Shown here: piece by piece, positions 1-33,353 of the stretch | Layout: each line of letters begins with the position of its first letter | How positions within the stretch are numbered: position 1 is the stretch's first letter | Translations under genes and position numbers: made by a program | Assembly (NCBI GenBank): GCA_001784275.1 | Contig: MFQB01000012.1 | Coordinates: 1 to 33,353, forward strand | Length of the DNA stretch: 33,353 bases | Direction of reading: 5' to 3' | Origin: Candidatus Magasanikbacteria bacterium RIFCSPHIGHO2_02_FULL_47_14 | GTDB lineage: Bacteria > Patescibacteriota > Patescibacteriia > Magasanikbacterales > UBA922 | The notes under the pieces: generated by a model | Databases searched by the model: none | What the model saw: only the letters and a program-made list of their open reading frames with translations | What the model was told of the DNA's origin: nothing

Positions 1-477
1 CTCAGGTACCGTCATTAGTTCTTCCCTGAGAAAAGCAGTTTACACCCCGAAGGGCTTCTTCCTGCACGCGGCGTCGCTCCATCAGACTTTCGTCCATTGT
101 GGAATATTCTTGACTGCAGCCTCCCGTAGGAGTCTGGGCAGTTTCTCAGTCCCAGTGAGGCAGGTCACGCTCTCACGCCTGCTACCCGTCATAGCCTTGG
201 TACGCCATTACCGTACCAACTAGCTGATAGGACATAGGCCCCTCTCCGAGCGAAAAATCATTTACATGTGAATGTCTTATGACCCCACATGTCTATCGGG
301 TATTAATCCACCTTTCGGTGGGCTATCCCCGTCTCGGAGGTAGGTTACCAGTGTGTTACTCACCCGTCTGCCGGTCAGTGCTTCAATGTATTGCTACAGC
401 AAAGCCTGTCCCTCGACTTGCATGCCTTAGACACGCCGCCAACGTTCATCCTGAGCCAGGATCAAACTCTCAAAAAA
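1..477 (-). rRNA. rrs: 16S rRNA, 5' ~470 nt; the gene continues past the left window edge
   Basis: The reverse complement of 451-470 is AGAGTTTGATCCTGGCTCAG (27F site). The reverse complement of 113-133 is ACTCCTACGGGAGGCTGCAGT (338-357 region). The spacing between the two sites is E. coli-like, so there is no insertion. Confidence 0.95.
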
Positions 478-765
478 GAGAGTTGAATCCCTGATTCAAA
501 ATCAGGAGAAATTTTTATTGTTTTAGGATAGACGTTTCCCTTCCTCTCCCGCAAGCGGGACAGGTCGGGTTACGATTCTTGTCACATTTTTATTGTGAAC
601 CTTACTTGTTTTGGTTGTTGGCTGGTAAATTGTAACGAACAAAAAAGAAACCTGTTTCATGCATTGATTCTCATAGGATTCAGTACATGAATAAGTTTCT
701 CTTTTCCTAGTATCCGGGGACTTGGGAAACAGGTATATTGTAAACGTTTTTTCTAGTGCTCCAGC

Positions 766-794
766 ATTATATAGAAGTGCCAGGAGGTTGTCAA
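766..794 (-). promoter_or_regulatory. Candidate rRNA operon promoter, TTGACA-N17-TATAAT
   Basis: Minus strand reads TTGACA (789-794), a 17-nt spacer, then TATAAT (766-771). It lies ~280 nt upstream of the mature 16S 5' end, in the trmD-16S intergenic region. Confidence 0.6.
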
Positions 795-824
795 GGGGAA
801 AAACTGTGGAGGGTGTGGGGATAA

Positions 825-1523
825 TTACCCTGGTTGTTTTTTACGCCACTCTTCTATTTTTTTATGGTCTCCAGAAAGCAAAACATCTGGTACTTTCCAG
901 CCATGAAACTCGGCTGGTTTGGTATAGTGAGGGTACTCTTTTTCGAGGCTGCTATGAGTTTCTTCGACAAGAGAATCTGGGTTGCCGAGTACGCCTGGAA
1001 TCAGTCGTGCAATAGCTTCAATGATAATAAGCGCACCCAGTTCACCACCAGCCAAAACGTAGGGACCGACCGAAATCTCTTCATCTACGAGATGGTCAAC
1101 AACGCGCTGATCAATGCCTTCGTAGCGACCGCAGATTAATACAAGTTCATCTAATTTGCCCCACTCCTCTGCCACGCGCTGGTCAAACTGACGGCCGCGT
1201 GGCGACAACAACACCACGCGCTTTCTTTTCTGAACAACTTTTCCTGTGACAATCCGTTGCACCTTTTTTAAACCAGAGATAGCAGAAAATGGCAAAGCGT
1301 CAATGCTTTCAAGAGCCTTATAGATCGGCTCTGGTTTCATCACCATTCCGGGGCCGCCCCCATATGGGGTGTCGTCAACGGTTTTGTGTTTGTCTGTCGA
1401 GAAGTCGCGGATGTCTGTCGCCTGAACAATTATCTTTCCCGTTTGCTGCGCTCGTTGTAAAATAGTGGCAGCACAATACTGGGTGACCAAGTTTGGAAAA
1501 ACAGAGAGAATCTGAAATCTCAT
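825..1523 (-). CDS. trmD: tRNA (guanine37-N1)-methyltransferase TrmD
   Basis: 232-aa ORF with an ATG start. It carries the TrmD signature DDTPYGGGPGMVMKPEP and a C-terminal LLSGDHKKIEEWR. Confidence 0.93.
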   Translation of the reverse strand: MRFQILSVFPNLVTQYCAATILQRAQQTGKIIVQATDIRDFSTDKHKTVDDTPYGGGPGMVMKPEPIYKALESIDALPFSAISGLKKVQRIVTGKVVQKRKRVVLLSPRGRQFDQRVAEEWGKLDELVLICGRYEGIDQRVVDHLVDEEISVGPYVLAGGELGALIIIEAIARLIPGVLGNPDSLVEETHSSLEKEYPHYTKPAEFHGWKVPDVLLSGDHKKIEEWRKKQPG

Positions 1524-1526
1524 ATC

Positions 1527-2867
1527 TCATTTCCCTTTTTTGCCCGCGTCACCTTTTGGAAAAAAATTTGCCGTTACTTTCGCTGAGGCTGAATCGGAAG
1601 GCTTCTTTTTTCCAAAAAACATAAAACTATATACAAAGCCAATGGCAAGGATCGATACAAGTGGCACCCCCCACTTCTTTAGATCAATAAAAGAAAAGAG
1701 AGAAAATGTATCTGCGTCGGATGAAACGATGGTTCCCTGAGATAAAAGTTGCGCTGAAACACTATAATCGCCACTCGGTAAAGACGAGTCAAGAACTATT
1801 GTTCTTTCGATAGTCTCTTCACCCTGAGAAAGGGTATATGGAAAATGTTCTTCCCATACTATCGAGTCGTCTTCATTAACCAAAAGTAACTCAACAACCA
1901 GAGGAATTTGCTGTTGATTTGAGGGTATATTTCCTGCATGTGTCAACCTTATAGTAGTCTGAGCAACCCCCTGTCTCTTTCGTACTTGTTGAGGTACCAT
2001 GATATCTATAGACAATAAAGACTGCGCTACGTCAGAACGGACAACCTCAGCATATTCGAGGTCAGTATCAAAAATATTTTGGGTAACAGGATCAGTCGCG
2101 GTAACTTTAACGACATAACGACCCGGGGCTAAACCATAAGGGAAACGGTATACCCACTCACCATCGCCATCCGAGTTAACTGTTTCTTGCACAAGACCTT
2201 GATCAATGTTGATAGCAACCAATGCATATGGTAACTCACTATGCCCGCGTACCACAGGTCTATCATCACGCAGAAGCGACGTGGATGAAATCTTATTATC
2301 CAAATCAGTCAGTATCGATGTCTGTGGCCTCTCACCTGAGATATCTTGAGTTGTTGAACCCGCTTCATTTTTGTTTGTCTCAAACTCAGACTCGGCAGTG
2401 AATAGATACCGTGTCTGTGGACCTGGAACAACTGGTACATTTTGACCGTACGAAAGTATAGAAACTTCTTTTGGGGCAAAAAATGCCTCTGTCTCAACTT
2501 TTGAAGAAAATACAATCTCTGCAACAAGAGTATCGACATTAACTCCACCCAGTGCAGCAACGCTCCATTCAATTATGCCATTGTTTTGATCAATGTTGGG
2601 TTCCCGAACAAAAACAGTAAACGGGGGGTAAAAACGAATATCTTCAACATTAAGAGAACTCGTAGAAAAGGTAATTGTTCCTTGGACAGTGTCAATACGA
2701 AAGTCTCCAACTTTGAGCCATATCTGGGCTGGCGCTGGTTGTTTATCAAGACTGTACACCGCCGTAAGTGGCGAAATATACAAGGCCGCATCGCGAGCGA
2801 ATGCTGCGCTTGGGAGAAAAAAATAACTAAGAAATAATAAAAAAAGAAATAATAAAAAAAATCTCAT
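1527..2867 (-). CDS. Secreted, C-terminally membrane-anchored surface protein with a cohesin-like N-terminal domain and an Ig-like middle domain
   Basis: 446 aa with an ATG start. Signal peptide MRFFLLFLFLLFLSYFFLPSAAFA. The beta-rich segment at aa ~27-140 has a cohesin-like pattern (FSTSSLNVEDIRF ... NNGIIEWSVAALGG ... LVAEIVFS). GDGEWVYRFPYGLAPGRYVVKVTATD is Ig-like. There is a C-terminal TM followed by a KKKP stop-transfer. Only 3 nt separate it from trmD. Confidence 0.8.
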   Translation of the reverse strand: MRFFLLFLFLLFLSYFFLPSAAFARDAALYISPLTAVYSLDKQPAPAQIWLKVGDFRIDTVQGTITFSTSSLNVEDIRFYPPFTVFVREPNIDQNNGIIEWSVAALGGVNVDTLVAEIVFSSKVETEAFFAPKEVSILSYGQNVPVVPGPQTRYLFTAESEFETNKNEAGSTTQDISGERPQTSILTDLDNKISSTSLLRDDRPVVRGHSELPYALVAINIDQGLVQETVNSDGDGEWVYRFPYGLAPGRYVVKVTATDPVTQNIFDTDLEYAEVVRSDVAQSLLSIDIMVPQQVRKRQGVAQTTIRLTHAGNIPSNQQQIPLVVELLLVNEDDSIVWEEHFPYTLSQGEETIERTIVLDSSLPSGDYSVSAQLLSQGTIVSSDADTFSLFSFIDLKKWGVPLVSILAIGFVYSFMFFGKKKPSDSASAKVTANFFPKGDAGKKGK

Positions 2868-2902
2868 ATGTAGCTGAATAGATCTCTAAAAAGAGTAACA
2901 CG

Positions 2903-2931
2903 AGTATAGCATGTGATTTCATAAATGAAAA
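2903..2931 (-). promoter_or_regulatory. Candidate extended -10 promoter for the surface-protein/trmD unit
   Basis: Minus strand reads TTTTCA-N17-TATACT, with TGC immediately upstream of the -10 (aTGCTATACT). It lies ~35 nt upstream of the ATG at 2867. Confidence 0.3.
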
Positions 2932-2958
2932 CCACCCCGTATACGGGGTGGTTTTTTA
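2927..2958 (-). terminator. Intrinsic terminator (bidirectional shape) after the 377-aa surface protein gene
   Basis: 9-bp GC-rich stem ACCACCCCG / CGGGGTGGT (2931-2939 / 2944-2952) with a TATA loop. It is flanked by an A-run and a T-run and starts 11 nt downstream of the stop at 2969. Confidence 0.8.
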
Positions 2959-2968
2959 TATGTAATTT

Positions 2969-4102
2969 TTATTGGATATCCGGACCGTCTTCGTATGTTT
3001 CACTATCTGAGATGACCACAATTCGATCAAGTCGATATCCAAGTCTTTCAAACACTGCCTGATTCGTTACGTGTGATTTCTTTCCATCTACCAACCGATA
3101 TACTTTAGCGGAATTTGCATATTTAACCAATGTTCCATTCGGGTGGCTGTCGGAAACAGTAATCTCACCAGCTGACACGTACTTATCGAGCAGTGAGTCA
3201 GCTATATCTTCAACCCATTCCCATTTGTACCCAAGCGTGGCAAAGAGTTGTTCAGACGTTATCCAGTGTTTGTTGCCATTCAGTAAAAGGTATACTTTCG
3301 GATCGTTCACTGTTTTAACCAATGCGCCATATTTTGGATCATACTTGGAACCCCATGGCATAAAGCCGAGAGCATCTGCTGGTATTTTACTCAGCTCTGC
3401 TTCTGTCGTAATTTTTACATCGTTCCACGAGCTAAAGTAGCTAAAGAAAACACGCGGATTATTAAATGGACGTTTTGTACAAGAAAGAGTCACATAATAA
3501 ACAGAACGAGATCCGTTTGTTTTGTAGGCCATTCTTGTATCGAGTGGGCATGACTCTGACTGTTGACCAATAAGCAAACTGAGGTCCTTTTCATCTATGA
3601 CGCCATCTTTGTTAATATCTTCAGATACTTCATCTAAACTTGCAGGCACTTGTACAGGTGGAGTCACCTGACCTGCTGATACCAACTGAATGGAGCCGGT
3701 ATAAACAGTAGTACTCTTACCGGTCGAAGAATCACGGAACTTTACGTAAACCGTCTTAGTTCCATCTCCCGGTTCGAGGGTCCAGTCGAATTCTCCGTCA
3801 TATGGTTGCCAAGCTGCATTACTGAAATCTGCTCTATTTGACACTGCCATTTGATCAGCTGAGGCTTGTGGAACGTTTAAAGAAACGCTGGTGTTGCCGG
3901 TTGTCGCCGCACCTTTATTGATAACGACCACAAGCGCTGCACCAGGAGTAGAAGGTGATACGGTTGGTGCCGGAGATCCGCCTCCACCACCACCATATCC
4001 AAACGCTTGTTGGATCTGCCAGAACGATAAGAAAAATGCCGAGACGAGTATTGCCCCGACCAACGCAGCTCTAAAAGAGAGCACTTTTTGTATCACAACC
4101 AT
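2969..4102 (-). CDS. N-terminally anchored surface protein with a Gly/Pro/Ser/Thr linker, an Ig-like domain, a dockerin/EF-hand-like Ca2+ loop and C-terminal repeats
   Basis: 377 aa with an ATG start. It has an N-terminal TM, then GGGGGGSPAPTVSPSTPG. The segment INKGAATTGNTSVSLNV...KTVYVKFRD is a beta-sandwich type. DINKDGVIDEKD matches the DxNxDGxIDxxD loop (about 3584-3619). Repeated KVYxLxxGxKxxxTxxxxFxxLGY units sit near the C-terminus. Confidence 0.8.
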   Translation of the reverse strand: MVVIQKVLSFRAALVGAILVSAFFLSFWQIQQAFGYGGGGGGSPAPTVSPSTPGAALVVVINKGAATTGNTSVSLNVPQASADQMAVSNRADFSNAAWQPYDGEFDWTLEPGDGTKTVYVKFRDSSTGKSTTVYTGSIQLVSAGQVTPPVQVPASLDEVSEDINKDGVIDEKDLSLLIGQQSESCPLDTRMAYKTNGSRSVYYVTLSCTKRPFNNPRVFFSYFSSWNDVKITTEAELSKIPADALGFMPWGSKYDPKYGALVKTVNDPKVYLLLNGNKHWITSEQLFATLGYKWEWVEDIADSLLDKYVSAGEITVSDSHPNGTLVKYANSAKVYRLVDGKKSHVTNQAVFERLGYRLDRIVVISDSETYEDGPDIQ

Positions 4103-4147
4103 ATAGATGCGATTGAAAAAAGATGAATATTAATAGATGATGCGGTT

Positions 4148-4176
4148 ATCATAACACATTTTTTTTAATTTCACAA
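4148..4176 (-). promoter_or_regulatory. Candidate promoter for the 2969-4102 gene
   Basis: Minus strand reads TTGTGA (4171-4176), N17, then TATGAT (4148-4153). It lies ~45 nt upstream of the ATG at 4102. Confidence 0.4.
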
Positions 4177-4234
4177 TCATGTTGTCACACCTGTGGATAA
4201 GTATTTTCATTTAACCAAAAAATAGAAAGGATTG

Positions 4235-4243
4235 TGCTATAAG
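4235..4243 (+). promoter_or_regulatory. Candidate extended -10 element (TGCTATAAG) for the plus-strand GT-C operon
   Basis: TGC at 4235-4237 is followed by TATAAG at 4238-4243, ~48 nt upstream of the ATG at 4291. The -35 is weak. Confidence 0.3.
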
Positions 4244-4290
4244 ATTTTTTCTTTTAAAATGAACACGTCAGATAGTCTCGAATCAAAAAT

Positions 4291-5823
4291 ATGAATTATC
4301 GTAAAAAATTCTTTTTAATCACTTGTGCCTTTATATTACTTTGGGCTGGCATAACCAGAGTGTACAAATTGGACGAACAATCATGGTGGATGGACGAAGG
4401 CTATTCGGTAAATGCAGCACTTTCTACCATAGAAAAAGGATACCCGCTTTTACCGTCCGGGCTAGCGTACAACCAGCATATAGTCTATACGTATTTTCTT
4501 GCCGGCTCAATAAAAATTTTTGGCCTTTCAGAATGGAGCACCCGGGCTCCATCTGTTCTGGCGAGTATGCTAACTCTGCCGATCATTTTTTTCTTTACTA
4601 AAAAAATGATCGGCCCACGTGTCGCCTATCTTGCCACACTATTGGCATCTTTTTCTTACTGGGAAATTGCATGGGCAAGACAGGCACGATTCTATGCACT
4701 TTTTCAACTTACGTTTTGGGCTGCACTTTTTTTCTTCTGGAACGCTGTCACTTCTCGAAAAAAGATAGACTTTTTGTGGGCAGGTTTCTTTTCTTGTCTT
4801 ACCTTTTTTCTTCATCCTCTCGGCATTTTTTTGATTCCAATATACGTCGCCACTATCATAGTCACGCTGCTGAATATGCAAGGCGTCTCACTTCGTATGT
4901 GGTGGAGAAAAAACTGGCCCAGTATCGCTACCATCTCGCTGCTTCTTGCAGTAACAGGCATCTTCTTTTATAGACCAATATACGAAACATTTCGCGAGGT
5001 ATCGGTCCATCGTTTATTCTATTTACCGAAATATCTATCTTTTTTCCGAAACGGTACGCCGGGAGTTGCACTTCTTGCCGTGCTCTCCCTGCTCTTTCCT
5101 TTTGCCCATGACAAAAGACAGTCGCCAAGTCTGAACCCTGTATTGTATCTTTGGACAATTTTTCTCATTCCGTTCACCGGACTATCCTTTTTTGTATTCC
5201 TTCTTCAATACAGGTATGTTTTTATTATCCTCCCCGCACTTTTTATCTTAAGTGCTTTTTCGTTGATATCAATCTATGACTGGCTCGCAAACCGACATCA
5301 CCCGGTATACCGACTGGTCTATATCGGCGTAGTCCTGGTGTATTTTCTTGTATCACCTGAATTTCAAGTAACACCCACACCACAGTATGCACTCGAATCC
5401 GATAGACCCAACACCAAAGGATTCATTTCCTATACCCCGCAACCAAATTGGCAGGGTGCATATGACTATATCTTAAAAAATAAACGACAAGATGATATAC
5501 TTATCTCTGCGCAACCGGTCTTCACCTATATATACACCGGCGAACCGGGTCAGTGGATTTTTTATACCTTAACGAAAAAACCGGAGCGAGGCCGACCGCC
5601 AAAACCCGACGAACGTGATCCATACGTAGGGGCGAAAACGATAGTGACGAAAGAGAACCTCATGCAGACGATACTCAATAAACACGGATTTGTTGTCCTC
5701 GACTCGTTTGCGCGCGATGGCAGAATACCGACGGATATACTTACATACATAGAAAAAAAGTTGGTACTGCGTTATACGAATACATTTAATCGTTGGTCCA
5801 CTATATGGGTATATGAATTTTAG
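4291..5823 (+). CDS. GT-C fold membrane glycosyltransferase (ArnT / PMT, GT39/GT83-like)
   Basis: 510 aa, polytopic membrane protein. The first extracytoplasmic loop carries the acidic DE motif typical of ArnT/PMT enzymes (WWMDEGYSVNAAL). There is a C-terminal soluble domain of ~140 aa. Confidence 0.8.
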   Translation: MNYRKKFFLITCAFILLWAGITRVYKLDEQSWWMDEGYSVNAALSTIEKGYPLLPSGLAYNQHIVYTYFLAGSIKIFGLSEWSTRAPSVLASMLTLPIIFFFTKKMIGPRVAYLATLLASFSYWEIAWARQARFYALFQLTFWAALFFFWNAVTSRKKIDFLWAGFFSCLTFFLHPLGIFLIPIYVATIIVTLLNMQGVSLRMWWRKNWPSIATISLLLAVTGIFFYRPIYETFREVSVHRLFYLPKYLSFFRNGTPGVALLAVLSLLFPFAHDKRQSPSLNPVLYLWTIFLIPFTGLSFFVFLLQYRYVFIILPALFILSAFSLISIYDWLANRHHPVYRLVYIGVVLVYFLVSPEFQVTPTPQYALESDRPNTKGFISYTPQPNWQGAYDYILKNKRQDDILISAQPVFTYIYTGEPGQWIFYTLTKKPERGRPPKPDERDPYVGAKTIVTKENLMQTILNKHGFVVLDSFARDGRIPTDILTYIEKKLVLRYTNTFNRWSTIWVYEF

Positions 5824-5845
5824 TTTTTACTTTTTGTCCTAACCT

Positions 5846-8242
5846 ATGCCGACGGCACACAAAACGTCTCTTCCCGAGCTCATAAAACACAACAGGCTTC
5901 TCTCGGTCGCTTTAAGCATTACTGTCATTTTTTTTATATCTTTTTTCTTGTTTCATTTATATAAAGCTTTTTCTTACAGGACAGTGGAACAGACAGACTT
6001 TCATAACAACTCTTTTAAGAAAAAAGCCGGACAAAATTTATTTATTAATGAAAACGCCGGTGACTCTACAAAATTTCTTGAAACAATCATCATTAATGAC
6101 GTCCACACAAAAAAAATAATTGGATCACCCATTTCTTTTATCTGGAAACCGAAGCACTTTATCTTCAGCAAACAATTTGACCAAACTATCGACGTGTCAG
6201 TAACACTTCAAAGTAATACCCCGTGGTATCTGGAAGTCAGCCCTCGGTCGACGAAGACTACTTCTGGCACCACGACACCGCAACGATACCAGCTCTACTA
6301 CCCGGGGTTAAAAAATTATTCTCTCGCTGCGTCATTTTCTGATGTATCAGTCTATGCAAAAGAAGCAAAATCTTGGACCCCAAAAGATACACTCGTTGAA
6401 TGGGTCAAAGAAAATGTTCCACCTTTTTCTCAAATCCGTCTTTTGGAAGGAATCCGCCCGTTTGGTGTAGCTGACTTTGCCAATCCAATGATCGGCTTCG
6501 ACCCTAATACAGTTAAAACGTCGTTCCCGGGCTCGATACGCGGGCCACATTCGTTCTATGTATTTTTGAATAACGAAGTAGATATTGCCTTCAAAAAACA
6601 AGATTTAAATTGGTTTAAAGGTGAGGACACAGCGGCTATTGTGATACGAGATGTGTACGGTGAAGAAATATTGAGACAAGCTCTTGAGGATGATGGGGTT
6701 GACGCAGCGAAACCAGACATGTTTCGTCTACCTCAGCAGTATCAAATTCTCAAACCCCTCCCCTATACAGGTATCTACCGTATTGACTTTGAAGATATAA
6801 ACGAAACTTTGCAAAAAGACTGGGCTATCACCTCATTTGTTATCAACACGAATAAAATCGTCTTTGACGGGTCGCCTATATTTACCTCACCAATCTCCTT
6901 ATATACACAAATTCACCAGAAAAAAACCATTTCTGTGCGGCGAATGAAATCCGACGCTCCTGAGGTGATCTCTTTCACCGGTACAAGCACGACGACTGTT
7001 GACCTCTCAAAAATCGGAACCGCCGGACAAAAAGACATCGAGCTCGAGGCAGGGTCGTATACTATTCAACCAGCAGACTATACGGAACTACGCGGTTCAT
7101 TCTTTTCGTTCGATGAAGGTCATTACTTCGACCCTTTTATCTATTATCTGACGGACAGAAAAGACGCAGACATAGTCATAGGAAATTATACATTTATCAA
7201 AAATCCGATTGACCCGGATTGGATTACTGTAAAAAAATCTTTTAAATCCTCAACATTAATGCCGGAAAGTGGAAAATTTACCGAATCCGTCGAATTTTTG
7301 CTCTCTTCCCCTCTCATGGAAAAAAATCAAATTCTACTTGAGGAGCTGCTAACGAAAAACTACTTTCAACTGGAAGAGCAAGATAACGTGGTGTTGTGGG
7401 GAAAGAAAAAAATAAATGAAAATTTTTTTGACAGTATGACGAGCGCAGAACTTGATACTCTCGAGCCGCACCAACTCATTGAATTTAACTCACTTGAGGA
7501 ACTCTCCAAAAAAGTAGAGGGGATAAACCCTGGCATAGAAGCAGGGTCAGATATAACAACGGTCCTTAGCTTGCCACTTCGGGGAACACACATCTTTCTT
7601 GTATACACAACCGATATTATTGATCTCACGATCCATAAAGAAGATCTCAACCGAGAAGAGGGGGCGGATATGGCTTCTGTAGCGATATCAAACTTCGGAA
7701 GTGACAAGGTGCTTTGCGAGACAACAATTGCCGACGACGGAAACATAAGCTCAGATAAACGTACCGGGGCACGGGAAGGCCGGCTGCTTTGTGAAAACAT
7801 CCCGGAAGGAATCTACACAGTCACAGTATCCGGAGAAGACTTCCTTATCAAAAAAATGAAAATTAACACAAATAAAATTATGCTAAAAAACAAACTTTTT
7901 GTTCACGACACGGGAACGGATTACACCATCTACACTCAACCGGTGGTTCCAAATAGTATCGACATGCGACACTGGGGTCCTCAACAAAAACTGGCCGTGA
8001 CCCTTCCCACTCAAGAAGAACGCCTCCTTACTCTCAACGATGGTGAAAGAAAGAAAATTGAACTACCGTCGGGTCTTTCATCCTTTAGATTCTCTCCCGG
8101 AAGCAACCTCCTCATTGGCGGACACTTCTCTTTCAACGAACAATACCTGTTTGATCTTCCGATACTCCAAGGCAAGAACTTTGTGCTCACTCGCCTTACC
8201 CCGCCAGAAACACTCCAGTCGTTTAAGTTGGAAGTAAGATGA
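5846..8242 (+). CDS. Type II-anchored large extracytoplasmic protein of unknown function with an internal ~200-aa duplication
   Basis: 798 aa with a single N-terminal TM (LLSVALSITVIFFISFFLF) and a Thr/Ser-rich stretch SPRSTKTTSGTTTPQ. Residues ~229-430 and ~577-771 align with each other. I recognise no catalytic motif. Confidence 0.85.
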   Translation: MPTAHKTSLPELIKHNRLLSVALSITVIFFISFFLFHLYKAFSYRTVEQTDFHNNSFKKKAGQNLFINENAGDSTKFLETIIINDVHTKKIIGSPISFIWKPKHFIFSKQFDQTIDVSVTLQSNTPWYLEVSPRSTKTTSGTTTPQRYQLYYPGLKNYSLAASFSDVSVYAKEAKSWTPKDTLVEWVKENVPPFSQIRLLEGIRPFGVADFANPMIGFDPNTVKTSFPGSIRGPHSFYVFLNNEVDIAFKKQDLNWFKGEDTAAIVIRDVYGEEILRQALEDDGVDAAKPDMFRLPQQYQILKPLPYTGIYRIDFEDINETLQKDWAITSFVINTNKIVFDGSPIFTSPISLYTQIHQKKTISVRRMKSDAPEVISFTGTSTTTVDLSKIGTAGQKDIELEAGSYTIQPADYTELRGSFFSFDEGHYFDPFIYYLTDRKDADIVIGNYTFIKNPIDPDWITVKKSFKSSTLMPESGKFTESVEFLLSSPLMEKNQILLEELLTKNYFQLEEQDNVVLWGKKKINENFFDSMTSAELDTLEPHQLIEFNSLEELSKKVEGINPGIEAGSDITTVLSLPLRGTHIFLVYTTDIIDLTIHKEDLNREEGADMASVAISNFGSDKVLCETTIADDGNISSDKRTGAREGRLLCENIPEGIYTVTVSGEDFLIKKMKINTNKIMLKNKLFVHDTGTDYTIYTQPVVPNSIDMRHWGPQQKLAVTLPTQEERLLTLNDGERKKIELPSGLSSFRFSPGSNLLIGGHFSFNEQYLFDLPILQGKNFVLTRLTPPETLQSFKLEVR

Positions 8243-10641
8243 AGTATACCAGGATAGTACAGCGCCTCATCTTCTTTTTCTTTTTTTTGTATGTGTTATT
8301 TTATTTGTCGGTTATTGTTTTTCCGGATGTGCGAAACTTTGTTGGGTTTTATACCCCTCTTTCCTTAGTCCATTTTTTTACACTGGTCTTCTGCGTCTCC
8401 ATTGTTTTTTTTCTAAAGACAAAAATATACCATCACCCAAACAAACGACCTAAACACGTGAACCGATGGATAGTGGCAGGCTATAAAATTATTGCTGCAG
8501 CCTTTCACACATCGGCATTACGGCGCGTTGTCACCATCCTACTTTTTATAGCAACCCCGATTGCTCTTTTACCGGCTCAAGCCCTTCTTGACCAAAAAAA
8601 GTGGGCTGGGATCAATGCAGATGTGTTGCAATCTATCTTGCAGGCGCAAAAACCAATATTTTTTGTTTTCTTTTTTTTCTTAACCGCTCTCTGGATACTT
8701 GTTACAAGCAAATATAGCAAAAAATATCTTCCTTTTGCTCAACACGTCTTTTTTATCACGCTTATATTGTTCGAGTATCTTTTTATATCTCAAAAATTCT
8801 TTAACACAACGTACCACATCACCTTCTATCCATTTATTAAACATCTTCTTATATTTATATCGTCTGTAAGTGGCGGGATAAGTGTACTCCATACGTTTGA
8901 CACTTCATACGCGGACTTAAAAAAAGAGAAGCAATCGGAACTGGGTGCCCAGCTGTACTGTATAAAAAAATTCCGCGCTACCTATCCACGCCTTCAAAAT
9001 ATACCCGCTATCGGTCGAGTGACCGAAAACATATACAAACAAGGGTGGTTTGTGACTGGGTTTCTCGGACTCTTTTTGGTAACGTTCTTCTTTTTAACCG
9101 CACCACTCTCACAACGATTCTTGACTGGAGACGAATTTCATATCTTTTCAGTGGCCCAAGGGTTACTCAACTCGACCACGTGTGTAGCCTGGAACCAACT
9201 CTACGACACTCCCGGATACACATATACATCGCAGTGTATTTTATCCGGTATAGTGGCATTCTTCTTTTTTATAACCCAACATGTTTCCATTTTTGTTGCC
9301 AAATTACCCTCTCTTATCGTTTCAGTAGCAAATATCTTCCTCATTTACTCCCTTCTTAGCAAGATAGGGACAAAACAAATAGCTCTTTTTTCGGTTCTAT
9401 TTTACGTTCTGAACCCATTATTTATTTACGAATCAGCCTTTATACGGGGATATATTTATATCGTATTTTTGCTGTTGCTACTTACGCACTTCGTTTTTAA
9501 AATGATTCAGACAACAAACCAAAAAAAAGTATTACTTTTTATATTGCTACAAGGAATAACGCTTTTTACTGGATACAAAATTCATCTCACATTTATTACA
9601 GTTGCTCCGTTTGTTTGTGCGTTATGGATTTGGAAACTCCACGATTACGCAAAAAAAACAAACAGGATGCACCTATTTTCCCTCATCGTAACCTATATCG
9701 GCCTAGCTGGCGTTTGGTTCGCAATACGTTTTTTTGAGCAAAAAAACTGGGCAACGGCAGGTGCCATTTCGCTCCAGTGGAAAACTTTTGATGTCTCTTT
9801 TTTTACATTCCCACCGACTGTCACAAAAATCATTTTCGGTATCGGGATTGCGGGTTTCTTATGCTTTGCATTTAGGCTTTATAAGACAAAAAAGAAAATT
9901 CCGGCGCCGTTCGTTATGGCACTGGTTTTGATTGGTATGTTTGTGAGTACTCACATTATCTACGCGGTATTTGCAGACACAAAAAACTTGATTCTTAGAT
10001 ACATGACCAACATCATTGTGCTCAATGTGATTCTCCTGCCCTTCTTTTTATTTTTGATCATTCGACGCCTCTTAATCCAGAGAATAGCACCCGCAGTGAT
10101 AATTTTACTATTTATGGGAGTACCATATGTTTCCTTTTGGACAAGTGACCGGATGAATAGAGGATGGGATAACACATACAATATTATCGACATGTATTCG
10201 CTTGAAGAATTCACATCTCCTTACCGAGCGAAAGAAAAATGGGGCGCCCCATATACAAAAATAAAAGAGCACATAGAACCAAGTGACACAGTTGCTATCA
10301 TTACAGAGTTAGTACATGATCCAACGATACAGATACTCACGGAACATGCTGCTCAAATTGAACTATTTTGCCTTCGCTTTTCTCCATTCCAATTTATAAA
10401 TAACAGTATTTACTGTGCAGAAGAAGATTACTATTCGACAGAACTTCGCCCGATAAAATACGAGGCCATATCGCGCATACTTGAATCTCATGACAAGACA
10501 TTCATTGTGTTTCCCAGTAGAAAAAATTATAAATTCATGACGCAGACACAGTACATAAATGACCTATTCGGCTTTCAAAAAATATCCGGAACCGGTTTTG
10601 ATACAACATATATCGATGTGTATCTTTATGAAAGACGATAA
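8239..10641 (+). CDS. GT-C fold membrane glycosyltransferase with an extra N-terminal ~7-TM module
   Basis: 800 aa. Its ATG overlaps the upstream stop (ATGA at 8239-8242). The ArnT/PMT-like core starts near aa ~270 with the loop motif RFLTGDEFHIFSVAQGLL, followed by many TM helices and a C-terminal soluble domain. Confidence 0.75.
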   Translation: MKYTRIVQRLIFFFFFLYVLFYLSVIVFPDVRNFVGFYTPLSLVHFFTLVFCVSIVFFLKTKIYHHPNKRPKHVNRWIVAGYKIIAAAFHTSALRRVVTILLFIATPIALLPAQALLDQKKWAGINADVLQSILQAQKPIFFVFFFFLTALWILVTSKYSKKYLPFAQHVFFITLILFEYLFISQKFFNTTYHITFYPFIKHLLIFISSVSGGISVLHTFDTSYADLKKEKQSELGAQLYCIKKFRATYPRLQNIPAIGRVTENIYKQGWFVTGFLGLFLVTFFFLTAPLSQRFLTGDEFHIFSVAQGLLNSTTCVAWNQLYDTPGYTYTSQCILSGIVAFFFFITQHVSIFVAKLPSLIVSVANIFLIYSLLSKIGTKQIALFSVLFYVLNPLFIYESAFIRGYIYIVFLLLLLTHFVFKMIQTTNQKKVLLFILLQGITLFTGYKIHLTFITVAPFVCALWIWKLHDYAKKTNRMHLFSLIVTYIGLAGVWFAIRFFEQKNWATAGAISLQWKTFDVSFFTFPPTVTKIIFGIGIAGFLCFAFRLYKTKKKIPAPFVMALVLIGMFVSTHIIYAVFADTKNLILRYMTNIIVLNVILLPFFLFLIIRRLLIQRIAPAVIILLFMGVPYVSFWTSDRMNRGWDNTYNIIDMYSLEEFTSPYRAKEKWGAPYTKIKEHIEPSDTVAIITELVHDPTIQILTEHAAQIELFCLRFSPFQFINNSIYCAEEDYYSTELRPIKYEAISRILESHDKTFIVFPSRKNYKFMTQTQYINDLFGFQKISGTGFDTTYIDVYLYERR

Positions 10642-11959
10642 GTCGAAAAGCAAATTTTCTTCGATGAGAGAAAAAAATGCTGTCCTTTTCCTTGCTAAAA
10701 TTTTTGATGGCGCAAAACAAGTGCCCCATCTTCAATATTTTATTGGCAACGGTTTTTGGATGACCCTAAAAGAAGGGGCAACGACACTCCTTGGCGTGTT
10801 TGTCTCAGTAGCCCTTGCTCGCCTACTGACAAAAGAAACTTACGGACAATATCAACTCGTCATCACCATTATCAGTCTGTTTTCAGTTTTTTCAATCCCT
10901 GGACTAAACTCGTCACTAACCCGGTCAGTCGCACGTGGATACGACGGAAACTATAGAAATAGTGTGCACATAAGTTTTTGGTGGTCACTTATTGCCGTTC
11001 CTCTTCTCTCAAGTCTCGCGGGGTATTTTTACATTATAGGAAATCAAGATGTAGCGGCGAGCTTCTTGATTTCTGCGATTTTTTTCCCCTTCTTTTATGC
11101 CCCAAATACATGGAATGCATTCTTGGTTGGAAAACAAAAATTTAACCTGCTAACACGCTGGAATATCATTTCCGTTCTTTTCCAAAGTTTTCTTCTCGTA
11201 ACAATGGCCTGGATTTTCAAAAATAATCTTATTGTTTTGGTCTTCAGCTATTTTTTTTCATATACTATTTTCAACTACATATGGTACAAAAAAAGTTTTG
11301 CGCTCATCCAAACAGACAAAAAAAACGAGGAAGACATAGATTATGGTTTTTTCCTTACCAAACTATCGACACTGGAAATCGTCGCGTCATACATAGATAA
11401 AGTGCTCGTCGGACTTCTTCTCGGGCCTGAGTCGCTCGCAATTTACACCATCGTTTCATTGATTGCCGTAAAAATAAAAGACCTATCAAAAGTGGTTGGC
11501 CAACTTATCTTTCCAAAATTTTCAACAAGCAAAAAAACCTTTGTAGACATTCTTTATGCATACCAAAGACCGTGGCTTTTATTTACCTTGAGCATGGTCG
11601 CAATTTCAGGACTATATTACGTCAGTATACCCACTCTTATACGGTTACTTTTCAGTGAACAATATACACCATACACATACCTTGCGCAGTGGTTTACGAT
11701 AACCGTTGTATTGTCGTTCCCTCTTGCGGTTTTAGCATATTATGTACTGGCAAAAAAAGAAAAAAAAATCATAATTCTTTCGCGTCCGATTTTTGCTTTT
11801 ATACGAATAGTACTGAACGCTTTTGCTATTTATTTTTTCGGTCTGATTGGGGCCGTGGTAGCATTTAACTTATCCATGCTCATTCGTCTATTCTTTTTTC
11901 TTTTCGGAATCAAATACACTCAACCAAAAAAAGGCAAAGATGAGTGCCTTAGGATATAA
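10628..11959 (+). CDS. Wzx-like oligosaccharide/polysaccharide flippase (MOP superfamily)
   Basis: Polytopic protein with a Wzx-type N-terminus (VFVSVALARLLTKETYGQYQLVITIISLFSVFSIPGLNSSLTRSVARG). The tracked ORF starts at 10559, 83 nt inside the upstream gene. ATG 10628 (14-nt overlap) or ATG 10664 are more plausible starts. Confidence 0.75.
   Translation: MKDDKSKSKFSSMREKNAVLFLAKIFDGAKQVPHLQYFIGNGFWMTLKEGATTLLGVFVSVALARLLTKETYGQYQLVITIISLFSVFSIPGLNSSLTRSVARGYDGNYRNSVHISFWWSLIAVPLLSSLAGYFYIIGNQDVAASFLISAIFFPFFYAPNTWNAFLVGKQKFNLLTRWNIISVLFQSFLLVTMAWIFKNNLIVLVFSYFFSYTIFNYIWYKKSFALIQTDKKNEEDIDYGFFLTKLSTLEIVASYIDKVLVGLLLGPESLAIYTIVSLIAVKIKDLSKVVGQLIFPKFSTSKKTFVDILYAYQRPWLLFTLSMVAISGLYYVSIPTLIRLLFSEQYTPYTYLAQWFTITVVLSFPLAVLAYYVLAKKEKKIIILSRPIFAFIRIVLNAFAIYFFGLIGAVVAFNLSMLIRLFFFLFGIKYTQPKKGKDECLRI
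11924..11950 (-). terminator. Weak candidate intrinsic terminator of the 19-gene minus-strand operon
   Basis: Minus strand reads AAGGCA-ctcatctt-TGCCTT followed by a T-run (7 T in total). The hairpin begins in the TAA stop of the 11949-13037 gene and lies inside the last codons of the convergent Wzx gene. Confidence 0.35.
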
Positions 11960-13037
11960 ACTCATGAAATGGATAGATATCTTCTCTGTCCAAAATTTGA
12001 ACGAGGAGGCTGACCCCCCACAAAAAAAGACATGTCCCGTGAATATCCGGCTCATTTCTCCCCCGACTTACTGGAGCATCATAATACCACTTTCCTGACG
12101 AACCAGGCAAAAAGGAAAATCCACCGATACTCGGATAGTAATGCGCTCGATATCGTCGAAGCCGGTCCCAGGCAAATGTATTCAGTTCCTCGTTTCGATA
12201 CTCCGTTCCAACCACTTTTGTACAATACGTCAGTACAAACGTTATATTAAAGTGATCACATGCGTGAGTGTCATGTTGTGCGGACAGGACCGTGTCCAAT
12301 ATACGATCTGCATGGGCAAAATTCATTCTTTCCGCAACCAACAAACCCGTTAGGATCTTCATGGCTCCATTTATTTTTTGAGAAAGAGATGGTGTGCCCA
12401 TGTACCAAAATCCGTCTGAGTGTTGTAGTCGATTAACCCAGCGTATCGCTGCGTCTATCAAAGTTTCTTTGTTTTCAGATAAACTACATGCAAGAAAAAA
12501 TAAAAGGTGACTAAAGTGACTTCCCGCTGCCCATGGTTTATGCCAATCAAGGGCCGATAGATATCTCTCTATGTCTTGTTCAGATTCCACAAGCGACGTG
12601 ATTGCATACCGAGGCATATGGGAAAAAAGTGTCATCGCAGAAAATGCCTGGCGTGTTTCAGCAAGGTGTACTTGCTTACCTCTGTGAATGTTGCCTGTCT
12701 TGAAGATATACCACAAACGGTACGGAACGGAAGACCACTCAATCCACTGATCTATAAAAAAACCAGTTGGCTTCTGAAAAGATTGTATAAAATTACATGC
12801 CTCCTCCACTTCTTGTTCATACTCCTTTCTTAACCCAAGTGTGTATATAATCTTTAAAAAGAAAACAGAGTTACCAAGGCCCCATTGCGCTTTTTCTCTG
12901 AGATAGTCACCGGTGAGTGAATAGTGGTATCTCCCCGGTCGGCCAGGCACTTTTAACTTCTGCAAAAATTGAGGAACAGCATGAGGAAGCGCAAGTAGCC
13001 ATTGTTGAATTTCTTCGATGTCTCGTCCGTCAGTCAT
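11949..13037 (-). CDS. Hypothetical protein, possibly alpha/alpha-toroid (prenyltransferase / terpene-cyclase-like or glycan hydrolase/lyase-like repeats)
   Basis: 362 aa with an ATG start. It has recurring Q/YxxxxG(F/G)(F/W) motifs (QKPTGFFIDQW, QHSDGFWYMG, YYPSIGGFSF) and no TM segment. The family call is tentative. Confidence 0.7.
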   Translation of the reverse strand: MTDGRDIEEIQQWLLALPHAVPQFLQKLKVPGRPGRYHYSLTGDYLREKAQWGLGNSVFFLKIIYTLGLRKEYEQEVEEACNFIQSFQKPTGFFIDQWIEWSSVPYRLWYIFKTGNIHRGKQVHLAETRQAFSAMTLFSHMPRYAITSLVESEQDIERYLSALDWHKPWAAGSHFSHLLFFLACSLSENKETLIDAAIRWVNRLQHSDGFWYMGTPSLSQKINGAMKILTGLLVAERMNFAHADRILDTVLSAQHDTHACDHFNITFVLTYCTKVVGTEYRNEELNTFAWDRLRRYRAHYYPSIGGFSFLPGSSGKWYYDAPVSRGRNEPDIHGTCLFLWGVSLLVQILDREDIYPFHEFIS

Positions 13038-13530
13038 ACGAGAGTTCTCTCAAAACTCGGGCCGGGACCCCGACAGCCAGTGAATCCGGTGGCAAATCTT
13101 TCGTGACAACTGCACCAGCACCTACAACAGTATTTTTGCCAATAGAAACACCTGGGTTAACGATCACACCAGAACCCAACCAGACTCCATCATCAATCCT
13201 GACTGGCAGCGCAATATGCTTTCTGACAGAGGCGGGGTGTTCATAGTCCAGCCCCCCGGTATTAATAATACATCCAGGAGAAATACGTACACGACTTCCT
13301 ATGTAAATATCCGCCATCGCGTTAAGCACAACACCATGATTGATTCGTGTCGCATCCCCTACAAAAATATGGTGAGGATGATACACATAGATATTGCCCG
13401 AGACACTGGATAGGCGCCCCAAATTGCCAAAAAGACACCTCCATTTCCATGTCGTTCCGAGTTTATGCAGACCTCGAAGCCATTTAAATATCAGTAAAAA
13501 AAACCGGTGAAAAATCGATACATCTTTCAT
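13030..13530 (-). CDS. Hexapeptide-repeat (LbH) O-acetyltransferase, WcaF / maltose-acetyltransferase-like
   Basis: Left-handed beta-helix repeats (IGSRVRISPGCIINTGG ... IDDGVWLGSGVIVNPGVSIGKNTVVGAGAVVTKDLP). The tracked start at 13557 is TTG. ATG at 13530 lies 1 nt after the upstream stop and is preferred. Confidence 0.85.
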   Translation of the reverse strand: MKDVSIFHRFFLLIFKWLRGLHKLGTTWKWRCLFGNLGRLSSVSGNIYVYHPHHIFVGDATRINHGVVLNAMADIYIGSRVRISPGCIINTGGLDYEHPASVRKHIALPVRIDDGVWLGSGVIVNPGVSIGKNTVVGAGAVVTKDLPPDSLAVGVPARVLRELSYD

Positions 13531-13531
13531 A

Positions 13532-14194
13532 TCACTTTTTATTATGCGCAATAACAATTATCTTCCGGCTAAAAAATGAATGGCGGAGCAATCTAAAAAA
13601 AATGCCCCCTGTCGGGATAATCTCGACGTCAAAAAAGTATTTTTTGAATAACTTTTTTGCTTTAGAGACAGTAAACTTATTTACGTGAGTTGGATCATCG
13701 TGTAGTCGTTGAAATCTTCCAAAAAAAACATCAATGATGTCGTACACACGCTTGACTGGATAGTTGGGAGTAACAAAAAAACAAACACCGTCTGGATAGA
13801 GAATACGATGAATCTCTTGCATGTAAAAATCAATGTCAGAAATCGGTATATGCTCGATGACTTGGTCTGAGTGAATAAGGTGAAACGTATCTCGGTCAAA
13901 TGGTAACGGTTCCAACGGTTTCACTAAAAGCATATTCTTCCATCCTTCTCTCTGGAGACGTTGGACTCTTGTATCTGATACTTCTACGCCATAGATGTTT
14001 TCTTTTTTAAACCAAGCAGTAAAAAACGGTACATATTTTCCATTACCAAAACCATAGTCAAGACACCTCCGCTCCTGATCTGAAGACAATAAAGGAAGGA
14101 CATTCTCACGAAATGCCGCCTCCCAGGCAGTGGGTACTACACCTTTTTGTGCCCGATCACGGGCATACTGTTCAAAATCTTGAGACATACTCAT
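13532..14194 (-). CDS. Class I SAM-dependent methyltransferase
   Basis: Motif I is CLDYGFGNGKY, with post-I/II elements (VEVSD ... FHLIHSDQVIEHI). The tracked start at 14239 is GTG. In-frame ATGs lie at 14215, 14194 and 14188, so the start is uncertain. Confidence 0.8.
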   Translation of the reverse strand: MSMSQDFEQYARDRAQKGVVPTAWEAAFRENVLPLLSSDQERRCLDYGFGNGKYVPFFTAWFKKENIYGVEVSDTRVQRLQREGWKNMLLVKPLEPLPFDRDTFHLIHSDQVIEHIPISDIDFYMQEIHRILYPDGVCFFVTPNYPVKRVYDIIDVFFGRFQRLHDDPTHVNKFTVSKAKKLFKKYFFDVEIIPTGGIFFRLLRHSFFSRKIIVIAHNKK

Positions 14195-15263
14195 CACTAG
14201 ATAGGATTCCTTCATGCAAAAGAATATCGCGTATGGCACGAAATGTAAAGTCGTATGTATACCCGAGTCGAACTAATTGTTCCCGTGTATTGACGATCGT
14301 GTTGGTTGCAAGCAATATCTTTTTTGCCAAGTCGTCTGGATCTGGCTTTGCAACAAACCCTCCAACACGCCAGACATGTGATACAGCCGCCGGGCTATCG
14401 TCACAGCAGACAACAGGTATATTGCAGGCCGCTGCCTCCAATATAATACGCGGACCCATCTCACGATAGTTCGTTGTCGTCAATAAACACCGAGATTGGT
14501 TATACAAGCGAGCAACTTCTTCCGGCGACTGCCAGCCCGCGAATGTTGTAACGTGGGGGTATTCTCGCTTTAGTCTTGCACCGGGCATCACCAATGTCTT
14601 TCCCGCCCGTGCGGTAGCACGTATTGCCAACTCCGGACGCTTCCAATATCCCTCGGAACCACGAGATGGATAGATACAGTCCCACCGTTTCGGCTCGTCT
14701 ATATTTGGTCGAAATATTTTTTCATTCGCGGGCTTTGGAGCGACAATAATGCGACTCTGATCGATATATATTCTCGCTGCAAGCTGCTTTTTTTGAAAAT
14801 CATGATCAACTAAGTGATAATCAACGCACCGATGATACCTCCCAACAGACTTTTTGAGACTTCTATTCGAATACGAAATTTTTAAGTAATCTTTCAATGT
14901 ATAGGAAATAGCTGAACTATAATATAATAACTTTATACACCTCATGGATGAAACTCCTTGTAAAAAATCATCATATGGAAAACTGTGATGATTTAAAAAC
15001 AGAACGTCCGGTTTTTCCAAAGCAAGATATTGTAGAATTTCCTTTTTTGTGCGACAAAAATAATAGCTGAGCGATTGGGTGTGGGACTGATAACTGCCGT
15101 AACAAAAATCAGAGAGCGTGACGATACGCACGTCAAAAAAATCAGACAAACGGCGCGCGGCATATACCGTAGAGTCTTCAACGGCCAGCATCGCCCCCCC
15201 ACCCTCTGGCACCAACTTTTTTTGCCAATGCCAAATAAAAAAAATCTTTTTTTTCATCTCCAT
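14172..15263 (-). CDS. GT-B fold glycosyltransferase (GT4-like)
   Basis: 363 aa with an ATG start. The C-terminal half has the E-x7-E type segment NYREMGPRIILEAAACNIPVVCCD. Confidence 0.8.
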   Translation of the reverse strand: MEMKKKIFFIWHWQKKLVPEGGGAMLAVEDSTVYAARRLSDFFDVRIVTLSDFCYGSYQSHTQSLSYYFCRTKKEILQYLALEKPDVLFLNHHSFPYDDFLQGVSSMRCIKLLYYSSAISYTLKDYLKISYSNRSLKKSVGRYHRCVDYHLVDHDFQKKQLAARIYIDQSRIIVAPKPANEKIFRPNIDEPKRWDCIYPSRGSEGYWKRPELAIRATARAGKTLVMPGARLKREYPHVTTFAGWQSPEEVARLYNQSRCLLTTTNYREMGPRIILEAAACNIPVVCCDDSPAAVSHVWRVGGFVAKPDPDDLAKKILLATNTIVNTREQLVRLGYTYDFTFRAIRDILLHEGILSSDEYVSRF

Positions 15264-15268
15264 AGGTA

Positions 15269-15976
15269 TTACTTTTGCGCTATCACAAGATAGAGGCTGG
15301 GATATGCAGTATACACTCCGCGTTTTTGTTCTTCATATACTTCGGAACACAGTATATTGTTCGATGACCGGAAAAAAAAACTTTTGAATAACTTCGTAAC
15401 AAAAAATAAACAAAGAAGCGGCCAATACCAGATTTTTTTATATAGCATATTCATAAGAGTCAAGTCAAAGTCACCAACTTGGTATACTGAAACGGAAGAA
15501 AAATTGCGAAACAAAAATTTCAAAGAATGAAATCCAAAACGAAAATAGTCCGGGAGACTATGTAACCGATACATAAATGGAACAACCACGATAGCATAAC
15601 CGTCTTGTTTCAACGTACGTTGCATTTCGTCTACAGCTCGCTGTGGTTCCGGAAGATGTTCAAGAGAGGCGACAGACAAAAAATTATTTACTGTCCCGTC
15701 TCCAAAAGGCATGTTCTGCATGTCAACAAACACCTCATACGGCGGCACAATATTGCTGGCTATGTATGTGAGCCGAGGGTTGACTTTCCTGTAGGTCGCA
15801 TTCGTTTTTGGTGATGAACCAAGATCAACAACTGACCCGCTGAGCTGTGATAGCAACTGTGCTAATATCGTATCTGTGAGGAGGCGCGGTATAGAGCTTC
15901 TATAAAATAAAATCTTCCAGGCATTTCGAAAAAGAAAATAAAAAGATAAAATCGGTTTATGCAATTCAAGAGACAT
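15269..15976 (-). CDS. SAM-dependent methyltransferase (Methyltransf_11-like, degenerate motif I)
   Basis: 235 aa. Motifs seen: VVDLGSSPKTN ... MPFGDGTVNNFLSVASLEHLPEPQRAVDEMQRTLKQDGYAIVVVP. Confidence 0.7.
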   Translation of the reverse strand: MSLELHKPILSFYFLFRNAWKILFYRSSIPRLLTDTILAQLLSQLSGSVVDLGSSPKTNATYRKVNPRLTYIASNIVPPYEVFVDMQNMPFGDGTVNNFLSVASLEHLPEPQRAVDEMQRTLKQDGYAIVVVPFMYRLHSLPDYFRFGFHSLKFLFRNFSSVSVYQVGDFDLTLMNMLYKKIWYWPLLCLFFVTKLFKSFFFRSSNNILCSEVYEEQKRGVYTAYPSLYLVIAQK

Positions 15977-15983
15977 ATCAAAT

Positions 15984-17012
15984 TCAGGTAATAAGTTGGC
16001 TCATTTTCTTAAGAAAATAAATATTTTTTTCTAAATATTCAGCTCGTTTTTTTGATAAAAGAGTCCGAACTGTATTCTCGTCGCCTTGAAGCTCTGCAAA
16101 CAATGACAGCAACACTTCTGGGGTTATATCTTGTAACGCGACAGAAAACAAAGACGGATACCCGACCATATCAACAAACGCATCGCACTTAATGTTATAC
16201 GAGATATTTAAAAATGGTTTCCCTGCGCCAAGAGCGAAAATCCCCATATGCCCACGTGATCCGACCAAATAATCCATTTGGCTATATGCCCCCATCAGCT
16301 GTTGTGCAGAAGAAGAAAACAATAAAGGGATATCAACACGCTGTCGAAGGCTCAAATAGGAGTCAGTAACTTGTTTTGTATGTGCGATGAGATAGCATGC
16401 ATACTCTGTATGTAACACGGATATAGTTGCGACAAGTGTACGAATATAATTTTGAGCAGCCAGAGTCGAAAGACGAGACAGTGGCACCAACACAAAACCA
16501 ATCTTTTTCTTCTCTGTGAAAGCTAATTCAAATGGAATAGGTGACAAAAACATGGATGGACATGGAACAAGGTCCGTCGGTATTCCTTTGGAAGCAAGCT
16601 CCATTTGGCTCATCACGTCTCGAACTGAACTCAAAGTTACATAATCGTGAAGATGTTGAATTTTTTTCATCATTCTTTTATATCTTTTTTCGTCTTTTGC
16701 CTCGTAATTCAAACCAACACCATATAAAAATATAGGCTTTTTTATACCTTTAAGTGCCCGATATGAAAGCCGCAAGAGTGTCTTTTTTGCATATGGCCAA
16801 TACAGACCGCCTCCCCCAACAACCACACAATCAAAATCTCTATTGACACGGGCAATTGTTGCAGAATCAAAATCTTGATATGCAATAAAAAAATCTTCAA
16901 AGGCGGCTTGTGTATCTATATGCTCCCGTATCAGATATTTAATACCCTCGGCAGATCCGACGTCACCCAGGTTATTATCGTTCGCATAACAGTGAAAAAT
17001 GTTTAACGCCAT
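15984..17012 (-). CDS. Polysaccharide pyruvyl transferase (CsaB/WcaK/EpsO family)
   Basis: 342 aa. The N-terminal NLGDVGSAEGI and the VVVGGGGLYWP motif are characteristic of the PS_pyruv_trans family. Confidence 0.75.
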   Translation of the reverse strand: MALNIFHCYANDNNLGDVGSAEGIKYLIREHIDTQAAFEDFFIAYQDFDSATIARVNRDFDCVVVGGGGLYWPYAKKTLLRLSYRALKGIKKPIFLYGVGLNYEAKDEKRYKRMMKKIQHLHDYVTLSSVRDVMSQMELASKGIPTDLVPCPSMFLSPIPFELAFTEKKKIGFVLVPLSRLSTLAAQNYIRTLVATISVLHTEYACYLIAHTKQVTDSYLSLRQRVDIPLLFSSSAQQLMGAYSQMDYLVGSRGHMGIFALGAGKPFLNISYNIKCDAFVDMVGYPSLFSVALQDITPEVLLSLFAELQGDENTVRTLLSKKRAEYLEKNIYFLKKMSQLIT

Positions 17013-17026
17013 AAGACCGGTGGCTA

Positions 17027-18106
17027 TTATTTTTTTTCTTTATTCAAAAGTAAACGGTAGACAGTCTCGTAGTACTGTCGCACGATACAGTTCCAATCAT
17101 ACAGGGGTACCGCTGCAAAACCATTGCGAGCAAGCTGATCCGAAAAATTCTTGTCATGTGCAACAGACAATATACCTTGAGCTAAACCATGCGGGTCGTC
17201 CACGTCGCAGATTACAGCATTAACAGCATGCTGGCAAATGTCAGGAACCATGCCTACATTCGTTGTGACAACTGGTACACCTGTTGCCCATGATTCAAGT
17301 ATTGCCTTCGGCCCTCCTTCAAGTCGAGATGGGACAACGTATAGGTCAAGTGCCTGATAATATGGAACAATTCTGCAATATTCAGATACGTATGTGTGGA
17401 AAAATGGTATGCCAGATCGTTGCAACCTTTGTTTGACGTATCCGCGGGACGGACCAGTCAAAAGCACAAAGATATTCCTCTCTTTTGCGACCATATCGAG
17501 AGCATCACAAAATACGTCAGGACCCTTAATATATTTCGGTTCAAGCCCGTGCCCCCAATAGTTACCGTCTTTTTGAAAACAACCGATCACACAAACATTA
17601 AGTGAAATCCCGAGTCGCTCACGAATGAGTTGTTTTGTCTCCTGAGAGACTGGCGAAAAATGTGAAATGTCTACACCTATCGGAATGACTTCCACGATGT
17701 CCTTACGCAGGCCTAACCGCAGGAGATGCTCTCTTGTGTTTGTGCATGACGTAACAACGCGTTTTATATGCGTGTTGATGTAAGGGATGTGGCGGCGAGC
17801 AACAACGTCGTCCTCAACATGAAACCACGTCAAGACTAACGTATTTGAGAAAACATCAACGGCTTTCTGTGCAACTGACTGCGTATACGAATGAAATGAT
17901 CCAAAGTGAATGAGCGTGTTGCGTAGTCCTCGTGGTGTTACTCGTACAGTAGCGTCACACAGGCCAAGGGATGTAAGTCGGGAGGTAATTTCACATCCGT
18001 CCTGTCTGATTGACCACGGGGCATTTTCCACAATATATACTAACTGATATCTTTTTCCCAAAAGATTACGCACTATGTCAAAAGCGAGGGTGGCGGTTGA
18101 TCTCAT
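17027..18106 (-). CDS. GT4 family glycosyltransferase
   Basis: 359 aa. E-x7-E signature PSRLEGGPKAILESWATGVPVVTTNVG. Confidence 0.85.
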   Translation of the reverse strand: MRSTATLAFDIVRNLLGKRYQLVYIVENAPWSIRQDGCEITSRLTSLGLCDATVRVTPRGLRNTLIHFGSFHSYTQSVAQKAVDVFSNTLVLTWFHVEDDVVARRHIPYINTHIKRVVTSCTNTREHLLRLGLRKDIVEVIPIGVDISHFSPVSQETKQLIRERLGISLNVCVIGCFQKDGNYWGHGLEPKYIKGPDVFCDALDMVAKERNIFVLLTGPSRGYVKQRLQRSGIPFFHTYVSEYCRIVPYYQALDLYVVPSRLEGGPKAILESWATGVPVVTTNVGMVPDICQHAVNAVICDVDDPHGLAQGILSVAHDKNFSDQLARNGFAAVPLYDWNCIVRQYYETVYRLLLNKEKK

Positions 18107-18115
18107 GTGACAATA

Positions 18116-18925
18116 TTATTTTTGCTCCAGACAGAAAACACACACAGCGATATGCCCAGACCAACGACGTAAAAAAATATCAAGAAAATAGCGGACAATC
18201 CTCGCAACCGCTCTATGACTTTCATAAACCGGCTGTAATAAAGGCCGTATCCAACCCACCTCATCTTTGAGTCCTTTTACACCATCACGGAATGAACACT
18301 CTTTCATTACGAAGCCATATTGTTCAAATATTTGCTTTACAAAATTCAGATCCAGAGCGAATTGGTAAAATGTATCTTTCATTTCTTTTTCTTGTCGGCT
18401 ATCTCTCAAAGCATAAACGCCTCGTCGGGCCAAAAATCGACGCAACGGGGACATATATGGAAAAGTGACAAATACGTAGCCGCCTTTTCTTACCACTCGT
18501 TTCATCTCTCTGACAATATCATCATATCCGTCCCAAAAATGTTCAATAACACCGAACGACCAGTATCCGTCGAAAAAATTATCTTCAAAAGGGAGCGCGC
18601 GAACATCTGCTTCCACCACGGAAAGATGCGGGGCAGCTCTTTTAACCGCCTGCACGGTATCAGGCGCATAATCGACACCATATGCATCATATCCCCACCG
18701 GTCAAATGCATAGACAAACTGTCCTAACCCACATCCACCGTCAAGAACTCGACCCCCCGAAGGGAGATAGGCCTTTGTGATGCGATATACAAAGCTTGTC
18801 TTATGTACCGATGTGATCTGACCTTTCACGTCGGCTTGATCCCAGTGAGTATCCCAAAAATCTTTTGTGCTCTTCATGCCAAAGTATATAAGTCTCTTTT
18901 GTGTGGGGTCATACACACGGTTCAT
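18116..18925 (-). CDS. Class I SAM-dependent methyltransferase
   Basis: 269 aa. Motif I is VLDGGCGLGQFV, with downstream FDGYWSFGVIEHF and GGYVFVTFP. Confidence 0.85.
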   Translation of the reverse strand: MNRVYDPTQKRLIYFGMKSTKDFWDTHWDQADVKGQITSVHKTSFVYRITKAYLPSGGRVLDGGCGLGQFVYAFDRWGYDAYGVDYAPDTVQAVKRAAPHLSVVEADVRALPFEDNFFDGYWSFGVIEHFWDGYDDIVREMKRVVRKGGYVFVTFPYMSPLRRFLARRGVYALRDSRQEKEMKDTFYQFALDLNFVKQIFEQYGFVMKECSFRDGVKGLKDEVGWIRPLLQPVYESHRAVARIVRYFLDIFLRRWSGHIAVCVFCLEQK

Positions 18926-19605
18926 ACTGGCTGTCTACAAACTTCTTCAGAGATAATAACTCCCCACAGCTCACCCCACTGGACGGAATATTCCCGAGGC
19001 GCCCATCCGCTTTGACGTAATTCTTCCTGAAGTGAATCAAGAGTATACTCAATGTAATGAGTCGGATCTAACCGATATTCCAGGCCCTGTTCACGTTTAT
19101 ACATAGCCAACCAGTCCCGTGTAATAAGAGGGACACGAAGTAAAATAACATCCGATAACATATGCAGTTGTTGCAAAAAAGCGACGCGTTCTTTGATGTG
19201 TTCCAGGACGTTCGACAAAATGATTTTATCAAAACGGCGTGATGGTTTATAGGTCAACGCATCGGCGACCACGAACGTTAGATTGTCCGCACTCCAGCGT
19301 TTTTGTGCGATACGTATGTTTCTCAAAGAAATATCAATCCCGACCACAGAATCTGATTTATGAGAAACGTGATAGGCAGTAATTCCTTGACCGCAACCGA
19401 CATCAATAACCAAGTCACCATCAGCAACATGATCAACAAAAAACTGGTAATACTTCATGATCTCATGCTTGGGGTGCGCCCCGTCGTGAGCAATACTAAT
19501 CCATCGACCGATTCCTCTATAACTGACATTGTGCAAAAAAACAAAGAACGATACATTCAAACGCGCAATAAACGTTTTCATTTTTTTATATATTTCAGAC
19601 AGCAT
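18922..19605 (-). CDS. Class I SAM-dependent methyltransferase
   Basis: 227 aa. Motif I is VIDVGCGQGITA, with downstream FDKIILSNVLEHI. Its stop overlaps the next gene's start (ATGA at 18922-18925). Confidence 0.85.
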   Translation of the reverse strand: MLSEIYKKMKTFIARLNVSFFVFLHNVSYRGIGRWISIAHDGAHPKHEIMKYYQFFVDHVADGDLVIDVGCGQGITAYHVSHKSDSVVGIDISLRNIRIAQKRWSADNLTFVVADALTYKPSRRFDKIILSNVLEHIKERVAFLQQLHMLSDVILLRVPLITRDWLAMYKREQGLEYRLDPTHYIEYTLDSLQEELRQSGWAPREYSVQWGELWGVIISEEVCRQPV

Positions 19606-19619
19606 AATCGTACATACCT

Positions 19620-20561
19620 CTACTCTCCTGTCTCGTAATCGTGCTTTTTTCGAAAAACCAACTCAAGTGATGGAAGAAAAAATGACGTCGGCACTCGCAT
19701 GATCTGGGATAAAAAACGCATCATCACAAAAAAGGGCTTCGTTATTTTTGCTTTTACTGTCCGCAAATCATTGATGAAAAAATGGTATCCATACCCGACG
19801 TCTTCAGAGATATCTTCCACGTCCATCATGCACGTACGCGGGGTGCACTCATAATACGTCGCGTTTTTCCAACCGTTTCCGGTTCGAGTAAAACTTGTGA
19901 AACTTCCTTTCGCTTTCCTGAAAAGCCGAGCGTACGTATAGGCAATCTGGGGTGGCAACCAATGAACAAATGGTAAACCGATCGAATGTGTCTCAATAGG
20001 AAAATATCTATTTGGTGTATCAAAAAAACCAATCAAACCGCCTTTCTTTAGTTTTTTATAGTATGAGTCAACGTAGAGGTATCTGTTTTCGAAGGGCAAG
20101 TGTTCGACAACGGCAAGGACGATGATAATATCAAAAAAACCATCCGGATATGGTAACGACCGCGTCTGCTCATTAGAAAAACAGTCGACAGAAACTACCT
20201 TTTCAAGGCGCAACTCTTCTTTTTTTATACGTGTGATCTCTACAAACAGCGGATCCACATCATACGTATAAATCTCGCCAACTACCGGCTGCTGGTTCAG
20301 ATACTCGGTAATGTGGCCCGACGAACAACCCACCTCAAGTACGCGAAGATCCCGCAGCCCTTCCTTTGCACAGTATCGAAACAAGGGAAATAAAAACCGG
20401 CTGCGCTCATCTCGATGAGTAAGATACTGGGGGGCACGCCCAACCCCTTTTCTTTCGATAATTTTTTCGATTACTTTTTGACTATACACTGTTGTATATT
20501 GCTTTTCACCAATATACAAAACACGGTGATCGCCAAAATTTTTTATCTGAAAATCACTCAT
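19620..20561 (-). CDS. Class I SAM-dependent methyltransferase
   Basis: 313 aa. Motif I is VLEVGCSSGHITEYL, with downstream FDIIIVLAVVEHLP and GGLIGFFDTPN. Confidence 0.8.
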   Translation of the reverse strand: MSDFQIKNFGDHRVLYIGEKQYTTVYSQKVIEKIIERKGVGRAPQYLTHRDERSRFLFPLFRYCAKEGLRDLRVLEVGCSSGHITEYLNQQPVVGEIYTYDVDPLFVEITRIKKEELRLEKVVSVDCFSNEQTRSLPYPDGFFDIIIVLAVVEHLPFENRYLYVDSYYKKLKKGGLIGFFDTPNRYFPIETHSIGLPFVHWLPPQIAYTYARLFRKAKGSFTSFTRTGNGWKNATYYECTPRTCMMDVEDISEDVGYGYHFFINDLRTVKAKITKPFFVMMRFLSQIMRVPTSFFLPSLELVFRKKHDYETGE

Positions 20562-20567
20562 ATTTTT

Positions 20568-21695
20568 TTAGGAGCTGCTCTTGATGACCTGACAATACAA
20601 ACATGCCTCTTTTTCTACAGTTGCAGCAAGGCTATGCTGCTCCGCAACAAAATGACGTGCCTCTCGACCGAGCCTTTCTTGTAACTGTTTATCTCCCATT
20701 ATCTTACTAATTCCGTCTTGTAAGTCTTTCACAGTCGGTTCTACAAGCCACCCAGTTTTTCCATGGGCTAGTACATCACGAATGCCGGCCACATTTGTCC
20801 CTAAGCATGGTAATCCGCAAGCCATGGCCTCCAAAAGAGATTTGGGCGTTCCTTCATAATGAGAGCAAAGTACGTATAGTGTATACTGGTTCAATATGCT
20901 TGGCAATAGGAGATTTGAGACAGCCCCTTGGAAATGAACCGAAACTCCCAGCGATTTCGCCAAATCTTTCAACTTGTCTTTTAGGGTTCCGGATCCATAA
21001 ATATCCAAACGATATGGTAAGCCTACAAGGGCGTAAAGCAAACTCTCGATATTTTTTTGAGGGTCAAGACGCCCTACAAAAACCAAATCACCAACTTTCT
21101 CTTCTTGTTTTGTGGACGAAGTGAATATTTCAACATCCACGTAATTCGGTATACGCCGCACAAATGAAATCGAATATTTTCTCAAAACATTTTTGTATTC
21201 TTCCTCACCAGCGACAATCACACCATCAGCATACGAATAACTAAAATATTCTAAAAAACGAGCCCACCAATACCGAATATGATATCCCTTCAAACGTGCA
21301 AAGGAAGAAAGGCTATACCCTGTTCGGACAATAAGCGGTTTTCCGCATAAAAATCTAGCAAGAACTCCGACAAAGCTCCCAGACATTTGATTTGTTTTGT
21401 ATAGATCACATTGAGAAAGTATCGTTTTATGTATAATGGGTAAAAAAAATGCATATAAAACCGTACCTATTTTCCCGGGGAAACAACGCGGTTTAGAAAT
21501 AATATGAATGGCAGATGGCAACAAATGCTGATACACTGCGTCTTGGACGCCGTAACTGAACCAGTAAATCTCTTTGCAAATGTTTTTTTTAACCAGCTCT
21601 TCATATAACCGTTTTTCCCTACTCAGCAACCCTGTATCATTCCAAAGTTGCACTGAAATATCCCAAGTAAAAAAAACCGCTAATCGTATACTCAT
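20568..21695 (-). CDS. GT4 family glycosyltransferase
   Basis: 375 aa. E-x7-E signature CSHYEGTPKSLLEAMACGLPCLGTNVAGIRDV. Confidence 0.85.
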   Translation of the reverse strand: MSIRLAVFFTWDISVQLWNDTGLLSREKRLYEELVKKNICKEIYWFSYGVQDAVYQHLLPSAIHIISKPRCFPGKIGTVLYAFFLPIIHKTILSQCDLYKTNQMSGSFVGVLARFLCGKPLIVRTGYSLSSFARLKGYHIRYWWARFLEYFSYSYADGVIVAGEEEYKNVLRKYSISFVRRIPNYVDVEIFTSSTKQEEKVGDLVFVGRLDPQKNIESLLYALVGLPYRLDIYGSGTLKDKLKDLAKSLGVSVHFQGAVSNLLLPSILNQYTLYVLCSHYEGTPKSLLEAMACGLPCLGTNVAGIRDVLAHGKTGWLVEPTVKDLQDGISKIMGDKQLQERLGREARHFVAEQHSLAATVEKEACLYCQVIKSSS

Positions 21696-21707
21696 ACAAA
21701 GGCATGC

Positions 21708-22655
21708 CTAAGAAAATAATATCCTTCTTATAACAGACAGAACCGGCTTTGGGAAAAAAGTGGCCATATAGTACCCACAAGACCACAGGGGCACCCCGTG
21801 CGTCGACCAAAAAATCTTGAGACAGCGACGCGCCTCATCCATATTATTGACTTTAAAATATGTTTGGACCTCATGCTTCACAAACTCAGCCGGCGGCATC
21901 GGCTGTTGTCTGAGTGCTGCAGGATCAAATTCATCGTATTTGTCGTTTCCACACGAGCGACGTTGGCAGTACATATCACGAGCCGCCTGTGCAAATAAAC
22001 GCTGTCTATACTGCTTTTCTGCCGTCGTTTCGCTGGGTTGATACCGATACTGAATAAGTGGGTCAGCCAGTGTATAGAGTCGTTTGTTGTCTGACAAAAG
22101 TCTTAGATAAAAATCATAATCCTGACTTAAAAAAAACTTCTCTCTGTAGAGATACCCCTCGTTCCGAAAAAAAATAGTCGGATGAAAAATACTGGTTTGA
22201 AATATGCGCCGAGGTGATGTAAAACTTTTCCTTATATAATGAGATCGTTTATACAGTCTCCGTGTCTCCCCTGTTTCCTTGTCAAGCAGAATAGCAGCGG
22301 ATCCCAACAAAAAAACATCCGGATGCCTCTCCATAAAATCCATTTGTCTTTCCAGCCTATTTGAAAACGATATGTCGTCAGCGTCTTGCCGTGCGATATA
22401 TGTTCCACGTGCATGTCCAAGAGCGACATTTAGTGCATAAGCTAAACCATGACAACTCGTCAAAACAACTGGCTGAATACGCAGATCCTTTACGCGAAAT
22501 CTCTCGACAATATCGATTGAATGATCGGTACATCCGTCCAAAATAATAAAAAACTCAATATTATCGTATGTCTGATCCAAGATGCTACGGATTGACTCAG
22601 CCAGTGTTTCCTCGCTGTTGTGTACCGCCATGATGACAGAAATGTCCGGCCTCAT
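21708..22655 (-). CDS. GT2 family glycosyltransferase
   Basis: 315 aa. N-terminal GT-A signature ISVIMAVHNSEETLAESIRSILDQTY...ILDGCTDHS, and DxD-type RQDADD. Confidence 0.85.
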   Translation of the reverse strand: MRPDISVIMAVHNSEETLAESIRSILDQTYDNIEFFIILDGCTDHSIDIVERFRVKDLRIQPVVLTSCHGLAYALNVALGHARGTYIARQDADDISFSNRLERQMDFMERHPDVFLLGSAAILLDKETGETRRLYKRSHYIRKSFTSPRRIFQTSIFHPTIFFRNEGYLYREKFFLSQDYDFYLRLLSDNKRLYTLADPLIQYRYQPSETTAEKQYRQRLFAQAARDMYCQRRSCGNDKYDEFDPAALRQQPMPPAEFVKHEVQTYFKVNNMDEARRCLKIFWSTHGVPLWSCGYYMATFFPKPVLSVIRRILFS

Positions 22656-23620
22656 ACGTCAAAGGGCGGGGCCAAATTCAAAAACTCATCGTGTGGTATT
22701 TGTCGAAGTGACTGAATTCTTTGGCGATGTTTTAAAGCGCGCGGTATATGACGAAAAAATAACCAGTGTGAAATGAGAAAACTATAAAAAAGCATGACGT
22801 CATGTTTACGAACAATCTGACGCAATGTTTTATAAAAAAAATAACTATAACCGACGACGTACCATTTGAATAGCGAAAGAACTGTATAACTTTTGGTAAT
22901 GGTGTACATAAATCCGGCCATTTCATACTTATATTTCCAGCGATATGTATCTCGATCGAGTAATCGCTGCACACCCAGATGCACAGCGTGGGACCGAGTA
23001 TACAAAAAATTTTGATATCCAAGCAAGTATGCACGGATTCCAATGTCCCAGTCGTCAAGACAATATGGAAAGGTCTCATCAAATCCACCGACAGTATCCC
23101 ATATATCTTTGCGGAAAAACAACAGCCCCCCCATGGGACATGGTATCTCAAAAGGGACGCTGTCAGACACCGTTCGCAGTGGAACGCTAGGCTTACGACG
23201 ATTGGTGTAGAGACCGTAAGCATCAGTGAGGTCGCCCCCCCAGTCAATAAACGGGATCGACACAAATGCCGCTTTCGGGTGTGTCTGGTAGAAGGAGACA
23301 AGTTTTTCCAACAGCCGGACATCCTCCGGAAGTATGTCGTCATCCAAAAGGAGTACATAATCTGCTGTTGCATATCCCATACCTATGTTCTTTCCTTTTG
23401 AATACCCGTAATTTACGTTATTTCTTATAACGTGGATTGATGGGAACTGATCAACTAAAAAAGAAACCTGCTGGTCATCCGAACCGTTGTCTATAACGTA
23501 TATCTTATAGTTGGGATATGTGAAAGATAACAAGCGAGGTAATATACGCTCCATGTATTTTTTTCCATTATAGTGAAGTATGACAATGTCAACTGATGGC
23601 GCGGTAGACTCCATGACCAT
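22652..23620 (-). CDS. GT2 family glycosyltransferase
   Basis: 322 aa. Motifs seen: VDIVILHYNG...YVIDNGSDD and LLLDDD. Its stop overlaps the next gene's start (ATGA at 22652-22655). Confidence 0.85.
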   Translation of the reverse strand: MVMESTAPSVDIVILHYNGKKYMERILPRLLSFTYPNYKIYVIDNGSDDQQVSFLVDQFPSIHVIRNNVNYGYSKGKNIGMGYATADYVLLLDDDILPEDVRLLEKLVSFYQTHPKAAFVSIPFIDWGGDLTDAYGLYTNRRKPSVPLRTVSDSVPFEIPCPMGGLLFFRKDIWDTVGGFDETFPYCLDDWDIGIRAYLLGYQNFLYTRSHAVHLGVQRLLDRDTYRWKYKYEMAGFMYTITKSYTVLSLFKWYVVGYSYFFYKTLRQIVRKHDVMLFYSFLISHWLFFRHIPRALKHRQRIQSLRQIPHDEFLNLAPPFDV

Positions 23621-23625
23621 AAAAA

Positions 23626-24354
23626 CTATTTTTTACAAATCACTAAAATATCTTTTGAAAAAATGGTTGTTGTTTTTCTTCCGTAGAGCCTCGTCGTTAT
23701 TAACATATATGACTGAATCAACATACTGAGTAACCACGCCGGGTAATTGAGCGGATTTTCGTAGAAAACATAAATTGCCAAACCGTACACCGTCACATCA
23801 GAAAAACCGGCAAGTCGTGCTACTTGGCTCAGACTCTCCTGGGTAAAGCCAATTTCGTGGGTAAAGTCTATATACCTGCCTCCCGCTGCGGTCATCCAAT
23901 TTGACATATTCGGTGTTTTTATACAGAGGACTCCACCGGGGCGGAGAGCAACAAACATTTTTTCTAAAAGCTCAACAATAACATCTTTTGTTAAGTGTTC
24001 AATGATGTCGTTAAATACAATCGCGTCAAACTCGTTTCGACGGTCGTGAAAAAAAGAATGGAGGTCGTGTTGTTCTGTAGCGAAACCTTGTTTTTGACAA
24101 AAAGAAACTACTTCTGTAGAGATATCGACACCTAAAAAATTCGTATATCCTTCCCGTTGCAAAAAAAACAGAAAGTCCCCCATGCCGCATCCCGCATCAA
24201 CAATACGAGCGTTTTTGTTTTTTGGCAAATGAGATGCATAATTTTTGCGAAAATAACGGCGACGAACTTTATACTCTCGCTGTATCTCCTCAGGACTATG
24301 CGTATAGCCAAAATGAGTTGAAATATATCGATCGAATAGTTTGTGTGTGTTCAT
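23626..24354 (-). CDS. Class I SAM-dependent methyltransferase
   Basis: Motif I is IVDAGCGMGDFLFFL, with downstream FDAIVFNDIIEHL. The tracked start at 24390 is TTG and overlaps the upstream gene by 32 nt. ATG at 24354 (MNTHKLF...) lies 4 nt after the upstream stop. Confidence 0.8.
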   Translation of the reverse strand: MNTHKLFDRYISTHFGYTHSPEEIQREYKVRRRYFRKNYASHLPKNKNARIVDAGCGMGDFLFFLQREGYTNFLGVDISTEVVSFCQKQGFATEQHDLHSFFHDRRNEFDAIVFNDIIEHLTKDVIVELLEKMFVALRPGGVLCIKTPNMSNWMTAAGGRYIDFTHEIGFTQESLSQVARLAGFSDVTVYGLAIYVFYENPLNYPAWLLSMLIQSYMLITTRLYGRKTTTIFSKDILVICKK

Positions 24355-24358
24355 AAGA

Positions 24359-24970
24359 TTATGCAATGCGTGCTTCAAATACGTAAGCAAAAGGAATTCC
24401 CAGCCATAACCTCACCGGAAATACCCGGATATCACTATACCCAAGTTCATCCATCATTTCCAAAACTTCAACTTCTGAATACATATATTTCACCACTTTC
24501 CTTAACTTCCAAGCCAAAGTGGTGTAGAACCATCCGCCAATGCCATAGCCAATAATAGTAAAAAAAATAGCGCCCGACTGTTGGGCCAGAACACTTCTGC
24601 TTTCTCTCAAAAAGCTAAAAAGCTCTTCTCGATTCAAATATTCTGTCATCCAAAAAGAAACAATCATATCATGCGGTGTTGTTATATGTCGAGCAAAGTC
24701 AGAGGCGCTTGCTTCAACCACGGAAAATTCGGGGGGGCACAAGTGTGGATTAACATCTACGCCAGTTATTTTATTTCTATTTTTCTGAAAAAATTTCGAG
24801 TAATACCCGGTACCAATACCAACTTCGACGATTTGTTTGTCCCGTACAAAATTTACCAACGGTAAAATATATCTGCTCGTTGGAACGCGCAAGAGATAGT
24901 GCGAGAGTCCCTTCTTATCATATAAAGCGGTGGTAACACTCTGATATCGGCTATATCCTAAGGCTGGCAT
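24359..24970 (-). CDS. Class I SAM-dependent methyltransferase
   Basis: Motif I is IVEVGIGTGYYSKFF. The tracked start at 24991 is TTG and the first ATG is at 24970. Either start overlaps the upstream gene, by 20 or 41 nt. Confidence 0.75.
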   Translation of the reverse strand: MPALGYSRYQSVTTALYDKKGLSHYLLRVPTSRYILPLVNFVRDKQIVEVGIGTGYYSKFFQKNRNKITGVDVNPHLCPPEFSVVEASASDFARHITTPHDMIVSFWMTEYLNREELFSFLRESRSVLAQQSGAIFFTIIGYGIGGWFYTTLAWKLRKVVKYMYSEVEVLEMMDELGYSDIRVFPVRLWLGIPFAYVFEARIA

Positions 24971-25883
24971 ATATTTGATACAACTCTTCAAGGGTAACGA
25001 ATGAGCATCCCTTCAGGGCAAGCCCGTCTAATACTTTTGTTAAACGACGGACATACCATGCCACACTCCACTCACTTCTGGTATATGGTGTTGCCCGAGG
25101 AATAATCTCCATACTATGAAACATAAGGCAGAAAACGACGTAGTCGTTTGACCGGTACAAGCGTATTGTGTCGTCAATAAGTCGACGTTGTTCATACGCA
25201 GACATATGAGTTGGCCGTAACCAACGATACCACAACCATCTATCCGGCGCAAAGGCGAATCGTTTCCCTTGAATAGTAATAGGTACTTCAAGGAGCGGCT
25301 CACTGAATCGCTGTGTATTTTCTTTATTTATAAAGTATGGTTGAACAGGATACTGACGAAAGTTAGGGCCGCCCTGATACGACCAGTCAATTCCTGGGGT
25401 AACGGAACTGTCAACGTGATAACCCAGAGATTGGAGACTTTGCCACGTGTCTCCATCTGCCCCAAAACGAGCTGCGCGGTATGATGTCGGATTGACACCA
25501 AGTCGTTCGCCAATCATAGCGGTCAATGTTTGTATTTTTTTATATTCGGTGGATAGATCGTATGCATAACAGGGATATTCGTCGCTTCTCGTTCCATTAT
25601 AGTGACTGTACTTCTTCATTGGTTCGACATATTCAGCATGAAGATGTGCCCCTATTTCAGCACCTTTCGTCTTTTCTTGAGATAATGACTCACAACTTTG
25701 CCGGTCCTCGACCACTTCTGGTGAAACAAAGTACACGGGCCGGACCCCAAATCGATCCCAGATGGGCCGGAGTAGCTGTGGTACTCCTTGAGTAACCGAG
25801 CTAAATTGAAGCGGATCACTCCGCCTCCAACTTGTCGAACAATCTGGCTCGGTGTCAACTGTTACTACACAATACAACTGCAC
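24951..25883 (-). CDS. Divergent polysaccharide deacetylase-like protein (CE4 / glycoside hydrolase-deacetylase barrel superfamily)
   Basis: 310 aa. N-terminal VVTVDTEPD, then GAHLHAEY, YRAARFGADG and FHSMEI follow the order of CE4-type motifs. The only start near the N-terminus is GTG at 25883; there is no in-frame ATG. Confidence 0.6.
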   Translation of the reverse strand: MQLYCVVTVDTEPDCSTSWRRSDPLQFSSVTQGVPQLLRPIWDRFGVRPVYFVSPEVVEDRQSCESLSQEKTKGAEIGAHLHAEYVEPMKKYSHYNGTRSDEYPCYAYDLSTEYKKIQTLTAMIGERLGVNPTSYRAARFGADGDTWQSLQSLGYHVDSSVTPGIDWSYQGGPNFRQYPVQPYFINKENTQRFSEPLLEVPITIQGKRFAFAPDRWLWYRWLRPTHMSAYEQRRLIDDTIRLYRSNDYVVFCLMFHSMEIIPRATPYTRSEWSVAWYVRRLTKVLDGLALKGCSFVTLEELYQIYASLRI

Positions 25884-25894
25884 ATGAAAATCGT

Positions 25895-27736
25895 TTAAGA
25901 AAAATATGCCTTATGCCACATTTCGAGTGCGAGAAGCGCCCAAAGTCGTTTGCCATGACCGCCCTTGCTTTGATGCTCTTCGAGCATGTGTTGAATAGCC
26001 TCTCGTCTAAAAAGAGTGTATATGAAACTTTCCTGATCGTGAAATTGTTCACGTATGTAAGGACGTAACTCATGTTGAAACCAGGCATCGATGGGCACTG
26101 AGAACCCATGCTTCTGGCGCGTGAGAACTGAGCGCGGCAACCGAGACCTCAAAGCGCGACGGAGTATTTTTTTTCCTTGAAAAAAATCAAGTTTAAGCCT
26201 GGAAGGCATCTCGGCCATTCGCAGAACAAAAAGATGATCTAAAAAGGGCGCTCTCACTTCCAACGCATGCGCCATGCTTGCCATATCTGTCTTCACATTT
26301 AAGTCGTCGGGGACATAGGAATGAAAATCGAGCCATAATATTTGATTGATCCACTCGGCATGGATTTCTTTCACTTTGTTCTCGAATATATTTTCAACTC
26401 CCTGATGAGAGCTGTTGTACCCGGGCATGCACCACCGGCTTTTTAACCATTCGTCAAAGTAGTTAGTGAGGTTATAATGTCGACGGGCGGGCGACAAGGA
26501 GCCCATACGCTTAATTAAGTTGATTTTCGACGACAAAAAACGAGAAGGGAATATTTTTAGCGCTTCTGCAAGCCAAGGATACCGCAACAAGGCAAGATGT
26601 ACACGATACTTATCATATCCGGCAAAGTTTTCATCACCTCCATCGCCACTTAAAGCGACAGTAACGTACTTTCTCGTATACTGAGATAACATATAGGTTG
26701 GCAGCTGTGAACTATCCGCATATGGCTCTTCGTAGTGAACAAAAAGATTTTCAATATGAGCGAGGAGGTCCTGTGGCCCCACGCGACACTCGTGGTGTTC
26801 GGTCTGATATAGTGCAGAAACTTGTTGTGCATAGACGCCTTCGTCAAATTCTTTTTCTCCAAAACGAATAGAAAAAGTTTTTACTTTGTCAGTAAACTGA
26901 CTCATAGACGCGACAACAGCGCTGCTGTCAATACCTCCTGAGAGAAAAACGCCAATCGGGACGTCGCTAATCATTCGAAGTGATACTGCACGATCTATTT
27001 CCTCGAGGACATACGTTTCCCACTCCGATTGACTACGGTCATACCTTGGTATGTAGTTCAAAGAAAAATATTTTTGTTTTGTGAAACGACCGTCTTTAAG
27101 AGATAAAGTGAAGTAATGTCCCTGCTCCAACTTCTGAATATGCACAAAACCGGTCCGCGGAGCAGGAACGTATTGAAGTGTTAAAAAATCATAAATCGCT
27201 TTTCCGTCGACCTGACGTGGAATGGCATGTGTAAGAATTGCCTTTAATTCGGAACTGAAAATAAATCGATCGCCGTCGAAATAATACTTTAATGGCTTCT
27301 TGCCGAACCGATCTCGTGCCCCGAAAAGGATGCTCTCCTCTTTATCATATATCACAAAAGCAAACATCCCATTAAATTTGCTAAGGCATTCTGTGCCATA
27401 CTCCAAGTACGCAGCGGCCAGTACTTCAGTATCTGTTTGTGAATCAAACACATAGCCCTTTTGTTCCAGTTCAGAACGAATTTCAAAAAAGTTATACACC
27501 TCCCCATTAAAGGTAATGACAGCCGTCCTACCTTGGTGGGTATATATCATAGGCTGATGGCCACTTTGTGAAAGGTCCAAAATGGCAAGACGTAGATGGC
27601 CCAAGCCGACGTTCCTGTCTATAAAAATACCTCGATCATCCGGACCGCGATAGTTAATGGCCTGATTCATCTTCTCTATATCAGTCTGACTAACAGGCTG
27701 ATTTTTCAGTGAGACAAATCCGTTTATACCACACAT
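25895..27736 (-). CDS. asnB: Asparagine synthase family glutamine-dependent amidotransferase
   Basis: 613 aa. N-terminal MCGI (Cys2 Ntn nucleophile) and the PP-loop FLSGGIDSS. The context suggests glycan (uronate) amidation rather than housekeeping Asn synthesis. Confidence 0.9.
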   Translation of the reverse strand: MCGINGFVSLKNQPVSQTDIEKMNQAINYRGPDDRGIFIDRNVGLGHLRLAILDLSQSGHQPMIYTHQGRTAVITFNGEVYNFFEIRSELEQKGYVFDSQTDTEVLAAAYLEYGTECLSKFNGMFAFVIYDKEESILFGARDRFGKKPLKYYFDGDRFIFSSELKAILTHAIPRQVDGKAIYDFLTLQYVPAPRTGFVHIQKLEQGHYFTLSLKDGRFTKQKYFSLNYIPRYDRSQSEWETYVLEEIDRAVSLRMISDVPIGVFLSGGIDSSAVVASMSQFTDKVKTFSIRFGEKEFDEGVYAQQVSALYQTEHHECRVGPQDLLAHIENLFVHYEEPYADSSQLPTYMLSQYTRKYVTVALSGDGGDENFAGYDKYRVHLALLRYPWLAEALKIFPSRFLSSKINLIKRMGSLSPARRHYNLTNYFDEWLKSRWCMPGYNSSHQGVENIFENKVKEIHAEWINQILWLDFHSYVPDDLNVKTDMASMAHALEVRAPFLDHLFVLRMAEMPSRLKLDFFQGKKILRRALRSRLPRSVLTRQKHGFSVPIDAWFQHELRPYIREQFHDQESFIYTLFRREAIQHMLEEHQSKGGHGKRLWALLALEMWHKAYFS

Positions 27737-28881
27737 AAACGCTGATATAACTGAAAATACTGGTCGGCCATGTTCTCCCAGTGAAAGCGTTCCGCAATAC
27801 TCCGGCTGTACACGCCCATCTCTTTTTGCCGGTCAGGGTTAATATATACTTGATACAAGGCTTCTGAAATATCCTCTTCGTTTGGGTCTACAACATACCC
27901 GTTGCTCTTGACCAACATATCACTTCCACCAGTTTTCGTTGTGATAACCGGAAGTCCGCTTGCCATTGCCTCTAAGAGGGTGTTACTCATGCCCTCTCGT
28001 TCCGACACCAATACAAATACCGACGCATGCTGATAAGACGAAGGGAGTTCGTGATGAGGTACATGTGGTGAAAAGACCACCGTATCTTGAATATTCAATT
28101 CTTTACAATACGAAACGAGCTGTCTGCGCTCAGGTCCGTCTCCGATGAGGACCAATTCGACCGGTTTGCTTGAAATACGTTGAGAAAACTTTTTAAATGA
28201 CCGGAGCAGCAATGGAATGTTCTTAATACGATGCAATCGCCCAACAAATAACACACGAAAAACAGAACTTCTCTTTGTGTTGACACTGAATTTGTTTATA
28301 TCAACTCCATTTGGTATAACCGCATAGTCCCTACGCAAAAAATGCTCTGCCTCATTTTGGAGGTCATCACTATTCACAACTACTGCGCCTGCTTTCTTCC
28401 AACTTCGATAAATAAGAGACTTCATGACGGCGTACATGTATCGATAGCTGGGATTGTGGTATGGCACATCACTCCCTCGCAGACTTATCACGTATGGTGG
28501 TTCCAAAAAAGAGGCAACTATCCCACCGGGAATTCCCATAAACGCGTGCACCAAGTCATATTGCTGTGCCTGCATCATTTTTTTTGAAAAAAAATACGCC
28601 TGGACAGCATAACGTAATACGTCTTGATGTCTCTGGTGTTGAAGATGAACCTCGTTTTTTCCAATATCAAGGCGGTACATGACCGCTGAGTCAGACAATC
28701 GAACCACGTCCTTAGAACCCGGCGACCCAGTGATAACGTCAATCATCACGCGAGAACCGTGTATCTGAGTCAGAGAACGTACCAAATAGTCCACTGCGTT
28801 TGCAGCCCCACCTCCAAGTGGAGGAAACTCGTAACTAAGGAGAAGTATGCGCAATCGAGTATGCTGATCCATCTTTGCCAT
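27724..28881 (-). CDS. GT4 family glycosyltransferase
   Basis: 385 aa. N-terminal ILLLSYEFPPLGGGAANAV and E-x7-E signature VSEREGMSNTLLEAMASGLPVITTKTGG. Confidence 0.85.
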   Translation of the reverse strand: MAKMDQHTRLRILLLSYEFPPLGGGAANAVDYLVRSLTQIHGSRVMIDVITGSPGSKDVVRLSDSAVMYRLDIGKNEVHLQHQRHQDVLRYAVQAYFFSKKMMQAQQYDLVHAFMGIPGGIVASFLEPPYVISLRGSDVPYHNPSYRYMYAVMKSLIYRSWKKAGAVVVNSDDLQNEAEHFLRRDYAVIPNGVDINKFSVNTKRSSVFRVLFVGRLHRIKNIPLLLRSFKKFSQRISSKPVELVLIGDGPERRQLVSYCKELNIQDTVVFSPHVPHHELPSSYQHASVFVLVSEREGMSNTLLEAMASGLPVITTKTGGSDMLVKSNGYVVDPNEEDISEALYQVYINPDRQKEMGVYSRSIAERFHWENMADQYFQLYQRLCVV

Positions 28882-28883
28882 AG

Positions 28884-29858
28884 TTACCGCTTAGGAACTG
28901 ACGTATCGTGCAGTTGATGTATCACTTCGCGTATAACGTACGAGCGATCTCTCGAAGAGGCATAATATGTTTTTGACAAGATGTCAGCCAACAGACCAAA
29001 AACCAGAAACTGAATACCGCCCAGGAAACCAAACATTGCCATCTCTGTAAGAACAGTTTCCGATAGGTCAATCGCTAAAAAAAATTTTCTGTAAACAACC
29101 ACAAGCGCAACAAGGCATGAAAAAAACACCAACATAAGGCCAACCCCACCGAATAGATGAAGCGGGCGATTCGCGAACTTTTTCCAAAACCACACTGATA
29201 TCATATCTAAAAACCCCTTGACGGTTCGCTTCCATCCATATTTTGACATCCCATGCACCCTTGGACGATGTGTAACTTCCACCTCTCCAATTCGAAATCC
29301 TTTTAATTTAAGCACCGCGGGAATGAACCGATGCATTTCTCCAAACAAATCAATGGTTTCAAAACAGTGCCGTCGGTATGCCTTTAAGGAACAGCCGCTG
29401 TCGTGGATGCCGTCGTCGATGAGAAATTTTCTCAGTCCATTTGCGACACGGGAAACAAATCTTTTACTCAGGGAGTCTTTTCTTTGTTTTCTCCACCCAG
29501 AGATTACGTCAAATCCCTTACCAAGTTCTGACAGGAGGGCCGGAATATCCTTTGGATCATTCTGGAGGTCTCCATCCATGATTACAACCACCTCTCCTTT
29601 TGCGGCTTTAATCCCTGCATCTATAGCTGCCGTTTGACCAAAATTTTTCTGAAAATTAATAATCGTCAACGGTGTGAGTGTTTTCATAACGGACAGACTT
29701 GTGTCTGTACTCCCGTCGTTGATAAAAATAATCTCAAACTGGCGCTTAAGCCCGCGGCAAACGTAAAGAATTTCTTCGTGCAGTTGTTTCAAATTTTCTG
29801 CTTCATTACAAATAGGAATGAGAACAGAAACAAAAAAAATGTCCTGTGAGGATTCCAT
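28884..29858 (-). CDS. GT2 polyprenyl-phosphate glycosyltransferase (GtrB / ArnC / Ppm1 / DPM1-like)
   Basis: Motifs seen: VSVLIPICNEAENL...FINDGSTD and MDGDLQND, plus two C-terminal TM helices typical of GtrB/ArnC. The tracked start at 29987 is TTG and lies inside the fusA terminator. ATG 29858 (MESSQDIFFVSVLIP) fits the family N-terminus. Confidence 0.8.
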   Translation of the reverse strand: MESSQDIFFVSVLIPICNEAENLKQLHEEILYVCRGLKRQFEIIFINDGSTDTSLSVMKTLTPLTIINFQKNFGQTAAIDAGIKAAKGEVVVIMDGDLQNDPKDIPALLSELGKGFDVISGWRKQRKDSLSKRFVSRVANGLRKFLIDDGIHDSGCSLKAYRRHCFETIDLFGEMHRFIPAVLKLKGFRIGEVEVTHRPRVHGMSKYGWKRTVKGFLDMISVWFWKKFANRPLHLFGGVGLMLVFFSCLVALVVVYRKFFLAIDLSETVLTEMAMFGFLGGIQFLVFGLLADILSKTYYASSRDRSYVIREVIHQLHDTSVPKR

Positions 29859-29910
29859 AGAGAACAAACCACCATTAGCGTAACATGCTCGGATCGAAAG
29901 AGCAAGCTGT

Positions 29911-29919
29911 TTTATAGCA
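29911..29919 (-). promoter_or_regulatory. Candidate extended -10 element (TGCTATAAA) for the 19-gene glycan operon
   Basis: Minus strand reads TGC (29917-29919) then TATAAA (29911-29916). It sits between the fusA terminator and the ATG at 29858. The -35 is poor. Confidence 0.3.
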
Positions 29920-29964
29920 GTCTGCAAAGACTGCAGGTAGTGCATAGATTCGTCAGGGCATGTA

Positions 29965-29998
29965 TTAAAAAAGAGGTCCTCTCTCAAGGACCTCTTTT
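29965..29998 (-). terminator. Intrinsic terminator after fusA
   Basis: 9-bp stem AAGAGGTCC / GGACCTCTT (29971-29979 / 29988-29996) with an 8-nt loop and T-runs on both strands. It starts 12 nt downstream of the fusA stop. Confidence 0.8.
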
Positions 29999-30008
29999 TA
30001 TAAATAAA

Positions 30009-32105
30009 CTACTTCTTACCTTCAACAATCTGTTGTTCCACGTTCTTTGGAACCTCAGCGTAGTGGCTGAACTCCATCGAGTAGCTGGCGCGACCCGAAC
30101 TCATCGAACGAAGGTTGCCGACGTACCCAAACATCGTAGCAAGCGGGACTTTGGCACGTATAACTTTTGCAGTGCCACGCTCGGTCATCTCTTCAATCTG
30201 ACCACGTTTTGAGTTCAAGTCACCGATCACATCACCCATATATTGCTCCGGGGTTAAGACCTCAACAGCCATGATTGGTTCGAGAATAACCGGGTGCGCC
30301 CTCTTTACAGCGTCAGTAAATGCCATACTTCCTGCCATCTTGAAGGCGATTTCTGAAGAGTCAACTTCGTGGTAACTTCCGTCAAAGACAGAGGCTTTGA
30401 TATTTTCCATCGGATATCCTGCGACAATACCACGGTTCATACACTCTTTGACACCCTTTTCAATGGCAGGAACATACTCGCGAGGAATGATGCCGCCCTT
30501 GATATCGTCAACGAACTCAAACCGTGGGCCACCGGCTGGCAAGGGTTCAATGCGCAACCAGCAGTGTCCATACTGCCCACGACCACCGGTCTGCTTGATG
30601 TACTTTCCCTCTGCTTCGGCACTACCACGAATAGTTTCCCGGTAGGCAACTTGTGGAGCACCAACATTGGCTTCCACTTTGAACTCACGCTTCATACGAT
30701 CGACAATGATGTCGAGATGTAACTCACCCATACCGGAGATAATGGTCTGGAGTGTCTCTTGATCGGAGTGGACCTTAAATGTTGGGTCTTCTTCTGCCAA
30801 CTTTTGCAATGCCAAGCCCATCTTTTCCTGATCTTGTTTCGTTTTTGGTTCGATAGCAACAGAAATGACCGGCTCTGGGAAGGTAATGTTCTCGAGCAAT
30901 ACTGGTCGGTTTTCAGCACAGAGTGTGTCACCGGTTTTTGTTCCCTTCAAACCGACAGCAGCAGCAATTTCTCCGGCAAAGACCTCTGTCACGTCTTCAC
31001 GGTGATTGGCGTGCATACGTACGATACGACCGAGACGCTCTTTTTCACCGGTCGTTGTGTTGATGACGTAGGTTCCGGCTTGAACAACACCGGAGTACAC
31101 ACGGAAGAAGACCAGCTTACCCACGAATGGGTCGGTCGCAATCTTAAACGCAAGACCGGAAAATGGTTCATCATCACGTGGTTTGATCTCGATTTTTTTC
31201 TCAAGGTCATCTGGGTCCATTCCCTGAATACTGTCGACATCAATTGGTGATGGCAAGTAGTAGGTCACAGAGTCAAGCATGAGTTGAACACCAATATTAC
31301 CCAAGGCTGATCCACACATGACCGGGTAGATGCTGTCAGTAAGCACCATGGAGCGAATACCGGCGCGAATCTCGTCAATTGAAAACGCCTCACCATTTAC
31401 ATATTTATTCATCATCTGGTCGTTGGCTTCGGCAACTTTTTCGAACAACTTGCCGCGGTGAGCGGCAACACGTTCTTTTTCGTCTTCCGGGATTGGAATC
31501 TCAATGATATTTTCACCATGTTCACCTTCGAACTTGAAGGCCTTTTGTTCGATAAGGTCGATAATACCAGAGAATGAACTCTCCTGGCCGATCGGGAGCT
31601 GAATCGCAACTGCCTTTGGTGACAACCGAGTTTGAATAGACTCCAAACTCATGTAAAAATCAGCGCCCATCTTGTCCATCTTGTTGACAAAACACACACG
31701 TGGCACTTCGTACTTGTCGGCCTGGCGCCAAACAGTTTCTGACTGTGGTTCCACGCCCTGTGAACCATCAAAGACTGCCACAGCACCGTCCAACACACGA
31801 AGTGAACGTTCTACCTCTGCAGTAAAGTCAACGTGTCCCGGAGTATCGATGATGTTGATGCGATATCCATCTGACGAGCCTGTCGGCTTCCAAAAACAAG
31901 TGGTTGCAGCGCTGGTAATCGTAATACCGCGCTCTTTTTCTTGTTCCATCCAGTCCATTTCAGCAGCACCTTCGTGCACTTCACCGATCTTGTGTTTCTT
32001 GCCGGTGTAAAACAAGATGCGCTCTGTGGTCGTTGTTTTTCCAGCATCAATGTGGGCCATGATCCCGATATTTCTGGTTTTTTCAAGTGAAAATTCTCGT
32101 GGCAT
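30009..32105 (-). CDS. fusA: Translation elongation factor G
   Basis: 698 aa. G1 motif [27 protein letters not shown], and full-length EF-G domain order. Confidence 0.97.
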
Positions 32106-32132
32106 AGATGTGAAGTAATACGCAAGAAGCTA

Positions 32133-32606
32133 TTAAGCTCGTCGCGCAAAGTGAGCAAAGGCCTTGTTTGATTCAGCCATGCGATGTGTGTCTTCTTTCT
32201 TCTTCATGGCGCCACCGACTCCTTCGAGGATGTCTAAAAATTCTGCAGCAAGACGCTCTTTCATAGCGCTGCCCTTGCGACCGCGTGCGGCTTCAATCAA
32301 CCAGCGGAATGCCAACGCATTGCCGCGTGGCCCCATGACCGGCATTGGAACCTGGTAGTTGGCTCCACCAACACGTCGTGAGCGAACTTCAACCGCAGGT
32401 CGGACAGTCTCGATCACTTTTTCAAACAACTTAATTTCATCCATGCCTTTTTTCTTTGCAGCATTTTCAAGTGCACCGTAGACAATGTCCTGCGCAATCG
32501 TTTTTTTGCCGCTGTCCATGAGGTAGTTCACAAACTTTGCCAAGAGAATACTCTGATATTTTGGATCAGGAAGAATATCTCGTTTAGGTGCTCGTTTTCC
32601 ACGCAT
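32133..32606 (-). CDS. rpsG: 30S ribosomal protein S7
   Basis: 157 aa. Sequence [19 protein letters not shown]...[16 protein letters not shown]...AFAHFA, located between rpsL and fusA. Confidence 0.97.
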
Positions 32607-32638
32607 ATTCAGTAATTAACAATATGATAGTGAATAAA

Positions 32639-33058
32639 TTAGCTCTTTGGTCTCTTGGCACCGTACAGTGAGCGACTACGGCGACGAGCTTGAACTCCTT
32701 GTGTATCGTACACACCACGAACAATCGTGTAGCGAACACCTGGCAAGTCTTTCACACGACCACCGCGAATCAACACGATGGAATGTTCTTGCAAGTTGTG
32801 TCCCTCACCCGGGATATAGGCAATAACTTCCACGCCATTTGACAAGCGAACCTTGGCAACCTTACGTAACGCTGAGTTCGGTTTCTTTGGAGTGGTTGTA
32901 TACACCTTGGTACAGACACCACGTTTAAATGGTGAACCTCGGCGGAGGGTTGTCTTGCGGCGGTGCAAGCTGTCGTACATAAACTGAAGTGCGGGCCGGT
33001 CGGACTTCCGTGGCTTACTTTTGCGTCCTTTACGCAGGATCTGATTCATTGTTGGCAT
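32639..33058 (-). CDS. rpsL: 30S ribosomal protein S12
   Basis: The canonical N-terminus [13 protein letters not shown] starts at ATG 33058. The tracked ORF extends to 33127 through the terminator hairpin and is too long. Also seen: [19 protein letters not shown]...[22 protein letters not shown]. Confidence 0.95.
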
Positions 33059-33234
33059 AGAATCACTATGATGATTAACTAAATAAAAAAGGTGCCGTTG
33101 GGCACCGTTGAAAAGTCTCGTTTGCAATTTGATTGCAGTAAAACCGAGGGCTTCACAACCGGTGCGCCAGAGTGGCGACTTTCACCCCGAGTGTGCCTTT
33201 CTGATGGGCAAAACGGGATTACTCCGTTGAAAGT
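33059..33234 (-). promoter_or_regulatory. Candidate structured 5' leader of rpsL-rpsG-fusA, or an independent ~150-nt small RNA
   Basis: It is bounded by a consensus promoter (33241-33269) and the terminator hairpin (33085-33106). It holds several local hairpins: AACGG/CCGTT, TGCC/GGCA, CGCCA/TGGCG and TGCAA/TTGCA. The element TTCAACGG is duplicated, and the second copy runs into the terminator 5' arm. Confidence 0.4.
33085..33110 (-). terminator. Intrinsic terminator / attenuator hairpin 27 nt upstream of the rpsL ATG
   Basis: Minus strand reads GGTGCC-caac-GGCACC followed by TTTTTTATTT (stem at 33091-33096 / 33101-33106, T-run at 33085-33090). There is no T-run on the plus strand, so it is directional. 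Confidence 0.6.
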
Positions 33235-33240
33235 GGGTCT

Positions 33241-33269
33241 ACTATAATAGAAAAGGTCTATACTGTCAA
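33241..33269 (-). promoter_or_regulatory. Promoter TTGACA-N17-TATAGT driving the rpsL leader
   Basis: Minus strand reads TTGACA (33264-33269), a 17-nt spacer, then TATAGT (33241-33246). Confidence 0.6.
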
Positions 33270-33273
33270 GAGG

Positions 33274-33302
33274 TTGACAAAGTTGGTATTTTATGATATA
33301 GT
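33274..33302 (+). promoter_or_regulatory. Divergent promoter TTGACA-N17-TATAGT for a gene beyond the right window edge
   Basis: Plus strand reads TTGACA (33274-33279), a 17-nt spacer, then TATAGT (33297-33302). It lies back-to-back with the minus-strand promoter. Confidence 0.5.
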
Positions 33303-33353
33303 ATGCCGTTCGTGTCTTCTGACTCGAATTTATGTAAATTTGGCTAAGATAAA

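Follow-up and report, generated by a model that had tools for sequence, protein, structure and literature searches.

Two GT-C glycosyltransferases, a Wzx-type flippase and a CBM-like ectoprotein form a putative extracytoplasmic glycosylation cassette in Candidatus Magasanikbacteria

By composition, with the Wps proteins taken as they are described, the closest characterised relative of the locus considered here appears to be the Lactococcus PSP machinery. In Lactococcus lactis/cremoris the PSP (cwps) system comprises WpsA/WpsB, WpsC-F, WpsG (Wzx), WpsH (Wzz-like) and the GT-C proteins WpsI and WpsJ; it is primed by the GT2 enzyme WpsA, and for WpsH two TM helices and an extracellular loop of Wzz-like type are described (PMC9574508, PMC10821137). 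Another group of relatives is formed by the three-component periplasmic systems, GtrA/GtrB/Gtr*, ArnC/ArnE-F/ArnT and GacI/J/K/L (PMC11127046, PMC8035078, PMC10821137).

The window, i.e. the whole stretch of 33,353 nucleotides that was analysed, comes from an uncultured groundwater bacterium, Candidatus Magasanikbacteria, and carries four close-packed genes on the plus strand at positions 4291-11959. The original prediction described a four-gene cassette, and both the ORFs and the junction sequences confirmed it: a 22-nt gap (5823 to 5846) separates the end of GT-C1 from the start of the ectoprotein gene, and an ATGA at 8239-8242 joins the ectoprotein stop to the GT-C2 start. The convergence on a 19-gene glycan operon (19 ORFs, minus strand, 11949-29987) was also seen at the junction, where the Wzx gene, ending at 11959, and the facing gene, whose stop lies at 11949, share 11 bp. 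The proposed overlap of the Wzx start with the GT-C2 stop is present, being 14 nt from the ATG at 10628 (443 aa in NCBI), but the longest-ORF start at 10559 was not retained. The features are as follows.

4291-5823, plus strand: GT-C1, PMT_2-type GT-C glycosyltransferase, 510 aa (PMT_2 match above cutoff)
4387-4398, plus strand: GT-C1 first-loop motif W33-M-D35-E36
5212-5214, plus strand: GT-C1 invariant Arg308
5846-8242, plus strand: ectoprotein, 798 aa, founding an unannotated family
5894-5971, plus strand: ectoprotein TM anchor, residues 17-42
5981-6445, plus strand: ectoprotein N-domain, residues 46-200
6482-7255, plus strand: ectoprotein module 1, residues 213-470
7526-8239, plus strand: ectoprotein module 2, residues 561-798
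8239-10641, plus strand: GT-C2, GT-C enzyme, 800 aa (profile-profile match to the GT-C1 family)
8239-9048, plus strand: GT-C2 N-terminal extension, ~270 aa, ~6 hydrophobic segments (crude hydropathy scan)
9058-10362, plus strand: GT-C2 core, residues 274-708
9130-9135, plus strand: D298-E299 of the GT-C2 first-loop motif G-D298-E299
10559-11959, plus strand: fourth ORF of the cassette, longest form (ORF list)
10628-11959, plus strand: Wzx-type MOP flippase, 443 aa from ATG 10628 (Polysacc_synt match; NCBI annotation)
11949-13037, minus strand: last operon gene, overlapping the Wzx 3' end by 11 bp
11949-27736, minus strand: the remaining 17 operon genes, cytoplasmic (Pfam scans)
27724-28881, minus strand: GT4 glycosyltransferase (Glycos_transf_1, 3.5e-34)
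28884-29987, minus strand: ArnC/GtrB/DPM1-type polyprenyl-phosphate glycosyltransferase, first operon gene (full-length match to ArnC)

Judged by composition, the window shares with the Lactococcus PSP system a GT2 predicted to prime polyprenyl monophosphate, soluble GTs for extension and a Wzx for export, as well as two outer GT-Cs with the gene of a membrane-anchored ectoprotein among them. The earlier statement that the arrangement is without a characterised counterpart was overstated, as Lactococcus wpsG-H-I-J encodes a Wzx, a Wzz-like ectoprotein and two GT-Cs (PMC9574508, PMC10821137). The novelty lies in the protein family that occupies the accessory position; the logic by which the cassette is built is not new. 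In comparison with WpsH, the window ectoprotein has one TM segment, is all-beta and duplicated, and shows no Wzz match. The window further differs from the lactococcal system in gene order, in the extra N-terminal multi-TM extension of GT-C2 and in its host, a CPR bacterium; a small WpsB/GacJ-like activator was not found at the window locus.

The 798-aa protein gave no Pfam, NCBIfam or PDB-sequence match, and a single N-terminal TM segment was seen in the hydropathy scan. Its residues 213-429 align with residues 561-770 at 28% identity (E 9e-13), in agreement with the predicted duplicated-module ectoprotein lacking a recognised motif. The family comprises 913 cluster representatives, which come from CPR bacteria, DPANN archaea and methanogens; the number of modules varies from 1 to 4, and no Pfam match was obtained in 89 members.

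Linkage of ectoprotein homologues to GT-C and Wzx genes, as the original prediction expected, was borne out. A GT-C was located no more than three genes from the ectoprotein homologue in 25 of 25 informative loci, these loci having been retrieved via the ectoprotein and the local GT-C HMM used for the count having been iterated on the same loci, a circularity mitigated by Pfam checks (on a sample of loci) and by PDB-profile checks. In 20 of the 25 the GT-C was directly adjacent or parted only by Wzx, usually upstream and on the same strand; Wzx was present in 14 of the 25. Fusions point the same way: protein P0099 joins a Wzx to a complete ectoprotein unit, and in L022 a Wzx and GT-C fusion lies one gene from the ectoprotein homologue. 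As the neighbourhood recurs at 24 other loci found via the ectoprotein alone, the cassette arrangement goes beyond chance.

Most of the ectoprotein homologues that genomes yielded are archaeal, which makes a parallel in Haloferax volcanii relevant. There a membrane GT2, AglD, makes Dol-P-mannose, the Wzx-like AglR is required for its delivery and a PMT_2-like GT-C, AglS, adds the sugar outside, to an N-glycan already present on the S-layer protein. The AglD/AglR/AglS set differs from the window in adding a single sugar onto an N-glycan and in having no known ectoprotein partner.

The window resembles the three-component systems in that genes for a flippase, a GT-C and a polyprenyl-P sugar synthase bearing TM segments at its C-terminus occur together (one block of 26 kb contains them, with the Wzx and both GT-Cs); this set recurs in L001, L005 and L024. 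The window differs from them in having two GT-Cs and an attached 19-gene cytoplasmic operon. Its flippase belongs to the Wzx type, a feature shared with GacK and WpsG, and not to the GtrA type, and the large ectoprotein has no counterpart in GtrA/GtrB/Gtr*, ArnC/ArnE-F/ArnT or GacI/J/K/L.

The best-conserved neighbour across the ectoprotein loci is the gene of the ArnC-like synthase; its orthologues in the same three loci show 42-53% identity, and in L001 and L005 it is the divergent neighbour of GT-C1. Over its full length the protein matches the solved ArnC (E 7.7e-44), GtrB sll0501 (2.7e-29) and DPMS (2e-16), and it combines a GT2 domain with two C-terminal TM segments (at residues 280 and 312, hydropathy scan); by homology it is the probable maker of a lipid-monophosphate sugar for the cassette. 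The GT4 gene directly after it has orthologues in L002 and L024 (39-40% identity), adjoining the ArnC-like gene in L024, and its product may be the enzyme that attaches the second sugar to the lipid-linked primer. The 17-gene remainder encodes GT1/GT4 and GT2 transferases, ∼8 SAM methyltransferases, a pyruvyl transferase, a hexapeptide acyltransferase and an AsnB-like amidotransferase; two of these 17 proteins had no Pfam family match, and predicted TM segments were absent from all 17 in the hydropathy scan.

The flippase matches Polysacc_synt (E 1.9e-19, 70.6 bits, cutoff 28.2) and Polysacc_synt_3 (E 7e-17, 62 bits) in Pfam, as well as the NCBIfam MOP flippase model, and has nine strong hydrophobic segments in a crude hydropathy scan; by these matches it belongs to the Wzx-type family, with flipping itself predicted. 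The cassette had been called the outer-face half of one system. The ArnC/GtrB-type first gene of the operon, with orthologues beside GT-C1, speaks for this, while flipping, transfer and the role given to the ectoprotein are predicted.

One could instead read the locus as plain three- or four-component decoration, for which GtrA/B/C and GacI/J/K/L are precedents (PMC11127046, PMC10821137): the ArnC-like enzyme would make a polyprenyl-P monosaccharide, Wzx would flip it, each GT-C would add it to an existing polymer, and the long convergent operon would make a separate glycan, tied to the cassette by proximity alone. Indeed, across loci only the ArnC-like GT2 and one GT4 are co-conserved with the cassette, and Pfam scans showed no initiating phosphoglycosyltransferase, Wzy or ABC exporter within the window. 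Without a phosphoglycosyltransferase in the window the donor could be a single polyprenyl-P sugar, the operon product being exported another way; if, on the other hand, the operon glycan is the Wzx substrate, its carrier is probably polyprenyl monophosphate. However, Wzx-type flippases usually carry oligosaccharides, the GT4 is conserved beside the ArnC-like gene in the manner of WpsA followed by WpsC, loci related to the window likewise converge on soluble GT operons, and the ectoprotein would stay unexplained. We regard plain decoration as doubtful.

The description of GT-C1 as an ArnT/PMT-like enzyme was upheld by Pfam (PMT_2, E 1.1e-11, 45.7 bits against a gathering cutoff of 26.1). GT-C2 alone stayed under the PMT_2 threshold (E 6e-4, 20.5 bits); it is called a GT-C not by this score but because of its hhalign match to the GT-C1 family (99.4%, E 5.8e-21, with DE and RY motifs aligned) and the match of its residues 278-767 (E 6e-15) to the profile of alignment A6, built from GT-Cs adjoining ectoprotein homologues. 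On sequence grounds the two are paralogues and both belong to the GT-C superfamily. Each has the predicted first-loop acidic motif, W-M-D35-E36 in GT-C1 and G-D298-E299 in GT-C2, and in each a conserved Arg is retained that pairs with an Arg of STT3A in the alignment. D35 and R308 of GT-C1 are invariant or almost so in alignments A4 and A6, with D35 conserved at ≥90% in 21 GT-C family members. The crude hydropathy scan gave at least 7 strong hydrophobic segments in GT-C1, which has a soluble domain C-terminal to its last TM segment, and 15 in GT-C2. GT-C2 had been predicted as a GT-C with a 7TM extension; its class stood, but the same scan placed six segments, not seven, before TM1 of the core. 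Orthologues of GT-C2 are found downstream of the ectoprotein gene in L001, L002, L006, L024, L025 and L026.

The AlphaFold2 model of the ectoprotein (pLDDT 88, pTM 0.73) consists of one helix followed by all-beta structure, with a helical and disordered linker between modules 1 and 2; all-beta domains were seen in both confident models of the family (pLDDT 88 and 86). The top fold matches, all weak, were tandem CBM22, CBM35, the BT0996-C CBM, the Tk-SP jelly roll, a GH2 sugar-binding domain and BcsB (best E 7e-4; TM-scores ≤0.31 normalised to the two-domain query). The BT0996-C CBM, CBM35, tandem CBM22 and Tk-SP matches had weak E-values of 1e-3 to 3e-2; as single domains the BT0996-C CBM reached a TM-score of 0.52 (target-normalised) and CBM35 of 0.44. 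The term 'CBM-like' is thus a fold-class inference from the model. Both modules keep a near-invariant polar set (R232, K251, D253, N255, D261, D282-D283 and D325), and the Asp/Asn cluster is compatible with a CBM-type ligand or Ca2+ site.

Topology is suggested by two homologues. The N-terminal extension of P0002 is rich in K/R. In P0099 the anchor comes after the Wzx part, and as the C-terminus of Wzx proteins is generally placed in the cytoplasm, the ectodomain would lie outside. On this basis the ectoprotein would be N-in.

An anchored extracytoplasmic protein encoded beside a polytopic polymerase-type protein and a Wzx recalls Wzz/PCP with Wzy, and the variable module number of the family could fit a ruler-like role. 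PCPs, however, span the membrane twice, and their periplasmic domain is alpha-helical; with one TM segment, an all-beta ectodomain and no Wzz Pfam match, identity of the ectoprotein with Wzz/PCP was rejected. Another likeness is to BcsB of bacterial cellulose synthase and to Emb, where duplicated jelly-roll carbohydrate-binding domains in the periplasm, single-pass or appended, guide the glycan at a membrane glycosyltransferase; the ectoprotein would have a like role. The BcsB fold matches were weak (E 3e-5 to 1e-2, TM-scores 0.10-0.31); BcsB has a C-terminal anchor and a GT2 synthase as partner, whereas the window ectoprotein is anchored at its N-terminus and has no BcsB Pfam match, so it was not identified as BcsB. 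In mycobacterial EmbA/B/C the C-terminal CBM domains are fused in cis to the GT-C; the window ectoprotein is a separate gene product.

In our view the ectoprotein probably serves the GT-C/Wzx machinery as an accessory subunit that binds glycan. Alternatively, it might be a dedicated acceptor, an anchored surface or S-layer-like glycoprotein modified by the flanking PMT_2-type enzymes. Protein O-mannosyltransferases are among the PMT_2 relatives (Pfam description); in Methanosarcinales the module occurs within proteins of 1024-1208 aa that also bear the PF07752 S-layer domain, and module numbers from 1 to 4 are as found for surface proteins. In the DPANN locus L009 a small protein that matches DUF1616 in its N-terminal part is encoded two genes downstream of the ectoprotein homologue, and Haloferax has a DUF1616 protein that carries N-glycans (PMC8241124). 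Around residues 132-146 the window ectoprotein also forms a loop that is rich in Ser/Thr and modelled with lower confidence; this loop is not conserved, however, and homologues have a CxxC loop there. Polar residues that stay near-invariant at ∼20% identity, across bacteria and archaea, speak for a binding or an active site and against a passive substrate; the fusion of Wzx to a whole ectoprotein unit is hard to square with a substrate, and one-to-one pairing with a GT-C together with translational coupling is typical of subunits. An acceptor role looks unlikely to us.

For the invariant acidic cluster a catalytic role or a structural Ca site is just as conceivable. The ectoprotein might be an extracytoplasmic enzyme acting on the flipped or transferred glycan (a trimming transglycosylase, hydrolase or lyase, or a wall ligase), with an active site in each module. 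Near-invariant Arg, Lys and Asn and five Asp are present in both modules, several glycoside hydrolase and lyase families have jelly-roll folds, and there were weak fold matches to a glucosyltransferase/GH-type multidomain enzyme (5x7o) and a xanthan lyase (6f2p). Yet the ectoprotein matched none of the catalytic jelly-roll families significantly, either in sequence or in fold, the top single-domain matches were non-catalytic CBMs and a Ca-binding jelly roll, and Pfam was empty for the 89 family members; an enzymatic role seems quite improbable.

Taken as a whole, the locus has, in our estimate, an even chance of being a multi-component extracytoplasmic glycosylation system that follows the GtrB/ArnC, flippase and GT-C logic, with the ectoprotein as a non-catalytic, glycan-binding accessory subunit. 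Its steps, projected from the homologies, would be these. The ArnC/GtrB-like GT2 (28884-29987) would load a sugar on polyprenyl monophosphate; the adjacent GT4 and other soluble transferases would lengthen the glycan, and the methyl-, pyruvyl-, acyl- and amidotransferases of the operon would decorate it at the cytoplasmic face. The lipid-linked glycan would be flipped outward by the Wzx-type flippase and taken as outer-face donor by the paralogous PMT_2-type GT-C1 and GT-C2. By analogy with lactococcal WpsI and WpsJ, one GT-C may elongate or polymerise the glycan and its paralogue join the product to an acceptor in the envelope. The ectoprotein, held N-in by its one helix, would display two copies of a tandem jelly-roll, CBM-like module. 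Its task would be to hold or present either the growing chain or the acceptor, a co-polymerase or acceptor-presenting role that elsewhere falls to Wzz/WpsH, BcsB or the Emb CBM domains.

Oligosaccharyltransferases were the best solved-structure matches of the A6 profile (STT3A 7.7e-14, AglB 3.7e-11), followed by ArnT (1.3e-8); Pmt1 was matched as well. The first-loop Asp of these GT-Cs aligns with the Asp in the EFDPYF stretch of STT3A, and their conserved Arg with an Arg of STT3A. In contrast to STT3/AglB/PglB, the ectoprotein-adjacent GT-Cs are shorter (∼500-570 aa) and lack WWDxG: the pattern W[WFY]D[YFWN]G occurred in neither window GT-C nor in any of 39 related GT-Cs, and no STT3 Pfam match was obtained among the window and related GT-Cs scanned. 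An oligosaccharyltransferase identity was rejected for the window GT-Cs. The same applies to an O-antigen ligase or Wzy-type polymerase identity, as no window protein matched Wzy_C or EpsG in Pfam at E ≤ 0.1. Outside the window, two archaeal GT-Cs beside ectoprotein genes showed sub-threshold EpsG scores (24.7 and 23.4 bits against a cutoff of 30.1).

ORF calls place four genes in one plus-strand cassette of the window:

4291-5823, plus strand, ORF of the GT-C enzyme GT-C1, 510 aa
5846-8242, plus strand, ORF of the single-pass ectoprotein, 798 aa
8239-10641, plus strand, ORF of the second GT-C enzyme, GT-C2, 800 aa
10559-11959, plus strand, longest ORF of the Wzx-type flippase

The ORFs and the junctions, read in the sequence, agree with the arrangement described before: a 22-nt gap separates the GT-C1 and ectoprotein genes, the stop of the ectoprotein gene overlaps the start of the GT-C2 gene in the tetranucleotide ATGA, and the end of the flippase gene (11959) overlaps the end of a minus-strand gene (11949-13037) by 11 bp. 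A fourth proposed junction, an overlap of the flippase start with the GT-C2 stop, holds for the ATG at 10628, most likely the actual start (14-nt overlap, 443 aa as annotated by NCBI); the longest ORF begins at 10559. The protein sequences match NCBI records exactly (OGH68547-OGH68550; Candidatus Magasanikbacteria, CPR), in which all four are named ‘hypothetical protein’. Scanning for promoters and terminators gave no information, as promoter-like sites were no more frequent than expected by chance.

Two secreted or anchored proteins are encoded divergently from the cassette (2969-4102 and 1527-2867, minus strand). In one, the signal/TM segment is followed by a Gly6 run and a stretch rich in Ser, Thr and Pro; the other matches Big_13 below threshold and has a hydrophobic segment at its C terminus. 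Both are plausible candidates for surface proteins or acceptors; as conserved acceptors they were rejected, homologues being absent from the related loci.

GT-C1 matched Pfam PMT_2 above threshold (E 1.1e-11). W-M-D35-E36 directly follows the first TM segment of this enzyme, and among its relatives D35 and R308 vary little or not at all. GT-C2 alone gave a sub-threshold PMT_2 match. Its identification as a GT-C enzyme follows from three profile comparisons. First, GT-C2 and its orthologues by position, combined in one profile, matched the GT-C1 family over 394 columns (99.4% probability, E 5.8e-21): the core of GT-C2 (residues 274-708) aligns with residues 12-426 of GT-C1, G-D298-E299 falls on W-M-D-E and the arginine of an ‘RY’ pair on R308. 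Second, an independent 21-member profile of ectoprotein-adjacent GT-Cs, A6, matched GT-C2 (E 6e-15). Third, A6 matched the solved GT-C enzymes STT3A (7.7e-14), archaeal AglB (3.7e-11), ArnT (1.3e-8) and Pmt1 (0.027), its first-loop Asp aligning with the Asp in the EFDPYF stretch of STT3A. Among our profiles A6 alone reached solved GT-Cs; the small-alignment profiles A3 and A4 had no PDB match, nor did single-sequence PDB searches with GT-C1, GT-C2, the ectoprotein or Wzx. The oligosaccharyltransferase (OST) motif WWDxG was found in none of 39 related GT-Cs, and membership in the OST, O-antigen ligase and Wzy families was rejected on their defining features. GT-C2 has an N-terminal extension of ~270 aa with about six hydrophobic segments; an N-terminal extension is also present in the GT-C2 orthologues of four related loci (L001, L002, L006 and L024), and a charged linker just before the core is conserved in GT-C2 and in those of L002 and L006. 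The fourth cassette protein is a Polysacc_synt/MOP (Wzx-type) flippase.

The ectoprotein had no match in Pfam, NCBIfam or PDB sequences, and 89 members of its family had no meaningful match in Pfam. A single hydrophobic helix (residues 17-42) lies at its N terminus, and the sequence has a significant internal duplication (residues 213-429 versus 561-770, 28% identity, E 9e-13). A confident AlphaFold2 model built on a 56-sequence alignment (pLDDT 88, pTM 0.73) shows one helix, an all-beta N-domain and two copies of a two-domain beta module, separated by a helical and disordered linker. Foldseek with the models found no close relative in the PDB. With the full-length model all alignments were long and of low TM-score, to beta proteins of several domains such as Cry protoxins, phage tail proteins and EngBF; one module was therefore modelled separately, with equal confidence (pLDDT 86, pTM 0.81), which sharpened the fold class. 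Even the best matches are weak. They fall into a single fold class, which takes in tandem CBM22, CBM35, the BT0996-C CBM, the Ca-binding jelly roll of Tk-SP, sugar-binding domains of GH2, Cry protoxin domains and BcsB. Identities as a Wzz/PCP protein or as BcsB were rejected on the defining features of those proteins.

Eight polar residues (R232, K251, D253, N255, D261, D282, D283 and D325) are invariant or nearly so in the family, in both modules, which argues for a putative binding or active site. That the ectoprotein is itself an enzyme we regard as quite improbable. Two homologues support an orientation in which the N terminus would lie inside and the ectodomain outside: P0002 has a long K/R-rich N-terminal tail, and in P0099, a natural fusion of Polysacc_synt (residues 9-440) with a complete ectoprotein unit (residues 416-889), the anchor comes after a complete Wzx. 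The C terminus of Wzx proteins is generally taken as cytoplasmic, so the beta domains of P0099 would be carried outward.

The ectoprotein family is clearly real, if uncharacterised. An exhaustive profile search found 913 cluster representatives at E <= 1e-3 and 202 at E <= 1e-30. It took this exhaustive HMM search to bring the family into view; a word-indexed protein search returned only four or five relatives of the ectoprotein, and with GT-C2 it missed everything, GT-C2 included, probably an effect of hydrophobic, low-complexity words overloading the index. Most members have 470-530 aa, one TM segment and one module; the two-module form of ~800 aa was found in loci with the cassette organisation of the window, and forms with three or four modules are also present. 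The bacterial genomes with the family belong to CPR (Magasanikbacteria, WWE3) and Dehalococcoidales, the archaeal ones to Nanoarchaeota/Woesearchaeota, Aenigmatarchaeota, Methanomethylovorans, Methanococcoides, Methanoperedens and Methanofastidiosum. Literature searches on CPR or DPANN glycosylation yielded nothing specific to it.

The related loci were retrieved through the ectoprotein alone. A GT-C gene lies within three genes of the ectoprotein gene in all 25 informative loci; in 20 it is adjacent or has only a Wzx gene between, mostly immediately upstream on the same strand. The local GT-C HMM used for this count was iterated on the same loci, and the assignments are supported by Pfam (samples) and PDB-profile results. 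The linkage to GT-C genes elsewhere that the original prediction called for was thus borne out; linkage to Wzx was found in 14 of the 25 loci and in the fusion P0099. L001, L006 and L024 also have the full order GT-C, ectoprotein, GT-C; in L002 it is interrupted by inserted genes, and L025 and L026 retain ectoprotein, GT-C and Wzx in that order. Most of these six loci converge on soluble GT genes, like the window. In an aenigmatarchaeal locus (L022, 6000-8903, minus strand) a 967-aa fusion joins Polysacc_synt (4-310) to GT-C (513-962), one gene from an ectoprotein homologue. Set beside these linkages and fusions, an ectoprotein that is itself the acceptor glycoprotein appears unlikely to us.

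The genes inserted in L002 (2465-5904), between GT-C1 and the ectoprotein gene, are toxin-antitoxin-like (Fic, HTH, HEPN/nucleotidyltransferase). The cassette thus tolerates interruption upstream of the ectoprotein gene, with the ectoprotein and GT-C2 remaining coupled.

The convergent minus-strand block (11949-29987) holds 19 ORFs. Its first gene (28884-29987, minus strand) encodes a GT2 domain with two C-terminal TM segments; full-length homology to solved ArnC (7.7e-44), GtrB (2.7e-29) and archaeal DPMS (2e-16) makes it a predicted polyprenyl-monophosphate sugar synthase. This ArnC-like gene is the best-conserved neighbour of the cassette (42-53% identity in L001, L005 and L024), and in L001 and L005 it is divergent from and adjacent to GT-C1. 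The GT4 gene that follows it is also conserved (39-40% identity). The remaining 17 proteins are soluble: GT1/GT4 and GT2 transferases, about eight methyltransferases, a pyruvyl transferase, an acyltransferase, an AsnB-like enzyme and two without family match. The product of 11949-13037 (minus strand) has only a sub-threshold match to the prenyltransferase alpha-alpha-toroid (E 0.003), and that of 24951-25883 (minus strand) no family match at all. The scans of the window turned up no phosphoglycosyltransferase, Wzy_C or ABC exporter. The cassette could add single sugars only, the long operon being a separate pathway; we hold this to be rather unlikely.

Directly upstream of the glycan operon lie S12-S7-EF-G (29987-33127, minus strand), with 21 nt between EF-G and the operon start. 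In bacteria this position is usually occupied by EF-Tu, so the glycan operon may share a transcript with the str operon.

Cassette and operon follow the scheme of three-component periplasmic glycosylation (PMC11127046). Closest to the cassette is the lactococcal PSP pathway, in which WpsA/B prime C55-P, WpsC-F extend the glycan, WpsG (Wzx) flips it, WpsI (GT-C) and the Wzz-like WpsH polymerise it and WpsJ (GT-C) ligates it (PMC9574508, PMC10821137). As that pathway combines GT-Cs, Wzx and an ectoprotein, the earlier statement that no characterised pathway has these parts was too strong. The differences are that the accessory protein here is one-TM, all-beta and duplicated, has no relative among annotated families, Wzz and BcsB included, and is spread over CPR, DPANN and methanogens, and that GT-C2 has an extra multi-TM extension.

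The original reading of an outer-face system holds for architecture and linkage; the functions are those we infer. The ArnC-like enzyme would load a sugar on polyprenyl-P, GT4 and other cytoplasmic enzymes may lengthen and decorate it, and Wzx would flip the lipid-linked glycan. Outside, one of the two paralogous GT-Cs would elongate or polymerise and the other ligate to an envelope acceptor, the CBM-like modules of the ectoprotein holding the acceptor or growing chain beside them. We give this five-step reading about an even chance. More tentatively, and rather doubtfully, the ectoprotein could be an obligate, hitherto unrecognised non-catalytic subunit of a prokaryotic GT-C/Wzx machine, like a co-polymerase or the beta-sandwich subunits of eukaryotic OST, common to CPR, DPANN and methanogens by ancient inheritance or inter-domain transfer, with module number (one to four) setting or gauging product length or membrane distance.

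Very little is known of the envelopes of CPR bacteria and DPANN archaea, which live attached to host cells. A surface protein that is conserved, unannotated and locked genetically to GT-Cs and Wzx offers a concrete handle on how surface glycans are built in CPR, DPANN and methanogens. Prokaryotic GT-C enzymes are mostly regarded as solitary workers; an accessory subunit would be a new class of partner for them, and Pfam/InterPro would gain a family of ~900 sequence clusters with a testable function. If the ectoprotein is not a subunit, the locus would be a clear CPR example of a lactococcal-type polyprenyl-monophosphate/Wzx/GT-C pathway.

In loci of DPANN, WWE3 and Dehalococcoidales, the gene directly after a single-module ectoprotein gene encodes a small conserved protein (124-153 aa, 3-4 TM segments):

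L008 11345-11719, small TM protein
L009 10897-11277, small TM protein
L010 10945-11325, small TM protein
L013 6721-7104, small TM protein
L020 10933-11325, small TM protein
L023 10909-11370, small TM protein

The two of these six scanned had no significant Pfam match. The GT-C2 extension was compared with the archaeal ones as a candidate fused copy; hhalign gave a probability of only 29%. The protein may be a further component of the system. DPANN loci encode a second small TM protein after it; that of L009 (scanned) matches the N-terminal part of DUF1616. The gene order of WWE3 locus L008 (GT-C ... GT-C, Wzx, ectoprotein, small TM protein) is also that of L011 (CAZLKE010000017.1), a MAG contig whose gammaproteobacterial label may reflect mis-binning.

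Methanosarcinales loci and L016 (‘uncultured archaeon’) encode proteins of 1024-1208 aa with an ectoprotein-type module (~residues 150-560) and hydrophobic segments:

L014 10881-14426, module protein
L016 11070-14633, module protein
L017 4843-8469, module protein
L017 11139-14270, module protein
L018 11199-14273, module protein

Their genes adjoin a single-module ectoprotein gene and a GT-C gene, sometimes as a duplicated set, and all three of the proteins scanned have the S-layer domain PF07752.

Follow-up and report, generated by a model that had tools for sequence, protein, structure and literature searches.

What does a tightly packed operon that combines many glycosyltransferases with many methyltransferases make in a tiny uncultured groundwater bacterium? 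The operon lies in a stretch of 33,353 nucleotides (the window) from a Candidatus Magasanikbacteria (Patescibacteria) MAG. According to the ORF list and the start-codon choices, 19 consecutive genes (g01–g19) run on the minus strand from 29858 down to 11949, and all junctions range from -23 to +14 nt (Table 1). The packing described in a previous sequence-only reading of this DNA is reproduced from the ORF list together with all four overlaps, namely two 4-nt ATGA overlaps (22652-22655 and 18922-18925), one of 13 nt (27724-27736) and one of 8 nt (13030-13037). That reading also placed the DNA correctly in the Patescibacteria. The natural reading of this packing is that the 19 genes are co-transcribed as one transcription unit. 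Neither promoter-like sites (43 vs 41.5±6.2 in shuffled sequence) nor terminator-like sites (20 vs 16.8±3.7) are enriched within the operon. As for the limits proposed earlier, the upstream boundary is a strong terminator 3' of the fusA stop, whereas the hairpin and T-run at the operon 3' end are present yet weak, and lie in the last part of the convergent Wzx gene. No σ70-like match of at least 9/12 is found on the minus strand in the 110 nt between the fusA terminator and the ATG at 29858.

Table 1. Coordinates of the genes and terminators of the locus, with the evidence for each assignment.
Feature	Assignment	Position	Strand	Evidence
fusA terminator	Intrinsic terminator, GAGGTCC...GGACCTC hairpin + T-run	29968..29998	-	Read directly in sequence
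g01	GT2 polyprenyl-phosphate glycosyltransferase, ArnC/PgfS/GtrB-like, 324 aa	28884..29858	-	Pfam Glycos_transf_2, 100 bits
g02	GT4 glycosyltransferase (GT4a)	27724..28881	-	Glycos_transf_1, 118 bits; Glyco_transf_4
g03	Glutamine-dependent AsnB-type amidotransferase	25895..27736	-	Asn_synthase, 324 bits; GATase_7
g04	CE4/NodB-fold putative deacetylase, 310 aa	24951..25883	-	AlphaFold + Foldseek
g05	Class I SAM methyltransferase MT1	24359..24970	-	Methyltransf_25, 27.8 bits (cut-off 27)
g06	Class I SAM methyltransferase MT2	23626..24354	-	Methyltransf_23, 61.7 bits; motif I VDAGCGMG
g07	GT2 glycosyltransferase (GT2b)	22652..23620	-	Glycos_transf_2, 82.8 bits; DDD motif
g08	GT2 (GT2c, EpsE/TuaG-like), conserved core	21708..22655	-	Glycos_transf_2, 97 bits; EpsE E 2e-37
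g09	GT4 (GT4b), conserved core	20568..21695	-	Glycos_transf_1, 123 bits
g10	Class I SAM methyltransferase MT3, 313 aa	19620..20561	-	Methyltransf_11, 48.7 bits
g11	Class I SAM methyltransferase MT4, conserved core	18922..19605	-	Methyltransf_23, 58 bits
g12	Class I SAM methyltransferase MT5, conserved core	18116..18925	-	Methyltransf_11, 74.7 bits
g13	GT4 (GT4c), conserved core	17027..18106	-	Glyco_trans_1_4, 76 bits
g14	Polysaccharide pyruvyl transferase	15984..17012	-	PS_pyruv_trans, 83 bits
g15	Atypical class I methyltransferase MT6	15269..15976	-	Methyltransf_11, 35.8 bits, C-terminal half of model only
g16	Divergent GT4-like glycosyltransferase (GT4d)	14172..15263	-	Glycos_transf_1, 43 bits, C-terminal domain only
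g17	Class I SAM methyltransferase MT7	13532..14194	-	Methyltransf_23, 53.7 bits; motif I LDYGFGNG
g18	Left-handed β-helix O-acetyltransferase, WcaF/LacA-like	13030..13530	-	Hexapep, 45.7 bits
g19	Uncharacterised (α/α)6 toroid protein, 362 aa, conserved core	11949..13037	-	AlphaFold pLDDT 92.9
Operon 3' end	Weak terminator-like hairpin + T-run	11931..11950	-	6 pairs, 3 G-C, loop 8
p1	GT-C glycosyltransferase, PMT_2 (ArnT/Pmt-like), 510 aa	4291..5823	+	PMT_2, 45.7 bits (cut-off 26.1)
p2	798-aa protein, no known family	5846..8242	+	No Pfam/NCBIfam match
p3	800-aa polytopic membrane protein, weakly GT-C-like	8239..10641	+	PMT_2 E 6e-4, under cut-off
p4	Wzx/MOP-family flippase	10559..11959	+	Polysacc_synt, 70.6 bits (cut-off 28.2)

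Pfam assigns three GT2 enzymes, four GT4 enzymes and seven class I SAM methyltransferases to the operon. Each GT2 carries a DxD motif and each GT4 an E-x7-E motif (at residue 296 in g02 and residue 268 in g16), in agreement with the glycosyltransferase counts made from the sequence. The other families are AsnB, a pyruvyl transferase, an LbH acetyltransferase, a CE4-fold protein and an (α/α)6 toroid protein. TM helices are found only in g01. Because the 18 other proteins are predicted to be soluble, glycan assembly is likely to be cytoplasmic. g01 aligns end to end with the polyprenyl-phosphate sugar synthases ArnC (E 1.9e-51 over 3-314/316) and PgfS (E 3e-46), both under the NCBIfam equivalog cut-offs, and has a DGD motif and two C-terminal TM helices (segments at residues 232 and 269).

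Seven proteins pass the Pfam gathering score of a methyltransferase family, as previously counted, and their motif-I strings match exactly those listed before (VEVGIGTG, VDAGCGMG, LEVGCSSG, IDVGCGQG, LDGGCGLG, VDLGSSPK and LDYGFGNG). No two of them share more than 33% identity in partial alignments, which indicates that they are not recent duplicates, as had been argued. MT1, with motif I VEVGIGTG, is a weak scorer barely past the threshold (also Methyltransf_11, 24.6 bits, cut-off 21.2). Motif I of MT6 is degenerate (VDLGSSPK); its subfamily is kept in cassettes of other phyla with the motif VLDVGGxRR. MT3 has a conserved C-terminal extension and 981 homologues with 45-61% identity over the full length, covering about 70 GTDB species in many phyla. 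MT5 homologues at 37-50% identity occur in 47 metagenome loci, and the weak PDB matches of MT5 include one sugar O-methyltransferase (6uv6, E 1.6e-7). Because none of the seven reaches a curated equivalog cut-off, their acceptor chemistry is placed by context alone, which suggests sugar O-methylation.

The pyruvyl transferase, LbH acetyltransferase and AsnB recognised from motifs are supported by Pfam (PS_pyruv_trans, Hexapep and Asn_synthase+GATase, respectively). g03 scores 471 bits against TIGR01536 (cut-off 267) and starts with MCG, with Cys at residue 2; its top-scoring model is the XrtA/PEP-CTERM amidotransferase, under the cut-off of that model. g14 matches the CsaB model (E 4.5e-15, under cut-off), and g18 matches the WcaF-family model (E 1.8e-25). 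g04, already suspected to be CE4-like, belongs to a family without a Pfam model and has no Pfam or NCBIfam match. Its fold is confirmed by an AlphaFold model (pLDDT 78, pTM 0.83), for which Foldseek retrieves the CE4/NodB deacetylases 3qbu (E 2e-9), 3rxz and ArnD 8t0j, and residues D10, E12, H80, H82 and H256 are invariant across 31 homologues. The toroid protein g19 was absent from the previous account. Its sole Pfam match is weak (Prenyltrans, E 0.003), and Foldseek retrieves terpene cyclases, farnesyltransferase β, GH88, GH76 and AGE-type epimerases (best E 1.2e-3). The 694 homologues of g19 come from bacteria and archaea, and some of them are fusions with GT4 domains.

A convergent plus-strand operon of four genes (p1–p4) lies beside the 19-gene operon. 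p1 has at least 7 TM segments. p2 has a single TM helix at the N-terminus and a large portion outside the cytoplasm. p3 has about 15 TM segments, is weakly similar to p1 across the PMT_2 region (E 0.001) and has no sequence match in the PDB. p4 has 9 TM segments and overlaps g19 convergently by 11 nt; translation of p4 probably starts downstream of 10641. In the profile search, no gene of the window contains a PGT, Wzy_C, Wzz, ABC-transporter or NDP-sugar-synthesis domain, consistent with the functions reported as missing (PGT, Wzy, chain-length regulator, ABC exporter and NDP-sugar synthesis), and the window likewise lacks a recognisable oligosaccharyltransferase or ligase (STT3, PglL/Wzy_C). 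However, the conclusion that initiation and export are non-textbook was overstated, because g01 is a full-length ArnC/PgfS-like enzyme and the neighbouring operon encodes Wzx and PMT_2 GT-C enzymes. Other loci, in which Wzx (about 300 bits) is syntenic with the core cassette, also count against that conclusion, as does the Tannerella precedent described below.

The core block, composed of GT2c, GT4b, MT5, MT4, GT4c, the toroid protein and the convergent Wzx, reappears in dozens of loci that belong to several phyla. In 24 metagenome loci anchored on MT5, each 8 kb or longer, homologues with scores of 80 bits or more occur for GT4b (17 loci), GT2c (15), MT4 (11) and GT4c (9). The corresponding counts in 61 GTDB loci anchored on MT3 are 35 for GT4b, 29 for GT2c and 22 for MT5. 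Bit scores are 80-139 for GT2c homologues adjoining MT3 or MT5 homologues, 100-280 for GT4b in the anchored loci, 155-243 for MT4 adjoining MT5 and 238-312 for GT4c, which is also present in L071, L085, L086 and L093. The linkage between methyltransferases and glycosyltransferases, on which the sequence-only reading had staked its case, is thus conserved in both sets. L105 contains GT2c, GT4b, MT5, MT4, GT4c, Gmd, the toroid protein and MT6, with a convergent Wzx of 299 bits; in L105, L137 and L139, a p4 orthologue (296-302 bits) faces the cassette in convergent orientation. Related cassettes lie beside fused ABC exporters (L085, L086), Wzy_C (L086, L087, L093) and a Bac_transf PGT (L087). Such neighbouring export and ligation genes favour an exported product.

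The chance is about even that the two operons form a single cell-envelope glycan locus, producing a lipid-linked, heavily tailored surface glycan flipped by Wzx. Most likely, the product is a sugar chain on the cell surface that carries many methyl groups. Six soluble glycosyltransferases (g02, g07, g08, g09, g13 and g16) would build a hetero-oligosaccharide of about six to seven sugars, and the O-acetyltransferase, the pyruvyl (ketal) transferase, the amidotransferase, the CE4-type de-N-acetylase and as many as seven SAM methyltransferases would modify the growing chain. The glutamine-dependent amidotransferase probably converts a uronic acid to the amide. The finished lipid-linked glycan would be flipped by the neighbouring Wzx. 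Outside the membrane, it would be transferred to a surface protein or wall polymer, or further decorated, by PMT_2-type GT-C enzyme(s), with the polyprenyl-phosphate-monosaccharide made by g01 as the donor. Gene order and packing, the protein families and folds, the split into soluble and membrane proteins and the synteny of the core block are results of the analysis, whereas the lipid carrier, sugar O-methylation as the methyltransferase chemistry, the order of steps, the acceptor and co-transcription are inferred. Several points count against this explanation: the window has neither a priming PGT nor a recognisable oligosaccharyltransferase or ligase, none of the methyltransferases attains an equivalog cut-off, MT1 has a borderline score and MT6 a degenerate SAM motif.

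With neither a polymerase nor a chain-length regulator recognised in the window, a defined oligosaccharide seems somewhat more probable than a long polymer of repeat units. However, the product could be a polymer if p3, with its 15 TM segments, acts as the polymerase. A cytoplasmic methylated polysaccharide of the mycobacterial type is unlikely, and the analogy drawn earlier with such polysaccharides and GPL is without specific support, because all seven methyltransferases fall short of every curated equivalog cut-off and homologous cassettes adjoin exporters, Wzy_C or PGT.

A surface oligosaccharide has precedents. The O-glycan cluster of Tannerella forsythia is polycistronic, spans 27 kb and contains 5 glycosyltransferases, 3 methyltransferases, AsnB and Wzx; its described genes include neither a PGT nor an oligosaccharyltransferase (PMC6120980). 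The Magasanikbacteria locus likewise has glycosyltransferases, methyltransferases, AsnB and Wzx, and its lack of PGT, Wzy and Wzz fits glycosylation loci of the oligosaccharide type, the Tannerella cluster being one example. In the Agl pathway of H. volcanii, a lipid-linked oligosaccharide is started by a Dol-P glycosyltransferase and then tailored by a methyltransferase, and the last sugar is attached outside the cell by a Dol-P-mannose-dependent transferase (PMC3871713). This pathway is a precedent for a lipid-linked, methyltransferase-tailored glycan.

The 1:1 ratio of methyltransferases to glycosyltransferases had been regarded as exceptional. However, loci with 5-8 methyltransferases and 3-9 glycosyltransferases were met repeatedly among the homologues, so that such a high methyltransferase content is a recurring feature and not a unique one. 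The core genes, which had no prior study, are widespread among other uncultured microbes.

The genes of the window correspond, by exact-sequence look-ups, to locus tags A3J66_03060 to 03155 of a Candidatus Magasanikbacteria MAG, and the same population is found at an identity of at least 99.9% in several assemblies. Rifle-type groundwater samples with this population are ERZ4903137, ERZ27254845, SRR3989338 and SRR2090155. The GenBank annotations of these genes are generic or hypothetical. The ORF list and the inspection of candidate starts give 19 consecutive genes (g01–g19) on the minus strand. With the chosen start codons, which match those called for this population in public assemblies, all junctions lie between −23 and +14 nt, and the four overlaps named in the sequence-only reading are exactly reproduced. 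A strong hairpin followed by a T-run is located downstream of the fusA stop codon. On the 3' side of the operon, a weak terminator-like hairpin lies where a gene on the plus strand, convergent with the operon, comes to its final codons; this gene shares an overlap of 11 nt with the last operon gene. Promoter-like and terminator-like matches within the operon are not commoner than in shuffled sequence, and there is no σ70-like match of at least 9/12 on the minus strand between the fusA terminator and the first ATG. Because the genes are tightly packed between these boundaries with no excess of internal signals, a single transcription unit can be inferred as the natural reading of the operon. 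Transmembrane (TM) helices are found only in the g01 product, and 18 of the 19 operon proteins are predicted to be soluble. Scans for tRNAs, Rfam families and tandem repeats found nothing inside the operon, and in the rest of the window only the 5' end of a 16S rRNA gene and a trivial 15-nt repeat. Three other candidates were rejected: a prophage or mobile island (no tRNA gene, and no mobile-element or integrase domain in the genes scanned), a defence system (the GT4-conflict Pfam match of the second gene, g02, scores 38 bits against 118 bits for Glycos_transf_1) and a synthase-dependent pathway (no multi-TM processive GT2).

Coordinates of features in the window and in homologous or related loci
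Sequence	Feature	Positions	Strand	Remark
Window	16S rRNA gene, 5' end	1-477		
Window	15-nt repeat	2829-2860		
Window	u1	2969-4102	minus	divergent from the PMT_2 gene
Window	longest ORF of the Wzx gene (p4), start	10559	plus	
Window	overlap of that ORF with the preceding gene	10559-10641	plus	83 nt
Window	weak terminator-like hairpin	11950-11931		3' side of the operon
Window	19-gene operon	29858 to 11949	minus	
Window	g19, (α/α)6 toroid	11949-13037	minus	
Window	g04, CE4-fold	24951-25883	minus	
Window	strong hairpin and T-run	about 29998-29968		downstream of the fusA stop
L090 (GCA_040960375.1)	glycan-tailoring set after fusA	12635-20474		1.1-Mb contig
L105	TM-less GT2 with small 3-TM protein	3415-4484		
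L137	TM-less GT2 with small 3-TM protein	1116-2253		
L107	863-aa ORF with u1-like domain	17881-20469		

Pfam bears out the gene content that had been recognised from motifs: three GT2 and four GT4 glycosyltransferases, seven class I methyltransferases (MT1–MT7), a pyruvyl transferase, a hexapeptide acetyltransferase and an AsnB-type amidotransferase. The DxD, E-x7-E, MCG and motif-I strings all lie where that reading had placed them. All seven methyltransferases pass the gathering threshold of a Pfam class I methyltransferase model, MT1 marginally (27.8 bits against 27, and 24.6 against 21.2) and MT6 with 35.8 bits against 21.2 on the C-terminal half of the Methyltransf_11 model only. The glycine-rich motif I of SAM-binding proteins (E/DxGxGxG) is canonical or near-canonical in five of them; MT3 has LEVGCSSG, which lacks the middle glycine, and MT6 has VDLGSSPK. 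In the MT6 subfamily motif I is reduced to VLDVGGxRR or VDLGSSPK, and this variant is conserved in cassettes (L018–L071 homologues) of Rokubacteria/Methylomirabilota, Nitrosotalea, Verrucomicrobiia and Omnitrophota. Motif I of MT6 thus appears atypical yet under selection, since its subfamily conserves the variant across phyla. Pairwise identity among the seven methyltransferases is at most 33% and extends over partial alignments only. Recent duplication, which had already been doubted from the differing motifs, is therefore rejected, and because of this low identity the methyltransferases appear to be old paralogues or independent acquisitions. None of them reaches an NCBIfam equivalog cut-off; five of them, together with the first three genes of the convergent operon (p1–p3) and the flanking genes u1 and u2, reach neither an equivalog nor a subfamily cut-off. 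Among PDB sequences, MT3 and MT5 match only generic class I methyltransferases, and only 6uv6, matched by MT5 (E 1.6e-7), carries the name of a sugar O-methyltransferase. The PDB and NCBIfam comparisons thus give generic similarity and do not tie these enzymes to any particular characterised sugar methyltransferase. Which sugars the locus uses, how they are methylated, which acceptor receives the glycan and how its synthesis is primed are all inferred.

MT3 has about 1,000 full-length homologues, and a profile scan of GTDB species representatives with MT3 finds about 70 species of many phyla, archaea included, the window's own species not being among the matches. The window proteins were mapped onto these MT3-anchored loci and onto 47 loci from metagenomes in which MT5 served as the anchor. 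Of the MT5-anchored loci, 24 span at least 8 kb; in these, homologues scoring at least 80 bits are found for the glycosyltransferases GT4b (17 loci), GT2c (15) and GT4c (9) and for MT4 (11); the same mapping of 61 MT3-anchored loci gives GT4b in 35, GT2c in 29 and MT5 in 22. The recurring block lies on one strand. The linkage of methyltransferases with glycosyltransferases is thus conserved in both sets of loci. In the best example, L105, GT2c, GT4b, MT5, MT4, GT4c, a GDP-mannose 4,6-dehydratase, the toroid protein and MT6 are followed by a convergent Wzx (299 bits to that of the window). Because this block recurs in relatives, the window operon appears to be an expanded version of a conserved core. 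Synteny elsewhere is limited to g08–g13 and g19, and the remaining genes vary between loci. The 1:1 ratio of methyltransferases to glycosyltransferases, which the sequence-only reading had held to be exceptional, does not set the window apart: methyltransferase-dense loci are common among its relatives, L085 and L086 having about seven methyltransferases and about nine glycosyltransferases each and L094 five and three in 8.5 kb. ABC exporters (fused ones in L085 and L086), Wzy_C genes or a priming phosphoglycosyltransferase (PGT) adjoin homologous cassettes, which argues for export of the products of these loci.

The closest non-self homologues of g04, g10 (MT3) and g19 are just 52–61% identical. 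The few organism-named homologues belong mostly to other phyla: Planctomycetes for g04, Methylomirabilis for g19, and both Patescibacteria and Bathyarchaeia for g10. The GC content of the locus (0.36–0.46) is lower than that of the flanking ribosomal genes (0.48). Such distant cross-phylum homologues and the lower GC content suggest a shared, horizontally exchanged gene pool behind the locus.

The first operon gene, g01, encodes a GT2 domain (Glycos_transf_2, 100 bits) with a DGD motif and, towards the C-terminus, two TM segments (residues 232 and 269). Because it aligns end to end with ArnC (3–314 of 316) and PgfS (3–304 of 308), g01 is predicted to be a polyprenyl-phosphate glycosyltransferase of the ArnC/GtrB/PgfS type, with scores below the equivalog cut-offs (175 against 529 bits for ArnC, the best model, and 158 against 500 for PgfS). 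In L105 and L137, a short g01-like GT2 of 233–243 aa without TM segments is paired with a small 3-TM protein of 117–139 aa, and loci of this type also carry large unclassified polytopic membrane proteins (550–730 aa, 8–12 TM segments); the counterpart in the window is the TM-anchored g01 together with p1 and p3. The convergent plus-strand operon consists of four genes, namely a GT-C enzyme of the PMT_2 family (p1; Pfam name dolichyl-phosphate-mannose-protein mannosyltransferase), a 798-aa protein of no known family with one TM segment (p2), a 15-TM protein weakly like PMT_2 (p3) and a Wzx/MOP flippase (p4; Polysacc_synt, 70.6 bits against a cut-off of 28.2). PDB sequence searches with p1 and p3 return zero matches. 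The convergent placement of p4 is kept in L105, L137 and L139. The longest p4 ORF overlaps the preceding gene and its Pfam match begins at residue 64; its true start is probably further downstream. The gene u1, on the other side of the PMT_2 gene, encodes a protein with a TM or signal segment at the N-terminus, repeats at the C-terminus, a six-glycine run and a linker rich in Ser, Pro and Thr (SPAPTVSPSTPG). An ORF of L107, 3.5 kb downstream of the last cassette gene with three unassigned ORFs between, contains a domain like that of u1 (81 bits). A role of u1 as a secreted glycosylation acceptor is speculative.

A domain scan of all genes of the window finds no priming PGT of the WbaP/Bac_transf or WecA/MraY type, and the window has no STT3 domain, no ABC domain (Wzm/Wzt or PglK-type exporter) and no NDP-sugar genes. 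The sequence-only reading had concluded that initiation and export follow no textbook pathway. The lack of such functions is confined to the 19 genes, since g01 is a predicted polyprenyl-phosphate glycosyltransferase and the convergent operon supplies Wzx and a PMT_2 GT-C enzyme. In the best-supported model, the glycan would be assembled in the cytoplasm on a polyprenyl carrier, with heavy tailoring, and the tailored glycan would be flipped by Wzx. Outside the membrane, GT-C enzymes would then transfer or decorate it with the polyprenyl-phosphate sugar made by g01.

This model has a close parallel in the O-glycosylation cluster of Tannerella forsythia, which is polycistronic, spans about 27 kb and encodes five glycosyltransferases, three methyltransferases, AsnB and Wzx; no PGT or other initiating enzyme and no oligosaccharyltransferase are among its described genes, and its product is a defined methylated oligosaccharide (PMC6120980). 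The window likewise combines several glycosyltransferases and SAM methyltransferases with an AsnB-type amidotransferase and Wzx, as in this Bacteroidetes locus. However, it has seven methyltransferases instead of three, lacks nonulosonic-acid or other NDP-sugar genes, adds the polyprenyl-phosphate GT2, PMT_2 GT-C enzymes and an (α/α)6 protein, and belongs to a Patescibacterium. The absence of recognisable PGT, Wzy and Wzz genes need not be anomalous, matching as it does such oligosaccharide-type glycosylation clusters. Wzx/Wzy O-antigen or capsule loci also combine cytoplasmic glycosyltransferases and tailoring enzymes with Wzx, whereas the window has no recognisable PGT, Wzy or Wzz domain and no NDP-sugar genes. 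The methyltransferase density here is much above that of known enterobacterial Wzx/Wzy loci.

A repeat-unit polymer, that is, a secondary cell-wall polymer, capsule or EPS, is possible, though not probable. A methylated and pyruvylated unit would be primed by a PGT encoded elsewhere, flipped by Wzx and polymerised or ligated by p3, and the pyruvylation might serve to anchor surface-layer proteins. The adjacent Wzx, the 15 TM segments of p3, which belongs to no known family, and the unclassified 8–12-TM proteins or Wzy_C genes of related loci are all consistent with this reading. The pyruvyl transferase g14 is related to the NCBIfam model S_layer_CsaB ('polysaccharide pyruvyl transferase CsaB') with an E value of 4.5e-15; its score, however, is far under the cut-off (55.7 against 213 bits). 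Furthermore, neither a polymerase domain such as Wzy_C nor a Wzz/PCP domain turns up in the domain scan of the window, where p2 and p3 stay unclassified, and seven different glycosyltransferases are many for one repeat unit.

The fourth operon gene, g04, had been taken for a CE4-like deacetylase, and its AlphaFold model (pLDDT 78) matches CE4/NodB deacetylases with an E value of 2e-9. Foldseek gives 58 PDB matches at E ≤1e-3 with a TM score of about 0.55, mostly CE4 with some GH57 entries, and ArnD is among them (8t0j, E 1.7e-6). Seven residues (D10, E12, H80, H82, R136, D158 and H256) are invariant in 31 homologues. No Pfam or NCBIfam model matches g04, and PDB sequence searches with g04 and g19 give insignificant matches only. 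Because even Polysacc_deac_1 does not match, g04 is predicted to form a divergent branch of putative deacetylases of the CE4/NodB fold. The GenBank protein of g04 (A3J66_03155) has only 188 aa, 61% of the ORF, and homologues of 50–55% identity, mostly from Planctomycetes (Sedimentisphaerales), span all 310 aa; the gene as deposited is probably too short.

The full-length match and two-TM anchor of g01, the nearby PMT_2 GT-C enzyme and the CE4-fold g04 resemble the ArnC-ArnD-ArnT, GtrB and S. mutans PgfS-PgfM systems. These systems add single sugars, whereas the window has six further glycosyltransferases and no small flippase of the ArnE/F or GtrA type. The locus might be a mosaic of at least two pathways, with a branch in which g01 makes polyprenyl-phosphate HexNAc, g04 de-acylates it and p1 transfers the amino sugar outside, separate from a main chain built by the core glycosyltransferases and methyltransferases. 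Some methyltransferases may then act on lipid, protein or an amide group, and the methyl count per sugar would be less than 1:1. The best model of g01, the ArnD match of g04, the family of p1, the variability of all genes other than g08–g13 and g19, and the generic sequences of the methyltransferases point in this direction. However, g01 and g04 are separated by g02 and g03 (AsnB), the small flippase is missing from the window, and such a mosaic is compatible with the Wzx-flipped, GT-C-finished glycan without conflict. The mosaic reading is unlikely.

In the Agl pathway of Haloferax volcanii, synthesis of an oligosaccharide on a lipid monophosphate begins with the Dol-P glycosyltransferase AglJ, the chain grows through the action of GT2 enzymes, and the SAM methyltransferase AglP tailors it; the Wzx-like AglR and the Dol-P-mannose-dependent transferase AglS complete the glycan outside the cell (PMC3871713). 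The window encodes the same kinds of protein, and the pathway offers, by analogy, a precedent for PGT-free priming by a polyprenyl- or Dol-P glycosyltransferase. The resemblance is in pathway logic only: the window lacks STT3/AglB, g01 reaches only 73 bits with the AglJ model, whose cut-off is 325, and the host is a bacterium. A stronger form of this analogy is decidedly unlikely. It holds that the core of GT2c, GT4b, MT5, MT4, GT4c, the (α/α)6 protein and a convergent Wzx makes an uncharacterised family of glycans that crosses phyla and domains and carries about one methyl group per sugar, that the chain would here be begun on polyprenyl monophosphate by the ArnC-like GT2 without any PGT and then transferred by the PMT_2 GT-C enzyme, as an archaeal Agl-like route in a bacterium, and that the toroid protein would be a new carbohydrate-active enzyme.

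The last operon gene, g19, was not named in the sequence-only reading. Its product gives a confident (α/α)6 toroid model (pLDDT 92.9) with weak Foldseek neighbours (E ≥1e-3), namely terpene cyclases, prenyltransferase β subunits, GH88, GH76 and AGE-type epimerases. The toroid family has 428 representative clusters among 1.84 billion proteins and occurs in bacteria and archaea, with Asgard and DPANN annotations included. In several fusions of about 700–736 aa (P0376, P0406, P0410, P0421 and P0498), the toroid is placed behind a GT4 (Glycos_transf_1) domain, an arrangement that appears to link the family functionally to glycosyl transfer. This (α/α)6 family is new and uncharacterised. An (α/α)6 hydrolase, MmpH, is encoded in the four-gene mycobacterial MMP cluster with MeT1, MeT3 and the GT4-type ManT (PMC9883506), and the window resembles such clusters in having methyltransferases amid GT4-type transferases, an (α/α)6-barrel protein and a predicted density of about one methyl group per sugar. 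The MMP cluster makes a cytoplasmic homopolymer, whereas the window combines seven different glycosyltransferases, one of them a membrane GT2, with a pyruvyl transferase and has genes for Wzx and GT-C enzymes next to the operon. A cytoplasmic polymethylated polysaccharide of the MGLP/MMP type, on which glycosyltransferases and methyltransferases would alternate on a soluble primer and the toroid would trim or recycle as MmpH does, with no carrier or exporter, would suit the 18 soluble proteins, the lack of a PGT or exporter in the operon itself and the near-unity ratio, but is highly improbable and the least likely reading, because the operon begins with a membrane polyprenyl-phosphate glycosyltransferase, the convergent Wzx gene overlaps the operon and shows synteny with the core cassette in other loci, and homologous cassettes stand beside export genes; moreover, a set of three GT2 and four GT4 enzymes, all different from one another, implies that the product is a heteroglycan and not a homopolymer, and no entry named MmpH or MMP hydrolase is among the top 50 Foldseek matches of g19. 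The mycobacterial analogy drawn in the sequence-only reading is thus not sustained, the methyltransferases too showing only generic similarity, where an MMP cluster has specific 1-O and 3-O mannoside methyltransferases.

The extended contig (L088) reads rpsL, rpsG and fusA, the 19-gene operon, the convergent four-gene operon, u1, u2 and trmD, the 16S rRNA gene, a 168-aa ORF, and then tuf, rpsJ, rplC and onward. Together with two unknown genes, trmD and the 16S rRNA gene, the roughly 26-kb locus thus separates fusA from tuf and splits the str/S10 array of ribosomal genes, which is usually contiguous. In a relative with S7 at least 90% identical and a fusA match of 1497 bits (L090), fusA is also not followed by tuf. 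A different glycan-tailoring set follows it there, with DUF2061, CysD and CysN/C-like sulfate-activation genes, AsnB (824 bits to g03), SxtJ, DUF5989 and a carbamoyltransferase. In this clade, the position after fusA may hold a glycan locus of variable content.

The locus is of a recognisable glycan-assembly type; its unusual features are the predicted density of methylation, the conserved but unstudied core and the new (α/α)6 family. Patescibacteria depend on other cells or live attached to them. To our knowledge, almost nothing is known about the chemistry of their surfaces, and a literature search found no account of Patescibacterial glycans or of this cassette. On the scale of the 1.1-Mb contig of the close relative, the two operons, about 26 kb together, would represent a large commitment to one surface molecule. 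The core cassette and the (α/α)6 family, sometimes fused to GT4, are open to biochemistry without culturing the organism. A densely O-methylated glycan would be unusually hydrophobic and would resist glycosidases, properties that would bear on host attachment, phage recognition and persistence.
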